Shown here piece by piece: positions 1-64,000 of a stretch of DNA of 64,000 bases; within the stretch, counting starts at the first letter, position 1, and each line of letters begins with the position of its first letter. Source of the stretch: Candidatus Eiseniibacteriota bacterium. Its GTDB lineage: Bacteria; Orphanbacterota; Orphanbacteria; Orphanbacterales; Orphanbacteraceae. The translations under genes were made by a program, and so were the position numbers. Under the pieces are notes generated by a model that saw nothing but the letters and a program-made list of their open reading frames with translations, ran no database searches and was not told where the DNA came from. The stretch is from NCBI GenBank assembly GCA_043809585.1, contig JBDROZ010000003.1:1-64000 (forward strand), written 5' to 3'.

Positions 1-483
1 GAGGTCGACGAGGGCGGTCACCTTCCACCAGGTCTCCCCCGGGGGCTTGTCCAGGTAGTTCGTGTTGTCCACCACGTTCGACCGCTCGGTCATCTCCAGC
101 TTGATCCGGTCGACCTTCTGGCCGTCGTCGTTGTACCGGGCGTTGAACATGTTCCCCGCGATGCCGAGTTCCTCGAACTTGTCCCACCACGGGTTCGGGT
201 CGTTCGGATCGACCTCGCTCAGGAGGAGCTCGAAAAGATAGCCGTCGTCGAGGGCCGCCTCGTAGGCGCTGCTGTCCATCCGGGAGTACGCCTGGGGCAG
301 GTACTCCGTGATCAGCTTGGTCGTCGTGGAGCGGTCGAGGGAACGGGGGTCGTCGTCGCCCCCGCCGTTCCCGCCGTCGTCCGAGGGGTTCAGGGCGCAG
401 CCCATGGAGAGGGATAGCGCGAATAGCCCGCCGAGGAGCAGCGCCGCGAAAACCCCGTGTGAATCGCGCACATATCGAGCCAC
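1..483 (-). CDS. Lipoprotein of unknown function (runs off the window edge); paralog of 1321..1977
   Basis: Not in the ORF track. Manual translation from GTG at 483 (GGGAGG RBS upstream): MARYVRDSHGVFAALLLGGLFALSLSMGCALNPSDD...TTKLITEYLPQAYS...DDGYLFELL...PWWDKFEELGIAGNMFN. Lipobox SMGC; frame open to position 1. Confidence 0.8.
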   Translation of the reverse strand, partial: MARYVRDSHGVFAALLLGGLFALSLSMGCALNPSDDGGNGGGDDDPRSLDRSTTTKLITEYLPQAYSRMDSSAYEAALDDGYLFELLLSEVDPNDPNPWWDKFEELGIAGNMFNARYNDDGQKVDRIKLEMTERSNVVDNTNYLDKPPGETWWKVTALVDL

Positions 484-590
484 TTCCGAAACCTCCCGCG
501 AACTTGTTGTCGAATAGTTACTTACGTGACCCTCGGCCTGCCGAACACGAGGGCAGGGGAAGTCGATGGTAGGCACCCGTGGACTCCATG

Positions 591-619
591 AAAGTACCAC
601 AGGCCTTGCCTTCTGTCAA
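591..619 (-). promoter_or_regulatory. Sigma70-type promoter for the 1..483 lipoprotein
   Basis: Minus strand TTGACA-17 nt-TACTTT. Confidence 0.6.
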
Positions 620-690
620 CTCGATCCCATGCCCCGCCTGAGCGTCACCCTCCCCTTATCGGCACCATCGCCGGGGGGACTTATGGTGGC

Positions 691-1085
691 CCGAAGTTCT
701 ATTCTCCTCGGACTCCTCCTCTGCACCTTGGAATGGTGATCTTCGTTTGCGGTATCCCCCCGGAGGGGGACAGGGTCCGCTCAGGTAAGACTGGAGTCTT
801 CCGAGCCGGAGGCTCGGGCGGAACCAGTCCCCCACCCACTCCGAAGCACTATCTTCCTCGGACTCCTCCTCTGCACCTTTGGAATGGTGATCTTCGTTTG
901 CGGTATCCCCCCGGAGGGGGACAGGGTCCGCCGAGAAATGCGGGGGACACGAAACGAGTTCATGTCCCCCCCTCGTTCCGCCGGAGGCCTGTCCTGAGAA
1001 GGACCGAAGGTCCGTATCGAAGGGCTCGGGCGAAACCAGTCCCCCACCCACTCCGAAGCACTATCTTCCTCGGACTCCTCCTCTG
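691..1085. repeat. Three degenerate direct copies of a ~120-bp unit separated by unrelated hairpin-containing spacers
   Basis: ccgaag...cctcggactcctcctctgcacctt(t)ggaatggtgatcttcgtttgcggtatccccccggagggggacagggtccgc at 691-780 and 841-931; ggctcgggcg(g/a)aaccagtcccccacccactccgaagcactatcttcctcggactcctcctctg at 811-873 and 1023-1085. Confidence 0.9.
991..1024 (+). repeat. REP-like GTCCTGAG-hairpin-GTATCGAAGGG element
   Basis: gtcctgagaaggaccgaaggtccgtatcgaaggg; the same flanks occur in reverse orientation at 23678-23720. Confidence 0.6.
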
Positions 1086-1142
1086 AAACTCGAAATGACT
1101 GTCCTGGCCGGTGATACCCGTCCGGAGCAGGCCAGACGCGGG

Positions 1143-1322
1143 GACCCGCGGATTCCGAGTGGTTTCGTCGCGAGGATTCGGAGCGCGAGGCGAGAGGCCG
1201 CTTCGGACGAGCCCGCTCCCGGAGGCATAGCCAGAGCTATGTCGAGGAAGCGGGCGAAGGAGAAGTGCCCTCGCAGTCCGCGATCCGGATCCGCAGCAGA
1301 AACCACGAGGAATTCGCGGGTC
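1143..1322 (+). repeat. GA-loop rod hairpin element, copy A
   Basis: Terminal arms gacccgcggattcc/ggaattcgcgggtc; internal loops gtcgcga/gcagca, ggcga/gcag, cggacga/gaaggag, cggag/cga. Confidence 0.85.
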
Positions 1323-1977
1323 ATTCCGGACAGTATTCCTGGTTCGATTCGACCTGGCCCTTGTAGAAACCCCACGTGTCGCGGCTCCCCTTCCGGAAAT
1401 CCTCCCACCGGTAGGCCGCGTACGTCCCGTCCCCCTCGTCCCGGATGAAGAGCTTCAGAGCCCCGTCGAAGGCGACCGAATCCAGCTCGGCACCGGCCAC
1501 GAGGAACACGTAGTAGATCCCCAGATGGTAATCGGTCTCGAACGTGGAGAACCCGGTCACCGACGAATCGGTGAGGACCTGCTCCCCCGTGTAGCTGAGC
1601 ACCATGGTCCCGGACTTCACCGTTCCGTCGTTGAAGCACGCCAAGATCCGGTTGAATACCAGTTCTTCGTCGTTCCGGTCCCACGGGTCGGCGAAGGGGA
1701 AGACCCCCGCGTCGGCGAGGTCCGTCGAATCGCTCCGGTCCGGCCGGTACACGTAGTCTTCCGAGAGGAGGGCGAGGAACTTCGTGTCGTTCCACGAGCC
1801 GAACGCCTCCACGAGTTTGGTCGTCACCTCCTCCGGCGTCTTCGCCGGCTCGTCCACGGGGGGGCCGATCTGATTCGGGTCCTCCGATTCCCGGGGCGAG
1901 AAGAAGCACCCGCCCGAGAGGAGGAACCACGCGGTGAGCGCCGTCCCGATCGTCCTCTTCCTCCATCGGCGGTTCAT
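1321..1977 (-). CDS. Lipoprotein of unknown function with TWGxxK motif near the C-terminus
   Basis: 218 aa; lipobox LSGGC; ...SRDTWGFYKGQ...; shares TTKL, DY/GY and PWD..EE segments with the 1..483 protein. Confidence 0.85.
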   Translation of the reverse strand: MNRRWRKRTIGTALTAWFLLSGGCFFSPRESEDPNQIGPPVDEPAKTPEEVTTKLVEAFGSWNDTKFLALLSEDYVYRPDRSDSTDLADAGVFPFADPWDRNDEELVFNRILACFNDGTVKSGTMVLSYTGEQVLTDSSVTGFSTFETDYHLGIYYVFLVAGAELDSVAFDGALKLFIRDEGDGTYAAYRWEDFRKGSRDTWGFYKGQVESNQEYCPE

Positions 1978-1987
1978 GGCGTCCTCC

Positions 1988-4066
1988 CTACAGTTTGATC
2001 GTGAGCGAGCCGGTCAGCTCCCAGTCGATCCGCCGCTCATCGCCCCGGAGCGATCCGCTCCGCTGGAAGATGGGAACCGTCGCGTCCTGGATCTGTTTCG
2101 CCTTCACGTTCAGCTGGGTCGAATCGGTGATCTTCCTCCGATACGAAAGCTGGTTGTAGATCTGGGACTTCGTCTTGTGGCCTTCCAGTTCCTTCCCCTC
2201 GGACAGGTCGTAGGACTTCTCCACCTGCACGAACTGCCCGGACTCCCAGGAGAAGTTCTTCATGATGCTGTAGCGAACGCGCAGGGCCAGCTTCTGGCTC
2301 GACCCTTCCCGTTCCTGGGCGAAGCGCCTCGTCGAGCCCTCCTTCCGGAAGTCGCCGCTCTCGTCCAACTTAAACCGGTATTCGAGGTCGAGCTTCGACC
2401 GCTTCGTCATGTCCCAGGCGACGGTCGAGCGGAGCTCCGAGACACGGGTCATGGTGTTCCGGTTCGAGTCGAACTTCTTGTAGATGTAGATCAGGGTCAT
2501 GGTGTAGGCGCTCTGGACCGAAAGACCGGACCGCGGCCGGTAGTCGACCGTCGGCGAGACGCGCCACGACTGCCGGGTTTCGTTGTTCGACGACCGGGCC
2601 TTGTCGATGTTCACCGTCGTGACCTCGTCCACCGACAGGAGCGCCGACCCTTGGATCTTCCCCGGCGGTTGGTAATCGAGGTTGAGCGAGAGGCGCCGGT
2701 CGAGGTTGTCCTTGTCCTGGGTCGAATCGGCGAAGAAGCGCCTCACCATGCCGACGCTTCCCGTGGTGCGGATCTTGGTGTACTTCCAGAAATCCCGGGA
2801 GACGTTGAGCAGGACCGACCCGCGCTGGGTCTTCACGCTGTTGTCGGGGAAGCCGGCGACGGGGAAACTCTTGTCCTCCGCCATCGACCGCTTCAGGGTC
2901 ACTCTGCTCTTGATATTCGACGGGAGGCGGTAGCCGAGGGAGACATCTCCCTGCAGGTCGACCCGGTCGCTCCCCTGCCATTGGTCGATCGCGTACCGGC
3001 GCTTGCCGAGGGAGTAGTCCAGTTTCGCGTCGTAGTCGAGGTTTCTCGAGAGGACCCCCATGGCGCCGACCCTGGCGTTCCGCCGCGAGTCGGTCGTCGT
3101 CTCGATCCCCCCCGCGGGCCGGACGAACTGCCGCTCCGACTCCTCCACCGAAAACTGGGCGTTCATCTTCGCGAAAGCGAAGTCCTCCCACCGGATCCGG
3201 ACGGTCCCCCTGTCGATGGCGTCCCGGTTGTCCTTGCTCTCCGCCGCCTGCTGGGCGCTCCCGCCGGTCTTCACGGCGAACCCGCTTCGGGTGGCGTCCC
3301 CCAAGAGTTCCACGTTCAGCGTCGCCCGGGGCGCGTACTTCAAGATCGTCGACCCGGAGATCGAGTTGCCCCGCTTTTCCTCCTGTTTGGTGATCGGGTC
3401 GGCACCGGACATGGACGATGATTCCTCGTCCTTGTCCCGTCTGTCCATGCCCCCTTCGACGTTGACGGTCAGCTGAAGCGCGTCCCCGATGTTCCGGAGG
3501 TAGACGCTCGACAGAGCGAGGCGATTGCGCACGATGTCGGTCGAACGGAGTTGCTCGCGCTCGGTGTTGGAGTCTCGGTTGTAGGTGAGCCCCACCTTGA
3601 GGCCCTTCCCCACGCGGTACTGGAGTTGGACCTGGGACTTTCGGACGTCCGTCTCCCGGCCCGCCCGGTCCGACTTGTTCTTGGTCCAAGTGTTCTGGGT
3701 TTTGGCGACCAGGTTGTCCCGGAGGAGGTAGTCGAGGTCCACGACCTGCTCGATGTTGGTGGTCTGCCGCATCCGGCTCGACCGGAACTGGTAGCTCGGA
3801 TGGAATCCTTTGGGAACGTCGTCGATGGTGACCGTCGGAATCTTGGAGAGAGAATCCTCGAGGACGACCGTTCGGATCGAATCGTAGCTGACCGAGTCGA
3901 CCCAGACCGAATCCCCCTTGAGATCACGCACCCAGAGCGAGTCGGTCCGAACGTCCTCGAGCTCATCGACCACGACCTGGGCGGCCGGCCGGCCGGCGCC
4001 GGAAAGGAGCGCGAGAAGCGCGGCGATCCCGACGAGCGTGCCCTTGACCCGCCTCCTCCGTCTCAT
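1988..4066 (-). CDS. Large putative outer-membrane beta-barrel protein
   Basis: Signal peptide MRRRRRVKGTLVGIAALLALLSGAGRPAA; alternating amphipathic strands throughout; C-terminal WELTGSLTIKL; ATGA overlap with the rsmA stop. Confidence 0.75.
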   Translation of the reverse strand: MRRRRRVKGTLVGIAALLALLSGAGRPAAQVVVDELEDVRTDSLWVRDLKGDSVWVDSVSYDSIRTVVLEDSLSKIPTVTIDDVPKGFHPSYQFRSSRMRQTTNIEQVVDLDYLLRDNLVAKTQNTWTKNKSDRAGRETDVRKSQVQLQYRVGKGLKVGLTYNRDSNTEREQLRSTDIVRNRLALSSVYLRNIGDALQLTVNVEGGMDRRDKDEESSSMSGADPITKQEEKRGNSISGSTILKYAPRATLNVELLGDATRSGFAVKTGGSAQQAAESKDNRDAIDRGTVRIRWEDFAFAKMNAQFSVEESERQFVRPAGGIETTTDSRRNARVGAMGVLSRNLDYDAKLDYSLGKRRYAIDQWQGSDRVDLQGDVSLGYRLPSNIKSRVTLKRSMAEDKSFPVAGFPDNSVKTQRGSVLLNVSRDFWKYTKIRTTGSVGMVRRFFADSTQDKDNLDRRLSLNLDYQPPGKIQGSALLSVDEVTTVNIDKARSSNNETRQSWRVSPTVDYRPRSGLSVQSAYTMTLIYIYKKFDSNRNTMTRVSELRSTVAWDMTKRSKLDLEYRFKLDESGDFRKEGSTRRFAQEREGSSQKLALRVRYSIMKNFSWESGQFVQVEKSYDLSEGKELEGHKTKSQIYNQLSYRRKITDSTQLNVKAKQIQDATVPIFQRSGSLRGDERRIDWELTGSLTIKL

Positions 4067-4920
4067 CGGATCTCTCCGACCGCGTCGGAGAGGCGGCACC
4101 AGTCATCCACGTCCAATTCCTCCGGCCGGGCCGACAGATTCACACCGCTTCTCTCTTCGACCGCCGCGATCTCTTCCGGAGTGAGGGACCGCGCCGCCCG
4201 GAGCCCGGTGCGAATCATCTTCCGCCTTCCCGAGAATAGCACCCGTGCCAGTTCGAAGAGCGCCCGTTCGTCGGCGGCCCGCACGGCCGGCGGATGGTGG
4301 AACCGGAGACGGATCACCGCCGAATCGACCCGGGGCCTGGGGCGGAAGGCGGCGGGGCCTACCTTGAAGAGGACCTCCACCTCGGCGCGGTAGCGGACCG
4401 CGAGGGTGAGCCGGCCGAAGTCCTTGGTGCCCGGATTCGCGGCGAGGCGGGCGGCCACCTCCTTCTGAACGAGGAAGACCGCGCGGTCGACCCGGGCGGC
4501 GGCGGAAGCTTCGAGAACGCGGTCCAGGATGGGGGACGTGGCATGGTAGGGGATGTTTCCGACCACCACGAGGGATCCTCCGGCCGCGGCCCCTTCCAGG
4601 TCGAACTCGAGAAAATCGCCCGGGACGAACCGAACGTTCTTTCTCTCCCGGAGCCGCTCCCGCTGCGCCTCGAGGAGCTCCCGGTCGATCTCGACGGAGA
4701 TCACCTCCGCCGCCCGCTCCGCGAGAAGCTCCGTCAACGTGCCGGGACCGGAACCGATCTCGACGACACGCTCGCCCGGCCCGACCTCCGCGGAAGACGC
4801 GATCTTCCGGAGAATGTTCGGGTCCACGAGGAAGTTCTGCCCCAGGCTCTTCCTCGGGACGTGCCCCCCCTCCCGCAGATCCCGAACCTCCCGGGCGGGC
4901 GTCCTTCGGTCGCGCGCCAC
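4063..4920 (-). CDS. rsmA: 16S rRNA adenine dimethyltransferase KsgA/RsmA
   Basis: RKSLGQNFL, VEIGSGPG, GNIPY, FRPRPRVDSAV motifs; GTG start inferred. Confidence 0.95.
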   Translation of the reverse strand: MARDRRTPAREVRDLREGGHVPRKSLGQNFLVDPNILRKIASSAEVGPGERVVEIGSGPGTLTELLAERAAEVISVEIDRELLEAQRERLRERKNVRFVPGDFLEFDLEGAAAGGSLVVVGNIPYHATSPILDRVLEASAAARVDRAVFLVQKEVAARLAANPGTKDFGRLTLAVRYRAEVEVLFKVGPAAFRPRPRVDSAVIRLRFHHPPAVRAADERALFELARVLFSGRRKMIRTGLRAARSLTPEEIAAVEERSGVNLSARPEELDVDDWCRLSDAVGEIR

Positions 4921-4922
4921 TG

Positions 4923-5699
4923 CTACGCCTCCAGCCGGAAGAGCCGCCTCGTGTTCTCCTCCGTGATCCGGTCCATCTCCTCCGTCGAGCGGCCCCGGAT
5001 CCGGGCGACCCGCTCGAGCACGTACCGGACATGGGCCGGCTCGTTCCGCTTCCCCCGGTGGGGCGCGGGGGTCAACCACGGGCAATCGGTCTCGATGAGG
5101 AGCCGGTCCTCGGGGCACTCCCGTACGACGTCGGCCAACTTGCCGTCGTCCTTCTTCGAGAAGGTGATCGGACCCGGAATGGAGACGTAGAACCCGAGGG
5201 GGAGGACCGCCTCCATCAAGGCCACGTCCCCCGAGAAACAGTGCATCACTCCGCCGGGAAAGGCCCCGGCATGCTCGGCGAGCACGCCGGCCACTTCGTC
5301 GTGGGCGTCCCGGTCGTGGATCACCACCGGCTTTCCGACGCGCCCCGCCATCGCCAGCTGCTCCCGAAAGAGCCGGCGCTGGCTTACCGGATCCGCCCAG
5401 TCGCGGTAGAAATCGAGGCCCGTCTCGCCGACGCCGACCACTTCGGGGCGGCGGGCGAGTTCCTCCATCCGCTCGAGATCGGCGGCGGTCGCCTTGTCCG
5501 ACTCGTGGGGATGGATGCCGACCACGGCGCTCACCCGGCGGTCCCGGGCGGACAGTTCGATCACGGCCTCGTTGGAAGGGATGTCGTAGGCGACGCAAAC
5601 CACGTGGTCCACCCCCTCCTCGCCGGCCCGGGCGAGCAGGGCGTCCGCGCCCTCGTCCCCGTAATCGGGGTGGGTCAGGTGGGCGTGGCTGTCGATCAA
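4923..5699 (-). CDS. tatD: TatD family nuclease
   Basis: IDSHAHL, GIHPH, GETGLD, HCFSG, ETDCPWL, RGKRNEP; TTG start overlapping the metG stop. Confidence 0.95.
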   Translation of the reverse strand: MIDSHAHLTHPDYGDEGADALLARAGEEGVDHVVCVAYDIPSNEAVIELSARDRRVSAVVGIHPHESDKATAADLERMEELARRPEVVGVGETGLDFYRDWADPVSQRRLFREQLAMAGRVGKPVVIHDRDAHDEVAGVLAEHAGAFPGGVMHCFSGDVALMEAVLPLGFYVSIPGPITFSKKDDGKLADVVRECPEDRLLIETDCPWLTPAPHRGKRNEPAHVRYVLERVARIRGRSTEEMDRITEENTRRLFRLEA

Positions 5700-7243
5700 G
5701 AGGCCTCCACCTCCTCGTCGATGCGCGGGAAGAGGGGCCTCTCGACGCGGAGGGCGCGGCCGTCCGCGGCGCCGGCCCGCCAGGGAATGTCCTCGTCGAA
5801 ACGGAAGTCCGCCGCCCGTCGCGGCAGCCCGAGGGCGGCGGAGAGTTCCTCCGCCTTCTTGGGCATGACCGGCGCGATCAGCACCGACACGATCCGGAGC
5901 GCCTCGGTCACGTTGTAGAGGACCGTCCCGAGGCGGCCGGCCTTCTCCGGGTCCTTCACGAGGGCCCACGGCGCGTTCTCTTCGATGTACTGGTTCCCCC
6001 GCCGGACCAGCTCCCACGCCGCGGCGAGGGCGTTGTGAAACTCGAAGCGGTCCATGGCCGCGGCATAGCGCCCGCACACGTCTTCGGCGAGGCTTCGGAG
6101 GACGTCGTCGTCCTCCCCCGCCTCGAACGCCGGAAAGACCCCCTCGCCGAGGTACTTCCGGCTCATCCCCGCCACCCGGTTCAGCAGGTTGCCGAGGTCG
6201 TTCGCGAGATCCGCGTTGTGCCGCCCGATCAGCTGGCCCACCGAGAAATCGCCGTCCCGCTCGAAGGAAACCTCCCGAAGCAGGTAGTACCGGACCGAAT
6301 CGGCGCCGAACCGCTCCACCATCGCCTGGGGATCGACCACGTTGCCGAGGGACTTGGAGAGCTTCCTCCCCTCCACCGAGATGAAGCCGTGGGCGTAGAC
6401 CGTCTTCGGAAGGGGCACGCCGGCGGACATCAGCATGGCGGGCCAGATGATGCAGTGGAACCGGGTGATGTCCTTCCCGATCACGTGCAGGTCCGCCGGC
6501 CAGTAGCGGCCGTACGTCTTTCCGTCCTCCGGAAACCCGACGGAGGTCAGGTAGTTGATGAGCGCGTCGAACCAGACGTAGACCACGTGCTTCGGGTCCG
6601 CCGGCAGCGGAATGCCCCACCCCTGGCTCGACCGGGAGACCGACACGTCCACGAGCCCCGTTTCCAAGACGCTCACGATCTCGTTGCGGCGGATCTCGGG
6701 GAGGATGAACTCGGGGTTCTTCGCGATATGATCGAGGAGCGGCTCCCGGTACTTGGTCAGTGAGAAGAAGTAGTTCTCCTCTTCGATCTCCTCGGGCTCC
6801 CGAAGATGAGTCGGGCACTTCCCGTCGACCAGGTCCTTCTCCTGGTAGAAGGTCTCGCACGACACGCAGTAGAGGCCCCGGTAGAAACCCTTGTAGACGT
6901 CGCCCTTCCTCTCGATTCGGCGGAAGATCTCCTCCACCGCCTTCGCGTGGGCTTCCTCGGTGGTCCGCACGAACCGGTCGTACGAAAGATCGAGAAGGCT
7001 CCAAATCGACTCGAACTCCCCCGCCATCTTGTCGCAGTACTCCTGCGGGTCGAGGCCCAGGCGGCGGGCCTCCCGCTCCACGTTCAGACTGTGCTCGTCG
7101 TTCCCCATGGAGAAGAACGTGTCCTTCCCGCGGAGCCGCATGTACCGCGCGACCGCGTCGGCGGCGATTTTTTCGAACGCCGTCCCGATGTGGGGACGGC
7201 TGTTGACGTAGTCGATGGCCGTGGTCAGATAATAGGATTCCAT
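5696..7243 (-). CDS. metG: Methionyl-tRNA synthetase (short form, no C-terminal tRNA-binding domain)
   Basis: YLTTAIDYVN..PHIG, CVSC/CPTH knuckle, YVWFDALINY, GKDI, KLSKS. Confidence 0.95.
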   Translation of the reverse strand: MESYYLTTAIDYVNSRPHIGTAFEKIAADAVARYMRLRGKDTFFSMGNDEHSLNVEREARRLGLDPQEYCDKMAGEFESIWSLLDLSYDRFVRTTEEAHAKAVEEIFRRIERKGDVYKGFYRGLYCVSCETFYQEKDLVDGKCPTHLREPEEIEEENYFFSLTKYREPLLDHIAKNPEFILPEIRRNEIVSVLETGLVDVSVSRSSQGWGIPLPADPKHVVYVWFDALINYLTSVGFPEDGKTYGRYWPADLHVIGKDITRFHCIIWPAMLMSAGVPLPKTVYAHGFISVEGRKLSKSLGNVVDPQAMVERFGADSVRYYLLREVSFERDGDFSVGQLIGRHNADLANDLGNLLNRVAGMSRKYLGEGVFPAFEAGEDDDVLRSLAEDVCGRYAAAMDRFEFHNALAAAWELVRRGNQYIEENAPWALVKDPEKAGRLGTVLYNVTEALRIVSVLIAPVMPKKAEELSAALGLPRRAADFRFDEDIPWRAGAADGRALRVERPLFPRIDEEVEAS

Positions 7244-7321
7244 GATTCATCCCGCGCGGAAAGGTCGATCCGCTCCTCGGTCGGCGCCCCCGGATCCGCT
7301 ACACGAACGGGCGAGAATGCC

Positions 7322-8167
7322 TCACTTGCCCGGCCCCCGGGAGCGATGCACCCACTTGTCCTTGTGGAACTCCTCCCGGACCTCCTCGAGGGGGACCCGG
7401 ACCTCTCTCTCCTCCGGCGCCTTGATGTTGATGGTCCCGGAGAAGATGTCCGCCTTGGTCACCTTGCCCTCGACGTTCTCGGTGCGCACCCGCGAGCCGA
7501 CGCGGGGGAAGCTCCGGAGCGCGTCCAGGTAGGTTTCCCGTTCATAGGCGAGGCAGCACATGAGGCGCCCGCACACGCCGGAAATCTTGTTCGGCGAGAG
7601 GGCCAGGTGCTGGTCCCGCGCCATCCGGAGCGTGACGGGCGTGAACTCCCTGAGAAAAGAGGAGCAGCAGAGCCGCCGGCCGCACGGGCCGAAGCCGTCG
7701 AGGCGCTTCGCCTCGTCCCGGACGCCGATCTGCCGGAGCTCGATCCGGGTCTTGAAGGTCGACGCGAGATCCTTGACCAGCTCACGGAAGTCGATCCGCT
7801 TCTCGGCCGTGAAATAGAAGGTGACCTTGTTCGCGTCGAACTGCATCTCCACGTCGACGAGCTTCATGTCGAGCTTGCGCGACTCGATGCGCGACTCGCA
7901 GGCCGCCCGGGCGTCCTCCTCCCGGGACCGATTGCGGAGGAGGGCCAGCCGGTCCTGGCGGTTCGCCTTCCGGATCACCTCGTGGGGGGGCTTTTCCTCG
8001 GACGTGAGGGCCACCGTCTCCGGCAGGTGGACCACCCGACCCATGTCCTCCCCCCGGTCCGCGGTGACGATGCAGAAGTCCCCGATTCGGAAAGGGATGT
8101 TTCGCGGGTTGCCGTAAATGTCCTGACGCCGCCCCTTGAATCTTATTTCGACGAATGTCTCGTTCAT
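7322..8167 (-). CDS. ricT: PSP1/RicT (YaaT) family Fe-S regulatory protein
   Basis: RIDFRELVKDL, RIELRQIGVRDEA, GPCGRRLCCS, ISGVCGRLMCCL. Confidence 0.92.
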   Translation of the reverse strand: MNETFVEIRFKGRRQDIYGNPRNIPFRIGDFCIVTADRGEDMGRVVHLPETVALTSEEKPPHEVIRKANRQDRLALLRNRSREEDARAACESRIESRKLDMKLVDVEMQFDANKVTFYFTAEKRIDFRELVKDLASTFKTRIELRQIGVRDEAKRLDGFGPCGRRLCCSSFLREFTPVTLRMARDQHLALSPNKISGVCGRLMCCLAYERETYLDALRSFPRVGSRVRTENVEGKVTKADIFSGTINIKAPEEREVRVPLEEVREEFHKDKWVHRSRGPGK

Positions 8168-8173
8168 CTGCCC

Positions 8174-9301
8174 TTACCTCAACCAGTGCGACGGATCGAG
8201 GGGCTTCGTGCCCTGGCGTATTTCGAAGTGAAGGGAGCTCCCCGATACGGATCCCGTGTTCCCGACCGTCCCGAGTACGCGGCCCTGCTCCACCCGCTCC
8301 CCCGCGGAGACCCGGATCTCCGCGGCGTGGGCGTAGAGGGTGTAGTAGCCCCCGCCGTGCGCCACGATTATACAGTTTCCGTAGCCCGGAAGGGTGCTCA
8401 CGTATTCCACCCTCCCCGGCGCCACACAGAGGATGTCCGTCCCCATGGGCGCCCCGATGTCGATCCCGTTGTTGGTCACCTCCGTGCCGAACTCGGGGTG
8501 GCGCGTCTTCCCGAACTCCCGGACCACCCGGCCGTCCACCGGCCAGGGGAGGCGGGCGTTCCCCCCCTCGAGCAGGGAGGGGCCGAGATACTCGCCCCCC
8601 CCCTGCCGCATCCGGGAGGCGATGATCCGCTCGAGCTCCTTCTCCGCCTCCTCCAGCTCCGCCACCATCTTCTCGTGGCTCTCCCTGCGGTTCCGCACGT
8701 CGCCGAGGAGATCCCGCCGATCCTGCTTTCGGCGGAGGAGCACCGATCTTTCCCGGCTACGCTCCTCCTCGATCCTCCGAATCTCTTCTTCCCGGGAGAG
8801 GAGCTCCCCGCGCGCCGTCTCGAGCCGGACCCGCTCGTCGAGGACGGAGCGGTAGAGGGTGTCGTCCCGGCGGACCACGCGGAGGAGCCGGTCGAACCGG
8901 GTCACGAGATCGACCACCGACTGGGACCCGAGAAGGACCTCGAACTCGTGGTATCCCCCGAACTGGTAGAGCGCCCGGAGGCGCGTCCGGAGGAGCCGCC
9001 GGCGCCGGTCCAGCTCGCTCTCCGCGTCCTTCGCCTCCCGCTCCAGCTCGCCGAGCCCCGCCTCCACCTGCTTCCGCTTCGATTCGAGTCCCGTGAGAAG
9101 CCGGTTGGTGAGCCCCAGGTCCTCGTCGAGCTTCATGAGGTTGTTCAGGATCCCGCTCTCCTCCCCCTTCAGGTTCTCCACCTCCCGGCGGGTTTTCTCG
9201 ATGCGCTCCCGGAGCTTGTTCAGGTCCGTCTCCTCCGGGTCCTGTGCCGCCGCCCGGGGCGCGAGGAGCAGGAGTCCGAGAACGATCCAGGGGAGGATCA
9301 T
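8174..9301 (-). CDS. envC: EnvC-like murein hydrolase activator (coiled coil + M23 domain)
   Basis: Signal peptide, long coiled coil, LPWPVDG, GIDI, YTLYAH, LHFEIR; directly follows ftsEX. Confidence 0.85.
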   Translation of the reverse strand: MILPWIVLGLLLLAPRAAAQDPEETDLNKLRERIEKTRREVENLKGEESGILNNLMKLDEDLGLTNRLLTGLESKRKQVEAGLGELEREAKDAESELDRRRRLLRTRLRALYQFGGYHEFEVLLGSQSVVDLVTRFDRLLRVVRRDDTLYRSVLDERVRLETARGELLSREEEIRRIEEERSRERSVLLRRKQDRRDLLGDVRNRRESHEKMVAELEEAEKELERIIASRMRQGGGEYLGPSLLEGGNARLPWPVDGRVVREFGKTRHPEFGTEVTNNGIDIGAPMGTDILCVAPGRVEYVSTLPGYGNCIIVAHGGGYYTLYAHAAEIRVSAGERVEQGRVLGTVGNTGSVSGSSLHFEIRQGTKPLDPSHWLR

Positions 9302-10176
9302 CGCCGCCGCTCCTTCATGTACCGGCGGAGGGAGATCAGGCTCCCCGCCCCGCCGAGCACCGCGCCGAGAAGGAGGAAGGAGACGACGCCGGCCCTGCCG
9401 AGAAAGAGGACCCCGGCGAGGCGGTCCGCCGCGAACCGGTGGCTCTCCCGGAGGAGGAGCAGGGCGAGCCCGGCCGCCGATCCCCCGAGAAGGGCCCCCT
9501 CGAGAAGGTAGGGGATCCGGATCTGCATGCGCGTCGCCCCGACGAGCCGGAGCACGTCGATCGTGTCCCGGCGGTCCGCCATGGCGAGCTTCATCGTGTT
9601 TCCGATGACGAGCAGCGTGGCGAAGACGATCACGGCGCCGAGAAAGAGGTCGACGGCGACGAAGAAGTAGATCCACCGCTCGAGCTCGCCGACCCAGGCC
9701 TCGCCGAAGACGACCGACTCGACCCCCGGTTGGCGCTCCACCTCGCGCACGACCTCCCTGATCCGGTCCATGGTCTTCCAGTCGTCGAAGAGGTCGAGCT
9801 CGAACGAGGCGGGCAGGGGGTTCCCCTCCACCCCGTCGAGCAGGTACTCCCGGGGGCCGAGGGTTTCGCGAAAAATCTGGAGCGCCTCCGCCTCGGAGAC
9901 GTAGCGCATCCCCCGCACCCCGCCGAGACGGGAGAGCAGGTTCTGCAGCCGGGTCCGGTCCCCCTCGAGGGCGCCGTCCTCGAGGAAGACCGTGACGCCC
10001 ACCTTTTCCTGGGCGAGGCGGATCACCATCTGGAGATTCTTGGTTCCGAGAAGGAAGAGGCCGAAGACGAACATCGCCACGGCCATGAGGATCACCGGCG
10101 CGAGATGGCTGCGGAGACTGCGGCGGAAGCCGTATCCGAACTCCCGCGCCAGATGTTCGATTTGGGTCGATGTCAC
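9298..10176 (-). CDS. ftsX: Cell division permease FtsX
   Basis: NPLPASFEL, LVGAT..QIRIPYLLEG, four TM segments; adjacent to ftsE. Confidence 0.92.
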   Translation of the reverse strand: MTSTQIEHLAREFGYGFRRSLRSHLAPVILMAVAMFVFGLFLLGTKNLQMVIRLAQEKVGVTVFLEDGALEGDRTRLQNLLSRLGGVRGMRYVSEAEALQIFRETLGPREYLLDGVEGNPLPASFELDLFDDWKTMDRIREVVREVERQPGVESVVFGEAWVGELERWIYFFVAVDLFLGAVIVFATLLVIGNTMKLAMADRRDTIDVLRLVGATRMQIRIPYLLEGALLGGSAAGLALLLLRESHRFAADRLAGVLFLGRAGVVSFLLLGAVLGGAGSLISLRRYMKERRR

Positions 10177-10183
10177 GGCCGGT

Positions 10184-10885
10184 CTATAGCCTCTGGGCCG
10201 CTTCGGCGGAGCGATGCTCCCTCCCCGGCGCCGGCTCGGACAGGAGACGGCCCTTTTCGAGCCGAAGGATCCGGTGTCCGCGCGCCCGCGCCGCCGCCTG
10301 GTCGTGGGTCGCGACCAGGACCGCGGTCCCTCGAATGTTGACCCGTTCGAGAAGATCGTAAATGCCCGCCGCGTTCTCCGGGTCCAGATTGCCCGTCGGC
10401 TCGTCGGCGAGAAGCAAGAAGGGCTGGTTCACCAGGGCCCGCGCGATGGACACGCGCTGCATTTCGCCCCCGGAAAGCTCCGAAGCCCTGTCCTTCATCC
10501 GCCCGAAAAGCCCGACGTCGGCGAGAACCTCTCTCACGCGCCGTTGGATGGCCCGCCGCGGCGTGCCGGTCAGACGGAGCACCAATGCCACGTTTTCGAA
10601 GACCGAGCGGTCGTCGATGAGGCGAAAATCCTGATAGACGAAACCGATGTGCCTCCGGAGATGGGGGATCTCCGTCTTCTTGAGCCGGTCGCTCCGGAAG
10701 GAGCCGATCTCGACCGTACCCGACGTCGGGAAGACCGAATGATGGATCATTTTGAGAATAGTGGTCTTACCCGCGCCGCTCGGCCCGATCAGATAGGCGT
10801 ACTCCCCCCGGTGCACCCGGAAAGTAACTCGATGAACGGCGGTATGGTCGCCGTACGACTTGGAGACGTTTGTAAGGGAAACCAC
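10184..10885 (-). CDS. ftsE: Cell division ATP-binding protein FtsE
   Basis: [44 protein letters not shown]. Confidence 0.93.
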
Positions 10886-10970
10886 GGAATCCCGTCCTTT
10901 CCCGGAAGGTATCCCGCGGGGACGGGTGCCGTCAAGCGTCGCGAGGAGGGCGCCGCCGGGGCGGCCGGAA

Positions 10971-12263
10971 TCAGCCCGCCGGCCTCTTTTCCTCGAGGAT
11001 TTCCACGTAGATTTCCCGGCGGAGCTCGTCCAGGTACTCCCGGATCAGCTCCTGCTGGCGCGACTGCCGGGCGGCGCGCCGGATCTCTTCCCGCGCCTCC
11101 GCGAGGGTCGGTTTCCCTTCGGGATACCGCTCGATGAGCTTGAAGACGTGATAGCCGTCGGACGCCTCCACCGCGCCGCTGTTCTCCCCCGGCGCCAGGG
11201 CGGAAAGAACCTGCCGCACGTCGTCGGTCATGTCGGAGACGGCGAACACCCCTACCTCGCCCCCCCGGGAGGCGCTCCCCGGGTCGTCCGAATAGGTCCG
11301 CGCGAGGCGCGCGAATCGGGCGCCGGCGGCCAGGCTGTCCGCGATCGCCTCCGCCCGGATCCGCGCCTCTTCCCACCCTTCGGAGCCGGCCTCGAGCGTT
11401 TTCAGGATGTGCCGCGCCCGTATCCGGCCGCCGCTTCGGTCGACGAGCTGGATCAGGTGATAGCCGAACCGGGTCCGCACGATCTCCGACACGTCGCCCG
11501 GTTCCCCGAGGGCGAAAGCGGCGGCCTCGAAGACCGGGTCCATGTCGCCGGGCCCGAAGAAACCGAGGTCCCCCCCGTTCGGGGCCGACGGGCCGTCGGA
11601 GTGTTCCCGGGCAAGGGCCTCGAAATCCTCCCCCGCGAGGGCCCGCTCCCGGAGTTCCTGAAGCTCGCCGGTCGCCGCCGCGCCCGCCTCCGCCGCCGCG
11701 GAGGGCTCGAAATAGATCTGGGCGAGGGAGTACCGCTCGGGGAGCACGGGGAGCTCTTCCCGGTGCTCTTCGTAGAATCTTTTGAGGTCGGCCTCGGTCA
11801 GGTCGAGCTTCCCCCGCACCCGCTGCTCCACGAGCATGCGGACCGTGAGGGTCCGCTCCACCTCGCGCAGGTAACGGTCCCGGAGTTCGCCGAGGGTCAG
11901 GTTCTCCGCCGCAAGGGCCGCGAGAAACTCCTCCTCCCCGGGAAACTGGGACCGCATCCTTTCGATACTGCTCCCGAGGGCCTCCTCGACCTCCTCGTCC
12001 GACGGCGCGATCCCGTCCTCCTCCGCCTTCGCGATGAGGATCCGATCCTCCACCAGCTTCCGGAGGGCGAGGGCCCGGATCTCCGGCGAGGGCGTCCCGC
12101 GGAGGGAAGGATCGGCGGCGTAAATCTCCATCTCCGCCAGGACCTCGCTGTCGAGGACCGGCGTCTCGCCGACGACGGCCACGACCCGGTCGACCGGCTC
12201 CTCCGCCGGCGCCCCGGCCGGAATGGCGATCGAGATCAGGAGAATGCCCGCGAAAAGCCTCAT
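10971..12263 (-). CDS. surA: SurA-like periplasmic chaperone / parvulin PPIase (two rotamase domains)
   Basis: VDRVVAVV N-domain; FEALAREHSDGPSAPNGGDLG; ARHIL; second SDDPGSASRGGEVG. Confidence 0.85.
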   Translation of the reverse strand: MRLFAGILLISIAIPAGAPAEEPVDRVVAVVGETPVLDSEVLAEMEIYAADPSLRGTPSPEIRALALRKLVEDRILIAKAEEDGIAPSDEEVEEALGSSIERMRSQFPGEEEFLAALAAENLTLGELRDRYLREVERTLTVRMLVEQRVRGKLDLTEADLKRFYEEHREELPVLPERYSLAQIYFEPSAAAEAGAAATGELQELRERALAGEDFEALAREHSDGPSAPNGGDLGFFGPGDMDPVFEAAAFALGEPGDVSEIVRTRFGYHLIQLVDRSGGRIRARHILKTLEAGSEGWEEARIRAEAIADSLAAGARFARLARTYSDDPGSASRGGEVGVFAVSDMTDDVRQVLSALAPGENSGAVEASDGYHVFKLIERYPEGKPTLAEAREEIRRAARQSRQQELIREYLDELRREIYVEILEEKRPAG

Positions 12264-13945
12264 GAGCCGCCTTCCGTCTCCTCCGCCTCGATCAGGAGAT
12301 TGAGGACCTCGGGATAGACGGTGACGCCGGTTTCCTCCCTCTTCGCCTCGAGCCACTCCAAGAGGGCCTTGTCCCGCTCCCCTTCGAGAAGGGCCTTTTC
12401 GATCATCGGCTTCGCCTCGTCCGGCAACATCGGATGCTCCGCGTCCTTCTCGAGGAGTTTCGCGACGTAGAAGCCCTGCATGGCGGAGACCACCGGCGTG
12501 ACCTCGCCCACCCGGAGGCGGTCGAAGGCGTACGACTGCAGTTCGGTGGGCACGTTCTGGCGGGGCATCAGATCGAGAACTCCGGCGATCTCCTTGAGGC
12601 GCCCCGTGTTGTACTCCCGGGCGAGGGAGTCGAAAGAAGCGCCGGAGGAGAGGCGGGAGACGATCTTGTCGGCCGCGCTTCGGTCGAGGACTTGAATGAC
12701 CTGGATCTTCGCCCGCACCGGCATGATCAGGTTTTCTTTCTGGTTCTCGTATTCCTCGCGGATCCGGTCCTCCGGCACTTGGACGTCCTTGACCAAGTCG
12801 CCGAAGAGAAGATCGACGAGGCGCTCTTCCTTGTTCTTCTCCACCGCCCGTACGACGTCGTCCGACTGGTCCAGGCCGCGACTCTTCGCCTCGTCGGCGT
12901 TCGTCTTGTTGATGATCTCCGCTTCCAGGACGCTCCGAATGAGCTCGGCCCCCTCGGTCGTGTACGGCTGGACGCCTTCCCGGGATCCGTACTCTTCGAC
13001 GAAGTCGGCGACCGTCACGTTCCCCCCGGCGTGGGAGATCAGCACCCGGCCTCGGTCTTCGTCGGACACGGTCTTCGCCCACGTGTTGTCCATGGAGCCC
13101 CGCTCCGGCAGACGGTCGTTCAGCCACGCCATGTTCTCTTCGTTCTTCTCGATCGCCAGGGCCGCCTTCACATTGTCCAGATAGGTGTTCCAGTTCTCGT
13201 TCCGCCGCCGGGAGCGGAGCTCCGCCGCGCAGGTGTGGCGCTGCTCTTCGAAGTCGTCCATGGACGGCTCCATGATCGAATCCACTCTCGCGATGTGGTA
13301 CCCCCGGGCGGTCTGGACCGGCTCGGAGACGGCCCCCGCGCTCAAGGCGAAGATCGCCCGCTCGAGGGGCGGGTCGAGGAGGCCCCGGCGGATGATCCCC
13401 ATGTCGCCGCCGAGGGGCGCGGTCAGGACGTCCTTCGAACGCGACCGGGCCAGATTGGTGAAGTCGGCCCCGCCGGAAAGCTCCCGGGCGATCTCCTCCG
13501 CTTCGGCGAGGGTCGGGACCAAGATCTGCCGCGCCTTCACGGTGACGCGGGAACGGCGGTAGTAGTCTTCCACCTCGGCGAGGGTGATCTCGATGTCCGA
13601 CTCGGCCACGTCCTTGAAGAGGGCACGGATCGACTGCTCCCTCCGCCATTGCTCCATCTCCCGGAGCAGGGTTTCGTTCTTGTCGTGCCCCCGGGCGATC
13701 GCGTCGCGCACCATCAGATTCTTGTTGATGAGGGTGTTTAGAAAGCTCTCGGCGTCTTCATAGGTCACCAGGGGAGGGCGGTTGAAGATGGTGATCGCCT
13801 TGTAGGCGAGGTTGAAATCGCCGAGGGTGATCCGTTGGTCGCCGACTTTGGCGACGACGCTCTCCTTCTTTCCTCCGCACGAGAGGAGGAGAAGGGCCGT
13901 CGCGATCAGGGCGAGAAGCGTCCGGGGCATCGCTCTCCGAGGCAT
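12260..13945 (-). CDS. Parvulin-type peptidyl-prolyl isomerase lipoprotein
   Basis: Lipobox LLLSC; VVAKVGDQRIT; ARQILV; FTNLARSRSKD..GGDMG; RBS AAGGAG. Confidence 0.88.
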   Translation of the reverse strand: MPRRAMPRTLLALIATALLLLSCGGKKESVVAKVGDQRITLGDFNLAYKAITIFNRPPLVTYEDAESFLNTLINKNLMVRDAIARGHDKNETLLREMEQWRREQSIRALFKDVAESDIEITLAEVEDYYRRSRVTVKARQILVPTLAEAEEIARELSGGADFTNLARSRSKDVLTAPLGGDMGIIRRGLLDPPLERAIFALSAGAVSEPVQTARGYHIARVDSIMEPSMDDFEEQRHTCAAELRSRRRNENWNTYLDNVKAALAIEKNEENMAWLNDRLPERGSMDNTWAKTVSDEDRGRVLISHAGGNVTVADFVEEYGSREGVQPYTTEGAELIRSVLEAEIINKTNADEAKSRGLDQSDDVVRAVEKNKEERLVDLLFGDLVKDVQVPEDRIREEYENQKENLIMPVRAKIQVIQVLDRSAADKIVSRLSSGASFDSLAREYNTGRLKEIAGVLDLMPRQNVPTELQSYAFDRLRVGEVTPVVSAMQGFYVAKLLEKDAEHPMLPDEAKPMIEKALLEGERDKALLEWLEAKREETGVTVYPEVLNLLIEAEETEGGS

Positions 13946-14032
13946 GGAAACACTCCTTTCGGATGGGAAAACCGGGCCCTGCGGGATCGCCACCGGGCCG
14001 ACGAAGAACTTAAACCTTTACATGATACCTGG

Positions 14033-17000
14033 CTACGCGAGAGCAGCCAACAACTTTCTTGCCGTGTCGATCGCCCGCTCCCCGCCGGGGGACGCCTCCA
14101 CCGTCAGCCCCTCCCCCGCCTCGAAGCGGACGTCCTCCCCGAAGGCCCGAACCACCCGCTCGAGCCGCTTCTTCGCGGGGACCCGGCCTTCGGGGAAACG
14201 GACCCTCACCACCCGCGCGCCGAGGCGGACCGACTCGGCCCCCGCCCCCTCGCCCCGGAGCTTCATCTCCCGGAGGGCGAAGAGCCTCTCCGCCTCCTCG
14301 GGGAGGCGGCCGAAACGGTCCGCCGTCTCCTCCCTCATGCGGTCCACGTCCTCCGGATTCCGGGTCTCGGCGAGGCGACGGTAGAGAACGATCTTCAGGT
14401 CCGGGTCGCCGACGTAGCCGTCGGGGAGGAACGAGTCGAACGCCGCCTCCACCTTGGTCGCCGGAGGCGCGGGCTTGGTCTCCCCCTTCAGGTCCCGCAC
14501 CGCTTCTTCGAGGAGTTTGCAGTACATCTCGAAACCGACGGAGGCGACGAACCCGTGCTGCTCCGCGCCGAGCAGGTTGCCCGCCCCCCGGATCTCCAGA
14601 TCCTTCATGGCGATCCGGTAGCCGGAGCCGAGGTCCGTGTGGGTGGTGATCGCCTCGAGCCGCTTCGTCGCCTCTTCGGTGAGCGACTTGTCCCGGGGGA
14701 CGATCAGGTACGTGTAGGCCCGATGGCTCGACCGGCCCACACGGCCCCGCAGCTGGTAAAGCTGGGCGAGTCCGAAGTGGTCCGCCCGGTTCACGAGCAT
14801 GGTGTTCACGCTCGGGATGTCGAGGCCCGACTCGATGATCATGGTGGTCACGAGGATGTCGATCCGCTTCTCGAGGAAGTCGAGCATGACCGACTCGAGC
14901 TTCCGCTCCGTCATCTGGCCGTGGGCAACGCCGATCTTCGCCTCCGGGATCACCCGGGAGAGCCAGGCCGCCATGGACCCGATGGAGCGGACCCGGTTGT
15001 GAACGAAATAGACCTGCCCTCCCCGGTCGATCTCCCGGAGGATCGCCGCCGTGATCACCTCCGGGTCGAACTCGGCGAGCTCCGTGACGATCGGCAGGCG
15101 GTCCTTCGGCGGCGTGTCGATGACGGACATGTCCCGGACGCCGGAGATCGACATGTGCAGGGTGCGCGGGATCGGTGTCGCCGTGAGGGTGAGGACGTCA
15201 ACGGTCTCCCGCATCCGCTTCAGCTTCTCCTTCTGCGTGACGCCGAAACGCTGCTCCTCATCGATGACCACGAGCCCGAGATCATGGAAGGCGATGTCCT
15301 TCTGGAGGAGCCGGTGGGTGCCGATCACGACGTCCACCTTCCCGTCCGCTAGGTCCCGCACCACCTGCTTCAACTCGGCGGGGCGGCGAAACCGCGAGAG
15401 GGCCTCCACGCGCACCGGGAAACCGCCGTAACGGTCCCGGAACGTGCGGAGGTGCTGGTGGGCGAGGAGGGTGGTCGGGACGAGGACCGCCACCTGCTTG
15501 CCGTCCAAGACAGCTTTGAAGGCGGCGCGAATGGCGATCTCCGTCTTCCCATAGCCGACGTCGCCGCAGACGAGCCGGTCCATCGGGCGGGGCGCCTCCA
15601 TGTCCCGCTTCACGTCCCGCACCGCCGCCGCCTGGTGCTCGGTCTCCTCGTAAAGGAACGATGTCTCGAGCTCCCGCTGCCACGGCCCGTCGCCGGCGAA
15701 TGCGTGGCCCGGTTTCGCCCGGCGGGCCGCGTAGAGGCGGAGAAGCCCCTCCGCGATCTTCCGGACCGCCCTCTCGGCCCGGGCCTTCGTCTTCGCCCAG
15801 GTGACGCCGCCGATTCGGTCGACCGCGGGGGCCGCCCCCTCCCCCGAGCCGCTGTACTTCTGAAGGAAGTCCATCTGGTCCGTGGGCACGAAGAGCCGGT
15901 CCCGTCCGGCGTACTCGAGGACGACGCAGTCCTTGCTCACCCCCTCCACGGCGATCCGCTTCATTCCGACGAAGCGGCCGATGCCGTGGCCCACGTGGAC
16001 GACGTGGTCCCCTTCCTTGAGGGCGAGGAGGCTGTCGAGGGTGATCCCCCGGCGGCGGCGGCGCTCGAGGCGGGGCCTGCGGAGGCGCCGGAAGATCTCG
16101 TGGTCCGCGAAGACCGCGAGCCTCTCGTCAGGAAGGAGGAACCCCCGCCGGAGTTTGCCCGCCCCCACGGCGACCTCTCCGGTGAAAGGCTCGAGGATCT
16201 CCTTCATCCGGTCCGCCTGTCCCGAGTTGTCGCAGAAGACGTAGACCCCGAACCCGCCATCCACGAGCTTCCGGATCTCCTTTTCCAGGAGGTCCATCTT
16301 CCCCAGGATCGAGGGGGCGGGGACGAAGCGGATCGAGACGGCGTCCTCCCCCCCGGCGTGGGAACCCCGGCGGGCGGGGGCGTACCGGCGGGACCGGAAA
16401 CCCGCCTCCATCTCCCGGGGATCGAGGAACGCGTCCTCCGGGGCCGGCAGCCCCCCCTTCTTCTCGAGGGCACCGTGAAACCGGACCGCCTCCTGCCAGT
16501 ACTCGCCCGCCGAGGCGAGAATCTCACGCTCCTCGAGGGCGATGACCACGGCCTCCTCCGGCAGGTAGTCGAAGACCGTCTCCCGCCCGGGAAAGAGGAG
16601 GGGGAGGTAGCGCTCGATGCCGTCGAAGAAGACCCCCCGCTCGAGCAGTTCCCCCTCCTCCCCCTCCACCGGGAGTTCCTGGGCGCGGCGGACCGTCTCG
16701 TCCGGGAGGGGGAACTCGGTCTGGGGGGTGACGCGGATCTCCTCGAGGGAGCGAATCGACCGCTGCGATTCCGGATCGTACTCGCGGATCGATTCGATCT
16801 CGTCGCCGAAGAACTCGATCCGGTACGGCCGTTCCCGGCCCGAGGGGAAGAGATCGAGGATGCCCCCCCGGCGGGCGAAGGTCCCCGGCTCGTCGGCGAC
16901 GGAGGTCCTGCGGAAGCCGATGTGGACGAGCCTCTCCGTCAGCTCCTCCAAGTCGACGTCCTCCCCTTTCCCGAGGTCCACGAGATGTTCCCTCATGATC

Positions 17001-17401
17001 CGGCGGGGAACGATGCGGGGTTGGATCGCCCGGGGGGTCGTCACGACGACTGAGGCCCCCCCGCGGGCGAGATGGCCGAGGGCGGCCTGGCGGAGGGCCG
17101 TGACGCCGAGAGACGGGGAGTGGGCTTCGTAGGGGACCAGCTCCCACGACGGCAGGAGGAAGACCCGTTCCTCCCCGATCAGCCCCTCGAGTTCCTCCGC
17201 GAAGAGCTCCGCCTCGTCCGGGCGGGGCGCGACGAGAAGGACCGTTTCCCCCGATTCCTCGACGAGGTCCGCGGCGAGAAAGGAGAGGATCGACGCGCCG
17301 GCGCCGCCGATGGGGGCGAGCCGCCTCCCCTCCGCGAGCCGGCGGTTCCACTCCCGCACGGGCGGCGCGGATCTTATCTTCCGTCGGACGTGGGAGATCA
17401 T
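14033..17401 (-). CDS. mfd: Transcription-repair coupling factor
   Basis: RGGILDLF, PMDRLVCGDVGYGKTE, DEEQRFGV, TATPIPRTL, QLRGRVGRS, DLEIRGAGNLLG. Confidence 0.97.
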   Translation of the reverse strand: MISHVRRKIRSAPPVREWNRRLAEGRRLAPIGGAGASILSFLAADLVEESGETVLLVAPRPDEAELFAEELEGLIGEERVFLLPSWELVPYEAHSPSLGVTALRQAALGHLARGGASVVVTTPRAIQPRIVPRRIMREHLVDLGKGEDVDLEELTERLVHIGFRRTSVADEPGTFARRGGILDLFPSGRERPYRIEFFGDEIESIREYDPESQRSIRSLEEIRVTPQTEFPLPDETVRRAQELPVEGEEGELLERGVFFDGIERYLPLLFPGRETVFDYLPEEAVVIALEEREILASAGEYWQEAVRFHGALEKKGGLPAPEDAFLDPREMEAGFRSRRYAPARRGSHAGGEDAVSIRFVPAPSILGKMDLLEKEIRKLVDGGFGVYVFCDNSGQADRMKEILEPFTGEVAVGAGKLRRGFLLPDERLAVFADHEIFRRLRRPRLERRRRRGITLDSLLALKEGDHVVHVGHGIGRFVGMKRIAVEGVSKDCVVLEYAGRDRLFVPTDQMDFLQKYSGSGEGAAPAVDRIGGVTWAKTKARAERAVRKIAEGLLRLYAARRAKPGHAFAGDGPWQRELETSFLYEETEHQAAAVRDVKRDMEAPRPMDRLVCGDVGYGKTEIAIRAAFKAVLDGKQVAVLVPTTLLAHQHLRTFRDRYGGFPVRVEALSRFRRPAELKQVVRDLADGKVDVVIGTHRLLQKDIAFHDLGLVVIDEEQRFGVTQKEKLKRMRETVDVLTLTATPIPRTLHMSISGVRDMSVIDTPPKDRLPIVTELAEFDPEVITAAILREIDRGGQVYFVHNRVRSIGSMAAWLSRVIPEAKIGVAHGQMTERKLESVMLDFLEKRIDILVTTMIIESGLDIPSVNTMLVNRADHFGLAQLYQLRGRVGRSSHRAYTYLIVPRDKSLTEEATKRLEAITTHTDLGSGYRIAMKDLEIRGAGNLLGAEQHGFVASVGFEMYCKLLEEAVRDLKGETKPAPPATKVEAAFDSFLPDGYVGDPDLKIVLYRRLAETRNPEDVDRMREETADRFGRLPEEAERLFALREMKLRGEGAGAESVRLGARVVRVRFPEGRVPAKKRLERVVRAFGEDVRFEAGEGLTVEASPGGERAIDTARKLLAALA

Positions 17402-19494
17402 TCCGTCTCCCGGCCCGCCCCCGGCCGGTGGGTCCGGGCCACCACCATCTCGACCGCCGCCACGGCGAGGGCGAGGAGCACGAGCTCCCACCAGAACTCC
17501 TTTCCGTAGCGGGCCTCGAGGATGGGACGCTCGAGGCGCCGCGAGGGGGGCATCACCCGGGCGCCCTTCACGGGGAGGCGGCCCGCGGCCTCCGACGGAT
17601 CGAGGGGAGTCAGATCCGACTCCCCCGTGTCCAAATTGACCGCGAACCACTCATCCAGGTCGCCGCCGCGGACCCGGTAGAAGCCGGGCGAGTCGGTCCG
17701 AGCGAAGGAAAGGACCAGGTGGTCCCCCTCGCTCTCCGGCTGTACCACCACCTCCTCCAGGGGCGTGGAGGCGATGAACTCCTCACCGAGGCCGACTCCG
17801 AAGAGGTCTTTCCGGTACGGGCGCCCCACGGTCAGGGCCGTCTTGTAAAGAGCCCCCCCCGAGTAGAGGTACCGGACCGTCTCGTGAAGGAGGGGGAGAT
17901 AGGCCGGATGGGTCGGCAGATCGCTCCAGCCGAGATCGTGGCCGACCGCCCAGAGGAGCGTCCGTCCCGCCCCCTTCTTCGTCTCCAGGAGAAGGGGCAT
18001 GCCGTCGGCGAGCGTGGCGAGGACCGAGGCGTGATCGCCGCCGCTCAGGTCGAGGTGCCGGACCACCCGGAGTTCCCGGAGGGCCGGCCCCAAGCCCTGG
18101 CGGAAGACGGAAAACACCGGATGGGACCCGTCGAAGCCGGTCACACCGGCGGGGCGGTCCCGGCGCTCCACGAGGGAAGGCCCGATCCGGACTCCGGGGG
18201 CGAGTCGCCCGAGGATTTCCGTGTTGTAGTTGCCGAAGTCGATGCCGTCCCCCGGCACGATCACCAGCCCCCCCCCCTCGGCGAGATACTCCTCGAGCCG
18301 GGACGTCGCGGCCTCGCCGAGGGAAGGGACGCCGACGAGAAAGACCGCGTGATAGGAACGGAGCCCGAGGGACCGGAGTTCGCTCGGATCCGCCCGATCC
18401 ACCCGGACCGGGCTCTCCTCCCCCCCCTCCGGATCGAGGGCGCTCCGGAGGAAGAGCATGGACGGCTCGTCGGGCCCTCCGACGAGGAGCACCCGGAGCC
18501 GGTCCGGACGGTCGAGGGTGAAGTAGAAGGCGTCGTCGAGGGGAAGCCGGTCCCCGTCGATCCGGATCTCCCCCCGGTGGAGCCCACGCTCCCTCGAGAT
18601 CACCGAGAAGAGGACCGGCTCGCTCCGCCCGGGAGGGACGGTGACCGTGGAGGTTCCGCGCCGTTCGCCGTCGAGAGTGAGGGTGACCGCCGCCTCCGCC
18701 GCCTCGTTTCCATGGTTCGCCACGGCCGTGCGGATGCGAATCGTCTCGCCGAACCGGCGGGGCTCGAAGAGTTCGGCCCCCTCCACCGCCCGGTTCGGGC
18801 GCTCCCCTTCGCCGACGGGGAGAAGGAAGAGGCGCACCCCCTTCGCCCGCGGGTCTTCGGCGGGGCCGGCGTCCACCGGAAACCCTCCCGCCTGGAGGTC
18901 GGTGATCAGGAAGATCTCCCGGTTCGGGTGGCGCGACCCTTCCAGGAGACGGAGGGCCTCCCGCACGGAGAGGGCGAGGTCGGTCCCCTTCGCAGTGGAC
19001 GCCGCCTTCTCGATCTCCGCTTCGAGAAGACGGACGTTGTGGGTCGGCCGGTCGAAGCGGGACTCGGGGACGTCGGACGCGAGAAGAAGAAAGGCCTCGT
19101 CCCCTTCGCTCAGGAGGTCCGCCACCTGCCGGGCCCGTTCCTTCGCCTCGTCCATGAGCGTGCCGGTGCCTGATCGGAACCCCATGCTGTAGCTGACGTC
19201 AAGAACGATGCAGACGCTCGTGTTCGCCCGGCCGCCGAGGCCCCCCGCCAGCGCCCCCCGGAGGGCGGGCCGGGCGAAGGCGACGGCGAGGATCACGATG
19301 AGGAGCACCCGAAGGAGAAGAAGGAGCATCTCCCGAATTCGGAGCTTCTTCGACTGCCTGATCTGGAGCCGCCGGATGAACTCGAGAGTGCTGAAGGGGA
19401 CGACCCGCGCCCGGGGGCGGTTCAGCAGATGGATGAGCACCGGGATGGCCGCGGCGGCGATTCCGGCGAGGAAGAGGGACTGGAGAAAGGACAT
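17398..19494 (-). CDS. BatA N-terminal + vWA domain membrane protein (MoxR/DUF58 partner)
   Basis: IPVLIHLLNR...FSTLEF BatA motif; LDVSYSM MIDAS; ITDLQ; FAVN..ESDL; C-terminal TM. Confidence 0.88.
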   Translation of the reverse strand: MSFLQSLFLAGIAAAAIPVLIHLLNRPRARVVPFSTLEFIRRLQIRQSKKLRIREMLLLLLRVLLIVILAVAFARPALRGALAGGLGGRANTSVCIVLDVSYSMGFRSGTGTLMDEAKERARQVADLLSEGDEAFLLLASDVPESRFDRPTHNVRLLEAEIEKAASTAKGTDLALSVREALRLLEGSRHPNREIFLITDLQAGGFPVDAGPAEDPRAKGVRLFLLPVGEGERPNRAVEGAELFEPRRFGETIRIRTAVANHGNEAAEAAVTLTLDGERRGTSTVTVPPGRSEPVLFSVISRERGLHRGEIRIDGDRLPLDDAFYFTLDRPDRLRVLLVGGPDEPSMLFLRSALDPEGGEESPVRVDRADPSELRSLGLRSYHAVFLVGVPSLGEAATSRLEEYLAEGGGLVIVPGDGIDFGNYNTEILGRLAPGVRIGPSLVERRDRPAGVTGFDGSHPVFSVFRQGLGPALRELRVVRHLDLSGGDHASVLATLADGMPLLLETKKGAGRTLLWAVGHDLGWSDLPTHPAYLPLLHETVRYLYSGGALYKTALTVGRPYRKDLFGVGLGEEFIASTPLEEVVVQPESEGDHLVLSFARTDSPGFYRVRGGDLDEWFAVNLDTGESDLTPLDPSEAAGRLPVKGARVMPPSRRLERPILEARYGKEFWWELVLLALAVAAVEMVVARTHRPGAGRETE

Positions 19495-19566
19495 GGCGCT
19501 CCCCGAAGAGCCTCGCCCCGGACGCCGCCTCCTCCCGAAGGGGATCCGGCGGCCCGGCGGCCGGCG

Positions 19567-19830
19567 CTATTTCGTCTCTTTGAGCTTGTAGGGCACTTCG
19601 AGGGTCTCGATGGTGTACCGGTACTCCATCCGGTCCAGCCAGCTCTTCCCTTCCGAGAGGTACACATCTCCGTTCGCGCGGAGGGCGAGCCACCGCCCGT
19701 TCGAGTCGCAGGTGACGCCGACGAAGGGGGAGCCGGAGGGCTCCTCCGAGCGGGCCGGCGTGGAGAGGAACCGGGCGGACCAGGCGGCGACGATCATGAA
19801 AACGAGAGTCCAGGCGATTCGCTGACGCAT
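19567..19830 (-). CDS. Small secreted hypothetical protein
   Basis: 87 aa, hydrophobic N-terminus, strong AGGAGG RBS. Confidence 0.65.
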   Translation of the reverse strand: MRQRIAWTLVFMIVAAWSARFLSTPARSEEPSGSPFVGVTCDSNGRWLALRANGDVYLSEGKSWLDRMEYRYTIETLEVPYKLKETK

Positions 19831-19942
19831 TCTTTCCTCCTCGAGAAGGACACTTCAGGGGGGGGGCGGTTCCACGGCGGTCCGTAGGGTCAGGATAACG
19901 GCAAGAGGGGCGGAGATTCCACTCCCGGGAAGAGGGGACCCT

Positions 19943-20500
19943 TCAAAGGACCGGAGGGGAGGTGCCGACCCAGACCGCCTCGGCGCCGGAGCGGGAGGAG
20001 CAGAAGAAGGAGTGGGGCTCGTGGGCCTTGAAGTGGGCGCTGTCCCCCGCTTTCAGGCGGAAGCGCTCGCCCCCCACGATCAGATCGAGGCTCCCCTTGA
20101 GGACGGTGATCGCCTCCTCTCCCTCGTGAGCGCGGAGATGGGGCTCCACGGTGATCGGCGTCGCCAGGATCCGGCAGAAGTGCAGCGTGCCGCCGGGGAT
20201 GCCGTTCGACAGCCCTTCGAGCCGGATTCCCGTCCTCTCGTTGACGAGGATGGAGCGCTCGTCCTTCCCGACGCAGGCGATATCTTCCATCATCCGCTCT
20301 TCGATGAAGTAGCTCGCTGTCTTGTCGAGGGCCTTGGCGAGTTTTTCGAGGGCTCCGATGGTGGGCGACGTCATGCCCCGTTCGATCTGCGACGTGTGGG
20401 TCATGGAGACTCCGGAGAGAACCTCCACTTCCTTCAAGGTCAGTCCCTTTTGAAGACGAATGTCCTTGAGCCGTCGACCCAACTCTTCACGCGTCGGCAT
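19943..20500 (-). CDS. XRE-family HTH + cupin transcriptional regulator
   Basis: LGRRLKDIRLQKGLTL...SQIERG..SPTI..L; HEGEE...GDSAHF..HEPH cupin. Confidence 0.9.
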   Translation of the reverse strand: MPTREELGRRLKDIRLQKGLTLKEVEVLSGVSMTHTSQIERGMTSPTIGALEKLAKALDKTASYFIEERMMEDIACVGKDERSILVNERTGIRLEGLSNGIPGGTLHFCRILATPITVEPHLRAHEGEEAITVLKGSLDLIVGGERFRLKAGDSAHFKAHEPHSFFCSSRSGAEAVWVGTSPPVL

Positions 20501-20522
20501 GCGCTCGCGTCCTCCCTCCTCC

Positions 20523-20637
20523 GTTCCGATGGCGAGATGAGTCCCGGGAACGACGCACCTCACGGCTGCACGGTCAGGATGCTCCCCGGTAATGACCCTC
20601 TCGCGATCGGGAACAAACGTACCGCCCCGGTGGGCGG
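20523..20637 (-). ncRNA. Candidate structured 5' leader of the XRE-cupin gene
   Basis: On the minus strand gttcccgatcgcgaga pairs with tctcgccatcggaac, gggtc with gactc, ccggggagc with gttcccgg, apical gcc-GTGA-ggt; lies between the promoter and the RBS. Confidence 0.4.
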
Positions 20638-20660
20638 GAAGAAGGAACAGATTCGTGCTC

Positions 20661-20690
20661 AACCTATCATGGCGGGTTTTTGCCTGTCAA
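20661..20690 (-). promoter_or_regulatory. Sigma70-type promoter upstream of the XRE-cupin gene
   Basis: Minus strand TTGACA-18 nt (ending TGA)-TAGGTT. Confidence 0.55.
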
Positions 20691-20709
20691 GAACGAAGGA
20701 GGGCGCGAT

Positions 20710-21618
20710 TCACCCCAACCTCGCCCGCTTGCTGAGATAGGCGAAGAGGGCGGTGTCGTAGGGCGTGGCGGTGTCGATGAAGTTGTAGTCGATGCGGTGT
20801 TCCCTGCAGATCCGGCTATAGTGGCCGCGCCAGCGCCCGATCTCCTTCACGTACTCCTCCCGGATCCGCCAAGGCTGGGCGGTGACGTGATCGTCCGTTT
20901 CCATATCCTCGAAACGGACTTCTCGGTCGAAATCGAACCGGACCTCTTTCGGGTCGAGGATGTGGAAAACCACCACCTCGTGCTTCTTGTGGCGGAAATA
21001 GCGGAGCGCCGTCAGCACCCGCTCCGGGTCGTCCATCAGGTCCGAGAGGAGGATGACGAGGCCCCGGCGGTGGATCCGCTCGGTCAACTTCCGGAGCGAA
21101 TCGCCCACGTTCGTCGTCGACCCCGTCTTCGCCCCCTCGAGTTCCTTGAGGATCTGATGGAGGTGGGTCGCGGCGGCGCGGGGGGCGAGGTAGCGGCGGA
21201 GCTCGTCGTCGAAGAGGACGAGGCCGACCGAGTCCCGCTGCTGGAGCATGAGATAGGCGAGGGAGGCGGCGAGTTGGGCGGCGTAGACGAACTTGGTGAC
21301 CCCCTTCGAGCCGTAGCCCATGGAGGCGCTCGCGTCGAGGAGGAGATAGGCCCGGAGATTCGTCTCCTCCTCGTACTCCTTCACGTAGAACTTGTCCGAC
21401 TTGGCGTAGACCTTCCAGTCCACGTGGCGGAGCGGGTCGCCCGGCATGTACTGGCGGTGCTCGGCGAACTCGACGCTGAAGCCGCGGTACGGGCTCTTGT
21501 GGAGGCCCGCCACGAACCCCTCGACCACGAGACGGGCCTTGACGTCCATGCGGGCGAGGCGGGCGACGACCTCCGGATCGAGGAAGCGGCGGCGCTCGTC
21601 GAGGGCCCCTTCGCTCAT
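20710..21618 (-). CDS. DUF58 domain protein
   Basis: GLHKSPYRGFSVEFAEHRQYMPGD..RHVDWK, YVKEYEEET, LDASASM. Confidence 0.93.
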   Translation of the reverse strand: MSEGALDERRRFLDPEVVARLARMDVKARLVVEGFVAGLHKSPYRGFSVEFAEHRQYMPGDPLRHVDWKVYAKSDKFYVKEYEEETNLRAYLLLDASASMGYGSKGVTKFVYAAQLAASLAYLMLQQRDSVGLVLFDDELRRYLAPRAAATHLHQILKELEGAKTGSTTNVGDSLRKLTERIHRRGLVILLSDLMDDPERVLTALRYFRHKKHEVVVFHILDPKEVRFDFDREVRFEDMETDDHVTAQPWRIREEYVKEIGRWRGHYSRICREHRIDYNFIDTATPYDTALFAYLSKRARLG

Positions 21619-22610
21619 CGGCCGTCCCCGGGCACCGCCGCGATCAGCTTGCCGACGATGTCGAGGGCCTGGACCCCCTCCGCTTCGGCGCTGAAGTTGG
21701 TGACGATGCGGTGGCGGAGGACGGCGGGGGCGACCTGGATCACGTCGTCCACGGAGGGGGCGTACCGGCCGTCCAGGATGGCCCGGGTCTTGGCGCCGAG
21801 GAGGAGGTACTGGGAGGCCCGGGGGCCGGCGCCCCAGCTGACCCACCCCTTCACGAAGTCGGGACACTCCTTGACGGTCGGCCTGGTGGCCCGGGCGAGA
21901 CGGACGGCGTACTCGACCACGTGGGCGGGCGCGGGGACCCGGCGGACGAGCCTCTGGAGATCGACGATCTCGGGCCCCGTGAGGACTTTTCGGAGGTCCG
22001 CCTCGTAGGCGCTCGTGGTGGTCTCGGCGATGGTCCGCTCCTCCTCCTCCGTCGGGTAGTCGACCCAGAGGTTGAACATGAACCGGTCGAGCTGGGCCTC
22101 GGGAAGCGGATAGGTCCCCTCCTGCTCGATCGGGTTCTGTGTGGCGAGCACGAAGAAGGGGGGGGCGAGGTCGTAGGTCCTTCCCCCGGCGGTCACCTGA
22201 TGCTCCTGCATCGCCTGAAGGAGGGCGGCCTGGGTCTTCGGCGGCGTCCGGTTGATCTCGTCGGCGAGGACGATGTTCGCGAAGACCGGCCCCTTCAAGA
22301 AGGTGAAGACCCGGCGGTTCGTCCCCCGGTCCTCCTCGAGGATGTCCGTCCCGGTGATGTCCGACGGCATGAGGTCGGGCGTGAACTGGATCCGGTTGAA
22401 CTCGAGGTCGAGCACCTTGGCGAGGGTGCTGATCAGGAGGGTCTTCGCGAGGCCCGGCACCCCGACGAGGAGGCAATGGCCGTTCGCGAGGAGGGACGTC
22501 ATGAGGCCGTCGATGATCTCGGACTGGCCGACGATTACCTTCCGCACCTCGCCCAGGATGCTCTCCCGTGCCTGTTTCAGTCTTTCTACGGCCTGAAGAT
22601 CGGCGTCCAA
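21615..22610 (-). CDS. MoxR family AAA+ ATPase
   Basis: GVPGLAKT, RIQFTPDLMPSDITG, LADEINR.PPKTQ, ATQNPIEQEGTYPLPEAQLDRF; TTG start with AAGGAG RBS. Confidence 0.95.
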   Translation of the reverse strand: MDADLQAVERLKQARESILGEVRKVIVGQSEIIDGLMTSLLANGHCLLVGVPGLAKTLLISTLAKVLDLEFNRIQFTPDLMPSDITGTDILEEDRGTNRRVFTFLKGPVFANIVLADEINRTPPKTQAALLQAMQEHQVTAGGRTYDLAPPFFVLATQNPIEQEGTYPLPEAQLDRFMFNLWVDYPTEEEERTIAETTTSAYEADLRKVLTGPEIVDLQRLVRRVPAPAHVVEYAVRLARATRPTVKECPDFVKGWVSWGAGPRASQYLLLGAKTRAILDGRYAPSVDDVIQVAPAVLRHRIVTNFSAEAEGVQALDIVGKLIAAVPGDGR

Positions 22611-22901
22611 TGAGGTTCTCCTTGCGTATGGTTTTCGCCCGTCGAAGGCGGTGGGTTTCTTCGCTCTCACCCGCCCGGGGGGTCCGGAGTTCCCGAGCCT
22701 ATCACGGGGTTTGGGGGGGGTCAAAGGGGAAGGGCGCGGAGGGAGCCCGAAGCGGCTCGCCTCCGTAAACTCCTCCTCTGCACCCTGGAGGGATTGTGCT
22801 CGCGGGCAATACTCGTTCGGAGAACGGCGGAACGGGGGAACATCACCCACTTACTCCGGTTCCGCGTGATCGGGGGTGTCGGTATCGTGTACCTTGATCT
22901 C

Positions 22902-23561
22902 ATGGTCACGAACGAGAACATCGCCGAGGTCGTCGGCATTCTCCGCCGGGAGGTCCGTGCGTGGCGGGAGCCGGTGACGGAGCGGTCCGTGAAGGCGAAG
23001 CGGGACCCTTTCCGGGTGCTGATCGGCTGTCTTCTGTCGCTCCGGACGAAGGACGAGGTGACGGACGGGGCGTCGGAACGCCTCTTCGCCCTCGCCGACA
23101 CGCCGGGCGCGATGCTCCGCCTCCGGACGAAGACCATCGAGAAGGCGATCTTCCCCGTCGGCTTCTACCGGAACAAGGCGAAGCAGATCCGGGGAATCTG
23201 CCGCGTCCTGATCGCCGAATACGAGGGCCGGGTCCCGGACACGATCGACGAGCTGGTGAAGCTGAAAGGCGTCGGCCGGAAGACGGCGAACCTCGTCGTC
23301 ACCCGGGGCCACGACAAGCAGGGCATCTGCGTCGACATCCACGTCCACCGGATCACCAACCGGTGGGGGTACGTGAAGACCGGAACTCCCGACGAGACCG
23401 AGTCCGCACTCCGGGAGAAGCTCCCGGGGCGCTACTGGAAGTCGATCAACGGCCTCCTGGTCGCCTACGGCCAGAACCTCTGCCGCCCCGTCTCCCCCTT
23501 CTGCTCGAGATGCAAGCTCGCCGATGTGTGTGGGCAAAACGGTGTGACGACGAGAAGGTAG
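22902..23561 (+). CDS. nth: Endonuclease III
   Basis: GFYRNKAK, LKGVGRKTAN HhH, VDIHVHRI, C-x6-C-x2-C-x5-C Fe-S motif. Confidence 0.93.
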   Translation: MVTNENIAEVVGILRREVRAWREPVTERSVKAKRDPFRVLIGCLLSLRTKDEVTDGASERLFALADTPGAMLRLRTKTIEKAIFPVGFYRNKAKQIRGICRVLIAEYEGRVPDTIDELVKLKGVGRKTANLVVTRGHDKQGICVDIHVHRITNRWGYVKTGTPDETESALREKLPGRYWKSINGLLVAYGQNLCRPVSPFCSRCKLADVCGQNGVTTRR

Positions 23562-23677
23562 GGCTCATTCCGAAGCGACAAACGCGGCGAGACCGGCGAG
23601 GAGCCCACGGGCCCGGGTGGGCGAACGCCTTTCCCTTCCCCCCCGGCCGCACGGGGTCCCTCGTCCTTCCCCCTTCG

Positions 23678-23726
23678 CCCTTCGATACACCGCCCGGCTT
23701 CGCCGGTCGGCACTCAGGACGAACGG
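23678..23726 (-). repeat. REP-like GTCCTGAG-hairpin-GTATCGAAGGG element
   Basis: Reverse complement ccgttcgtcctgagtgccgaccggcgaagccgggcggtgtatcgaaggg; same flanks as 991-1024 with a different internal stem. Confidence 0.6.
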
Positions 23727-24012
23727 GGAGGGGGAGTCCTTCTCCCCGGCAGTCCTTGTTGATCATCCCCCGCCACGGCGGGTGGCGCCGGGGGCCCGTG
23801 AGAAGCGCAGGCACAGAGCGCAAGATCCCGATCACGGATGCATCACTGAAGACGAAACGTGCGGTTCAGGTGATGAGGAGGGAGAAGAGCAAATGCGCGA
23901 ATGCCGAGCATCGCCGCGGGCCACCGGCGACAGGACCCGCCGAGCAAGGATATCCAGGGGCCGCCGAGCGAAATCATCCAGTTTGAACCCCGACCGAACG
24001 GGTATAAGACGC

Positions 24013-25350
24013 CTATCGCAGCGTCCGGTAGTAGAGGAACCGCGTACGGCCGGCCACCACCTCCCACGGTCCGAGGTCGACCGTGTCCACGATCCGCCCC
24101 CCCTTCCCGTAGAGTTCGAGCGTCGACCTATCGTAGTACCCCGGCGGCAGAGTGAGCCTCGCCATCTGGAAGCTCCCCGGCAGCGTCTCCCAGCTCCGGA
24201 GGTCCGCCTGCTCGTTCGCCGAGTTCACCAGGTTCAAGACCGTTCCGAGGAGCCAGTTCTCCTTCTTCACCTTGTCCACTTCCACGTGCTTCACGAGGAG
24301 CCGGGCCGCCTGCTTTGCGATCACCCGGTGGTACCGGTCCTCCAGGTCCTTCACCGCGATCGCCGAGACGTCGCCGACGATTTCCGTCCGCGCCGATCCC
24401 TCCCCCGCTCGAAAGACCCCGTACACCGCCTCCGGCGGGATCGCCCGATACGTCGGAAACGAGACCGAGTAGAGCTGCCCCCCGATGGCCACGTCGAACC
24501 GGGCGCTCTCCTTCACCGGCGCCTGCCCGTTCTCGAGGACCAGCACCAGCTCGCCGAGCTCCTTCCGGTCGTCGTAGGGCGTCCACGTTTGGTCCGGCCA
24601 ACGCTCCCGGAACTCCTTCATGACATGGGAAAGCCCCTGGGCCTCCGCGAGCCGGAGCACCGACTCCCGGAGCGACGGCGGGAAGGGGGTCCCGTACCAC
24701 TCCTCGTGCTTGTCGAAGGCGCTCACGGCCAGCCGGCAATCGACAAGGGCGTCGTTCTTGTTCCCCGCCGACTCGTAGATCACTCCCGAGAGATACCGCG
24801 CGAAGGCGTCCTCCGAATAGACGCTCTTCCGCTCGTACTTCTCCTGGAGTTCGACCAACTTCTCGTTCAGCGCCCGGCATTCGACGAGCGCCTCGCTCGG
24901 CTGTTCGAGGGTGAGGTAGTTGAGGGCCTTGAAGGGATGGACGAGGACCTTCTCGAAGTCCTCCCCCTTGTATTCGATCGAGTAATCGTTGACGAGGAGG
25001 GACGCCGCCTCGTCCGTGACGTCCCGGACGTCCACCTCCGCGAATATCCGCTCCGCCTCGGCGAATGCCGCGTTCGACTCGTCCGGCCGCCCGAGGGTGT
25101 GGGCGATCAATCCCCGGTCGAGGGCGAAGAGCAGCCGGTCCTTCTTGTGCTCCGCCTTCGCCAGGAGCTCCGCCGCCCCGTCCGGATTCCCCTCGTAGAA
25201 CGCCCGGTACCCCTCCCGCCGCTTCTCCAGCCGGTTGACCCCGCAGCCGGAGATCGTGAGAACCAGAAAAAGGCAGGCGAACACGGCGGTATTGTCATTC
25301 CGTCGGAACGTGCCCGCGGCGTTTCGCGGCGGATTCTCGAGAGATGACAC
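24013..25350 (-). CDS. COG3014-like TPR lipoprotein
   Basis: Lipobox ISGC; YKGEDFEK..KALNYL..ALVE.R, ADLRSWETLP; typical neighbour of lpoB. Confidence 0.8.
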   Translation of the reverse strand: MSSLENPPRNAAGTFRRNDNTAVFACLFLVLTISGCGVNRLEKRREGYRAFYEGNPDGAAELLAKAEHKKDRLLFALDRGLIAHTLGRPDESNAAFAEAERIFAEVDVRDVTDEAASLLVNDYSIEYKGEDFEKVLVHPFKALNYLTLEQPSEALVECRALNEKLVELQEKYERKSVYSEDAFARYLSGVIYESAGNKNDALVDCRLAVSAFDKHEEWYGTPFPPSLRESVLRLAEAQGLSHVMKEFRERWPDQTWTPYDDRKELGELVLVLENGQAPVKESARFDVAIGGQLYSVSFPTYRAIPPEAVYGVFRAGEGSARTEIVGDVSAIAVKDLEDRYHRVIAKQAARLLVKHVEVDKVKKENWLLGTVLNLVNSANEQADLRSWETLPGSFQMARLTLPPGYYDRSTLELYGKGGRIVDTVDLGPWEVVAGRTRFLYYRTLR

Positions 25351-25370
25351 TGTCTTTCTCCCCGCGCTTG

Positions 25371-25551
25371 TAGCCCGTGGATTCCGAGAGGTTTCGTCAC
25401 GAGGGCTTGGATCGGGTGGCGAGAGACGGCACCGGACGAGCCGGCCCCGGAGGCGTAGCCTAAGCTACGGCGAGGAGGCCGGCGAAGGAGGAGCCGTTTC
25501 GCAGCCCCCGATCAGAGCCCGCAGCAGGAAACTCGAGGAATCCGCGGGCTA
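25371..25551 (+). repeat. GA-loop rod hairpin element, copy B
   Basis: Arms tagcccgtggattcc/ggaatccgcgggcta; loops gtcacga/gcagca, ggcga/gcag, cggacga/gaaggag, cggag/cga. Confidence 0.85.
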
Positions 25552-26163
25552 GAAACGGGTCCCGCTGGCTTCGAAGCGCTTCACGATTTCCGTGTCGTCG
25601 GTCCACTCGATGATCGCCGACTGGAGGTTCGTCAGATTGAGGGTCGTCTTGTACGTGACGACCCGCTTCTTATCCAGGGTCGACGAGATCGACGAGAGAT
25701 CCCCGGTCAGGATGTACATCGCCCCCTCCTGGCGCCCCGTCCGGACCGCCCGGGAAGGATCGACCGCGCCCGAGGCCTGGTACTTGTACTCCTCGAGAAT
25801 CGCGTCCCGCGCCTCCTTGTTCAGAAAGCGGACCCGCTGGGATTTCACGAGCTTCGTCCGGATCATGTCGGTCAGCGCCTTCACGTCGATGTGTTCCGCC
25901 GTCCCGTTTACCACCTCGTCCACGATCACCACGGGGCGTTCGCCCGGATTGAGGGCGGTGAATTCGGCGATCCACGGCGCGTTCAGGAGCGACTCCACCA
26001 TCTCGTCCGCCACGATCTGGTTGTCCACGTGGGACCACTTCGTGTCGTACTGGAGGTCCGTCGTCGGATCGAGGCGTTCCATCTCGATCGATTTGCCGCA
26101 GCCGTTGAAGGCGAAGACGAGCACCGCCGCGCCGAAGCCGATGATTCGAGTGATTCCTTGCAT
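25549..26163 (-). CDS. lpoB: Penicillin-binding protein activator LpoB-family lipoprotein
   Basis: Lipobox FNGC; PVVIVDEVVNGTAEHID, G..GA.YILTG.LSSI, L.LTNL...IIEW. Confidence 0.85.
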   Translation of the reverse strand: MQGITRIIGFGAAVLVFAFNGCGKSIEMERLDPTTDLQYDTKWSHVDNQIVADEMVESLLNAPWIAEFTALNPGERPVVIVDEVVNGTAEHIDVKALTDMIRTKLVKSQRVRFLNKEARDAILEEYKYQASGAVDPSRAVRTGRQEGAMYILTGDLSSISSTLDKKRVVTYKTTLNLTNLQSAIIEWTDDTEIVKRFEASGTRF

Positions 26164-26364
26164 GACCATCCTCCCTCCGAGGAGTGTCGAACCCGACGGG
26201 TCCTGTGTCGATCCGGCGCGGTCCCCGCGGAACCCCGTCCCGCACAGTCCACGCATTTTCATTCTTCGCCACGCTTTATGGGACCGCCGCCCGGTATCGG
26301 GACGGACCCCCCTTTGTCACCGCCCAGTTCACAGCAAGAAGAATGCCCGGGTTCCCGGCGTCTC

Positions 26365-26799
26365 CTATTCCGCGCCCACACCCGCGGCCGCCCCCGCCGC
26401 ATGGGCGCTGAGCCGGAGGAGGATCGGCTCGCTCACCGCGAGTTCCTTCCCCATGCCCCCCTTCGCGCGGATCCGGTAATAGAGCATGGTCCGGGCGAGG
26501 AACGGCTCCCGGACCTTCTCCGGGAACGGGATGAAGGCGGCCGAAGTCTTCCCCTTCCAGATCCCGCGCTTTCCCTCGTCCAGGATCTCCACGTCGTAAC
26601 CCGTCGCGCCGGGCACCGGGCGCCACCGGATTTCGTCCGGCACTCCCTCCTGCAGTCCCACGGGAAAGACGGGGAGAACGAAGGGGATCTCGTTCTCCGC
26701 GATCTTCGGGGCCGGTACGCGAATCGCGAAATACCATACCGCCATGAACGCGAGAACCGCCACCACTCCGAGCGCCGTCCAACGTGTCGCCACGGACAT
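26365..26799 (-). CDS. Membrane-anchored hypothetical protein (Ig/FN3-like strand pattern)
   Basis: 144 aa; N-terminal TM; WRPVPGATGYDVEI...YYRIRA; AAGGAG RBS. Confidence 0.65.
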   Translation of the reverse strand: MSVATRWTALGVVAVLAFMAVWYFAIRVPAPKIAENEIPFVLPVFPVGLQEGVPDEIRWRPVPGATGYDVEILDEGKRGIWKGKTSAAFIPFPEKVREPFLARTMLYYRIRAKGGMGKELAVSEPILLRLSAHAAGAAAGVGAE

Positions 26800-26955
26800 C
26801 TCCTTTCCCGGGCCTTCCGGCCCCGCTTAAGGCATTGTAACGGAATCGCCGCAGCGATCCAGCATCGAGATCGGGAACCGGAGCGTCCCGGCGTTGTATA
26901 CACTAAGTACAAACGACCCACCGGCGGTCCCTCGGGCCGCTCGAAAGGAGCAAGA

Positions 26956-28449
26956 ATGAGAACCGAAGACCACAACCCCAACGGAAACAATAGGTTCCTG
27001 GCGCCGATCCTGGCCGGAGTCGCCGCGACGGCAGTTCTCGCCGCCCTATTCGCGTTCTTCGGGACCGGAGCTCCGGCCCACGCCATGGATCCGGACGAGA
27101 GGGCGGCGATCGGTGCGGCGAAGAGTCTCGGCAAGGCGTTCACCGCCGTCTCCCGGGAAGTGATCCCCGCGGTGGTGACCGTCACGAGCGACAAGGTGGT
27201 GCGTCCCGCTCAGGGACTTCCGAACAATGACATGCACGACTTCTTCCGCTTCTTCGGCATGCCCTTCGGCGAGGACGGGGGACCGGAGATGGTCCAGCGC
27301 GCCCTCGGATCCGGTGTGATCATCTCCGAAGACGGTTACATCATCACCAACAGCCACGTGGTGGCGAACGCGAAGGAGATCGCCGTCATCCTCTCGGACG
27401 GCGAGGAGTACGGCGCCGAAGTGATCGGTACGGACCCGAAGTCGGACGTGGCGGTGATCCGGATCGAAGGGCGGAACCTCCCCTACGCGAAGCTCGGGGA
27501 CTCGGACGCCCTCGAGGTGGGCGAATGGGTGCTCGCCGTCGGCTCCCCCTTCAGCCAGAACCTGAACCACACGGTGACGGCGGGTATTGTCTCCGCCAAG
27601 AGCCGCGTGGCCGTGGGGCTCGCGGATTATGAGGACTTCATCCAGACCGACGCCGCGATCAACCCCGGGAATTCAGGGGGAGCGCTCGTGAACCTGGACG
27701 GTGAGGTGGTCGGCATCAACGCGGCCATCGCCTCCCGGAGCGGTGGGTCCCAAGGGGTCGGCTTCGCGATTCCGATCAACATGGTCACCCGGATCAAGGA
27801 CGCCCTGATTCAGGACGGTGCCGTGACGCGCGGATGGATCGGCATCGGCATCCAGGAGGTGAGCCGGGAAATCCAGGACGCCCTCGACCTTCCCGACAAG
27901 AACGGCGTGCTGATCTCGAACGTCATGGACGATAGCCCGGCGGCCGAGGCGAAACTCGAGCGCCAGGACGTGATCGTGTCACTCAACGGCAGGAAGGTGG
28001 AGAGCATGCGGACCTTCCGGAACGAGATCGCCGATACGCCTCCGGGATCGGACGTGAGGCTCGGCATCCTCCGCAAGGGGAAGACGATCGACAAGACGGT
28101 GACCCTCGGCCGGCTGCCCGGCGAGGAGGAGCCGGCGCCGGCGATCGCCCGGGCGGCGGGGGAGAAGCTCGGCATCGACGCCCGCGCCCTCGACGCGGAA
28201 ACCCGCGGGGCCTACGGCATCGAGAGAAGTGGAGGCGTGGTCGTCACCGGCGTTCGCCGCGGCTCGCCGGCGGCGCGGGAAGGCGTCCGGGAGGGGGACA
28301 TGATCGTCTCCCTGAACGAACAGGAGATCGAGTCCATGGCCGACTACGGCCGGGCCATGGACGCCCTCGAAGAGGGGGAGGTCGCCCTCTTCCTCGTCGA
28401 AAGGGGCGGATCGACGTTCTTCGTCGGCGTGCGGGTTCCGAAGGAGTAG
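26956..28449 (+). CDS. degP: HtrA/DegP (Do family) serine protease with two PDZ domains
   Basis: LGSGVII, TNSHVV, DPKSDVAV, IQTDAAINPGNSGGAL; AAGGAG RBS. Confidence 0.93.
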   Translation: MRTEDHNPNGNNRFLAPILAGVAATAVLAALFAFFGTGAPAHAMDPDERAAIGAAKSLGKAFTAVSREVIPAVVTVTSDKVVRPAQGLPNNDMHDFFRFFGMPFGEDGGPEMVQRALGSGVIISEDGYIITNSHVVANAKEIAVILSDGEEYGAEVIGTDPKSDVAVIRIEGRNLPYAKLGDSDALEVGEWVLAVGSPFSQNLNHTVTAGIVSAKSRVAVGLADYEDFIQTDAAINPGNSGGALVNLDGEVVGINAAIASRSGGSQGVGFAIPINMVTRIKDALIQDGAVTRGWIGIGIQEVSREIQDALDLPDKNGVLISNVMDDSPAAEAKLERQDVIVSLNGRKVESMRTFRNEIADTPPGSDVRLGILRKGKTIDKTVTLGRLPGEEEPAPAIARAAGEKLGIDARALDAETRGAYGIERSGGVVVTGVRRGSPAAREGVREGDMIVSLNEQEIESMADYGRAMDALEEGEVALFLVERGGSTFFVGVRVPKE

Positions 28450-28470
28450 ACGGGAAACTCACCGAACCGA

Positions 28471-28515
28471 AGAAGAGGGGCGGCCTCGCGTAGGGGGCCG
28501 CCCCTCTCGTTTCTT
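28471..28515. terminator. Probable bidirectional intrinsic terminator
   Basis: agaggggcggcctc/ggggccgcccctct stem with flanking purine and T-rich tracts between convergent genes. Confidence 0.7.
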
Positions 28516-28536
28516 CCCGGCTGCGCCCGCCGCGGG

Positions 28537-29076
28537 CTACAGGCCGAAGTTCACGGTGGCGATCAGCTTGAGATCCTCCCACTCCACGATCTGGCCGATG
28601 TCGGTGATGCCGAAGAAGTAGATCGACCCCTCCTTGATCGCCTCCTCGATCATGTCGAAGTTGGTGATGTACTTCTGGGAGTCCTCGAACGTGATGTCCC
28701 GGAATCCGCCCGGCGGTATCGGGTCCTTGATATCGAGGATCAGGTAGGTGTCGGGGTGGTCGGCGATGTCCTCGGGCTCCATGCCCAGAATGTCGATGGG
28801 AACCAGCGAGAGGTAGCCCTGCCCCTTACCCTCGAGATTGCCGTGGTTCCAGACCTTCACCACGAATCCGATCGCCTCGAGGGACTTGATCTTGTCCTTG
28901 TGATCCTTGTAGTCGGAGTTCTCGTTCAGGTCGACCGAGAGCGCGTAGATCTTCTGGTCCGAAACGTCCGTGTCGTCGTCGAACTTCTGCACGATCGTGA
29001 TCTGGCCGCTGATCAGCATGCAACCGGCGCCGAGCGCGAGAAGCAGAAGCGGGAGAGCTTTCGCGAGTCTGTTCAT
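28537..29076 (-). CDS. Hypothetical lipoprotein
   Basis: MNRLAKALPLLLLALGAGC lipobox; ATGA overlap with the upstream OMP gene. Confidence 0.8.
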   Translation of the reverse strand: MNRLAKALPLLLLALGAGCMLISGQITIVQKFDDDTDVSDQKIYALSVDLNENSDYKDHKDKIKSLEAIGFVVKVWNHGNLEGKGQGYLSLVPIDILGMEPEDIADHPDTYLILDIKDPIPPGGFRDITFEDSQKYITNFDMIEEAIKEGSIYFFGITDIGQIVEWEDLKLIATVNFGL

Positions 29077-29648
29077 TTTACCTCCCCTCCTCCCCCAAAC
29101 CCGAAGTAGTAGTTGAGGCCGCCGTAGACGCCGGCGCTCTTCCGGGAGCCGCCGCCGTCGAGACTGATGACGTAGAACCGGCCGCCGATCTCCACGTCGA
29201 ACTTGGCCCCCGCCTTGAACACCAGGCCCGTCCCCACGTTGAAGCCGAACCGGGTCTGGTCTTCGACGTAATCCAGATCGGACTTCAGCGAGTACGCTCC
29301 GACGCCGCCGCCGACCCAGAGGCCGACGCCGGGCTCGGTCCGGAGGCTCCCGAAGCTGGCGTTCAGCTCGTACGAGGCGATCGAACCGCCCTTCTGCATG
29401 AACGTGCCGACGTCCTCGTCTTCGTTTTCCTTGTCTCCGACGGAGATGAACGTGATGGTCGGCTCGAGCACCACCACGGGCGCGCCGATCTTCGCCTTGA
29501 AGCCGAAGAGCGCCCCCGATCCCGCGTCGTCCTGGAGGATCGTGAAATTGTACCCGCCGAAGCCGCCCACCGCGACCCCCGCCGCGGCCGGCGCCGCGAG
29601 GAAGGGGACGAGGAGCAGGGCGAGCCACACGCCGCGAACGCGATTCAT
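29073..29648 (-). CDS. Small (8-strand-type) outer-membrane beta-barrel protein
   Basis: Signal peptide; GGGVGAY, FGFNVGTG, GGLNYYF strands. Confidence 0.82.
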   Translation of the reverse strand: MNRVRGVWLALLLVPFLAAPAAAGVAVGGFGGYNFTILQDDAGSGALFGFKAKIGAPVVVLEPTITFISVGDKENEDEDVGTFMQKGGSIASYELNASFGSLRTEPGVGLWVGGGVGAYSLKSDLDYVEDQTRFGFNVGTGLVFKAGAKFDVEIGGRFYVISLDGGGSRKSAGVYGGLNYYFGFGGGGEVK

Positions 29649-29687
29649 ACCATGCCCTCCGTTCCGCCCGGGACGGACGATGTCCCC

Positions 29688-31379
29688 CTACATCTTCCTG
29701 TAGTCGGGACCGCCCCCGCCCTCGGGCGTGGTCCAGTCGATGATCTGATAAGGATCCATGATGTCGCATGTCTTGCAATGGACGCAATTCGAAAAGTCGA
29801 TCCGGATCCCCGCCGGTTTCTCGCCCTCCCATTCCATGTGGTAGACCGAGGCGGGGCAAAACCGTTCGCATGGGGCCCCGAACTCGGTTACGCAGCGGTC
29901 CACGCAGATGTCCGGTTCCCGGATCATCAAATGGACCGGCTGGTCCTCTTCGTGCTCGGTCCCCGACTTGTAGAGGTCCGTGAGCTTGTCGAAGAGGTAT
30001 TCGTTGTCGAACGCCTTTTCGGCGGGTGGTTTTCCGGCCCTGCCGTAGTATCCGGCGACGGTCTTCATCCGCGAGTGGCCCGGCGTCGAGATCATCCGCT
30101 CCTTGAGGCCCCGCCCGCCGGTGGCCATTTGGAGACCCGCGTGCATCAGGCCGGACCAGAGCCCGTTCTCGAAACCCTGATGGAAGTTCCGGGCGCCGTA
30201 CATCTCGGTCCGGGCCCAGCTCGATTCGTACGCCTTGTCATAGCGGCCGAGGAAGGGGGCGGAGAAGTCGTCTTCGAACAGCGCCTCGGCGATCGCCTCG
30301 GCGGCGAGCATGCCCGACTTCATCGCCAGGTGGACCCCCTTCAGGCGGAAGGGGTTCAGGATCGACGCCGTGTCGCCGACGAGCAGGGCGCCGCCGAGGG
30401 AGAGTCTCGGCACGCTCCAATGGCCGCCGAGGGGCATCGTCTTCGCGCCGTACCCTTCGAGGGATCCCCCTTGAAGAATGCCGCGCAGCACGGGATGCTC
30501 CTTCCAATCCTGGAACTTGGCGTGAGGATCGAGAAAGGGATCGGGGTAGTCGAGACCGACCACGAGGCCGGCGGAGACGAGACCGTCCCTCATGCCGTAG
30601 ACCCAGCCGCCGCCGTAGGTGTCCTTCGCGAGAGGGTGGCCCATCGTGTGGATCACCTGTCCGGGCCCGATGCGCCCCTCCGGAACCTTCCACACCTCTT
30701 TCACGCCGATCCCGTACACCGCCGGGTTCCGCCCGTCCGTCAGGTCCGGACGCCGGTCGAAGAGCTTTTTCGCGAGGCTCCCCCGGGTCCCTTCGCCGAG
30801 CACGGTCACTTTCGCCCTGAAATCGGCCCCCGGTTGATGGTTCGGCCTCGGGTTCCCTTCCTTGTCGATTCCCTTGTCGGCGGTGCGGACGCCGGCGACA
30901 TCGTCCCCCTCCCAGAGGAGTTCGGCGCCGGGGAAGGTGGGGAAGATCTCGATCCCTTCCTCTTCGGCGACGGAGGCGAGCCACTTGGTGAACTCGCCGA
31001 GGCTGATCACGTAGTTGCCGTGGTTGTTCAGAGAGGGGGGCATGAAGGGGGCCTTGATCTTCCCCTTCCCGGTCAGGAAGAGCAGATCGTCCCCCGTCAC
31101 GGGCGACTCGAGGGGACACTCTCTCGACTCGAAATCGGGGATCAGCTCGCGGAGGGCCCGGGGGTCGAGCACGGCGCCGGAGAGGGAGTGGCCCCCCGGC
31201 TCCTTGCTCTTTTCGATGACGGCGATGAAGACCTCGCCCTGTTTCTTGCCTCCCCCCTTCTCCGCGTCTTCGTTCTTCGCCTTGATGATGCGGGAGAGGT
31301 GGATCGCCCCGGCGAGAGAGGCCGCTCCGGCACCGACGAACAACACGTCGACGTCGAGAACTTCCCGTTCGGCAGGCAT
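29688..31379 (-). CDS. Electron transfer flavoprotein:quinone oxidoreductase
   Basis: DVLFVGAGAASL, GGHSLSGA, YGIGVKEVW, KGVHLAMKSG, CPASVY, NCVHCKTCDI, PEGGGGP. Confidence 0.93.
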   Translation of the reverse strand: MPAEREVLDVDVLFVGAGAASLAGAIHLSRIIKAKNEDAEKGGGKKQGEVFIAVIEKSKEPGGHSLSGAVLDPRALRELIPDFESRECPLESPVTGDDLLFLTGKGKIKAPFMPPSLNNHGNYVISLGEFTKWLASVAEEEGIEIFPTFPGAELLWEGDDVAGVRTADKGIDKEGNPRPNHQPGADFRAKVTVLGEGTRGSLAKKLFDRRPDLTDGRNPAVYGIGVKEVWKVPEGRIGPGQVIHTMGHPLAKDTYGGGWVYGMRDGLVSAGLVVGLDYPDPFLDPHAKFQDWKEHPVLRGILQGGSLEGYGAKTMPLGGHWSVPRLSLGGALLVGDTASILNPFRLKGVHLAMKSGMLAAEAIAEALFEDDFSAPFLGRYDKAYESSWARTEMYGARNFHQGFENGLWSGLMHAGLQMATGGRGLKERMISTPGHSRMKTVAGYYGRAGKPPAEKAFDNEYLFDKLTDLYKSGTEHEEDQPVHLMIREPDICVDRCVTEFGAPCERFCPASVYHMEWEGEKPAGIRIDFSNCVHCKTCDIMDPYQIIDWTTPEGGGGPDYRKM

Positions 31380-31489
31380 GGCGGTCTCCTCGTGACCCGT
31401 CCGGGGAGCAAGAACCCAACTCAAGATCGTTTGCCAAGTTATCAGTACGGTTGCGCTTCTGGCAACGGAAAAAGGAAGGAGCGCGGGCG

Positions 31490-31665
31490 GCCCACGGATG
31501 CCGAGTCGGTCCGTCACGAGGGACCGGATCCCGCGGCGAGAGGGGTTTCGGACGAGTCCCGGACCGGAGGCGGGGCTATGGCCCCGTCGAGGACCGGGAC
31601 GACGGAGAAAGCCCTCGCAGGCCGGGAGCCGGTTCCGCAGTAGGAGCGACGAGGAATCCGCGGGC
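31490..31665 (+). repeat. GA-loop rod hairpin element, copy C
   Basis: Arms gcccacggatgcc/ggaatccgcgggc; loops gtcacga/gcagta, ggcga/gcag, cggacga/gacggag, cggag/cga. Confidence 0.85.
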
Positions 31666-34600
31666 TAACGTAACCCGTACTTCTCGAGCTTCTTGTGGAG
31701 GCCCCAACGGGAGAGGCCTAGATCGCGGGCCGTCTTGGAGACGTTGTCCTGGTTCTTTTCGAGGTGGCGGCGGAGGAGCTCCCGCTCGTACCGTTCCATC
31801 TGGTCCCTGAGGGGGCCGGACGAGGCCGCCGCTCCGAGAGGCGCGGGCCCCCCCGAGGCCGACCCTCCCCGGATCGCGGGGGAAAGGCGGTCGGGGGTGA
31901 CCACGCCCGCCTCGTCGAGCACTACCACCCGGCGCATCTCGGAGCGGAGCTCCCGGACGTTGCCCTGCCAGGCGTGGCGGACCAGGGCCTGCGCCGCCTC
32001 CTCGTCGAGCCGGACCGGGTCCTTCCCCATCTCGGCGGAGAAGATCCGGAGAAAGTAGTTCGAGAGAAGAAGAATGTCTTCCACCCGCTCCCGGAGCGGA
32101 GGCAGGTTGATGTTGATCACGTTCAGCCGGTAGTAGAGGTCTTCCAGAAACCGGCCCTCGTCGACCTCTTTCTTCAGATCACGGTTCGTGGCGCAAATGA
32201 ACCGGACGTCCACGTCCTGGAACTGGTTCGCGCCGAGGGGGCGGATCCGCTTCTCCTCGAGCACGTGCAGGAGTTTCGACTGGACCTGGGGATTCATCTT
32301 GTCGATCTCGTCGAGGAAGACCGTCGATCCCGACGCCTCGACCAGAAGGCCCGTCTTGTCGGCGTGGGCGCCCGTGAAGGCCCCGTGCCGGTGTCCGAAG
32401 AGCTCGCTCTCCAGGAGTTGTTCCGGGAGTGTCGCGCAGTTGACGCTGTACATCGTTTTCGAGCCCCGGGGGCTCGACCCGTGCACGGCGTTCGCGATCA
32501 GCTGTTTGCCCGTCCCCGTCTCTCCCTGGATCAGGACGGTCACGTTCGTGCCCGCCACCTTCCGGACCAAGTCGAGGACATCGTACATGCGCTCGCTCTG
32601 GGTGACGATCTCGTCGAACCGCGAGGACCGGTTCACCTGGCGCCGGAGGCGGACGTTCTCTTCCTCCAGCTCCTTCTGTTTCGTCGAGAGGAGGGAGAGG
32701 ATGAAGCGCTGGGACCGGACGAGGCCGACCACCAGATCGAGCTCTCTCGAGCCGTACGGTGTCCGGTCCTGGGCCCGTTCGAGATAAATCGCCCCCGAGA
32801 TCTCCGTGTTCGTCTGGAACGGCACGAGCAGAAGGCTCTGCACCGTCCCCCCTTCGGAGAGGGCCGATCCCGGAATGCGCGGGTCCTTGGTCACCGCCGT
32901 GGAGAGGAACGGCCGCCCGCCCCGCCGGCACCGGTCGAACACCGGCAGCAGCAGGCGCACGACCTCCCGAGCCTGCTTCCGGTCGAGACCGTGCGCGGCC
33001 CGCTCCACCGGCCGGCCGTCGCCGTCGTCGAACACGACCAGGATCCCCCGGTCGCCGTTCGTGCGCTTCACCAGGTCCTCGAGGAGATGGGCCAGATCGA
33101 AATCGTCCGAAAGGGCGGGAAGAAGATCGTGAATGGCAAGATGATCGTTCCGCCCCGAAAGGGAGCGGTCGACGACGATCTCCTCGAGGGCGCGGCGGAG
33201 CCGGTCCACCTTGTCGAGGAGCGGCGCATCCGCCGCCTCCGTGAAGATCTGTTCCGCCTGGGCGAGGGCGTACTCCCATTTGTCCGAAATCCCCTCCCGG
33301 GCGAGGAGACGGGCCTCCTCGAGACGGGCCTTGCCGAGCCATATCGGGACGCCCGCTTCGCCGAAGATCTTGCGCGCCTCCGCGATCTCCAGTTGGAGAT
33401 CCGCGTCGTCTCCGAGGGAAGCGTCGATCGTGAACCGCACGTGCCGCACCAGGGCCTTGCCGAGTTCGACCTTCTCGTCCATTTCCCGAAGCCGGGAGAT
33501 GCCCTGGCGGAACATCCGCTCCCCTTCCTCCATCCGGCCCTCTTCGGCGGCGAGGGCCCCGAGGGCGCAGGCGAGAACGGCCTCCTCGAAGCGCTCGCCG
33601 ATCTTGCGGGCCGCGATCATGGCGCTCCGTAGATGAGAGCCGGCCCGGTCGAAGGCCCGGAGCTTCATTTCCGCCGCGCCGAGACGGCGCCCGATCTGCA
33701 CGGCGTGCTCCGAATCGGGACCGAGGGGCGCCGCCGCGACGAGGGCTTCCTCGTAGAGGCGGATCGCCTTCTCCGGGTCGCCCCCGTGACGCTCGATGTC
33801 TCCGAGGTCGCGCCGAATCAGCACCTCTTCCCGGAGGTATCCGTGCTCGACGCAATCGGTCAGGGTCGACTCCAAGTGGGACCGCGCTTCCTTGCGCTTC
33901 CCCCGGAGGATCTGAATCCGGGCCAAACCGATGCGGGAGAGGGCGACGCACTGCTGCTGGCCCGTCTGCAGGTAGATCCGGAGGGAGTCGCGGTACGCCT
34001 CCTCGGCGAGCTGCAGATTGCCTTTGTGGAAGTGGGTCACCGCCATGTTCAACAGAACGTGGCCCCGGTAGGAGTAGTCCCCGCTGACGTTCAGGATCTT
34101 CTTGGCATTCTCGAGCAGGTAGAGGGCACGATCGTTGTCGCTTCTCTCCTTGCAGACGAGGGCGAGGTTGATCGTCGCCTGCACCTGGCGCCGCGAATCG
34201 CCGGCCCGCCGGGCGCTCGCGAGGGCGTCCTCGTAATACTCCCGGGCCCGCTCGTAATCGCCGGTCCGGAAGTAAACGTGACCGAAACAGATGTGGAGCT
34301 TCGCAAGCGCGGCATCGTCCCCGCTTCGCTGCAGGATGCGGAAGGCCTCCTCACAGCGTTCCGCCGCCGGTTCGTACCGCCCCCGCTTGATCTCCAAGTA
34401 CCCACGGAGAATGCTCACTTCCGCCTCGAGGGGCTTCCGCTCCGGATCCGGGAGTTCGGCCGCTTCCCGGGCCGTGTCGTGGAGAGCGCGCTCCGTCGAG
34501 GCGAGATCACCCCGCTCGTAGAGGCACCACGCCTCCTTGACGCGCACCGCGACCGCGTCGGCGGGCGATAGAGAACCGCGGCTCACGCCGAGGGTTCGAA

Positions 34601-34766
34601 AATCGTGATACTTGTTCTGGGCCTGTTGGAATTGATCGACGTCGTAGTAGAGGTCGCCGAGGCGTTCGAGACGGGCGAGGCGCTCGTCCACGTCCCTCTC
34701 GTCGTCGAGACGATCGAGAGCCGTGAGCTCACACTGGATGAGTCTCTTTCGGTCGTCCGTGGTCAT
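31665..34766 (-). CDS. Sigma54-dependent enhancer-binding protein with N-terminal TPR array and GAF domain
   Basis: About 520 aa of TPR-like helices, GAF-like middle region, GETGTGK, ESELFGHRHGAFTGA, FLDEID, RFLEDLYYRLNV, WQGNVREL, Fis-type HTH; no TM segment or receiver domain. Confidence 0.92.
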   Translation of the reverse strand: MTTDDRKRLIQCELTALDRLDDERDVDERLARLERLGDLYYDVDQFQQAQNKYHDFRTLGVSRGSLSPADAVAVRVKEAWCLYERGDLASTERALHDTAREAAELPDPERKPLEAEVSILRGYLEIKRGRYEPAAERCEEAFRILQRSGDDAALAKLHICFGHVYFRTGDYERAREYYEDALASARRAGDSRRQVQATINLALVCKERSDNDRALYLLENAKKILNVSGDYSYRGHVLLNMAVTHFHKGNLQLAEEAYRDSLRIYLQTGQQQCVALSRIGLARIQILRGKRKEARSHLESTLTDCVEHGYLREEVLIRRDLGDIERHGGDPEKAIRLYEEALVAAAPLGPDSEHAVQIGRRLGAAEMKLRAFDRAGSHLRSAMIAARKIGERFEEAVLACALGALAAEEGRMEEGERMFRQGISRLREMDEKVELGKALVRHVRFTIDASLGDDADLQLEIAEARKIFGEAGVPIWLGKARLEEARLLAREGISDKWEYALAQAEQIFTEAADAPLLDKVDRLRRALEEIVVDRSLSGRNDHLAIHDLLPALSDDFDLAHLLEDLVKRTNGDRGILVVFDDGDGRPVERAAHGLDRKQAREVVRLLLPVFDRCRRGGRPFLSTAVTKDPRIPGSALSEGGTVQSLLLVPFQTNTEISGAIYLERAQDRTPYGSRELDLVVGLVRSQRFILSLLSTKQKELEEENVRLRRQVNRSSRFDEIVTQSERMYDVLDLVRKVAGTNVTVLIQGETGTGKQLIANAVHGSSPRGSKTMYSVNCATLPEQLLESELFGHRHGAFTGAHADKTGLLVEASGSTVFLDEIDKMNPQVQSKLLHVLEEKRIRPLGANQFQDVDVRFICATNRDLKKEVDEGRFLEDLYYRLNVININLPPLRERVEDILLLSNYFLRIFSAEMGKDPVRLDEEAAQALVRHAWQGNVRELRSEMRRVVVLDEAGVVTPDRLSPAIRGGSASGGPAPLGAAASSGPLRDQMERYERELLRRHLEKNQDNVSKTARDLGLSRWGLHKKLEKYGLR

Positions 34767-34826
34767 AAGACCCGCGTGCCGATCCCGCCGGAAACACCCG
34801 CCACGGGGAGCGGAATCCTTCCGGCG

Positions 34827-35171
34827 TTAGAATGCGAACGCCGTGCCCAGCACGTCCGTGATGATGTTCACGAGACGCAGGAACTCTGCTTTCGTGAGGG
34901 TTCCCTCGCTGGCTCCGACGTAGACACTCATGTATTCGACACCTACGTCCACAATGTGATCGGAGCCCGTTCCCCCGAGAACCGGAACGGGATTGTCCGG
35001 GTCGCCGCCCCCATGGTCCTCTGTCCCGTCTCCATTCACGTCGATCGGGGGCTTGTTATACTTCGTGCCGTCATCCCCGTCATCGGCCCATGCGAACGAA
35101 AACGTCAGGCAGGTCGCCATGAAGACCACGAGCAGCACCTGGGGGAGCGCGGAGATCTTCCTCGAAACCAT
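34827..35171 (-). CDS. Small secreted acidic protein / putative pro-peptide
   Basis: 114 aa; Sec signal ending FAWA|DD; DVNGDG, GGGDPDNP; hydrophobic C-terminal helix; GGGAG RBS. Confidence 0.75.
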   Translation of the reverse strand: MVSRKISALPQVLLVVFMATCLTFSFAWADDGDDGTKYNKPPIDVNGDGTEDHGGGDPDNPVPVLGGTGSDHIVDVGVEYMSVYVGASEGTLTKAEFLRLVNIITDVLGTAFAF

Positions 35172-35245
35172 CTCTCCCTACCTTCCCTGTGGGGTGGATA
35201 CCGCATACCCAGTCGGTAGTCAGGATCGAACCCCGTACGTGTAAG

Positions 35246-35276
35246 ATTCTACTAAAGTTGACCCCCACTTGTCAAC
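35246..35276 (-). promoter_or_regulatory. Sigma70 promoter of the peptide/EBP operon overlapped by a GTTGAC-N8-GTCAAC inverted repeat
   Basis: Minus strand TTGACA-18 nt-TAGAAT; gttgac 35257-35262 / gtcaac 35271-35276. Confidence 0.65.
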
Positions 35277-35548
35277 GTGATGGAGCGACGTAGCCATTGG
35301 CAACAAGACGCAAGATTCGTTCCCCAGGAAGAGAATGAGAGAAGAAGAGATGTATCTCGCTATATTCATACAGATAGGACGAATGCTCCACCACATGGAG
35401 AGGTGAAATCACTTGTCAACAATGGTTGACGATCAAAAGACCAAAGTGCCCCATCCCCAGGAACACATTGTGAAACAATAAATTAGAGCTGTCAAGAGGA
35501 ATTGACGGTATTCCGGATCCTGGCAACTCCCGGTGACGGGCACTCCGG

Positions 35549-35587
35549 TTGACGGCGGCTCCTCGTTTCCCTATCCTCCCGTATAAT
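35549..35587 (+). promoter_or_regulatory. Sigma70-type promoter for the nucleoside phosphorylase
   Basis: TTGACG-17 nt-TATCCT, with a TATAAT just downstream. Confidence 0.5.
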
Positions 35588-35649
35588 CAAAAGGTAGCTC
35601 TCAGGTAGTCACATGGGCCCGGCCTCGGGCGGGGTCCCCGGGAGGAACC

Positions 35650-36483
35650 ATGGGTAAGCAGCTGATTACGGGATTAAGAGAATCGGATGTGGCTCCGTAT
35701 GTGTTTCTTTGCGGGGAGCCCGAAAGAGTCCCCCGGATCGCCGGCCTGATCGGGGGGGGCGAACAGGTGGCCGTGGTCCGGGAGTACACGATTCACCGTT
35801 GCGACTTGGGGGGGACGGAGGTGACCGTCGCGTCCACGGGTGTGGGGGGGCCATCGACGGCGGTGCTCCTCGAGGAGTTCGCCAACCTGGGGGCGCACAC
35901 GTTTCTCCGTGTCGGCACGTCCGGCGGGATCGGCGAAAAAGTGAGAAAGGGGGACTTCGTGATTTCCACCGGCGCGATCCGGGAGGACGGAACGTCCCAC
36001 GCCTACGCGTGGCCTTCCTATCCCGCCGCCGCCCACCATCAGGCGGTACTCGCGCTGATCGCGGCCGCGGAGACCTCGGGGGGCCGGTACCACGTGGGGA
36101 TCACGTTCTCGGTGGATGGGTTCTACGCGGAGAACAAAACCCTTCGGGAGGAGGGGCTCGCCTCCAAGTCCCACGGCGGTTTCCTGCTCCCATCCCGCGT
36201 CGACCGACTGGGTGACGTCGCCGCCATGGGGGCGATGCACATCGAGATGGAGAACGGCACGCTCTTCACGCTCGGGGGGCTCTTCGGTCTTCGTACGGGA
36301 TCGATCTGCACGGTCTCGGACGTGGTGCCCTGGCACCCCACGGAGGACATCATCAACTTCGAGGAGAACATCGCGGACTGCATCAAGGTCGGCATCGAGG
36401 GGATGAGGAATCTGATCGCCTGGGACAGGGAGCGGGGCGGCGCGGAGCACTGGCATCCAGGGATGGGAAGTGGCCCCCGTTGA
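35650..36483 (+). CDS. Uridine/purine nucleoside phosphorylase family protein
   Basis: GEPERV, STGVGGPST..LEE, RVGTSG, REDGTS, EME. Confidence 0.9.
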   Translation: MGKQLITGLRESDVAPYVFLCGEPERVPRIAGLIGGGEQVAVVREYTIHRCDLGGTEVTVASTGVGGPSTAVLLEEFANLGAHTFLRVGTSGGIGEKVRKGDFVISTGAIREDGTSHAYAWPSYPAAAHHQAVLALIAAAETSGGRYHVGITFSVDGFYAENKTLREEGLASKSHGGFLLPSRVDRLGDVAAMGAMHIEMENGTLFTLGGLFGLRTGSICTVSDVVPWHPTEDIINFEENIADCIKVGIEGMRNLIAWDRERGGAEHWHPGMGSGPR

Positions 36484-36504
36484 CGATTCTGTTTTCTCTT
36501 CGGA

Positions 36505-36670
36505 TAGTCGAAACGTCCGGGTGAGGTGGCTTCCGAGAGAAGAAGGCCCGAGCACGGACGCCGGAACCCTCCGGGTCAGTCTTGTCGCGCTCATGTCGTG
36601 GGAGGGCAGGAGATGAGCGGTGAGATGCCCGGAGGCGTTCCTTTGTCCACCTCTCCCGGGCGTCTCGCTA
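36505..36670. repeat. Multi-stem imperfect palindrome between convergent genes
   Basis: tagtcgaaacgtccgggtgaggtgg pairs with ccacctctcccgggcgtctcgcta; inner ggaaccctccggg/cccggaggcgttcc and gctcat/atgagc. Confidence 0.6.
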
Positions 36671-38071
36671 CCTTCGGCGCGCCTTGGTTCCCTCGGGAGT
36701 ATCCTCGAGCGCGATTCCCTTCGCGAGCAATTCATCCCGGATCCGGTCCGCCTCCGCGAAGTTCCGGCTCTTCCGCGCCTCCTCTCTCCGGCGCACGAGG
36801 CCGAGCGTCTCCTCGTCCAGGTCCGCCTCCTCGACGTTCATCGACTCGACGCAGAGACCGAGTACCTCGTCCATGGCGAGAAGGGTCGCGTGCTTGTCGG
36901 CGTCGGAGAGGCCGTCGTCTCTGAGAGCGCCCCAAAGCGAGGCGAGGGCCCGGGGCATGTTCAGGTCGTCGGCGAGGGCGGCGTCGAACGTCTCGAGATG
37001 GGCTTTCGAGGGCTCCCCGGCACCGGCCTTCCGAATCTCCACGACCCGGTTCCGGAGCCGGTCCAAGGCGTTGGCGCATCCGTCGAGGCTCTCCCACGTA
37101 AAGGTGAGGGGCGCCCGGTAGTGGGCGTTCAGGCAGAAGAGCCGGTAGGCGAGAGGATCGTATCCCCGGGCGACGAGGGTGTCGACGGTGACGAAGTTGT
37201 CCCCCGACTTGGCCATTTTCGCCCCCTCCCCCCCCTCTTCCTTCGAGGGGAGGACGAGAAACTCGCCATGCATCCACCACCGGACCCACTCGTGACCGTA
37301 CGCCGCCTCCACCTGGGCGATCTCGTTCGTGTGATGGATGGCGACGTGGTCCACGCCGCCGCAGTGGATGTCGAAGCTCTCGCCGAGGTAGCGGACCGAC
37401 ATGGCGGAGCACTCGATGTGCCAACCGGGGAAGCCGGTCCCCCACGGGCTTTCCCACTCCATCAGCCGCCGCCTCTCCTTGGGCGAAAACTTCCAGAGGG
37501 CGAAATCGGTCGCGTTCCTCTTCCCCTCCACCATCTCGATCCGGGCCCCCGCCTTGAGCCCCTCCCGGTCGAGCCGGGCGAGCTTCCCGTAGTCCTTCAA
37601 CTTCGCCGTGTCGAAGTAGATGCCGTCGCCGAGACGGTAGGTGTAGCCGTTCTCCTCGAGACGGCGGACGAGGTCGACCTGCTCCCCGATATGCTCCGTC
37701 GCCCGGCACCAGACATCGGGCTCCAGGATGTTCAGGCGCTTCATGTCTTTTCGGAAGGCGTCCCAGTAAAACTCCGCGATCTCCCAAACCGTCTTGCCCT
37801 GATTGGCCGCGCTCTTCTCCATCTTGTCCTCGCCCGTGTCGGCGTCGGAAACGAGATGCCCCACGTCGGTCACGTTCATCACGTGCCGCACCTCGAAACC
37901 CTCTCTCCGGAGAACGCGTTTCAGAACGTCTTCGAAAATGTAGGTCCTGAGATTCCCGATGTGGGCGTACTGGTACACCGTAGGCCCGCAAGCGTAGAGG
38001 CCCACCTTCCCGGGCTCGATGGGCTCGAAGACGTCGGTATTCCGAGTGAGCGTGTTGTAGAGGCGGATCAA
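36668..38071 (-). CDS. cysS: Cysteinyl-tRNA synthetase
   Basis: [43 protein letters not shown] start inferred. Confidence 0.96.
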
Positions 38072-38388
38072 TGGACTCTCCCCTCCCGGCTCGAAGCGGG
38101 CCCCTCCTCCGGCGCGCGGGCGAACCTCGCGCCCCATCCGGCGTTTCTACCATGGAGGGGCCAAGGCACCGGGAGAGCGAGTATAGAAGCGGCCTCCGGG
38201 GGGTGTCAAGGAACCGCCGGGGGCGGCGGAGCACTCCCCGGCGGGAGGCCCCCTCGGGCCGGCGGCCGGGAGACCGGGGCCGGGGGTCTCCCGAAACGGT
38301 TTGGCCGGCGGTCCCCCTGTGTTATATTGCGAGGGTTATTCTGGCGAGGGACCGGATGTCCACGAATCGGCGGGAGCGGAAAGAGACG

Positions 38389-41055
38389 ATGAGCGAAGAA
38401 AGACGGGAGCGTCCGGCGGCGGAGAAGACGCCGGCGACCGAGCCGGCGAGGCCGGCCGAGGAAAAGCACGACGGATCGATCACCTACGGGAGCCGGTTCG
38501 ATTGGGCCGTGGCGGCCGCGGTGGTCCTCGTCTCGGGCATCGTCTATTACATGACCGCCGGGCGGGGCGCCCCGTTCTGGGATTGCGGCGAGTTCATTGC
38601 CTGCGCCTACATCCTCGGCATCCCCCATCCCCCCGGAGCGGCCCTCTTCGTCATGACCGGCCGGGTCGTCTCGTTGATCCCGTTCCTCGACACGGCGTTC
38701 CTCCTCAACCTCTTCTCGGGATTGTGCAGCGCCCTCGCGGTCGGATTCTGCTCTCTCGCCCTCTCCCGGGTGGTGCGCCGGCTCCGAGGCCGCGAAGCGT
38801 CGATGACAGACAGGGTCGTGCTCTACGCCGGGTCGATCCTCGGCTCCCTCTGCATGGCGTTCGGGTCCACCTACTGGTTCAACGCCGTGGAAGCGGAGGT
38901 GTACGGTCTCACCCTCCTCCTCGTCTCGCTCCTGATCTGGCTCACCGTGCTCTGGTACGAGAGGGCCCGGACGCCGGAGGGGAACCGGATCCTGATCCTC
39001 CAGACCTATCTGCTCTTCCTCGGGGCGACGAACCACATGCAGTCGTTCCTCCCGATCATCCCGCTTTTTCTCCTCGTGTTCATGGTCGACCGGAGCCGCC
39101 TGAAGAGCCCGGTCTTCTGGGCGGTCTTCCTCGTCCTGACCGCCGTGATCCACTCGACGTCTCAGTTTCTCTTCGGAACGCCCATCGCCTGCGCCCTCTT
39201 CTTCGTGGCGATGTTTTCCAGCCGGTATTCCGACAGCCGCCGCGACTACGCGATCATCATTCTATCCCTAGTCGTCGGAGTCGTTCTTTACTACATGGGA
39301 GGAATGAAAGTGGCCGCCGCCGTGGGAGGCGCGGTCCTCGTTCTCGGTGCCGTCATGGTCCGATCGCCTGGAAGCGCAAAAGCTTACACGCTGGCCGGAT
39401 CCCTTCTCCTCGCCGCCATGCTCGGCTACTCGCTCTACGCCTACGTGCCGATCCGGGCGGCCGAGAACCCCGCGATCAACGAGAACCACCCGAAGGACTG
39501 GAAGAACTTCAAGATGTTCCTCGAGCGGAAGCAGTATTCGGACAAGTCGATGTTCGAGCTGATGTTCACACGCAAGGGAACATGGGGCAACCAGTTCGGC
39601 GATTTTCACCGCATCGGTTTCTGGTACCACCTGAAGGACCAGTGGCTGCCGCACAGGAACTACGGCCTCTACCTGTTCATCCCGCTGCTCACCCTCGGGG
39701 GCGTCTGGGCGCTCTGGAAGCGGGACCGGAAGATCGGCCTCTACTTCCTCGGGAGCCTGCTCCTCTTCACCGTCGCCATGACCCTCTACCTCAATTTCTC
39801 GGACGACACGAAGGGCGTGAAGCTCGAGGTGCGTGACCGGGACTACTTCTACACGCCCGGCTTCGTCATGATCGCCTACATGACGGGCATCGGGTTTTCC
39901 TGGCTCCTCGGGGTGATCCTCTCGGCCCGGTTCGGGAGCCGCGCCCTCCGGGAGTCGGTCGTCGCCGGCCTGGCGATCATCTCCCTCGCCGTGCCGATCA
40001 CGACGGTGAAGGCCAAGTTCTACGAGCACGACCGCTCCCGGTTCTGGGTCGCCGAAGACCTGGCGTACAACATGCTCGTCGGGCTCCGGGAGAACGCCAT
40101 CCTTTTCACCGGAGGGGACAACGACACATTCCCTCTCTGGTACATCCAGGAGGTGCGGGGCTTCCGGAAGGACGTGCGCATCGTCAACCTGAGCCTCCTG
40201 AACACCCCCTGGTACATCAAGCAGCTGAAATACGAGGATCCGAAGGTCGCGATTCCGCTGAACGACCAGGAGATCGAGGGTCTCCGGGGCTACTACTCGC
40301 CCGGGGGGGAAATCGTCACGATCAAGGACATCGTGATGCCCCTCATCATCCGGGACAACATCAAGAACCGGGCCGTTTACTACGCCATCACCGTGCCCAC
40401 GTCGGACCAGGGGGCGGTCCAGAAAAAGCTGATCCAGGAAGGTCTCGTCAAGCGTATCGAGCCGGACCTCGAAGAAGAGTCGATCAACGTCAAGGAGATG
40501 GAGAAGAACTTCGGCGAAGGCCAGTACCGGTTCCGGGGTCTCGACGACCCGACCGTCTACAAGGACCGGGACACGCGACGCCTCCTCACGAACTACAACG
40601 CCTGCCTCTACAACTTGGCCCAGCTTTTCCAGCGGGCCGGGGAACCGGAGAAGGCGCAAAAGTACATCGCGATGCTCCGCTCCTGGCCCCACGACAACAT
40701 GGCGGGAAACCGGATGCTCGCCCTCCTCGCCGAAGGGCAGCAGGATTGGGAGATGGCGCTCCAGTACATCGGCCGGTGCCGGGAACTCGAGCCGGCGGAC
40801 GGCCTGAACTACGTGAAGGAGGCGGAATACCTCCGGAAGCTCGAAAGGACGGACGAGGCGATCGATCTGATCCTCGAAGCCCGGCGGTTCCTCCCCGAAG
40901 ACCGGACGGTCCTCGGCGCCGTGATCCGGACCCTCACCGGCACGAACCGGGAGGGGGAGATCACCTCTCATCTCGAGGATTGGGTTTCGCGGCACCCCGA
41001 GGACGAAGGGGTGAAGCAGGCACTGCAGACGTACTACCGGGGAGCCGGGGACTAG
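38389..41055 (+). CDS. DUF2723 (TMEM260-like) multi-pass membrane protein with C-terminal TPRs; probable GT-C glycosyltransferase
   Basis: FWDCGEFIA...LGIPHPPG, AVEAEVY, RDRDYFY, GDNDTFPLWY.QEV. Confidence 0.88.
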   Translation: MSEERRERPAAEKTPATEPARPAEEKHDGSITYGSRFDWAVAAAVVLVSGIVYYMTAGRGAPFWDCGEFIACAYILGIPHPPGAALFVMTGRVVSLIPFLDTAFLLNLFSGLCSALAVGFCSLALSRVVRRLRGREASMTDRVVLYAGSILGSLCMAFGSTYWFNAVEAEVYGLTLLLVSLLIWLTVLWYERARTPEGNRILILQTYLLFLGATNHMQSFLPIIPLFLLVFMVDRSRLKSPVFWAVFLVLTAVIHSTSQFLFGTPIACALFFVAMFSSRYSDSRRDYAIIILSLVVGVVLYYMGGMKVAAAVGGAVLVLGAVMVRSPGSAKAYTLAGSLLLAAMLGYSLYAYVPIRAAENPAINENHPKDWKNFKMFLERKQYSDKSMFELMFTRKGTWGNQFGDFHRIGFWYHLKDQWLPHRNYGLYLFIPLLTLGGVWALWKRDRKIGLYFLGSLLLFTVAMTLYLNFSDDTKGVKLEVRDRDYFYTPGFVMIAYMTGIGFSWLLGVILSARFGSRALRESVVAGLAIISLAVPITTVKAKFYEHDRSRFWVAEDLAYNMLVGLRENAILFTGGDNDTFPLWYIQEVRGFRKDVRIVNLSLLNTPWYIKQLKYEDPKVAIPLNDQEIEGLRGYYSPGGEIVTIKDIVMPLIIRDNIKNRAVYYAITVPTSDQGAVQKKLIQEGLVKRIEPDLEEESINVKEMEKNFGEGQYRFRGLDDPTVYKDRDTRRLLTNYNACLYNLAQLFQRAGEPEKAQKYIAMLRSWPHDNMAGNRMLALLAEGQQDWEMALQYIGRCRELEPADGLNYVKEAEYLRKLERTDEAIDLILEARRFLPEDRTVLGAVIRTLTGTNREGEITSHLEDWVSRHPEDEGVKQALQTYYRGAGD

Positions 41056-41095
41056 GAACGCCGGGCGACGGCCGCCCCGTGGGGGAACGAGCCTC

Positions 41096-41932
41096 TTGTG
41101 CCACATGTACGGCTTCCTCGCATCCCAACCGACGCGCGTCGAGTGCGCCGCCATCCGCTCCCAGGAGGCTCTGGCCCGCCAGCGATACCGCCACTCACGG
41201 AATCTCCCCCGCGCCGTCGGGTGGGGGGCCGCGGTCTTTCAGGAAGGGGAGCCGGCCATCCAGCGCCGCGTGATCTCCAACCACGAGGAATTCCGCTTCG
41301 ATCCGAAGGTCGCCGCGGCCCACACCCACGCGGCGATCACCCACGTCCGGACGTCGACGGCGGGCAAGCCGGAGCGGAAGAACACGCACCCCTTCTTCTT
41401 CCTGAACTGGGCCTTCGCCCATGTCGGCACGGTGGAGAACTTCAACACCCTGCGCCGGGAACTGATGGGCGAGCTGAATCCCGAGTACCGGCGGGCCATC
41501 GGCGGCGCTACCGACTCGGAACACGCCTTCTTTCTATTCCTCTCCTATCTGAAGCGGTCCGCCGGCTCCGTCGGCGGTGAAACGCCGATCCACCGGGTGC
41601 GGGATTCCTTCATGAAGGCCCTCTCCATGCTGAACGAGATGACCGGCCGGTCCGGGTCGCTGATCCGTTCCCACCTGACCTTCTTCGCGACGAACCAGCA
41701 GGTGTTTCTCGCCTCCCGCCAGGGGGGTCCCCTTTACTGGCTCGAGCGGGACCGACCGGCGGTCTGCAAGGTCTGCGGCGAATCCCACGGGGTGGTCGCC
41801 TCCGGGGAGTCGTACCACGCGATCGTCCTCGCCACGGAACCCCTTTCGGGGGAAGAGTGGCGGGAGGTCCCGGAGGATCACTACCTCTTCGTCGATCCGG
41901 ACCTTGCCGTGGATGTCCTGCCGATCGAGTGA
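41096..41932 (+). CDS. Class II glutamine amidotransferase-family (EgtC/YafJ-like) protein
   Basis: N-terminal MC, GWG, HVRTST, NTHPF, TDSEH, ATEPLS..W. Confidence 0.85.
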   Translation: MCHMYGFLASQPTRVECAAIRSQEALARQRYRHSRNLPRAVGWGAAVFQEGEPAIQRRVISNHEEFRFDPKVAAAHTHAAITHVRTSTAGKPERKNTHPFFFLNWAFAHVGTVENFNTLRRELMGELNPEYRRAIGGATDSEHAFFLFLSYLKRSAGSVGGETPIHRVRDSFMKALSMLNEMTGRSGSLIRSHLTFFATNQQVFLASRQGGPLYWLERDRPAVCKVCGESHGVVASGESYHAIVLATEPLSGEEWREVPEDHYLFVDPDLAVDVLPIE

Positions 41933-42093
41933 GCGACGGGCGCCCCGATGGGGGTTGACGGTCGCGGGGGCCGATGCGATGATGGGCCCCGGTTGGACGG
42001 GCCGCCCCGTGGGCGCCCGGCCCGACTTCGATCCGAAGGGACTTCCGAGAAGGAGGCGGCCCGGCTACGCCTCGAGAAAGGATCCGAATCGAT

Positions 42094-42258
42094 ATGAAGG
42101 AATGCGAATGGTGCGGCGACGACTTCCGCGGCGAAGGCATCGTTCTCGGCACTCATCACTTCTGCTCCGATAACTGCCGCAACGAGTTCCGCAAAGACGT
42201 GGGCGACGAGGAGGCTTCGGCGAGGAGCACCGGGAGCCCGGACAAGAACGACATTTAG
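42094..42258 (+). CDS. 54-aa TRASH/YHS-like metal-binding microprotein
   Basis: Below the track cutoff: MKECEWCGDDFRGEGIVLGTHHFCSDNCRNEF...; CxxC-x16-CSxxC; AAGGA upstream. Confidence 0.7.
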   Translation: MKECEWCGDDFRGEGIVLGTHHFCSDNCRNEFRKDVGDEEASARSTGSPDKNDI

Positions 42259-42270
42259 TCCGGAATCGAC

Positions 42271-43716
42271 ATGAGCCGGAGAATCCAACGAGGGAGCGCG
42301 GCGGTCGGGATCGCCGCGCTCTTCTTCATCACCGCCGGATGCGGCGGCCTCGAGGAAGGGCCGAGGCCGAACGTCTTTCTCGTCACCGTCGAGTCGCTCC
42401 GGGCGGACCACGTGGGTGCCTATGGATACGCTCCGGAGACGACGCCGAACCTGGACCGGCTCGCCCGGGAGGGGACCCTGTTCCGGGACGCCCACGCCGT
42501 AACGAGCTGGACTCTCTCCTCCCACGCGACCCTCTTCACCGGACTTTACCCGTCCGCCCACCGGGTCATCGAGCCCCGCCATCGGCTCGCCGATTCGTAC
42601 GTCACCCTGGCCGAGCTCTTCCGGGACGCCGGCTACGAAACGGCGGGCTTCGTGAGCGGGCCTTTCCTCCGGACGCCCCACCGTCTAAGCCAGGGCTTCG
42701 AGATCTACGACGACTCCCCTTCGGCAGCCACCCAGGAGGGCGCCCACGAAGACGTGACCAATCCGGAGATGGAGCGGCTCCTCACGGCCTACTTCCGGGA
42801 AGGGCCGGGCCGAGAGCGCCCCTTCTTCCTCTTCGCCTATCTCTGGGATCCCCACTACGACTTCATCCCTCCCCCGCCGTACGACACGATGTTCACGGCC
42901 CCCGGCGCCGTCCCCTTCGACGCCACCGGCTTCGAGAGAAACCCCCGAATCCACCCGAACATGGACCCGGCGGACCTGAAGTGGATGATCGCCCAGTACG
43001 ACGGCGAGATCCGGTGCACCGACGATCTCCTCGGGCGCCTCTTCGCCCTCATGGAGGAGCTCGGCCTCTGGGAAAACACGATCGTGGCGGTCACGGCGGA
43101 CCACGGAGAGGAGTTCTTCGAGCACGGGACGAAAGGTCACAAGAACAACCTGTTCGTCGAGTCGGTCCACGTCCCCCTCGTAGTGAAATGGGCGGACTCG
43201 AGGCCGCCGGCGGAGGACGGGCGCCTCGCCGGGCTGATCGACCTCTACGAGACGCTCGCCGCGGCCGCCGGGATCGACGGTCCCGCGAACCACGGAATCG
43301 ATCTCGGGGCCCCCGCAGGGACGGTGCGGCCCCCCTTCTTCCAAGAGCTGGTGACGACCTTCTACGGCCGCGGGCCGTCGGGACGGACGGAGAAGAGAAG
43401 CGAGCCGTGGTGGGCGGTGCGGCGGGGGCCGTACAAGTTGATCAGCGCGGCCGCCCGGCGGATCAACTTCCTCTACGACCTTTCCTCGGACCCGCGGGAG
43501 CAGAGGCCGATCGAGACGGAGCGGCTTGATCAGATGGGGGAGATGCTCGGCCTTCTCGGTCCGTGGCAGTCGGAGATGCGCGCCTTCGCCTCCCGGCACG
43601 ACGAGGGGGGCGAGGCGAAGCTCACGGACGAAGAGGTGGATCGCCTCCGGGCTCTCGGTTACCTTTCCGACGGGGAGGATTCGACCGGCGGGGCCGAAGG
43701 GGAGACGGGACAGTGA
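42271..43716 (+). CDS. Sulfatase-like hydrolase/transferase (probable lipoprotein)
   Basis: PNVFLVTVESLRADH, SWTLSSHATLFTG, WDPHYD, YDGEI, ADHGEEF, RLRALGY. Confidence 0.88.
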   Translation: MSRRIQRGSAAVGIAALFFITAGCGGLEEGPRPNVFLVTVESLRADHVGAYGYAPETTPNLDRLAREGTLFRDAHAVTSWTLSSHATLFTGLYPSAHRVIEPRHRLADSYVTLAELFRDAGYETAGFVSGPFLRTPHRLSQGFEIYDDSPSAATQEGAHEDVTNPEMERLLTAYFREGPGRERPFFLFAYLWDPHYDFIPPPPYDTMFTAPGAVPFDATGFERNPRIHPNMDPADLKWMIAQYDGEIRCTDDLLGRLFALMEELGLWENTIVAVTADHGEEFFEHGTKGHKNNLFVESVHVPLVVKWADSRPPAEDGRLAGLIDLYETLAAAAGIDGPANHGIDLGAPAGTVRPPFFQELVTTFYGRGPSGRTEKRSEPWWAVRRGPYKLISAAARRINFLYDLSSDPREQRPIETERLDQMGEMLGLLGPWQSEMRAFASRHDEGGEAKLTDEEVDRLRALGYLSDGEDSTGGAEGETGQ

Positions 43717-45665
43717 GCGGACGGGGCAGCGAGGCGAAGGGAGCGGGGGCGGGCCCCATTCTCTGGCTTCTCTCCGGCATGACGCTGGGGGCGGCGGCGG
43801 GCTTGGCCGACGGGATGTTGCTCACCCGGGTCGTGCGGAGCATCACCCTTCCGAACTACCTGGTTCTCATGACCACCCTCCAGTACGCCATCCTCGGAGC
43901 GTCGTCGGGTCTCCTTTTCGGCATCCTGTCACGGCTTCTCCCTTCGGGGTCCCTCCGCCGGCGCCCCTTTGCCCTGCTCGTTCCCGTGACGCTCTTCATC
44001 CTTCTGGTGACGATCGGGAACCGGTTCTTCCTGCCCGGCGAGTCGGACCCGTCCAGCATCGCCTTCGATCTCGTCCTCCTCGTCCTCTGCGTTCTTCTCG
44101 TGGCCCTCTTCGCCCGTGACGGGGCCCGGCGGCCTCCTCCCGCGCTGAGGCGGGCGGGGGCGCTCCGGCTCGGGGCGACGGCGGCGATCATTCTCGCGGC
44201 GGCCTTCGCCTCCCGGGAGCGGCCGGGCGCGGGGGCGGGCGAGAAGAAAGGGGGGGCGTCCGGGCCGAATCTGATCATCCTCATGATCGACACGCTCCGG
44301 AACGATCACGTTTCCTGGAGCGGCTACGGACGCGCCACGACGCCCGCCCTCGACCGGATCGCCGGGGAGGGGACGATTCTCACCGGTCTCGTCACCCAGG
44401 CGCCCCACACGAAGGCGTCCTGCGCCTCGCTGCTCACGTCGCTCTACCCGGCGAGCCACACGGCGGTGGGAAACTCGGGGCTTCCCCGGTCCGCCCTCAC
44501 CCTCGCCGAGGTGCTCGGCGGCGCCGGCTACCGGACCTTCGGGGCCAGCGCGAACACGTTCATCACGCCGGTCTTCGGATTCGACCAAGGTTTCGATCGG
44601 CTGGTTACCCTCCCCCTGGTGACGGCGACGAAGAACGAGGTCGGATACCTCCTGCAGCGGATTTGCCGGCGGTTCGGGCGCTCAGCCCCCGCCGAGTGGC
44701 TGCTGGACCGGATGGTCGACTTCGAACAGCGGTGGTTCTGGAGCGTCCACCCCGAGGTGTCCGAGCTATCGGCCTCCCAGGTGATCGAACCGTTCCTGGA
44801 GTGGCTCGGGGAGGGGAGCGGCAGGGAGCCCTTCTTCGCCTACCTTCATTTTCTGGAGCCCCACTCCCTCTACGACCCGCCGCCCCCCTTCGACGCGAAG
44901 TTCGCCGGCGACTACCGGGGCGAGTCCGTGGTCAACCACCCGCCCACGGCGGGGCTCTTCTCCCCGAAGAGCGCCGCCCGCCCCCTTCCGGAGCCGGAGC
45001 GGCGGAACATGGTGGACCGGTACGACGGGGAGATTCTCTACCTCGACGGGGAGATCGCCCGGCTCGTGGAGCGCCTCCGGAAGAGCGGGGTCTCGGACCG
45101 CAGCCTTCTCGTAATCGTGGCCGATCACGGGGAGACCTTCTACGAGCACGGCATGTGGGGACACGGCCACTCGCTCTTCGACGAAGAACTTCGCGTCCCC
45201 CTGGCGGTGGTGATGCCCGGACGAATCCCGGCGGGGGGGCGGATCGACGGGACGGTCCGGATCGTCGACCTCATGCCCACCTTTCTCGATCTTCTCGGCG
45301 TTCCCGCCCCCGCCGGACTCCAGGGGGAGAGTTTCGCCGGCCTCCTCGAAGCGGGGCGTGGAGGGGAAGACCGCCCCGCGTACAGCGAGATCGAGTGGAG
45401 CGGTTGGCGATACGACAGCCTCCGGAAGGACGGGTTCAAGCTGATTCGGGGGCCGGGCGGTCCGTGGCTCTTCGATCTGGTGGGCGACCCGGGGGAGAAG
45501 GAGAACCTCGCCGGGACGCTCCCCGAGAAGACCGCCGAATTCCTCGCGGAGATCGACGCCCTCCGGAGCGCCTTCGAGGGGGCCCGGCTCGACCGGCAGG
45601 GAGAGGAAGAGGCGCTCGACGAGACCACGGTGGAGCGCCTCCGCGCCCTCGGGTATATCCAATGA
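43713..45665 (+). CDS. Membrane-anchored sulfatase-like hydrolase/transferase
   Basis: N-terminal TM segments; PNLIILMIDTLRNDH, PHTKASCASLLT, EPHSLY, YDGEI, ADHGE, RLRALGY; GTGA overlap. Confidence 0.88.
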   Translation: MSGRGSEAKGAGAGPILWLLSGMTLGAAAGLADGMLLTRVVRSITLPNYLVLMTTLQYAILGASSGLLFGILSRLLPSGSLRRRPFALLVPVTLFILLVTIGNRFFLPGESDPSSIAFDLVLLVLCVLLVALFARDGARRPPPALRRAGALRLGATAAIILAAAFASRERPGAGAGEKKGGASGPNLIILMIDTLRNDHVSWSGYGRATTPALDRIAGEGTILTGLVTQAPHTKASCASLLTSLYPASHTAVGNSGLPRSALTLAEVLGGAGYRTFGASANTFITPVFGFDQGFDRLVTLPLVTATKNEVGYLLQRICRRFGRSAPAEWLLDRMVDFEQRWFWSVHPEVSELSASQVIEPFLEWLGEGSGREPFFAYLHFLEPHSLYDPPPPFDAKFAGDYRGESVVNHPPTAGLFSPKSAARPLPEPERRNMVDRYDGEILYLDGEIARLVERLRKSGVSDRSLLVIVADHGETFYEHGMWGHGHSLFDEELRVPLAVVMPGRIPAGGRIDGTVRIVDLMPTFLDLLGVPAPAGLQGESFAGLLEAGRGGEDRPAYSEIEWSGWRYDSLRKDGFKLIRGPGGPWLFDLVGDPGEKENLAGTLPEKTAEFLAEIDALRSAFEGARLDRQGEEEALDETTVERLRALGYIQ

Positions 45666-45670
45666 GATGC

Positions 45671-45705
45671 AAAAAACCCGGCGAGGTCATGAAGACTTCG
45701 CCGGG
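45671..45705 (-). terminator. Intrinsic terminator for the sigma factor gene
   Basis: cccggcgaggtc/gacttcgccggg stem with an A6 tract on its left (U tract on the minus strand). Confidence 0.7.
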
Positions 45706-45755
45706 CTATGGATCCGAGCCTCGCCTGCCGGGGGAGGGTCTCGGTCTCGCGCTCG

Positions 45756-46622
45756 TCAGGCCATCAAGTAGGCCCGCAAGGACTCGCCCCTCGATCCATT
45801 GGCCAGCTTCTCGAGGGCTTTCTTCTTGATCTGCCGGACCCGCTCCCGGGAGAGGCTCATCCGTCCGCCGATCTCTTCCAGATTGAGCGTGCGGTCCGAA
45901 TCGATGCCGAAATAGAGCCGCACGACCTCCGCCTCCCGCTCGGTCAGCGTGTCCACGATTTCACGCACATGGCTCTGCATCCGGGTCTCGAGAAGGTCCG
46001 CGTCGGGGGGGGCGGCCTTCTCGTCCTTCACGTAGTCCCGAAGGCTGTTCTCGCCGTCGAAATCCTCCGGGCCTTCGAGAGAGAGGAACCGGCTGCTGAT
46101 TCCCATCAGGTTGTAGACGTCGTATTCGGAGAGGTTCATCGCCTCGGAGAGCTCGGCCACTGTCGGCTCCTGATGGAAGGTCTTCCAATAGTTGTTCATG
46201 TGCTTCGACATCTTCTGAAGCAGGATCTCTTTGTTCATGGGAAGGCGGATGGCGTGGGAGTTCTCGATCACCGCCTGCTGCATGCGCTGCTTGATCCACC
46301 AGACCGCGTAAGTCGTGAACTTGAAGCCACGCGACTCGTCGAACTTCTTCACCGCCTTGATCAGGCCGATGTTTCCTTCATTGACCAGGTCCGACAGCGG
46401 GAGGCCGCGATTCATGTACTTCTTGGCCACGTAGACCACGAAGCGAAGGTGGGCGAGCACGAGGGCGTGCATGGCCGACTCGTCCCCTTCCCGGGCCCGC
46501 TTGGCAAGGCCCCCTTTCTCTTCCTCGGGAACCGTCGGAATCTTCTGGATCTCCCTCAGGTAGAGGGTCATCGCCTTGTCTTCCTGGGCTCCGGAAGAGC
46601 GGCTCGAGTAGTCCATTCTCAC
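45756..46622 (-). CDS. RpoD/RpoS-family sigma-70 factor (lacking region 1.1)
   Basis: LYLREI, HLRFVVYVAKKY, DLVNEGNIGL, FTTYAVWWI, SRERVRQI. Confidence 0.92.
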   Translation of the reverse strand: MRMDYSSRSSGAQEDKAMTLYLREIQKIPTVPEEEKGGLAKRAREGDESAMHALVLAHLRFVVYVAKKYMNRGLPLSDLVNEGNIGLIKAVKKFDESRGFKFTTYAVWWIKQRMQQAVIENSHAIRLPMNKEILLQKMSKHMNNYWKTFHQEPTVAELSEAMNLSEYDVYNLMGISSRFLSLEGPEDFDGENSLRDYVKDEKAAPPDADLLETRMQSHVREIVDTLTEREAEVVRLYFGIDSDRTLNLEEIGGRMSLSRERVRQIKKKALEKLANGSRGESLRAYLMA

Positions 46623-46672
46623 ATCACGCTCCGATCTACGGACCGCGGGCGCCGCGGCCAGGGGGTGTCAAT

Positions 46673-47254
46673 CTACGGGGAGCGAAACTCGCTATGATCC
46701 GTGGGAGTTGAACCTCCGGACGCCGGCGCGGTTCCCTCCGCGCCCGGGGTCGAAAGGGCGGCCCGCTGGGAAAGATCCACCCAGCCGATATCCGCGTGCA
46801 GCCCCCGCACGAGCGACGGTTTCTCCACCGGGCGCTCCCGGGCGCAGTCCACGCACGCTTCTTTCGGTTTCGGGGCATCGCACTCCCGGCATACCTCGAG
46901 ATAGAGAAGCGATCGGTCCAGTTCCTTCTCCAGACTCTGAAGAGTCCGGATCGTCTTCCCGATCTGGTCCCGCTTCTCCGCGTACATCTCGCGCATCCGC
47001 GCCATCGCCTCGCGTCCGACCCGGACCTCGCCGATCGATCCGATCAGCTCCTGGATCTGAGTGAGGGAGAGCCCGAACGCCTGGAGGTGGGTGATCCACT
47101 CGAGCCGCTCCAAAGTCGACTCGGCGAAAATCCGGTAATGACCCTTAGTCCGCCCCAACGCGGAGATAAGCCCCATCTGCTCGTACAGATGGATCGCCCG
47201 AACGCTCTTTCCGCTCTCCCGGGCGAGTTCTCCCACTTTGAGGCAGCGATCCAT
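46673..47254 (-). CDS. MerR-family regulator with C-terminal Cys cluster
   Basis: KVGELARESGKSVRAIHLYEQMGLI...YRIF; CRECDAPKPKEACVDC. Confidence 0.88.
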   Translation of the reverse strand: MDRCLKVGELARESGKSVRAIHLYEQMGLISALGRTKGHYRIFAESTLERLEWITHLQAFGLSLTQIQELIGSIGEVRVGREAMARMREMYAEKRDQIGKTIRTLQSLEKELDRSLLYLEVCRECDAPKPKEACVDCARERPVEKPSLVRGLHADIGWVDLSQRAALSTPGAEGTAPASGGSTPTDHSEFRSP

Positions 47255-47272
47255 CGGTCACCTCCAGCCCTA

Positions 47273-47324
47273 ACCCTTACGTTAAGGTCAGGCCTAGAAT
47301 ACCATCGGCCTTCCCGCATGTCAA
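47273..47324 (-). promoter_or_regulatory. merR promoter with a downstream palindromic operator
   Basis: Minus strand TTGACA-17 nt-TATTCT (47324-47296); CCTTA-cgt-TAAGG at 47275-47287 near the predicted start site. Confidence 0.6.
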
Positions 47325-47480
47325 CATAAATGCTCACATTTTTTTGACTTCCGGGGAATCCCGTCAACGTGTTATAAAAAAACAGGTTATAAGAATATGC
47401 CCGGGGAGATTCTTCTCCGGTTCTCGGTTCGGCAGGTGAAGAACCCGCCGGTTTTTTTCGAAACTGACCCCGAATCGTCT

Positions 47481-49346
47481 CTAGAGGCGGCCGGCGAGAT
47501 GATCCCTGTACGCCCCTTCCGCGAGGGTCCGGAGCGGAAAATCGTGGGCGATCCAAAAGATGTTGCGCCTCTCCCATCCCGGTGCGAATCCCTCCGGAAA
47601 GCCGGCGAGGAGCCGCTCCCGGTCGGGGATCCTGCCCCGGAGACGCTCGACCATGAAGAGGGAGAAGTAGATCGTGTTCCTCTCCACCGGGTCCGGGGGG
47701 ATGGCGCGGCGGAGAAACTCCCTGGCGTACCTTTCCCGGTACGATTCGGGGGAGGCGGACCGGCGGGCGAGAAGCCGGACCGAGCCGTTTCGGAAACGGC
47801 CGATCTCCTGGTGCTGCGGGTAGAGCCGGGCGGCGAGCGCCCCGGCGGGCCCCCGGACCAGCATGTAGTCGGCGAGGTCCGTCACAACGTCCCGGTCCAG
47901 GGTCCCGTAGGCCCGGGGCCAAGTCGCCCGGCGGTTGTACGCGTTGATCGCCGGGAAGTAGAAGAGGTCCTCGAACCGCTCGTACGCCCGCTCCCTCCCC
48001 CTCTCCCACTGGGGCAGGTCGAGGTCGTACGACACGGCCGGGGCGAAGTACCAGGTGAGCCCCAGAGCCTCGTTCGGCCCGAAGCCGGCGAGGGCGATGC
48101 TCTTCGTGAACCGCCAGCGGTAGATGTCGATGCTCCCGCCCGGAGATGTCCGGTGCCGGTCTCTTTCCGCGTCCGCGGCGACCATGGAAAGCTCGATCCT
48201 CTTCGCCTCGAGGGGCCCGGTCATCCGGTAAGGCAAATCCACCAGATCCCGAGTCACCGCGAGATACTGGGCGAGGGCGACGGCCACGGCCGCCGCGGCG
48301 AGGGCCGGCCGGAGACGCCTCCCCCGGATCCTCTCGATGCCGGCGGTGACGAGGAGAAGGGCCGGCACCAGGCAGGGAGCCATGTGGCGGGGCTCCTTCA
48401 CGACCTGCATCGTCAGGACCAGGCAGGGGACGAGCCACCAGAGCCAGAGAACGATGAATCGGTCCCGGAGCGGCCCCGTCTTGCGCCCGCCGACTCGACG
48501 GCGAAGGGCGAAGGGGACGACCAGAAGGAACGCCAGGAACCAGAGCCCGGTCCGGCCCGTCTGCACGGCATAGTAGAGGAGGGAATCGAGGGAGAGCCGG
48601 TCGGGTGGCCCGAGGAGCCTCATGATCGGAATCCGGGTGTTGCCGAGGGAGAGATAGTATCGGAACGACTCGGGAGCGGCGAATCGGATCCCGAGGACCA
48701 CAGCGGCGGCCGGAAGGAGGGTCGCGGCGGCGAGGAGGGCCAGCCGCCGCCCCTCCCTCGCCCGTAGGGCGGACACCCCTTCGAACAGGACGGGCCCCAA
48801 GAAGAAGAGGGCGAAGGTCATCTTTATCAGAAGTCCGGCGGCGAAGAGCGCCCCGAAAAGGAGCGCGAAAGGCGCCCTCCGGAATCGGTCGGTGCGGAAC
48901 CAGACCGCGAAAGCGAGGGCGACCGCCGCCGTCAGAGTAAACTCGGTGTAGAGTTCCCGGGAGAGGCCGAGGAGCAGAGGGGCGCCGAGAACCAGCACGA
49001 GGGGGAAGGCCGGCGTGGTCCGGAGGCCGAAGGAACGGACGAGGAGGACGAGGGAGGCGGCGAGGACCAGCGCGGCGAAGAGATTCACGTGGAGGGCCGC
49101 CGCGGGGGTGTCCTTCACGGCGAGGAAGGGAACGACGAGATAGGGGAATGCGGACGCGACCGAGAAACCGCCCGCCGGCGCCCCCCCCTCCCGGAGGACC
49201 GAGGCGAAGTCGTGATACTGGGCGGGGTCCATCCAGGAGAACCCGTCCCGGTCCCGAATGTCCCGGTGCAGGTCGACGGCCCAGGCGGCGAGGAAGAGGG
49301 CGAGAATCAGCCAACCGATCCGGCCGAGGCGTTTCTTCCCTGCCAT
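47481..49346 (-). CDS. Multi-pass membrane protein, ArnT/PMT-like GT-C glycosyltransferase
   Basis: WMDPAQY early loop, YTEF, GLLIK, KEPRHMAP; many TM segments. Confidence 0.65.
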   Translation of the reverse strand: MAGKKRLGRIGWLILALFLAAWAVDLHRDIRDRDGFSWMDPAQYHDFASVLREGGAPAGGFSVASAFPYLVVPFLAVKDTPAAALHVNLFAALVLAASLVLLVRSFGLRTTPAFPLVLVLGAPLLLGLSRELYTEFTLTAAVALAFAVWFRTDRFRRAPFALLFGALFAAGLLIKMTFALFFLGPVLFEGVSALRAREGRRLALLAAATLLPAAAVVLGIRFAAPESFRYYLSLGNTRIPIMRLLGPPDRLSLDSLLYYAVQTGRTGLWFLAFLLVVPFALRRRVGGRKTGPLRDRFIVLWLWWLVPCLVLTMQVVKEPRHMAPCLVPALLLVTAGIERIRGRRLRPALAAAAVAVALAQYLAVTRDLVDLPYRMTGPLEAKRIELSMVAADAERDRHRTSPGGSIDIYRWRFTKSIALAGFGPNEALGLTWYFAPAVSYDLDLPQWERGRERAYERFEDLFYFPAINAYNRRATWPRAYGTLDRDVVTDLADYMLVRGPAGALAARLYPQHQEIGRFRNGSVRLLARRSASPESYRERYAREFLRRAIPPDPVERNTIYFSLFMVERLRGRIPDRERLLAGFPEGFAPGWERRNIFWIAHDFPLRTLAEGAYRDHLAGRL

Positions 49347-49445
49347 CGGACGATTGCCTCCCCTCCTCGGGCCCGTCCGCGATTGACCGGCGCGGAGCGG
49401 ACCCCGGGCCGGCGTCAGAGGTGCGATGGCCCGGCGGGGCCAAGG

Positions 49446-50162
49446 CTAACCTCGGGGGACCTGCGCCGGCGCCTGCTCCATCTCCTTCGACTTCTCGAAA
49501 CGGAACGGGGACATGCGGACCCAGCTCCCCTCGGACGGGACGCCGGGAAAGATGACCCGGATCAGACCCTCGGGCAGGAACATCAGTGATTTCAGGTCCT
49601 CCGGAAATGCCCGCACCTCGCCGCCGTAAAGGGAGACCCCCTCCGACTCGACGTGATCGAGGCTCTGCTTCATCGCCTCCAGGTCCTTCTCCACGTTGTT
49701 CCGCTGGACCTCGTCCGTGATGTTGGAAACCTGCTCCTCGACGAGCCGGATCTGCTCGGTCAGTCGGCTCCGCGCCTCCAGCTGCATGAGGGTGAGAGTG
49801 GAATCGACGGGGAGTGACGGATCGATCGGGTAGACCGCGCTGAATCCCTCCCATCCGTAGTACAGGTTCCGGTGGGTGGCGGAAATGTCCCGGAACATGT
49901 CGAAGTAGACGGCGGGCGGAACGTACCGGTTCAGGTTGATCGCCGCGTCGATCTCCATGTCGGCCTTGTTGAGACAGGCGTACTCGAGGGACTCGAAGGA
50001 CTTGGGGATCAGCCATTCGATCTTCTGGCTGAACGACTGAAGCGAATCCGGAATCGTCTTGATCTCCTTCCCCTCACCGCCCCCCTTCTTCCCACATCCG
50101 GCCAGGAAGACCAGGGCGGCCCCGAGGAGGATAGTCCTCCCGGCCGTCGATCGGTATCGCAT
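49446..50162 (-). CDS. Hypothetical lipoprotein
   Basis: [23 protein letters not shown] lipobox; GAGGAG RBS. Confidence 0.75.
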
Positions 50163-50402
50163 GGTTCGCCGCACTCCTCTCCTCTCGGATTCAGGCTCGG
50201 TCCGAGATCGACTCGGCACCTCTTCGTTATCGTCCGCGCCGGGACCCGGCCGTTCGAAGGCGGATCGTATCACGCGCCGGGAGGGGACTCAAGGTCGGGA
50301 GGCCGCCGTTGACGCCCCCCTCCCGGAGCCCCTATACTCTTCGGAGCGCGGGGGCGCCGACTAGCCCCCTTTCGCGCTCTTTCGGCCCGTCGAGGCGACC
50401 TC

Positions 50403-51071
50403 ATGAATCCGAACGGCCCATGCTTCCCCGGCCCCTCCGGACCGGCCTCCCTGGCCGGGGGCCTTCGCTGGCTCGGGCACTCCTCCTTCCGCGTCGACGG
50501 ATCGAAGACGGTCTACATCGATCCGTGGAATCTCGGTCCCGGCCCTCACCCCCCGGCGGACCTCGTTCTCGTCACCCATCCCCATTACGATCATTGTTCC
50601 CCCTCCGACCTCGCCCGGATCCCGGGGATCGAGAGCGCGGAGATCGTGACCGTGGCGGACGGGGCGAGGAAGATCGGCCGGCCCTGCCGGGTGATCGCGC
50701 CCGGCGGGAGAACGACGGCGAAAGGGGTGGACGTCACGGCCGTGGCGGCGTACAACAAGGAGCGGCCCCACCACCCCCGTCTGAACGGCTGGGTCGGGTT
50801 CCTGTTCCGGATGGACGGCCGGACGATCTACCATGCCGGCGACACGGACCGGATTCCGGAGATGGCGGAGATACGCTGCCAGATCGCCCTCCTCCCGGTG
50901 GGGGGCTCGTACACGATGAACGCCGAGGAGGCGGCCCTCGCCGCCGGCGACATGGAAGCGGAACTCGCGGTGCCCATGCACTACGGCGGCCCGGCGGGGA
51001 CGGAGGAGGACGGGCACCATTTCCTCCGGCTATCCCCCGTCCCGGTCGCCCTGCTCCCGGCACGGCGTTAG
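50403..51071 (+). CDS. MBL-fold metallo-hydrolase
   Basis: WLGHSSF, IDPW, THPHYDH, YHAGDT, PMHY. Confidence 0.9.
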
Positions 51072-51088
51072 CGGAGAGGAGAAGCCCC

Positions 51089-52171
51089 ATGGGCAATACA
51101 TTCGGGCACCTCTTCCGGGTCACCACCTGGGGCGAGTCCCACGGCGGCGGCGTGGGCGTGGTGATCGACGGTTGTCCCCCGCGGCTCGAGGTGGACGAGG
51201 CGGAGATCCAATCCGAACTCGACCGCCGCCGCCCGGGGCAGAGCGCGCTCACGACCCAGCGGAAGGAGACCGACCTGGTCCGCGTCTACTCGGGGATCTT
51301 CGAGGGGAAGACCCTCGGAACGCCGATCCTCCTCCTCGTGGAAAACCAGGACGCCCGGCCCGGAGAGTACGAAGACCTCCGCGACGTTTACCGCCCCTCT
51401 CACGCCGACTTCACCTACGAGGCGAAATACGGAATCCGGAACTGGCAGGGGGGCGGCCGGGCGAGCGCCCGGGAGACGGTGGGACGCGTCGCCGCGGGCG
51501 TAGTGGCCCGGAAGATCCTCCATCGGGAGGCGGAGACGGAGATCATCGCCTACGTCAAGTCGGTCCACGAAATCGACGCGACCGTCGACCCGGACCGGGT
51601 GAAGTTCCAGGACGTCGAGCAGAGCGAGGTGCGGTGTCCGGACGGGGAGGCGAGCCGGCGGATGGCGGAGTTGATCCGGGAGGCGAAGGAGGCGGGCGAT
51701 TCCCTCGGCGGCGTCATCGAGTGCGTGGCCCGGAAGGTGCCGGCCGGTCTCGGCGAGCCGGTATTCGACAAGCTGGACGCGGACCTCGCGAAGGCATTCC
51801 TCTCCATCCCCGCCACGAAGGGTTTCGAGATCGGCTCGGGGTTCTCCGCCACCCGACTGAAGGGGTCGGAGCACAACGACCCGTTCGTGCCGAAGGAAGG
51901 GCGGATCGGGACGTCGTCCAACCGCTCCGGCGGCGTGCAGGGGGGGATCTCGAACGGGGAGAACATCGTGGTGAGGATCGCCTTCAAGCCGACCGCCACG
52001 ATCGCCAAGATGCAGAAGACCGTCTCCCGGGAGGGGAAGATCGCCGAAATCCGTCCCCGAGGACGCCACGACCCGTGCGTCCTTCCCCGGGCCGTCCCGA
52101 TCGTGGAGGCGATGATGGCGATCACCCTCGCCGATCACCTGCTCCGGCAGAATGCCCTCCGGGGACGCTGA
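51089..52171 (+). CDS. aroC: Chorismate synthase
   Basis: [32 protein letters not shown]. Confidence 0.96.
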
Positions 52172-52203
52172 CCGGCCCTCGGGCTCTCGACGGTTCCTGC
52201 CTT

Positions 52204-52608
52204 TCAGAATTGTCTTTCGTAGCGCTTCCGGTCGAACTCTTCCTTCTCACGGTCGATCCAGTACGTCCCGGCTTCCGGATCGATCTTCCTGTCGAGGAGA
52301 TCCTTTCCGAGCAGGCGGAGGAGGAGACCGATCGGCGTGAAAAGAACATAGAAGATCACGATCAGGATCAGCCGCGTGTTGAACCAGCCGAGGGCGCGGG
52401 CGATCTTCGTCAGGACCCAGTGGACCGGACGGACCAAGGGCGGAAAGAGGAGCGCCGAGAGGAGCCCCCAGAGGGCAAAGAGATAGAACACGAAGGCCGT
52501 GGTCCGGTGGTCCCTCCAGAGCCAGACCGACCCGATCCCGCCCGCCACCACGATCAGGGCGATCGAGAACTTACGGAGCTCTTTGCGGTCCGGCGCGTTC
52601 GGCGTCAT
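52204..52608 (-). CDS. SxtJ-family membrane protein
   Basis: ELRKF, LGWFNTRLIL..IFY..FTPIGLL.RL.GKD.L, TYW, YERQF. Confidence 0.85.
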   Translation of the reverse strand: MTPNAPDRKELRKFSIALIVVAGGIGSVWLWRDHRTTAFVFYLFALWGLLSALLFPPLVRPVHWVLTKIARALGWFNTRLILIVIFYVLFTPIGLLLRLLGKDLLDRKIDPEAGTYWIDREKEEFDRKRYERQF

Positions 52609-52612
52609 GGCC

Positions 52613-54442
52613 TCAATCCAGTTCGAACTCGGACCGCCAGTCCGAGTCCCCGTCCAGCGGTTTCTGTTTCGTCTTGTCGAGGACGTAGTTCTCCATCACG
52701 AGGTAGTCCATCTCGGTCCGCATGAAGCAGAGATACGCGTCTTCCGGCGTGCAGACGATCGGCTCGCCCCGCACGTTGAAGGATGTGTTGATCACCACGG
52801 GGCAGCCCGTCTTCCCGCGGAAGGCGTCGATCAGCCGATGATAGCGGGGGTTCGTCTCCGCCGACACCGACTGGAGGCGCGCCGAGTAGTCGACGTGGGT
52901 GATCGCCGGCACCTCGGAGCGGGGCACGTTCAGCTTCGCGATGCCGAAGAGGCGCTGCTGCTCCTCGGTCATGGGGATCCGCTTCTCCTCTTTGACCCGG
53001 GCGACGAGAAGCATGTACGGGCTCTCCCGGTCGATCTCGAACCACTCGCTCGCCCGCTCGGCGAGGACCGTCGGCGCGAAGGGGCGGAACGACTCCCGGT
53101 ACTTGATTTTCAGGTTCATCACCGACTGCATCGTCCTCGACCTCGGGTCGCCGAGAATGGAACGGGAACCGAGGGCGCGGGGGCCGAACTCCATGCGCCC
53201 CTGGAACCAGCCGACCACCTTCTCGGCGGCGAGGAGTTCCGCCACGCGGTCGAAGAGGGCGTCGTCTTCGAGGCGCTCGAAGGCCGCCCCCTTCTTCTCC
53301 AGAAAGGCCCGGATCTTCTCGTCCTCGAACCGGGGGCCTAGGTATGATCCGCGCTGGGCGTCCCGGCCGGCGGGGGACGGACGGGGTTTTCCGAGATAGC
53401 GGTGCCAGCCGAAGAGGGCCGCGCCGAGGGCGCCCCCCGCGTCGCCCGCCGCCGGCTGGATCCAGATGTCGTCGAAGGGGCCTTCCCGGAGGATCTTGCC
53501 GTTGGCGACGCAGTTCAGCGCGACGCCGCCGGCGAGACAGAGGTTCTTCATCCCCGTCTCCCGGTGGACGGTCCGGGCCATCCGCATCATCACCATCTCC
53601 ACCACCTCCTGGACCGATCGGGCGAGATCCATCTCCCGGGGCGTGAGATCGCTCTCCGGCCTGCGGGGCGGCCCGCCGAAGAGATCGGCGAAGCGCCGGT
53701 TCGTCATGCTGAGGCCCGAAAGATAGTTGAAGTAGCGGAGGTCGAGACGGAAGGATCCGTCATCCTTGACGTCGATCAGATGTTCGAGAATCGCGTCCAC
53801 GTATTTCGGCTCGCCGTAGGGGGCGAGACCCATCACCTTGTACTCGCCCGAGTTTACCTTGAAGCCGGTGAAGTACGTGAACGCCGAATAGAGAAGGCCG
53901 AGGGAGTGGGGGAAATGGATCTCCTTCAGGATGCGCAAATCGTTCCCCCGCCCGACGCCGTAGCTCGTGGTCGTCCACTCGCCGACGCCGTCGATGGTGA
54001 GGAACGCCGCCTCGTCGAAGGGGGACGGGAAGAAGGCGGAGGCCGCGTGGGACTCGTGGTGCTCCGTGAAGAGGATCTTCCCTTCGTAGTCGAGCTCTTT
54101 CCGGATCAGGTCCTTCATGAACAGCTTCTGCTTCAGCCAGAGAGGGATCGCCTTGATCAGGGAACGGACGCCGAGGGGGGCGGTCACCAGGTAGGTTTCG
54201 AGGATACGCTCGAACTTCGTGAAAGGGCGATCGTAGAAGACGACGAAGTCGAGGTCTTTCGCGGTGATCCCCCCCTGCCGGAGACAAGACCCGACGGCCC
54301 GGTTCGGGAATCGGAAGTCGTGCTTCTTGCGGCTGAACCGTTCCTCCTGGGCGGCGGCGACGATGCGGCCGTCCCGGACGAGGGCGGCGGCGCTGTCGTG
54401 ATAGAACGCCGAAATCCCGAGGATGTTCACGGAAGCGGTCAT
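52613..54442 (-). CDS. O-carbamoyltransferase (NodU/CmcH family)
   Basis: ILGISAFYHDS, EERFSRKKH, HHESHAASAF, GEYKVMGLAPYG, EFGPRALG, NTSFNVRGEP. Confidence 0.93.
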   Translation of the reverse strand: MTASVNILGISAFYHDSAAALVRDGRIVAAAQEERFSRKKHDFRFPNRAVGSCLRQGGITAKDLDFVVFYDRPFTKFERILETYLVTAPLGVRSLIKAIPLWLKQKLFMKDLIRKELDYEGKILFTEHHESHAASAFFPSPFDEAAFLTIDGVGEWTTTSYGVGRGNDLRILKEIHFPHSLGLLYSAFTYFTGFKVNSGEYKVMGLAPYGEPKYVDAILEHLIDVKDDGSFRLDLRYFNYLSGLSMTNRRFADLFGGPPRRPESDLTPREMDLARSVQEVVEMVMMRMARTVHRETGMKNLCLAGGVALNCVANGKILREGPFDDIWIQPAAGDAGGALGAALFGWHRYLGKPRPSPAGRDAQRGSYLGPRFEDEKIRAFLEKKGAAFERLEDDALFDRVAELLAAEKVVGWFQGRMEFGPRALGSRSILGDPRSRTMQSVMNLKIKYRESFRPFAPTVLAERASEWFEIDRESPYMLLVARVKEEKRIPMTEEQQRLFGIAKLNVPRSEVPAITHVDYSARLQSVSAETNPRYHRLIDAFRGKTGCPVVINTSFNVRGEPIVCTPEDAYLCFMRTEMDYLVMENYVLDKTKQKPLDGDSDWRSEFELD

Positions 54443-54675
54443 GGACGATGCGCTCCTCCGGGGCGCGGCGCCCCCTTCTTCGGATCGGCAGGTGACGGGG
54501 GACCCCTGAGGGCCACCGGTCCCGGCCCGGCCGACGGGACTCATTGTAGCGCAAAGGGCAACGGCGGGGTAGCGGGGCGGGAACCCCGGCAGACTGGAGC
54601 GGGGAACGCCCGATCGAGTATGCTCCGTCCGAGACGAACCGGCTTCGCGTACTTCATGAAGGAGAACGAATCCCC

Positions 54676-55215
54676 ATGCTGAAGAGAGAGAACGCGGTCG
54701 TGGTGGTCGTGGACGTTCAGGACCGGCTGCTCCCCCATATCCGGAAGCACGAGGAAGTGACGGAGGCGGTGGCGAAGCTGATCCGCGGTTGCAGGGTGCT
54801 CGGTGTGCCCGTGGTGGTGACCGAGCAGTATCCCGAGGGACTCGGGCCCACGAACCGGCTCTTGAAGGAGGAGTTCGACCGGTGGGAGCCGATCGTGAAG
54901 TCGACCTTCTCCTGTTGCGGGGAGGGTTCCTTCGTGGAGGCGGTGGAGAAGACCGGGCGGAAGGAGGTCCTGCTCTGCGGCATCGAAGCCCACGTCTGCG
55001 TTTACCAGACGGCCCGGGACCTGCTCGAGAAGGGGTACCGGGTGCACCTCCTCGTGGACGGCGTCTCCTCCCGCCGCAAGATCGACCGGAAGACGGCGGT
55101 CGCCCGGATGGTGTCGATGGGCGCCATCCTCGCCACCGTCGAGATGGCCCTCTTCGAGATGCTGGAGGTGTCGGGCACGGAGGAGTTCAAGAAGATCAGC
55201 AAGATCGTGAAGTAG
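54676..55215 (+). CDS. Isochorismatase-family hydrolase
   Basis: VDVQDRL, TEQYPEGLG.T, K.TFSC, GIEAHVCVYQT. Confidence 0.92.
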   Translation: MLKRENAVVVVVDVQDRLLPHIRKHEEVTEAVAKLIRGCRVLGVPVVVTEQYPEGLGPTNRLLKEEFDRWEPIVKSTFSCCGEGSFVEAVEKTGRKEVLLCGIEAHVCVYQTARDLLEKGYRVHLLVDGVSSRRKIDRKTAVARMVSMGAILATVEMALFEMLEVSGTEEFKKISKIVK

Positions 55216-55217
55216 GC

Positions 55218-55386
55218 CGTGACCGGAAGCGATTTCTACTGCGGAAGCCGTCCCCGGGCTGCGAGGCCTCCTCTCCGTCGCCGCTTGCTCGAAGTAGCGA
55301 AGGCTACGCCTCCGCGAGCGGCTCGTCCGAGTCGGCCTCTCGCCGACGCGGCCGACTTCCTCGCTACGAAATCGCTTCCGGCCACG
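55218..55386 (-). repeat. GA-loop rod hairpin element, copy D
   Basis: Reverse complement arms cgtggccggaagcgatttc/gaaatcgcttccggtcacg; loops gtagcga/gcagta, ggcga/gcag, cggacga/gacggag, cggag/cga. Confidence 0.85.
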
Positions 55387-55408
55387 ACCTACAGGAAGAA
55401 TGAACAGA

Positions 55409-55471
55409 GGAAAGGAGGCCTCGCAGCCCGCGCTCGCGAACCGCAGCAGGAATCCCTCGGGCTCCGCGGGT
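55409..55471 (+). repeat. 3' half-copy of the GA-loop hairpin element
   Basis: ggaaaggaggcctc-gcag-cccgcgctcgcgaacc-gcagca-ggaatc...ccgcgggt, abutting the stop codon at 55472. Confidence 0.6.
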
Positions 55472-56110
55472 TCAGAGGCCGGCGATTCCGAAAAAGATCG
55501 ATCGGAAGATCGCGAGGAAGGGAGTGATGATCAACCAGAGGCCGCCTGTCACGAGAAGTCCGATGACGATGAACATGCCGTACGGTTCGAGGTCCCAGTA
55601 GACCTTCGCGACGCTCCGGGGCACGAAGGGGAGGATCACCCGCGAGCCGTCGAGGGGCGGGATCGGCATCAGATTGAAGAGGGCGAGAAGCACGTTGATC
55701 TCGATCGCGTACCTGAGCAAGTTCGAGGCGATGCTCCCGAACCCGCCCAGTCCGAGCCGGTAGAGGATCGCCGCGACGAAGGCCAGGATCAGGTTCGACG
55801 CGGGACCTGCCGCTCCGGTCTTCGCCATACCCACCATGGGGTCACGGAAATGGGTCGGGTTGATCGGCACCGGCTTCGCCCACCCGAACAGGAACCGGCT
55901 TCCGGTAGCGATGAGGGCGAGGGGGACGAGGACAGACCCGACGATGTCGACGTGGGCGAGGGGGTTCAGGGTAAGGCGCCCGGCCTTCTCCGCCGTCGGG
56001 TCTCCGAGACGGTTCGCCACGTAGCCGTGAGCGAACTCGTGGACCACGATGGAAAAGAAGAGCACGAAGAGAGGCGGCAGCGCTTCGACGACTCCAAAGC
56101 TCATGGGCAT
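55472..56110 (-). CDS. Site-2 protease (M50) family protein
   Basis: HEFAH, GDPT, FGWAKPVP, AAGPASN, FNLMPIPPLDG. Confidence 0.92.
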   Translation of the reverse strand: MPMSFGVVEALPPLFVLFFSIVVHEFAHGYVANRLGDPTAEKAGRLTLNPLAHVDIVGSVLVPLALIATGSRFLFGWAKPVPINPTHFRDPMVGMAKTGAAGPASNLILAFVAAILYRLGLGGFGSIASNLLRYAIEINVLLALFNLMPIPPLDGSRVILPFVPRSVAKVYWDLEPYGMFIVIGLLVTGGLWLIITPFLAIFRSIFFGIAGL

Positions 56111-56169
56111 GATTTCCTTTCGGTACTGGTAAAGTAGGGGCCCGCCGGGCAAAGCGCAAGGGATAAGGC

Positions 56170-56808
56170 ATGGGGAGGGATCCGGACATCTACCGCGCCG
56201 TCGACGCGGGCGGGACGGCGGAGACGAAGGTGAAGGGATCGAGGTTCCTCGGCCTCGCCTTCCCCGCCCCGACGGTCGAGGTCGCGGAGGAGATGATCGA
56301 AGCGCTCCGGAAGAAGCACTTCGACGCCACCCATGTCTGTTTCGCCTGGCGCGTGGGGCACGGACAAGAGGAGGCGCGGAGGATGGCGGATGCCGGGGAA
56401 CCTTCCGGGACGGCGGGGACGCCGATCATGCAGGTCCTGGAGCGCTCGGGAGTGTCGGACGGCGGGATCGCCGTGATCCGGTGGTTCGGCGGGGTCAAAC
56501 TCGGGACGGGGGGCCTCATCCGCGCCTACGGCGAGTGCGCCGGCCTCGCCCTCGAAGCCGCGACGATCGGAGAGCGCGTTCTCCGGAAGCCTCTCGAAGT
56601 GTCTTTCACCTACCCGCAGGCAAGCGCCGTCCTCCGCCTTGCCGAGAGGTACGGGGCCCTCGCCGACGAGTCCCACTACGGCGAAGAGGCCCGCATCCGC
56701 TTCGCCGTCCCCGCGAGCAAACTGCCGATCTTCCGGGACGCCCTCGTCGACGCCACCGCCGGCACCATTCGGTTCCTCTCCCAGCCGGGGTCAGACGCCG
56801 GTGTCTGA
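56170..56808 (+). CDS. yigZ: YigZ/IMPACT family protein
   Basis: KGSRF, ATHVCFA, DAGEPSGTAG.PI, RWFGGVKLGTGGL.RAY. Confidence 0.92.
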   Translation: MGRDPDIYRAVDAGGTAETKVKGSRFLGLAFPAPTVEVAEEMIEALRKKHFDATHVCFAWRVGHGQEEARRMADAGEPSGTAGTPIMQVLERSGVSDGGIAVIRWFGGVKLGTGGLIRAYGECAGLALEAATIGERVLRKPLEVSFTYPQASAVLRLAERYGALADESHYGEEARIRFAVPASKLPIFRDALVDATAGTIRFLSQPGSDAGV

Positions 56809-56951
56809 CCCTAACGAAATCCGCCACACAGGCTGAGGCCGGCGCGCTGCGGAATTCGCCGCTCCGCCCTAGCCCCCTGGCTCCCGGGCGATCCGTCCGC
56901 GGTCTCCTTCTCCTCTTGCGCTTTGCCGCCGCTCCCTATATTTTCCGGGGC

Positions 56952-57239
56952 ATGAGAGTCCTCCGCACCGCTCCGGGCCTGGCGCCTTTCCTCTTTCTCG
57001 TACTCCTGGTCGCGGCGGCGCCCCTGCCGGTTCCCCACGATCATGGCGTCGATGGCGCCGACCACGAGAGATGCCCGATCTGCCTCGCGGCCCATCGGGG
57101 GGGCGACGCGATTCTCACGGCCGGGGCGGTTGTTCCTTCCCCCCTTGTCTCCCGCCCCCTCGCGCCGGCGCCCCCCGCTCCGGCTCCCGTCCCCATCGAC
57201 GGTCCCCGTCTGGTGAACCGGGGTCCTCCCTCGCGCTGA
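56952..57239 (+). CDS. DUF2946-like leader peptide (signal-like segment, HDH/CxxC, Pro-rich, C-terminal RGPP)
   Basis: MRVLRTAPGLAPFLFLVLLVAAAPLPVPHDHGVDGADHERCPICLAAH...PAPPAPAPVP...NRGPPSR. Confidence 0.75.
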   Translation: MRVLRTAPGLAPFLFLVLLVAAAPLPVPHDHGVDGADHERCPICLAAHRGGDAILTAGAVVPSPLVSRPLAPAPPAPAPVPIDGPRLVNRGPPSR

Positions 57240-57316
57240 TCCGTTTCGACGATCGCCGTCCGCCCTTGGGAGGGGCGGTTCGTGAATGCGGATCTCGCAA
57301 CCGGGAGGAACGTTCC

Positions 57317-58456
57317 ATGGGCAAGACTATTCCGGCGGCAACGGCCGCCGTCATCATCCTTCTTCTCATAGGCTCGCCTCCGGCCGCCAGGGCGAGCGCC
57401 ACGGCGACAGGCGTTTCCCGCGACTTCAACCCCGCCGTCAGCGTCAACGCGCTCCTTCTCTATCGCTCGGGTCTCGGGGAGACGACGGTGGAGCCCGATT
57501 CCGGGTCCGAGGCGGGCCACGACCACGGGGCCGCCGGGGACGGCTTCGCCGTCCAGGAGACGGAGCTGCGGCTCACGTCGATCATCGACCCCTACGCGAA
57601 GGCGGATTTCGTCTTCGCCATGCACGGCACGGACGGCTTCGAGCTCGAGGAAGGGTTCGTCCGCCTGATCTCGCTCCCCCGGGGCCTCGGTCTCCGGGCG
57701 GGCAAAGCGTATTTCGAGTTCGGCAAGCACAACGCCTACCACACCCACCAGTTCCCCTTCGTGGAGCGTCCCTACGCCTGGGACGCCTTGCTCGGCGAAC
57801 ACGGCCTGAACGGCGCGGTGGTCGAGGCGAGCTGGCTGACGCCCCTCCCCTGGTACGCCGAAGTGATCGCCTACGGGTTCCCGTCCATCGAGACCGTCTA
57901 CGGCGACCACGAGATCCCGGAGAACGAGTGGGGAGGCGGGGCGCGAATCCGGCAGTTGTGGGAGGCGGGAGACCGGGCGACGGTCGATCTGGGAGTCTCC
58001 TATGCCGGCGGCGACGCACTGCGCGGCGGGCGCCGTCACTTCACCGGGGCCGATCTCACCTTCAAGTGGAGCGGAACCGGGAGAAACCCGAGGACCTTGG
58101 AGATTCAGAGCGAGTGGTTCCGCCGGATGGAGGACCTCGAGTCTTGGAACCCCCATCAGGACGGCTTCTACGCGCACGCCCTCGGCCGGGTCACCCGCCG
58201 GGTCGTGGCCGGCGCCCGGATCGACTTCCTCCGGTCCGACGAATTCACCGGATCGGAGGGGGGCGACGTCTTCTCGGAAACGAACCAGGAGAACCCCGAC
58301 GTCACGACCTTCACCGGGTCCCTCGCCTTCGTGCCGAGCGAGTTTCAGGCGATCCGGCTCGACGTGATTCACCGGGACTTCGGCGATAGCGACGAGCAGG
58401 CGGGCCGGCTCCAGTACAACTTCACCATCGGCAGCCACCCGGCGCACCGGTACTAG
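57317..58456 (+). CDS. Outer-membrane porin/receptor associated with metal uptake
   Basis: Signal peptide; FNPAVSV, HDHG, ETELRL..IDPY, FGKHNAYHTH, C-terminal IGSHPAHRY. Confidence 0.8.
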   Translation: MGKTIPAATAAVIILLLIGSPPAARASATATGVSRDFNPAVSVNALLLYRSGLGETTVEPDSGSEAGHDHGAAGDGFAVQETELRLTSIIDPYAKADFVFAMHGTDGFELEEGFVRLISLPRGLGLRAGKAYFEFGKHNAYHTHQFPFVERPYAWDALLGEHGLNGAVVEASWLTPLPWYAEVIAYGFPSIETVYGDHEIPENEWGGGARIRQLWEAGDRATVDLGVSYAGGDALRGGRRHFTGADLTFKWSGTGRNPRTLEIQSEWFRRMEDLESWNPHQDGFYAHALGRVTRRVVAGARIDFLRSDEFTGSEGGDVFSETNQENPDVTTFTGSLAFVPSEFQAIRLDVIHRDFGDSDEQAGRLQYNFTIGSHPAHRY

Positions 58457-58468
58457 GAGGGCGGACCC

Positions 58469-59386
58469 ATGAGAAGACATGTATTCGCCGCTTCCATCGC
58501 CGCGATTCTGGCGTTCGGCGTTTTCGCCCCCGCCTCGGCGAAGCTGAAGGTGGTGGCGACGCTCGCCGAGATCGGCGCCCTCGCGGAGGAGATCGGAGGG
58601 GAGCGGGTGGAGGTCGAAGTCCTCGCCAAGGGGAACGAGGACCCGCATGTCCTCCCCGCGAAGCCGAGCCACAGCCGCCGTCTCATGAAGGCGGACCTGC
58701 TCATCGCGAACGGGCTTCAGCTGGAGGTAGGATGGCTGCCGCTGCTCATCGAAGGAGCCCGGAACCCGCGCGTCCGCCCCGGATCGCCGGGGTATCTGGA
58801 GCTCGGCACGTTCATCGAACCCCTCGAAGTGCCGACGGGGGCGATCGACCGGAGCGGAGGGGACGTCCATCCCGAAGGGAACCCTCACTTCACCGTCGAC
58901 CCGGCTGTGTATCCGGCGCTGGGGGAAGCGGTGGCGGAGCGGCTCTCGACTCTCGATCCCGAGGGTGCGGCATACTACGAGGAGCGGCGGGAGCACTTTA
59001 CCGCCCATTGGATGGAGGCGCTCCGGGGTTGGAGAGGGCGGCTCGGCTTTCTCGAGGGCGAGGCGGTGGTGACCTTCCACCAGCAGTGGGAATACTTGGC
59101 GCGCACCTTCGGCCTCCGGATCCTCGGGAAGATCGAGGACCGGCCGGGCATCCCCCCCACGCCCCGGCATCTCGCCGATCTGGAAAGCACGATCGCGGCC
59201 GATGGGGTCCGATGGATCCTCTACTCCGACCTGACCTACCCGGATGTCCCCGAGAAGGTCGCCGCCCGCACCGGGTGTCGGGCGGTGCGGCTCCCCCAGT
59301 CGGTGGACAGCCGGGAGGGGACGAAGACCCTGACGGCCTGGTTCGATACACTCGTCGCCGCCTTCGATGCGGCGAAGGAGAATTGA
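58469..59386 (+). CDS. ZnuA/TroA-type metal ABC transporter substrate-binding protein
   Basis: KVVAT, DPH, NGLQLE.GW, DVHPEGNPH, TFH, IEDRPGIPPT. Confidence 0.9.
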   Translation: MRRHVFAASIAAILAFGVFAPASAKLKVVATLAEIGALAEEIGGERVEVEVLAKGNEDPHVLPAKPSHSRRLMKADLLIANGLQLEVGWLPLLIEGARNPRVRPGSPGYLELGTFIEPLEVPTGAIDRSGGDVHPEGNPHFTVDPAVYPALGEAVAERLSTLDPEGAAYYEERREHFTAHWMEALRGWRGRLGFLEGEAVVTFHQQWEYLARTFGLRILGKIEDRPGIPPTPRHLADLESTIAADGVRWILYSDLTYPDVPEKVAARTGCRAVRLPQSVDSREGTKTLTAWFDTLVAAFDAAKEN

Positions 59387-59387
59387 C

Positions 59388-60209
59388 ATGGAATTGGTGC
59401 GGCTCATGGCCGCCCCCTTCGCCGCGAGCGTGGTGCTCGTTCTGATCCACGCCTACCTCGGCGGGCACGTGCTCCGGCGGGGCGTCATCTTCGTCGACCT
59501 CGCCATGGCCCAATTTGCCGCCCTGGGCGCCGCCATCGGCCTGCTGGTCGGGGTCGATCACGACACGCCCCTCGGATACGGCCTCGGTCTCGTCTCCGCC
59601 TTCATCGCGGCGGCCCTCTTCTCCTGGTCGCGGCAGCGCATTCGGATCGTACCCCAGGAGGCGGTCATCGGGATCGCCTACGTGCTCGCGTCGAGCGCGG
59701 TGGTGGTGATCGCGGACCGGGTCCCCCACGGCGCGGAACACATCAAGCACGCATTGGTCGGGACCATCCTTTGGATCGGGTGGGGGGACGTGGCGAAAAC
59801 GGCGGTTCTCTACGGCGCCCTCGGGCTCCTCCTCGCCCTCACCCATTCCCGGCTCGAGATCGTCAGCCGGGATCCGGCGGAGGCGAGGCGGCGGGGGATG
59901 AACCTATTCGTCTGGGACTTCCTCTTTTACGGCGTCTTCGCTTTCGTCGTCACGAGTTCGGTGCAGATCGCCGGCGTTCTCCTCGTCTTCACGATCCTCA
60001 TCGTGCCGTCGGTCTTCACCGCCTTCGCGGGACTCACGGGCCGGCGGCGACTCCCCGGCGCCTGGATCTTCGGCGTCGCCATGAGCCTCGTCGGCATGAT
60101 CCTGTCCTTCTATCTCGATCTGCCGACGGGAGCCACGGTAGTGGTCGTCTTCGGCCTCGCCCTCTTCATCACCACCCTCCTCTTCTCCGGGGAGACACAC
60201 TTAGTGTAG
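59388..60209 (+). CDS. ZnuB-type metal ABC transporter permease
   Basis: YLGGHVLRRGVIFVDLA.AQ.AALG, EAVIG, GVLLVF..LIVP, DLPTGA. Confidence 0.9.
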   Translation: MELVRLMAAPFAASVVLVLIHAYLGGHVLRRGVIFVDLAMAQFAALGAAIGLLVGVDHDTPLGYGLGLVSAFIAAALFSWSRQRIRIVPQEAVIGIAYVLASSAVVVIADRVPHGAEHIKHALVGTILWIGWGDVAKTAVLYGALGLLLALTHSRLEIVSRDPAEARRRGMNLFVWDFLFYGVFAFVVTSSVQIAGVLLVFTILIVPSVFTAFAGLTGRRRLPGAWIFGVAMSLVGMILSFYLDLPTGATVVVVFGLALFITTLLFSGETHLV

Positions 60210-60213
60210 GTCC

Positions 60214-60515
60214 CTAGCCTGGATTATGCACAAACCTCCTACTGCGATCTCGGATCGCCGCCTGCGAAGCCTCCTTTCCATCGCCGCCTCCTCGACGGGG
60301 CCCGTGGCGCACTTTCATCTTCTCGCGACCGCTCGGAGCGAGAAGTGTTAGTGCGCCGGGGGAGCCCCCCCGGGCACTAGGGCTTATCGCTTCGATGGGC
60401 GCGATAAGCCCAACTGCCCGACGGGTCCTTGCCTCCGGTGGCGGCTCGTCCAAGTCAGCTTCTCGTCAGGCGATCCGAGCCCTCGTAACGGAGATTCATG
60501 CATAATCCAGGCTAG
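60214..60515 (-). repeat. GA-loop rod hairpin element, copy E, with a branched apical insertion and CTAG ends
   Basis: Perfect 17-bp arms ctagcctggattatgca/tgcataatccaggctag; reverse-complement loops gttacga/gcagta, gacga/gcag, tggacga/gatggaa, cggag/cga; two extra hairpins at the apex. Confidence 0.85.
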
Positions 60516-60600
60516 CGCCTTTCTTGCGGCCGGGAAGCGTGCCCGGGTGTCCGGGGGATGAAGACGACGGCGGGCACCCCAACAAACCAGAATTAAATGG

Positions 60601-60629
60601 TTGCCATAGGTTAATCAATATGCTAGAGT
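60601..60629 (+). promoter_or_regulatory. Sigma70-type promoter for the vWA gene
   Basis: TTGCCA-17 nt (ending TGC)-TAGAGT in an AT-rich patch. Confidence 0.5.
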
Positions 60630-60738
60630 GCTCTGCTTAGAAGCTCCAGAACTCCCCCGAGGTCCGGATCGCCCCTGGCCGTCCAAAGCGCTGGAAAACC
60701 ACGCAACTGTCCGGCAACCAGAAAGGCAGAGTGCTCAC

Positions 60739-61686
60739 TTGAGAAACGGCATACTGTTAGTCGTCGGAGTCTTATTCCTCTGTAGTGGCGGTGTGGGCCT
60801 GGCGGACGTCAGCCCGAACGAAGCGGGATTGGCGCTCCCTCGCGGCGAGGGCGTCTCCGAATACCAGCCGCCGACCCTCATCGATAGCGATTGCAACTGC
60901 ATCGATCTCGTGCTCGTGATCGACGACACGGGTAGCATGTTCGGCGCGATCGCCAACGTGGCGGCCGGAATCGAAGACATCATCGATTTGGCCGACTCCA
61001 CCTGCGGTAGCGTCCAGGCGGCCCTCGTGACGTTTTCGGACACAGTGGAGGTCGACGAGGACCTGACCTTCAACGTGGCGGCCGTGAAGACGGCGGTGGG
61101 CAATCTGATCGCCACCGGCGGCGTCGGCATTCCGGAGGCTTCCGACGAGGCGCTCCGCGAGGTGCTGACCGAGCCGGGCACGATCTGCACGAAGATCGGC
61201 GATTTCACGACCGGGGCGTTTCGGGACACCTGCTGCCGGGTCGTCGTGCTCGTGACGGACGCCCAGCCGGGCGGCTGCGACGACTTCTACGATGCGGGAG
61301 TCGACATGCCGAACGCTCATGACCGGGCCCTCGAGGCGGCGGCGGCAGGCATTCAGATCGGCGCGCTGTTCGTTCCTACCTTCGGCGATCCGGGCGATAT
61401 CGTGACCATCATGACCGACTACGCCGGGACTTCCGGCGGCGTCTACGGCCAGACCGCCGCGGACGGGAACGGCACGGCGGCGGCCATCGAGCAGCTCATT
61501 CTGGACTGCATCGGGCAGGCGCAGACCGAGCTTTGCTGCATCCCCGACGCGCACCAGTGCGTCGAGGTCCTTGCCGGCCAGTGCGACGCGCTCGGCGGTT
61601 ATGTCGTCTCCGACTGTTCGGAATGCGAGTTCACGGGGACCGAGAGTTCGAGCTGGGGAACCGTCAAGAAGTTGTTCCGCGACTGA
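60739..61686 (+). CDS. Secreted Cys-rich vWA-domain protein with C-terminal SWGxxK tail
   Basis: Signal peptide; IDLVLVIDDTGSM MIDAS, GG..IPEA, LVTDA; CC..C..C..GG module; ends TESSSWGTVKKLFRD; start approximate. Confidence 0.82.
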   Translation: MRNGILLVVGVLFLCSGGVGLADVSPNEAGLALPRGEGVSEYQPPTLIDSDCNCIDLVLVIDDTGSMFGAIANVAAGIEDIIDLADSTCGSVQAALVTFSDTVEVDEDLTFNVAAVKTAVGNLIATGGVGIPEASDEALREVLTEPGTICTKIGDFTTGAFRDTCCRVVVLVTDAQPGGCDDFYDAGVDMPNAHDRALEAAAAGIQIGALFVPTFGDPGDIVTIMTDYAGTSGGVYGQTAADGNGTAAAIEQLILDCIGQAQTELCCIPDAHQCVEVLAGQCDALGGYVVSDCSECEFTGTESSSWGTVKKLFRD

Positions 61687-61705
61687 GTTTCGGCGAATGA
61701 ATCAA

Positions 61706-61755
61706 GGGCGAAAGCGGGGCCGGTCTCCCATCGGGGACCGGCCTTCGCTTTTGCC
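61706..61755 (+). terminator. Intrinsic terminator-like hairpin
   Basis: aaagcggggccggtctcc/ggggaccggccttcgcttt followed by T residues. Confidence 0.65.
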
Positions 61756-62024
61756 GCGCGGAACGATGGTGACGGGATGGCCGCCGCCGTCGGCCACACC
61801 CTCATGGGACCGTCCACCCGGTGCGGCCGGAAACCGCACCTCCCACCCCGTCCCCCGCGCCACGGTCAACTAGTGTCTGTCCCCATTTCGGGAGGGATGG
61901 TAGACTTGTCGGAGCCGCTGGCTAGGGCGGCTCGTTTTCAATGTCCCGGCACAGAACCGGTCCGGCAACTCGATGCCGGACAGATAGTTACCCTTCTATC
62001 CCCGCGGGAATGAGGAAGAGAGCG

Positions 62025-63536
62025 ATGAAGGACTTCTTGCAGCGTCTCGGGATTCGAGAGGTGAATTCCGGGGCGTGCCACGCCGAGTGGCTCGACACGA
62101 AAGGGGGCGAACTCGTCACCTTCTGTCCGGCCGACGAGAAACCGATCGCCAAAGTGAACCAGGCGACCGAGGACGATTACGAGACGGTCGTGCGGAAGGC
62201 CCAGGAGGTCTTCAAGGAGTGGCGGATGCTCCCCGCGCCTCAGCGGGGCGAGATCGTGCGCCAGATCGGCGAGGCCCTTCGGGAGAAGAAGGACGACCTC
62301 GGCCGCCTCGTCTCGTACGAGATGGGCAAGATCCGCTCCGAGGGTCTCGGCGAGGTGCAGGAGGCGATCGACATCGCCGACTTCGCCGTCGGCCTTTCGC
62401 GTCAGCTCTACGGCAAGACCATGCACTCCGAGCGCCCCCTCCACCGGATGTACGAGCAGTGGCACCCCCTCGGGACGATCGGCATCGTCACGGCCTTCAA
62501 CTTCCCCGTCGCCGTATGGGCGTGGAACGCCATGATCGCCATGGTCTGCGGCGACACGATGATCTGGAAGCCCTCCTCCCAGACGCCGCTCTGCGCCATC
62601 GGCACCCAGAACGTGGTGAACGAGGTGCTCAGCAAGAACGGCTGGGGGGGCGTCTCGGGCGTCGTCATCGGCCGGGGGAGCACGGTGGGTGAGAAGATGA
62701 TCGCCGACCGCCGCCTTCCCCTCATCTCGGCGACCGGCTCCTGCCGGATGGGCCGCCGCATCGGCGAGGTCGTCGCGGGGCGCCTCGGCCGCTGCCTCCT
62801 CGAACTGGGCGGGAACAACGCGATCATCGTCGACGAAAGCGCGGACCTCGACATGACGGCCCGGGCGATCCTCTTCGGCGCCGTCGGCACCGCCGGCCAG
62901 CGGTGCACCTCGACCCGGCGAATCTTCGCCCACAAAAAAATCCACGACACTCTCGTCCATAGCCTGGTCAAGGCGTACGGATCGATCCCGATCGGCGATC
63001 CCCTCGACACGAAGACCCTCATGGGACCCCTCGTGAACGAGGAAGCCGTGGTCACCATGGAGAAGGCGATCGGGCAGGCGAAAGCCGAGGGGGGCAAGAT
63101 CCTCACCGGCGGCAAGCGGAAAGAGGGCGCCGGCCATTTCGTGGAGCCGACCATCGTCAGCATCGACCCCGCGGCGAAGATCGTCCAGGACGAGACCTTT
63201 GCGCCGATCCTCTACGTCTTCCCTTACGAGGACCTGGATCGGGCGATCGAATGGCACAACGCCGTCGACCAGGGGCTCTCGTCCGCCATGTTCACGAACA
63301 ACGTCCGGCGGGGCGAAACCTTCCTCAGCCATCGTGGTTCGGACTGCGGCATCGCCAACCTGAACATCGGGACGAGCGGCGCCGAGATCGGCGGCGCCTT
63401 CGGCGGCGAGAAGGACACGGGGGGGGGCAGGGAAGCGGGCTCCGATTCTTGGAAGGCGTACATGCGCCGGCAAACCTGCACAATTAACTGGGGGAAAGAA
63501 CTTCCCCTGGCCCAGGGCGTGAAGTTTGATTTGTGA
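62025..63536 (+). CDS. ALDH7 (alpha-aminoadipate semialdehyde dehydrogenase-like) aldehyde dehydrogenase
   Basis: PAPQRGEIVRQ, GEVQEAIDI.DFAVGLSRQLYG, AFNFPVAVW, LELGGNN, GTAGQRCT, GAEIGGAFGGEK.TGGGRE. Confidence 0.93.
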   Translation: MKDFLQRLGIREVNSGACHAEWLDTKGGELVTFCPADEKPIAKVNQATEDDYETVVRKAQEVFKEWRMLPAPQRGEIVRQIGEALREKKDDLGRLVSYEMGKIRSEGLGEVQEAIDIADFAVGLSRQLYGKTMHSERPLHRMYEQWHPLGTIGIVTAFNFPVAVWAWNAMIAMVCGDTMIWKPSSQTPLCAIGTQNVVNEVLSKNGWGGVSGVVIGRGSTVGEKMIADRRLPLISATGSCRMGRRIGEVVAGRLGRCLLELGGNNAIIVDESADLDMTARAILFGAVGTAGQRCTSTRRIFAHKKIHDTLVHSLVKAYGSIPIGDPLDTKTLMGPLVNEEAVVTMEKAIGQAKAEGGKILTGGKRKEGAGHFVEPTIVSIDPAAKIVQDETFAPILYVFPYEDLDRAIEWHNAVDQGLSSAMFTNNVRRGETFLSHRGSDCGIANLNIGTSGAEIGGAFGGEKDTGGGREAGSDSWKAYMRRQTCTINWGKELPLAQGVKFDL

Positions 63537-63702
63537 GGTTTGACAAAAGGCAAGAACTCCGGCTGGCGGCCCGGACAATCTGGCACGACAGAGGGCGGAC
63601 CCGCGAATCTGGTGAATGTCACCGGCCGGGTTCGCCCCTTTAACTTTCTCTGGTTTAATGAATTAATCGGAGTCTGGTGAATGGAGATCCCTTTCGCCGG
63701 AT

Positions 63703-63718
63703 TGGCACCGCCCATGCA
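63703..63718 (+). promoter_or_regulatory. Candidate sigma54 (-24/-12) promoter
   Basis: TGGCAC-CGCCC-ATGCA (GG-N10-GC), preceded by an AT-rich tract at ~63640-63668. Confidence 0.5.
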
Positions 63719-64000
63719 ATGGCAACGGGGCGAGCGTACTATCCGAGAATCCCCTCGGGGCGGCGACAGGGGAGGGCGCGATCGGGCCCTCCGCATCTGG
63801 GTCGAGACATCGTGGGAAGTGTGGGGTTGATGTGAAAATCGGCCCTCCCCAGCCGCCTGAATCTGGTATACTTTGCAAGGGGAGAAGTGAAACCGTAACG
63901 CTCAGGTGGCCAAACTCTCTGCCGGGGGAGGGGTCGGTCATAAGGCAGTGACGCGATGCGTCACACGGTGGATCTTCTCCCCTTCGTTTCGCCTCTAAAG

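Follow-up and report, generated by a model that had tools for sequence, protein, structure and literature searches.

Integron attC sites are read as folded single strands of which one strand is active, and they conserve their structure and a few unpaired bases, with the sequence of the stems being free. They are shorter and lie in cassette arrays beside the integrase gene, whereas the elements analysed here are dispersed singly at gene ends. IS200/IS605 derivatives (PATEs) and HUH single-strand transposons depend on single-stranded DNA and on strand-specific recognition of hairpins. Their left and right ends differ from each other and carry small subterminal hairpins, and they insert without duplication 3′ of a fixed tetra- or pentanucleotide; in contrast, the entire present element is one palindrome.

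Bacterial MITEs are described as elements of less than 400 bp with inverted ends, many intergenic copies and no transposase gene, whose transcripts are predicted to form very stable long stem-loops, and nesting of pneumococcal repeats within one another has been reported (PMC3184786; PMC10969869). The present family resembles MITEs such as Correia/CREE of Neisseria, ERIC, Nezha and QMITE2 in being small, transposase-less and present in many intergenic copies with inverted ends, and modules are nested within some of its copies. Compared by description, it differs from MITEs in that its copies are only ~59% alike yet 92.5% paired through compensatory change, in that its loops are strand-specific and conserved in two phyla, and in that a parent IS with the same ends was not found. 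Also, its host is GC-rich, whereas MITEs are AT-rich according to a 2024 review; the main text of that review does not use the words "stop codon", "orientation" or "compensatory".

REPs are extragenic palindromes located mainly downstream of genes, which are vertically inherited with a single-copy Y1 transposase, form larger hairpins and persist as diverse populations (PMC3733652; PMC3116915). Like REPs and REPINs with their RAYT (TnpA-REP), the present family is accompanied by a RAYT-like gene. However, REPs comprise 20–40 bp with GTAG or CGTC tags, whereas the present element is a single 181-nt rod of seven helices. Next to the RAYT-like genes lie other, short REP families, and the TA-flanked ends of the element suggest a duplication. 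Such a duplication, of 2 bp at TA, is described for the IS630 family (PMC2170065), with CTAG named as preferred context in the title of a paper cited there. The CTAG on both flanks of young copies is in line with IS630/Tc1-mariner insertion, but the IS630-like copies in the present genome have ends unrelated to those of the element, the DDE_3 family was not found in three relatives carrying 30, 2 and 65 copies (G003, G005 and G007, respectively), and the sole comparison of a filled with an empty site has CC at the junction where TA is expected.

Family size, fold and covariation

The preliminary description of the window (the whole stretch of 64,000 nt of DNA that was analysed) listed six pieces of a repeated hairpin, all of which were present at their positions, and proposed a repeated mobile family. 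This observation was confirmed, and the family is larger than was described, as the six pieces are members of a ~181-nt repeat family with ~170 copies and fragments in the 4.24-Mb genome. A whole-genome nhmmer search gave 192 matches, which were merged to 172 elements: 82 uninterrupted, 19 with nested modules or inner insertions, 43 partial at contig ends, and 28 partial inside contigs. The covariance model R1 yielded 109 matches among the 150 candidates scored. Copies are diverse, with a median pairwise identity of 59% and 60 clusters at 85% identity for 72 copies. In addition, there is a young burst subfamily, in which copies at least 90% identical to a single consensus reach ~55-fold coverage; these near-identical copies (~55) break the assembly, and 57 of the 246 contig ends fall within the family.

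It had been assumed that simple sequence searches would largely miss the family. This did not hold, since an nhmmer profile of four copies already gave 171 matches, owing to the sequence conservation of the loops. Rfam 15 had no match, neither at the gathering threshold nor at E ≤ 10. As far as the searches went, the family is thus an undescribed, abundant, MITE-like mobile repeat, set apart from named MITEs by their descriptions. Lack of covariation, few genomic hits or a match to a described family had been named as grounds against the original proposal. The stems covary, genomic matches are far more than a few and no described MITE was matched as far as searches went; solely the MITE-like character of the family points in that direction.

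The element is one long imperfect palindrome, and its purine-rich strand folds into a rod of seven helices. The helices are separated by conserved G/A-rich internal loops of the CGAG/CGNAG type, in which tandem G.A pairs can form. For copy 1 of the window, the predicted fold of the GA-rich strand has −118.0 kcal/mol (z −11.0) and that of the opposite strand −102.3 kcal/mol (z −7.6). An alignment of 44 diverse copies (A2; four from the window and 40 from other contigs) comprised 62 pairs, of which 58 were changed on both sides in a compensatory manner. In this alignment, 92.5% of the paired cells were paired compared to 67.2% after shuffling, with none of 500 shuffles reaching the observed value, and sliding the partners by 1–3 columns left 35–44%. 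The covariation score was 0.686 versus 0.206 (shuffled) and 0.09–0.15 (slid). The GA-rich loops align across copies between unlike stems, and loop columns are the most conserved ones (15 invariant and 43 nearly invariant), with sequences such as GGACGAG being 90–100% invariant.

The two strands are not equivalent. On the GA-rich strand of 60 representatives, 240 G-U-type cells were found versus 50 of the A-C type, with G-U exceeding A-C in 37 pairs and the reverse in seven, and 194 purine-purine mismatches versus ~52 pyrimidine ones. The GA-rich strand was the more stable fold in 60 of 60 copies. Selection on the structure of one strand and a preference of G-T wobbles for the GA-rich strand, both put forward in the preliminary description, are thereby borne out. 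Among rare variants of the young burst, G.T (13) and A.C (10) were nearly balanced, which points to a filter and not to mutation bias as the source of the strand asymmetry. Stem changes in the burst kept the pair in 18 of 44 cases versus 31.5% expected (p 0.19) and broke it in 26, and loops changed as fast as stems (0.41 versus 0.33 per position). This pattern fits neutral decay in place combined with selection at propagation.

Copies in the window and their position at gene ends

Gene ends were taken from a crude custom gene caller, and the Pfam check covered only seven ORFs of the window. Copy 1 is a full copy at 1142..1323 with the GA-rich strand on the plus strand (R1 195 bits, span 1139-1325), and its last bases TCA (1321-1323) are the TGA stop of a minus-strand ORF (1321-1977). 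Copy 2, also full and on the plus strand (25371..25551; R1 170.4 bits, span 25368-25553), ends with CTA (25549-25551), the TAG stop of a minus-strand gene (25549-26169) with a Pfam LpoB domain at residues 49-195 of 206. The same applies to the full plus-strand copy 3 (31488..31667; R1 144 bits, span 31485-31669), of which CTA at 31665-31667 is the TAG stop of a minus-strand sigma-54 activator gene (31665-34766), whose Pfam domain order closes with HTH_8 (residues 990-1030 of 1033).

Copy 4 is full and has the GA-rich strand on the minus strand (55212..55392; R1 164.6 bits, span 55210-55395). The 3′ end of this strand overlaps the TAG stop (55213-55215) of a plus-strand isochorismatase gene (54676-55215; Pfam). 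The half copy at 55408..55474 (plus strand) is a remnant of the 3′ arm, detected by nhmmer with 24.1 bits (55408-55453; model positions 99-144), and its terminal TCA (55472-55474) is the TGA stop of a minus-strand M50-peptidase-like gene (55472-56152; Pfam). At the matching place, the relative G004 carries a full element (L068:2112-2301; R1 125.5 bits). Copy 5 (60215..60514, minus strand) was found by nhmmer on both arms (51.7 and 53.3 bits) and belongs to the young burst subfamily, with ends TAGCCTGGATTATGCA... and CTAG on each flank. Its terminal repeats are 300 bp apart, and a ~120-nt branched module replaces the apical stem, which explains the weak partial R1 matches (19.7 and 10.7 bits); for the entire copy, folding predicts a rod whose tip is branched (−191.4 kcal/mol, z −12.1). 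The 3′ end of its GA strand lies 5 nt past the TAG stop (60207-60209) of an ABC-3 permease gene (59388-60209; Pfam).

This position at gene ends and the orientation bias hold for the family. In 39 diverged copies, only the 3′ end of the GA strand abuts a gene stop; in one only the 5′ end does, in one both ends do, and in 18 neither does (binomial p 7e-11 for 39 versus 1). The adjoining gene is on the opposite strand, so that the structured strand is antisense to it, which adds a fact to the antisense idea of the preliminary description. For the young burst, the same classes contain 4, 4, 1 and 4 copies, which differs from the diverged copies (Fisher p 0.0017). Two copies are located 1–2 nt from the 3′ ends of tRNA genes and are oriented as at protein genes. 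Among old copies with a 3′-side neighbour, the 3′ side is directed towards the gene end in 54 of 58. With respect to replication skew, the GA strand coincides with the G-poor strand for 40 of the 58 old copies, whereas insertion into the lagging-strand template, as for HUH transposons, would give the opposite. At the loci of relatives, the 3′ side points to the gene end in 14 of 19 elements, in eight of them exactly.

Mobility and distribution

Mobility is evident from an orthologous site that is filled in G004 and empty in G007 and G008, with a junction ambiguous by 2 nt, and from the near-identical burst. Within genus g5, copies from different species are 85–97% alike. Young copies have the ends TAG...CTA (13/13) and are flanked on both sides by CTAG (12/13). 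With 873 sites in the genome versus 13,177 expected, this tetranucleotide is 15-fold under-represented; 275 of these sites overlap a stop codon.

The family is present in six of the ten genomes of its small phylum, and a second small phylum (~42% GC) harbours relatives in low copy number. A larger element with the same ends was not detected: the terminal-repeat pairs were 164–334 bp apart, except for one pair at 28 bp and another at 1,204 bp, the latter of which was taken for two separate elements. A mobilising enzyme was not found. For each of DDE_3, DDE_Tnp_1, rve and RVT_1, there were at least two genomes with the element but without the family, and G003, with 30 copies, lacked all of these families.

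Propagation, orientation and alternative readings

Tentatively, we favour a selfish element that needs its folded purine-rich strand to spread and whose sense orientation is removed by selection. A long-resident family of small, non-autonomous, MITE-like elements of ~181 nt in a small bacterial phylum would insert at TA, for the most part in the rare CTAG, with the G...C ends rebuilding TAG. Insertion into a stop codon would therefore leave the protein unchanged, and copies would accumulate exactly at gene ends. Propagation would occur only if the purine-rich strand, as ssDNA or RNA, folds into a form read by a putative mobilising protein; such a filter would keep the stems paired and the loops constant while stem sequences drift. 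Copies whose purine-rich strand has the same sense as the transcript of the upstream gene would be lost over time, possibly due to the more stable fold of this strand and its many GGAG/GAGG motifs, and thus old copies would be nearly all antisense. Against this reading, a TA duplication, as suggested by the ends, points to a cut-and-paste DDE enzyme, and such enzymes are not known to require a folded single strand. Also, few full-length decayed copies were seen, and the orientation bias could come from function instead of a purge.

Such a function is the core of a second, rather unlikely reading, in which the element, placed exactly where protein and tRNA genes end and in one orientation, has been co-opted by the host and acts via the purine-rich antisense strand. 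As RNA, an antisense or convergent transcript would fold into the rod just before the polymerase enters the gene, and the rod would stop, pause or mark the transcript or bind a protein; alternatively, the purine-rich strand would act as folded DNA. In favour of this, among the 40 diverged copies abutting a gene stop with one end only, 39 have the structured strand antisense, as do the two copies at tRNA genes, the bias tracks the neighbouring gene more closely than the replication skew, and the loops are conserved across phyla of 66% and 42% GC. In two orthologous pairs of G004 and G007, all ten changed base pairs stay standard (two by double change, eight by a wobble on the GA strand). Next to one tRNA gene, three species share an occupied site, although its 5′ flank is not alignable; between G004 and G008, 17 pairs of this copy are changed on both sides and still paired. 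Retained pairing in orthologous copies hints at constraint in place and therefore at a host-level function. The tRNA-adjacent copies are also mosaic, G007 combining the outer stem of G008 with the interior of G004, which could result from conversion between copies. On the other hand, no promoter was found within the element or at a constant distance from it, with 0 promoter-like sites in a scan of 25000-32000, the 5′ flanks show no relationship from locus to locus, and the hairpin lacks a U-tract in both directions. Old copies show no enrichment of convergent neighbours (17 of 58), most sites are not common to different genera, with the LpoB locus being empty in G003, G004 and G005, and new mutations of young copies show no purifying selection. 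Furthermore, some copies of the second phylum are sense-oriented between tandem genes, and the presence of CsrA and L7Ae families does not track the element.

It is improbable that the element acts in mRNA 3′-UTRs as the pyrimidine-rich strand, either as a stabilising stop-codon hairpin or by C-rich, G-poor Rho-loading loops. The asymmetry would then be selection for G-poor loops and a weaker mRNA stem, unrelated to pairing of the other strand. The pyrimidine-rich strand is the one expected from transcription of the upstream gene, G-U changes of the GA strand are G-to-A and U-to-C changes on the mRNA, lowering G and raising C, and a role as RNA elements has been proposed for REP hairpins located downstream of genes (PMC3733652). 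However, G-U is expected in an RNA selected for pairing, and the pyrimidine-rich strand has 50 wobbles versus 240 C.A. The near-invariant loops argue for specific recognition and not for composition, a U-tract is missing, and some copies lie beyond intrinsic-terminator-like T-tracts (ends TTG...CAAAAAG), where transcription from the upstream gene would seldom reach them. Moreover, Rho loads poorly onto a 90-bp hairpin.

We consider it just as doubtful that a RAYT-like Y1 (HUH) transposase moves the element as a REPIN-like folded single strand, although HUH enzymes read one-strand hairpins. Homologues of the Y1 protein G000:C51:15378-16034 were found in all six element-bearing genomes of the phylum and in none of the four others, as well as in the three element-bearing genomes of the second phylum, and Y1 was the only one of five transposase/RT families tested that occurred in all six. 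In genus g5, the REP belonging to the RAYT itself (GTAGCCTGGCACC) has TAGCCTGG in common with the end of the element. However, each RAYT-like gene has a short REP family of its own at its flanks (GGGGACACAATACC in the present genome, with 105 matches genome-wide, and GTAACCAGATACC in G003) and not the ~181-nt element. Of the 19 Y1 loci searched, 17 had no R1 element within ~1.5 kb; the other two had one full copy at a distance of 1.2 kb and one weak match of 27.8 bits. The co-occurrence may be a single shared gain, as related genomes are not independent, and G041 has the Y1 protein and no R1 match. A 2-nt duplication would not be expected for HUH transposition.

Least credible and already disfavoured is that no selection on structure acts and that the arms stay complementary by self-templated quasi-palindrome correction or conversion between copies, with the loops beyond reach: template switching in quasi-palindromes is known and the tRNA-site mosaic shows exchange between copies, but correction would erase the asymmetric loops, which are the most conserved part, the asymmetry of 240 versus 50 is unexplained when new mutations are symmetric, and young copies gain pair-breaking changes that stay uncorrected.

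Fold, size and distribution of the family

All six hairpin pieces listed in the preliminary description were present in the window, namely copies 1 to 4 (1142-1323 +, 25371-25551 +, 31488-31667 + and 55212-55392 -), a half copy (55408-55474 +) and copy 5 (60215-60514 -), and the conserved GA-rich blocks reported between unlike stems were borne out on alignment of the six pieces. Copies 1-4 scored 144-195 bits in a window scan with R1, a covariance model of the element based on an alignment (A2) of 44 diverse copies, i.e. the four window copies and 40 others. Copy 5 was matched by nhmmer in both arms and missed as a whole by R1, because a branched module of ~120 nt replaces its apex; for the complete copy, the predicted fold is a rod that branches at its tip (-191.4 kcal/mol). 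Outside the six pieces, no further family members were detected in the window by nhmmer and R1. Metagenome contigs covering window positions 44001-64000 (four DNA runs from two studies) contained other family members joined across the apical module of copy 5, and no empty copy-5 site was seen in the same four runs.

RNAalifold predicted 62 base pairs in seven helices for A2. The stems do covary as proposed, with changes on both sides in 58 of the 62 pairs and a covariation score of 0.686 compared to 0.206 after shuffling and 0.09-0.15 with slid partners. Of all stem cells, 92.5% were paired. This share was 67.2% in shuffled alignments, none of the 500 shuffles being as high as the actual alignment, and 35-44% when partners were slid. 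The most conserved columns were the unpaired blocks, with 15 invariant and 43 nearly invariant positions. For copy 1, the fold of the GA-rich strand reached -118.0 kcal/mol (z -11.0) compared to -102.3 kcal/mol for the opposite strand, and in 60 of 60 copies the GA strand formed the more stable fold (means -117.8 vs. -104.6 kcal/mol). When read on the GA strand, 60 representatives contained 240 G-U-type versus 50 A-C-type cells as well as 194 purine-purine mismatches, far more than pyrimidine ones. In the young burst, the near-identical subfamily, rare variants were symmetric (13 G.T vs. 10 A.C); therefore, the strand asymmetry reflects a filter and not a mutation bias. The purine-rich strand of the element is under structural selection. 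By eye, a K-turn reading of the loops was dropped, since no G.A pairs follow the 3-nt bulge. As to known RNA families, the window had 0 matches in Rfam 15 at gathering thresholds, and the six copies had only chance-level matches at E ≤ 10 (plant miRNA, skipping-rope and CRISPR repeat).

The family extends far beyond the window. In the whole genome (G000; 4.24 Mb, 66% GC, 123 contigs), R1 gave 109 hits among 150 candidates scored. A four-copy nhmmer profile gave 171 hits and, after one iteration, 192, which merged into 172 elements. Among these, 82 were uninterrupted, 19 contained inner insertions, 43 were truncated by a contig end and 28 were fragments inside contigs. Contig ends lay inside the family in 57 of 246 cases, so that assemblies are broken by it. 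The basic form has 181 nt, and forms with nested modules have 247-334 nt. Median pairwise identity among 72 full copies with flanks was 59% (60 clusters at 85%), and pieces at least 90% identical to the consensus of the young subfamily covered it ~55-fold. Close or tandem pairs were seen at C22:11465-14045 and at C84:50503-50861, the latter consisting of two full copies with ~12 nt overlap and an identical inner half.

Among the 10 species genomes of the GTDB phylum, the element was detected by R1 in six and not in the other four. Besides the 109 hits in G000, there were 30 in G003, 33 in G004, 2 in G005, 65 in G007 and 49 in G008. Three of six genomes of a second phylum (~42% GC) contained 5, 5-6 and 1 copies with TA-flanked ends, the same apical and loop motifs and AT-rich stems; the loops are retained in both phyla, from 66% down to 42% GC. 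No element was found in ~35 genomes outside both phyla, roughly one per family. A pattern search of 185,579 species genomes gave, among 80 loci listed, at least one locus confirmed by R1 (L114, in a MAG labelled Gemmatimonadetes bacterium) and one marginal R1 match of 27.7 bits, the rest being chance matches in GC-rich genomes. With the same pattern, R1 confirmed none of 65 loci in viral contigs.

Position and orientation at gene ends

A codon-usage caller of our own predicted 3,176 genes in G000; in 7 of 10 window ORFs, Pfam domains occurred in the order expected. According to these calls, none of the copies is located within a gene. In 63 of 70 copies with a neighbor on that side, the 3′ end of the GA strand faced the end of a gene on the opposite strand, and this orientation rule holds in all six window pieces. 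Abutment to a stop codon was defined as a distance of -12 to +5 nt. Of 59 diverged copies, 39 abutted a stop codon solely by the 3′ end and 1 solely by the 5′ end; another copy did so by both ends, and the other 18 by neither (p 7e-11). Among 13 young copies, the respective numbers were 4, 4, 1 and 4 (Fisher p 0.0017). This change from 4 vs. 4 to 39 vs. 1 amounts to a natural experiment in which insertion is neutral as to orientation and survival is not: old copies survive almost only antisense to the abutting gene. Two elements are located 1-2 nt from the 3′ end of a tRNA gene in the same orientation (tRNA-Gly, G000:C13:67429-67503; tRNA-Gln, G000:C23:80050-80122); therefore, the rule is tied to transcription units and not to translation. 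GC skew tracks the orientation less closely than the neighboring gene does, with the GA strand on the G-poor strand in 40 and on the G-rich strand in 18 of 58 copies. At loci of related genomes, the rule holds in 14 of 19 elements, exactly in 8; in the low-GC phylum, copies are few and orientations mixed.

The best reading, which we hold tentatively, is that of a selfish element whose spread depends on its folding and which is purged where it lies in sense orientation. Selection at the stage of propagation is favored by the stem and loop changes of the young burst, by element sites that mostly differ from genus to genus, and by the 28 internal fragments. Stem changes in the young burst kept a pair in 18 of 44 cases (31.5% expected, p 0.19), and the loop change rate was as high as that of the stems. 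Such a purge would make the cost of a purine-rich hairpin in the sense strand of a gene directly testable.

The main rival, a device on the antisense strand retained by the host, appears rather improbable to us. The rods would then be strand-specific boundary devices and not mere parasites, a doubtful proposition at present. Folded RNA or DNA of the purine strand would lie precisely at the 3′ border of protein and tRNA genes, where a candidate protein could read the tandem G.A loops, and thereby the gene might be guarded against antisense transcription or its end marked. If true, two candidate phyla would share a new kind of gene-end insulator that a mobile element had seeded. Constraint in place is favored by two orthologous pairs of G004 and G007, in which all 10 changed pairs are still standard, and by a tRNA-adjacent site occupied in three species of the genus g5 (G004 L227, G007 L052, G008 L061) with 5-17 double changes. 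This trio is a mosaic, as the G007 copy has its outer stem in common with G008 and its interior in common with G004; therefore, copies exchange parts, which points to conversion between copies.

The elements lack the mark of an intrinsic terminator (hairpin plus U-tract), a T-run that directly follows the stem on the transcribed strand. In the flanks of 72 copies, neither T nor A runs were found beside the ends, except in a subgroup with TTG...CAA ends (C17, C26, C50, C111, C20, C53) followed by AAAAAG and a GC-rich hairpin, to which the run belongs. Copies of this subgroup are not located at a stop codon, lying just past the apparent intrinsic-terminator T-tract of the upstream gene. A promoter/terminator scan of window region 25000-32000 gave nothing at the elements; six terminator-like sites were predicted there, none of them at copy 2 or copy 3. 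Gene-end and terminator annotation in such uncultured lineages would both be confused by the family.

Ends, target sites and movement

Both ends of the element (TAGCC...GGCTA) are joined by an outer helix of 23 pairs (92.8% paired). Young copies read CTAG-CCTGG...CCAGG-CTAG and older ones TAGCCCGCGG...CCGCGGGCTA with variants. Both ends carry TA in each of the 13 young copies, the same TA being part of the palindrome, and the 5′ TA is often decayed where a 3′ CTA, TCA or TTA persists as stop codon of the gene. CTAG is ~15-fold rarer than expected in G000 (873 sites outside the family vs. 13,177), and a stop codon is overlapped by 275 of these 873. Were TA duplicated on insertion, the G...C ends of an element entering TAA or TAG would yield TAG; such ends would let the element occupy stop codons with proteins unchanged. 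One young copy lies between two convergent genes, each of which ends in TAG at one end of the copy. TAG accounts for 1,254 of 3,142 predicted stop codons in G000, a high share for a genome with 66% GC.

Between species of g5, copies are 85-97% alike. At the sole filled/empty site, G004 has the element and both G007 and G008 lack it; the borders of the site carry a 2-nt CC ambiguity and no TA, and the empty target lacks TAG. There was no usable synteny at locus L226, and at L228 and L229 the corresponding places showed contig breaks or no R1 match. Small modules are nested within the 5′ arm and at the apex of the rods (window 60296-60431, inside copy 5; C100, C104, C121, C40 and others in G000). 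In the 5′ arm, a module of ~90 nt follows GACTT. The apical modules have 60-130 nt and palindromes of their own, and in two places they are interrupted again at an internal CTAG.

Known element classes and candidate partner proteins

The family is real, abundant, undescribed and MITE-like. It resembles bacterial MITEs in that the element is small, lacks a transposase gene, has terminal inverted repeats and combines many copies with recent movement (172 elements or fragments, ~55 of them nearly identical; the filled/empty site of G004 vs. G007 and G008); it differs in that no parent insertion sequence with its ends was found. Bacterial MITEs and REPs are as a rule characterized by their sequence, the hairpins being regarded as a by-product of the inverted repeats. 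Here, in contrast, the fold persists and not the sequence (59% identity, 92.5% pairing), and the signal is strand-specific. The family may stand with attC sites and REPINs as a rare case of mobile DNA that is recognized in folded, single-stranded form. Integron attC sites occur in cassette arrays beside an integrase gene and have R and L core boxes, whereas the element is dispersed in single copies across the 123 contigs. Elements of the IS200/IS605 type have unlike ends, cause no duplication and insert into the lagging-strand template, 3′ of a short target that is fixed. The ends of our element form one palindrome, and its structured strand coincides with the G-rich strand in no more than 18 of 58 copies. 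REPs are short tagged palindromes of 20-40 bp, occurring singly or as inverted doublets, whereas the element is a single 181-nt rod of seven helices and its end lacks a constant GTAG tag.

The preliminary description had suggested a search for a transposase bounded by the same ends, and none was present among the terminal-repeat pairs of G000. A bigger element sharing the ends was not found either, as 130 end matches paired only at 164-334 bp with two exceptions, a 28-bp pair and a 1,204-bp pairing read as two separate elements. No parent IS with these ends was found in the assembly, which is 97% complete, so that an unassembled IS may remain; the small contigs of G000 carried ordinary genes. 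As movers, DDE_3 and DDE_Tnp_1 were rejected because both are missing from the element-bearing genomes G003, G005 and G007, and rve because it is missing from G003 and below threshold in G007. As partners, RVT_1 (missing from G003, G007 and G008), CsrA (missing from all three g5 genomes) and L7Ae-like proteins, whose distribution in the 10 phylum genomes does not track the element, were also discarded.

A RAYT-like Y1 (HUH) transposase is encoded by 6 of 6 element-bearing genomes of the phylum and by 0 of 4 that lack the element, a likeness to REP/REPIN systems that may go back to one shared event. RAYT genes are flanked by the repeats they move, whereas the element is not beside Y1 genes: R1 found no adjoining element near those of G000 and none within ~1.5 kb at 17 of 19 Y1 loci of relatives. 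Instead, the flanks of each RAYT-like gene carry a separate short REP family, differing among relatives, and a physical link between RAYT and element was rejected for this reason. In G000, the Y1 (PF01797) gene (219 aa; G000:C51:15378-16034, - strand) is flanked by the 14-nt repeat GGGGACACAATACC, which has 105 genome-wide hits at ≤1 mismatch in direct and inverted clusters with 27-28 nt spacing. The Y1 gene and the short REPs are a separate REP/RAYT system. IS630-like elements with DDE_3 (G000:C38:~430-1500 and C122:1-1300) have TA-flanked inverted ends of ~27 bp, unrelated to those of the hairpin family, and a run of eight A's between their two ORFs suggests programmed frameshifting.

Follow-up and report, generated by a model that had tools for sequence, protein, structure and literature searches.

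A small gene of the Sec-signal type is paired with TPR-containing sigma-54 activators in Eisenbacteria and may encode their ligand

What is the function of a gene for a small, apparently exported protein that lies directly in front of the gene for a cytoplasmic sigma-54 activator? The question is raised by a locus on the minus strand of the window, i.e., the stretch of 64,000 nucleotides from a Candidatus Eiseniibacteriota genome that was analyzed here; all features below are located on this strand. An earlier note described a 114-aa gene of the Sec-signal type 60 bp upstream of a co-oriented gene for an enhancer-binding protein (EBP) of 1033 aa, and both reading frames as well as the gap were verified. 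The predicted gene of the small exported protein is found at 34827..35171 (114 aa precursor, stop codon counted), the EBP gene at 31665..34766 and the 60-nt spacer, a likely operon junction, at 34767..34826. Upstream, a sigma-70-type promoter (35246..35275; TTGACA, 18 nt, TAGAAT; 11/12 matches) is followed by a 5′ leader (35172..35245) with the RBS GGGAGAG immediately before the ATG.

The small protein starts with a predicted signal peptide (35085..35171; residues 1 to ~27–29) consisting of a K/R n-region (MVSRK), a hydrophobic core and an A-x-A type site, FAWA followed by DD, as judged by an in-house heuristic of hydropathy and the -3/-1 rule. The mature protein has a net charge of -12 and ends in an amphipathic or hydrophobic helix (34830..34886; ~residues 96–114) with the hydrophobic tail FLRLVNIITDVLGTAFAF. 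All features attributed to it previously, i.e., the signal-like N-terminus, the acidic core, DVNGDG, HGGGDPDNP and the hydrophobic C-terminal tail, can be read in the sequence. DVNGDG is not kept in orthologs, unlike the invariant GGGDPDNP.P. The complete motif GGGDPDNPVP (34983..35012; residues 54–63) occurs a single time in the six-frame translation of the whole genome, and its residues G55, G56, D57, P58, D59, N60, P61 and P63 are identical in 20/20 aligned homologs, at a mean column identity of 38%. No Pfam or NCBIfam family matches the protein. A search of 1.84 billion proteins returned 16 representative clusters, all of which carry GGDPDNP.P. Conservation of the small ORF was a point on which the earlier proposal had been made to depend, and homologs were found in all eight other genomes of the family. 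For small ORFs from seven close pairs, dN/dS ranges from 0.15 to 1.21 (≤0.5 in 5/7; 1.21 in one), which together with the invariance of the motif indicates that the flanks drift while the motif stays. The suggestion that GDPDNP is the signal holds insofar as it falls within the sole invariant stretch; pherotype diversity is usual among known RRNPP pheromones, whereas this motif is invariant across genera.

The second gene encodes a protein whose layout was also read correctly in the earlier note: TPR repeats, a GAF fold, an AAA+ domain with GAFTGA and an HTH are present, and a receiver hit and a transmembrane segment are absent. The N-terminal TPR sensor domain (33132..34766; residues 1 to ~545) is matched by TPR_12 (four stretches; E 1.2e-28) and TPR_MalT in Pfam, and its AF2 model (pLDDT 91.6, pTM 0.85) shows 26 helices in ~13 TPR-like repeats, which form a long superhelix of the peptide-groove type. 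The nearest solved folds in Foldseek are LGN/Pins, APC/C subunits, OGT and APPBP2, and they include peptide or degron complexes (LGN with Inscuteable, NuMA or Frmpd4; APPBP2 with degron). The next domain (32712..33095; ~residues 558–685) has a GAF fold, as residues 543–719 were modeled by AF2 with a pLDDT of 84.2 and matched the GAF-A domain of DosS (E 7.7e-8, TM ~0.6–0.7) and the GAF domain of NifA (E 4.5e-6) in Foldseek. Pfam recognizes no GAF domain within residues 540–716, even at E 10, so that the domain is regarded as a divergent member. The output part comprises the sigma-54 AAA+ domain (Sigma54_activat, PF00158; residues 720–886; E 6.5e-65) and the AAA lid (AAA_lid_14, PF25601; residues 892–971; E 4.2e-20), together at 31854..32609, and a Fis-type HTH_8 (31677..31799; PF02954; residues 990–1030; E 3.8e-6). 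With a Walker A motif (GETGTGK) and GAFTGA in the AAA+ domain and a C-terminal HTH, the protein is by its sequence a sigma-54 enhancer-binding protein. Pfam gives no receiver hit, no transmembrane segment is predicted (maximum Kyte-Doolittle value of 1.26 in a 19-residue window), and the best NCBIfam matches are other equivalogs, all far under their cut-offs.

The pairing of both genes is not restricted to this locus. Among TPR-EBPs of less than 1300 aa in 10 Eisenbacteria genomes, a co-oriented small ORF lies directly upstream in 40/42, the other two being located at contig edges and thus not evaluable; this bears out the proposed check that small ORFs of the signal-peptide type would adjoin homologous EBPs. 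The 40 small ORFs encode 70–114 aa, in most cases less than 100 aa, and their products have an N-terminus that resembles a signal peptide, followed by an acidic core and a hydrophobic tail. By our own heuristic, 40/40 combine a K/R n-region and a hydrophobic core with small residues at -3/-1. The tail, with a net charge between -3 and +4, is likewise found in 40/40, which is not an independent finding since it served as a selection criterion. Except for a single gap of 162 nt, the distances between small gene and EBP lie between -4 and 85 nt, in a set that includes one mis-picked record, and complete cassette EBPs measure ~760–1045 aa. By contrast, an upstream small ORF was found in 0/19 non-TPR EBPs of the source genome, 0/12 TPR proteins without AAA+ domain and 0/3 giant TPR-EBPs (1730–1770 aa). 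The pairing of small ORF and TPR-EBP is not due to chance. In group A, to which the described locus belongs, it is present in 9/9 genomes and in 3/3 evaluable metagenome loci. There, the neighborhood is conserved as a block (HtrA, ETF-QO, EBP, small gene, PNP); no further conserved gene accompanies all cassettes. Outside the phylum, 3/3 TPR-EBPs of one genome (G028) show the identical layout, with the motifs EHPWDGD, EDHPWGGDG and GDEDPFP.

Each genome contains ~5 paralogous cassettes, and a short, acidic and invariant motif distinguishes each of them, i.e., GDGDIPE, DTDPDDFP, EVDPDGLEG and GDPD[DT]P besides GGGDPDNPVP. Outside their class motif the small proteins evolve fast, and profile comparison still joins the groups (A–C 91.8%, A–E 95.3%, C–D 96.5%). 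Small proteins and EBPs have co-diversified, as the five motif classes correspond to one EBP clade each in a quick IQ-TREE tree of 38 EBPs (SH-aLRT of 100 for A, B, C and D; 68 for E). The promoter type is shared too. TTGACA and a TAnnAT -10 box precede the start codon by 85–116 nt in 9/9 group A loci, and the small ORFs of groups A, B and D are preceded by near-consensus sigma-70 promoters, with a 12/12 score in 6/7 group D loci. Between small gene and EBP gene, no terminator-like fold is seen consistently.

The explanation that we favor, and to which we give somewhat less than an even chance, is that the putatively exported protein or a fragment of it acts as a specific ligand of the TPR sensor, following an RRNPP-like logic. 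In its favor are the strict pairing, the conserved motifs, their match to EBP clades, the fold of the TPR sensor with its weak sequence match to NprR, the promoters and RNA contigs, the transporter genes and the layout in G028. The strong sigma-70 promoter would drive a two-gene operon. Its first product, a small, acidic and largely disordered protein, would be exported by Sec and lose its signal peptide, and its second product would be a cytoplasmic sigma-54 activator that receives input through the 13-repeat TPR superhelix and the GAF domain. What re-enters the cytoplasm via a peptide transporter would be the exported protein itself or, with greater likelihood, a Pro/Asp-rich fragment that surrounds GGGDPDNPVP and resists proteolysis; the genome contains six OPT-family and two SBP_bac_5 genes as possible import genes. 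Having returned, it would bind to the cognate activator, within the groove of the TPR domain, and switch AAA+ oligomerization or ATPase activity, and thereby sigma-54-dependent transcription of unlinked targets; no EBP target promoter was found near the cassette. The motif of each paralogous cassette would serve as a private channel. We infer export, processing, re-import, direct binding and an effect that may be activating or inhibiting. As the diderm host has an additional outer membrane, a true signal between cells would face two barriers on the way out and again on the way in. Several observations fit a ligand less well. The C-terminal hydrophobic tail of all 40 proteins is left unexplained by a peptide model, and the motif is invariant across genera even though the TPR domains are only 53–70% identical between them. 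Moreover, the GAF domain could be the true ligand sensor with the TPR domain serving another role, and adjacency in group A, taken by itself, could reflect inherited synteny.

Alternatively, the two products may be linked without touching each other. The small protein would then have its role in the envelope, for example as a factor in the periplasm or on the membrane surface, as a substrate or decoy of a protease, or as a product that is secreted, and the EBP would sense something else via its GAF and TPR domains, with co-transcription due to one shared pathway. In EBPs such as NifA, GAF folds classically sense small molecules, the amphipathic C-terminal tail points to association with membranes more than to a diffusible peptide, and the synteny of group A includes an HtrA-like PDZ protease. 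We nevertheless consider this unlikely, in view of a one-to-one pairing in 40/40 evaluable loci, across five old paralog classes and two lineages and with 0/19 in other EBPs, and as class-specific invariant motifs are hard to explain without recognition by the sole class-specific partner nearby; no other conserved gene is shared by all cassettes.

Less probable still is a partner switch coupled to export, in which the TPR domain binds the unexported precursor, like a chaperone or an anti-activator, and Sec export releases or alters the EBP. FlgM with sigma-28 and the TPR chaperones of type III secretion, IpgC and SicA, are the closest precedents. Such a switch would make re-import through two membranes unnecessary, and encoded on one mRNA with gaps of -4 to 85 nt, both proteins would meet at birth. 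The TPR fold moreover resembles scaffolds for long disordered partners, e.g., LGN, and EBPs controlled by neighboring protein partners exist (PspF-PspA, HrpS-HrpV, NifA-NifL). However, Sec export is constitutive and fast, with no evident checkpoint, sensing a single export pathway does not need five private motifs per genome, and near-consensus sigma-70 promoters would produce large amounts of a partner that simply leaves the cell. Lastly, that the small ORF is unreal or irrelevant, a product of inherited synteny or of ORF-calling noise in a GC-rich genome, is strongly disfavored and very improbable: spurious ORFs do arise in GC-rich DNA, the group A neighborhood is syntenic as a block and one close pair has a dN/dS of 1.21, but open frame and architecture are kept in 40 loci of five classes, an invariant 8-residue core persists inside otherwise diverged proteins, dN/dS is at most 0.5 in 5/7 close pairs, an RBS and a conserved promoter are present, and the three control sets are empty (0/19, 0/12, 0/3).

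How far does the ligand reading resemble RRNPP signaling? RRNPP pairs of Bacillota, phages and plasmids include Rap-Phr, NprR-NprX, PlcR-PapR, PrgX, Rgg-SHP and AimR-AimP. They are defined by a propeptide that is processed to a peptide, re-imported and bound by the TPR receptor, steps that are putative for the cassettes. As in the RRNPP pairs, a small gene with a predicted Sec signal lies beside the gene of a cytoplasmic TPR receptor, and several paralogous pairs with their own peptide signatures are present per genome. The output differs, as GAF, sigma-54 AAA+ ATPase and Fis-type HTH stand here in place of the HTH or phosphatase-type effector of RRNPP receptors, and so does the host, a diderm candidate phylum. 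The precursor here bears a C-terminal amphipathic helix, and its conserved element lies within the protein and does not vary between genera, whereas most Phr, PapR and AimP propeptides carry the signal at the C-terminus. Homology is limited to generic TPR similarity: the TPR sensor matches NprR weakly in sequence (E ~2e-4), and no RRNPP receptor is found among the Foldseek matches listed for this domain. The RRNPP signature consists of a Sec/SPI propeptide of 10–100 aa and a TPR receptor of 250–500 aa, encoded by directly neighboring genes (PMC10075063). Set against these figures, the small protein has 114 aa (70–114 aa over the 40 cassettes), the EBP contains TPRs by its TPR_12 match (E 1.2e-28) and its model, and the genes are neighbors, with a 60-nt gap here and in 40/42 loci overall; the receptor, with 1033 aa (~760–1045 aa in cassettes), falls outside the 250–500 aa range. 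The pair of TPR-EBP and small protein is not a member of RRNPP. The earlier RRNPP-like interpretation thus stands for the TPR receptor and the adjacent gene of the signal-peptide type and fails on receptor size. Because of this failure and the invariance of the motif across genera, "quorum sensing" is an analogy and not a finding.

Other known systems share single traits with the cassettes. EBPs set by an adjacent, separately encoded protein without phosphorylation are PspF-PspA, NifA-NifL, HrpR/S-HrpV and DhaR-DhaK/L, and NifA additionally shares a GAF domain on a sigma-54 activator, in line with the Foldseek match. Partners of the PspA, NifL, HrpV and DhaK/L type reside in the cytoplasm or peripherally on the membrane and lack Sec signals. 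We know of no partner-controlled EBP with a long TPR array as docking module, nor of any that occur in five motif-coded paralogous pairs. The TPRs of LGN/Pins and kinesin light chain, nearest to the sensor domain in solved folds and in sequence, bind extended, disordered and in many cases acidic peptides within the inner groove of their superhelix. Function and lineage are unrelated, and the resemblance is a structural analogy only for the binding of an acidic disordered ligand. PEP-CTERM/exosortase cargo is associated with the sigma-54 regulator PrsR and the TPR protein PrsT (PMC1569441); the cassettes resemble it in that small proteins bearing a signal peptide and a hydrophobic stretch at the C-terminus occur in genomes with many sigma-54 regulators and TPR proteins. 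As a candidate, PEP-CTERM was rejected, since no PEP motif adjoins the helix of the small protein and the tails end hydrophobic without a basic or Arg cluster. NCBIfam and Pfam models, including those for PEP-CTERM, do not match the five small proteins of the genome at E up to 0.1.

That exported peptides encoded in the genome are sensed by cytoplasmic TPR receptors is textbook knowledge for Bacillota and their phages; to our knowledge, no such receptor is known in diderm bacteria and none acts via sigma-54. Our literature searches found no description of a cassette of small exported protein and TPR-EBP. If the small proteins are ligands, they would constitute the first input signal for the widespread, uncharacterized EBPs of the TPR type, peptide signaling of RRNPP logic would have arisen outside Gram-positives, and each genome would contain five natural ligand-receptor pairs that are orthogonal to one another and whose short invariant motifs lend themselves to synthesis. 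The broader claim, that diderm candidate phyla of the FCB group (Eisenbacteria and at least one other lineage) run pairs of exported peptide and TPR receptor on sigma-54, with ~5 orthogonal motif-coded channels per genome that evolved independently of Gram-positive RRNPP, is possible but rather doubtful. Even without binding, the 40/40 pairing represents a regulatory module that is conserved in several uncultured phyla and so far undescribed.

The region upstream of the small gene holds some minor features. A weak sigma-54-like GG-N10-GC element, GGGAACGAATCTTGCG, of uncertain status is located at 35309..35324, ~35 nt upstream of the -35 box. Such an element is present at -153 to -168 in 4/9 group A loci (own score ≥16), compared to 281/2000 shuffled regions, and is missed by a sigma-54 consensus scan allowing two mismatches. 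The 5′ leader is partly conserved among orthologs and has no match in Rfam at E up to 1. RNA-library contigs with 0 differences span 35063–35266 and 35237–35342, i.e., the start of the small ORF and the leader, which hints at transcription of both.

In the window, a small protein of 114 aa is encoded at 34827-35171 (-), followed after 60 nt, on the same strand, by the ORF of a 1033-aa sigma-54 enhancer-binding protein (EBP; 31665-34766, -). The small protein opens with a predicted signal peptide (MVSRK, a hydrophobic core, FAWA/DD). Its mature part, with a net charge of -12, includes HGGGDPDNPVP and terminates in a hydrophobic stretch, FLRLVNIITDVLGTAFAF. The EBP has Pfam matches to TPR_12, TPR_MalT, Sigma54_activat (720-886, E 6.5e-65), AAA_lid_14 and HTH_8, and both the Walker-type GETGTGK and GAFTGA are intact; a receiver domain was not found in it and none of its segments reaches TM-like hydropathy. 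Its N-terminal 547 residues are modeled by AF2 as 26 helices forming approximately 13 TPR-like repeats (pLDDT 91.6, pTM 0.85). Pfam GAF gave no match in this protein; the AF2 model of residues 543-719 (pLDDT 84.2) structurally matches the GAF-A domain of DosS (E 7.7e-8) and the GAF domain of NifA (E 4.5e-6). The protein is a genuine sigma-54 EBP whose GAF domain is divergent. The description of both ORFs in the earlier note was correct in every item. The stretch DVNGDG it pointed out is indeed present in the small protein, but is not conserved among the homologs, and the calcium-loop reading of this stretch was therefore ruled out.

Homologs of the small protein occur in all eight other genomes of the family and in none of the 32 genomes outside it. 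In the eight family genomes the EBP ortholog comes directly after the small gene in the same orientation; identity over the TPR part is 53-70%. The neighborhood of this cassette (group A) is syntenic as a block, comprising an HtrA-like protease, ETF-QO, the EBP, the small gene and a purine-nucleoside-phosphorylase-family gene, and therefore orthologous adjacency alone would prove little. A TMEM260-like protein O-mannosyltransferase with C-terminal TPRs (38071-41055, +) is also conserved in the group A neighborhood. A profile of 11 homologs, searched against 1.84 billion proteins, matched only 16 representative clusters, all carrying [GS]GGDPDNPVP, and a word-based search with the small protein returned only two close relatives. 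In an alignment of 20 sequences with a mean column identity of 38%, G55, G56, D57, P58, D59, N60, P61 and P63 are invariant. A motif scan of metagenomes yielded three further loci with enough downstream DNA, and the EBP is present in all three; this tally leaves out L088, a locus whose contig is too short downstream. In another metagenome match, L087, the motif turned up by chance in an unrelated reading frame. Pfam and NCBIfam have no model that matches any of this genome's five small proteins at E up to 0.1, and the ESM Atlas gave no usable feature match for the small protein, its own model being poor (pLDDT 0.42). A search for relatives with the single TPR protein found none; with the family alignment, it returned only the same Eisenbacteria MAGs and two weak TPR matches.

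The pairing can be followed across paralogs. In this genome a sigma-54 AAA+ domain is encoded by 25 ORFs, six of which also carry an N-terminal TPR array (TPR-EBPs). At five of these six, and at none of the 19 non-TPR EBPs, the ORF directly upstream is co-oriented and encodes a protein that begins like a signal peptide, is acidic in its core and has a hydrophobic tail. The genome collection comprised 10 species of the phylum, the further loci being 40 TPR matches from the other eight family genomes and three from the one further family in the class. Over the 10 genomes, 40 of the 42 TPR-EBPs under 1300 aa have an upstream small ORF, the remaining two lying at contig edges with no upstream DNA, and such an ORF is absent from the 12 TPR proteins without an AAA+ domain. 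Small ORF and EBP are separated by -4 to 85 nt, with a single larger gap of 162 nt, in a tally that includes one record mis-picked by the script. The small ORFs were picked by heuristics of our own, based on length, position and the hydropathy of the N-terminus and of the tail. An acidic motif played no part in this choice, yet one is present in 40/40 of the selected proteins. Giant TPR proteins with a sigma-54 AAA+ domain (1730-1770 aa; in this genome at contig C69:17462-22675 (-), locus L024, and also L059 and L068) have no upstream small exported ORF (0/3); the one in this genome has a 74-aa signal-peptide ORF downstream instead.

Five classes can be distinguished among the 40 small proteins, each with an invariant short motif of its own: GGGDPDNPVP in class A, GDGDIPE directly after the predicted signal-peptidase site in class B, DTDPDDFP in class C, [ED]VDPDGLEG in class D and GDPD[DTHV]P in class E. 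The flanks of the motif are highly variable, and the mature proteins are 46-87 aa long with a median net charge of -6. For close small-ORF pairs dN/dS lies between 0.15 and 0.74, with one pair at 1.21. Profile comparison between the classes gave 91.8% for A-C (nearly full length), 95.3% for A-E, 96.5% for C-D and 92.4% for C-E, values that the signal peptides may inflate. In a quick-search IQ-TREE phylogeny of 38 EBPs each motif class corresponds to one side of a single branch, with a support of 100 for A, B, C and D and of 68 for E. Because kin share labels, this pattern reflects a stable pairing and the duplication of cassettes as units, not independent co-evolution. Group D cassettes have a third conserved gene approximately 250 nt upstream of the small ORF, encoding a membrane protein of 60-80 aa with the motif ARFCAVNAGWEKIA (in this genome at contig C76:6195-6380 (+), locus L022; also L038, L044, L046, L051 and L073).

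A TTGACA + TAnnAT box is kept 85-116 nt before the start codon at all nine group A loci. Near-consensus sigma-70 promoters also occur in groups B and D, 6/7 group D loci scoring 12/12. A sigma-54-like GG-N10-GC element occurs approximately 50 nt upstream of the sigma-70 promoter at 4/9 group A loci, with a chance expectation of 14% per region; in the window (35309-35324, -) it lies approximately 35 nt upstream of the -35 box. Its sequence is GGAACGA(T/A)T..TGC, and altered forms recur at other group A loci. It may represent an activator site or a weak sigma-54 promoter; as a sign of autoregulation it is too weak. A scan of the window for the sigma-54 consensus gave 10 matches versus 9.1 expected, none near the cassette. 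As no strong sigma-54 site is conserved near the cassette within the orthologous loci, the targets of the EBP are probably unlinked to it. Rfam gave no match over 34700-35700 at E up to 1, and the intergenic spacers have no consistent terminator or attenuator fold. One metatranscriptomic library holds contigs with 0 differences over 35063-35266 and 35237-35342, the rest of the stretch having no exact match. These contigs only hint at transcription, since they show neither strand nor level and DNA may be in the library. The sequencing runs (three DNA, one RNA) contain only fragments; EBP parts without cover mean nothing. In the divergent intergenic region (35172-35649, 478 nt), GTTGACAAGTG words are repeated, and another promoter-like site of the TTGACA type is present (35495-35467, -); the RNA-library contigs extend to 35342-35368.

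With regard to the working mechanism, the small protein, or a fragment centered on its motif, is tentatively viewed as the ligand that its cognate TPR sensor specifically recognizes. This reading is based on the strict one-to-one pairing across old paralogs, on a motif that is specific to each class and invariant within it while the rest of the disordered, putatively exported protein drifts, and on the long TPR superhelix being the only class-specific partner. Moreover, the nearest solved folds of the TPR domain, LGN/Pins with Inscuteable, NuMA or Frmpd4 and APPBP2 with a degron, are TPR domains crystallized with extended peptides, and NprR is a weak sequence match. Along the favored route, the small protein would be exported and proteolytically trimmed to a fragment around the motif, which would be re-imported and bind the cognate TPR sensor; together with the GAF domain, this would gate the AAA+ ATPase. 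We infer that Pro/Asp-rich cores resist proteases. Re-import is possible in principle, as the genome has six OPT-family and two OppA-type genes. The OPT-family oligopeptide transporter genes (PF03169) of this 4.2-Mb genome are located on contigs C70, C82, C52, C31 and C107 (two genes); among control genomes, 2/14 were positive for this family.

Several points count against the ligand reading. The binding of the small protein to the TPR domain is itself a predicted part of it; the complex prediction for the TPR domain and the mature small protein (residues 30-114) scored 0.01 versus a mark of 0.32 and, run without controls, weighs neither way. Furthermore, the host has two membranes and the motif, in the sequences compared, is invariant across genera and internal. 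Nor does the ligand model assign a role to the amphipathic tail conserved at the C-terminus. As a speculation, this tail might anchor the protein in a membrane or mark it for periplasmic proteases of the PDZ type, such as the HtrA-like product of the syntenic block. The HtrA-like gene (25891-28449, +), whose synteny with the group A cassette extends to four to five family genomes, encodes Trypsin_2 and two PDZ domains, none of them starting before residue 467 in a frame of 852 aa. Other readings are given less weight. The small protein and the EBP could be linked functionally but indirectly, the GAF domain being the true sensor; this is less probable than the ligand reading. That the unexported precursor binds the TPR domain, export being the switch, is a more doubtful option still. 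That the small ORF is no real gene hardly deserves credence, given an open frame and a like architecture at 40 loci.

In its logic, the cassette resembles the Gram-positive RRNPP pairs of secreted peptide and TPR receptor: of the five signature criteria of PMC10075063, it shares the TPR receptor and the direct adjacency of the two genes, and it comes close on two more, with a predicted Sec signal and small proteins of 70-114 aa, mostly under 100 aa, against 10-100 aa in the signature. It differs in that the 1033-aa EBP falls outside the receptor size of 250-500 aa, and in its output domain and host envelope; the tool described in that paper is dedicated to Gram-positive bacteria. Membership of RRNPP by homology was rejected, as was an identity of the small proteins as PEP-CTERM cargo. 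Searches of full texts found no description of such a pair of a TPR-EBP and a small exported protein; the supplementary tables of PMC10075063 may list candidates. The peptide-signaling interpretation of the earlier note is partly supported: cassette and motif are both real and specific, and apparently not described before, and the signaling mechanism is retained as a proposal.

Beyond the phylum, the TPR profile (an alignment of 31 paralogs) was searched in 31 genomes of other lineages, and 10 of the best loci, from six non-Eisenbacteria genomes, were inspected. Seven of these were not TPR-EBPs. The TPR-EBPs among them (L075, L076 and L077; 690-987 aa) all belong to one genome, G028, and each of the three has an upstream signal-peptide-type ORF, with the motifs EHPWDGD, EDHPWGGDG and GDEDPFP. 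These HPW[DG]GD and GDEDPFP motifs resemble the ED-H-GGGD and DPDDFP motifs of Eisenbacteria.
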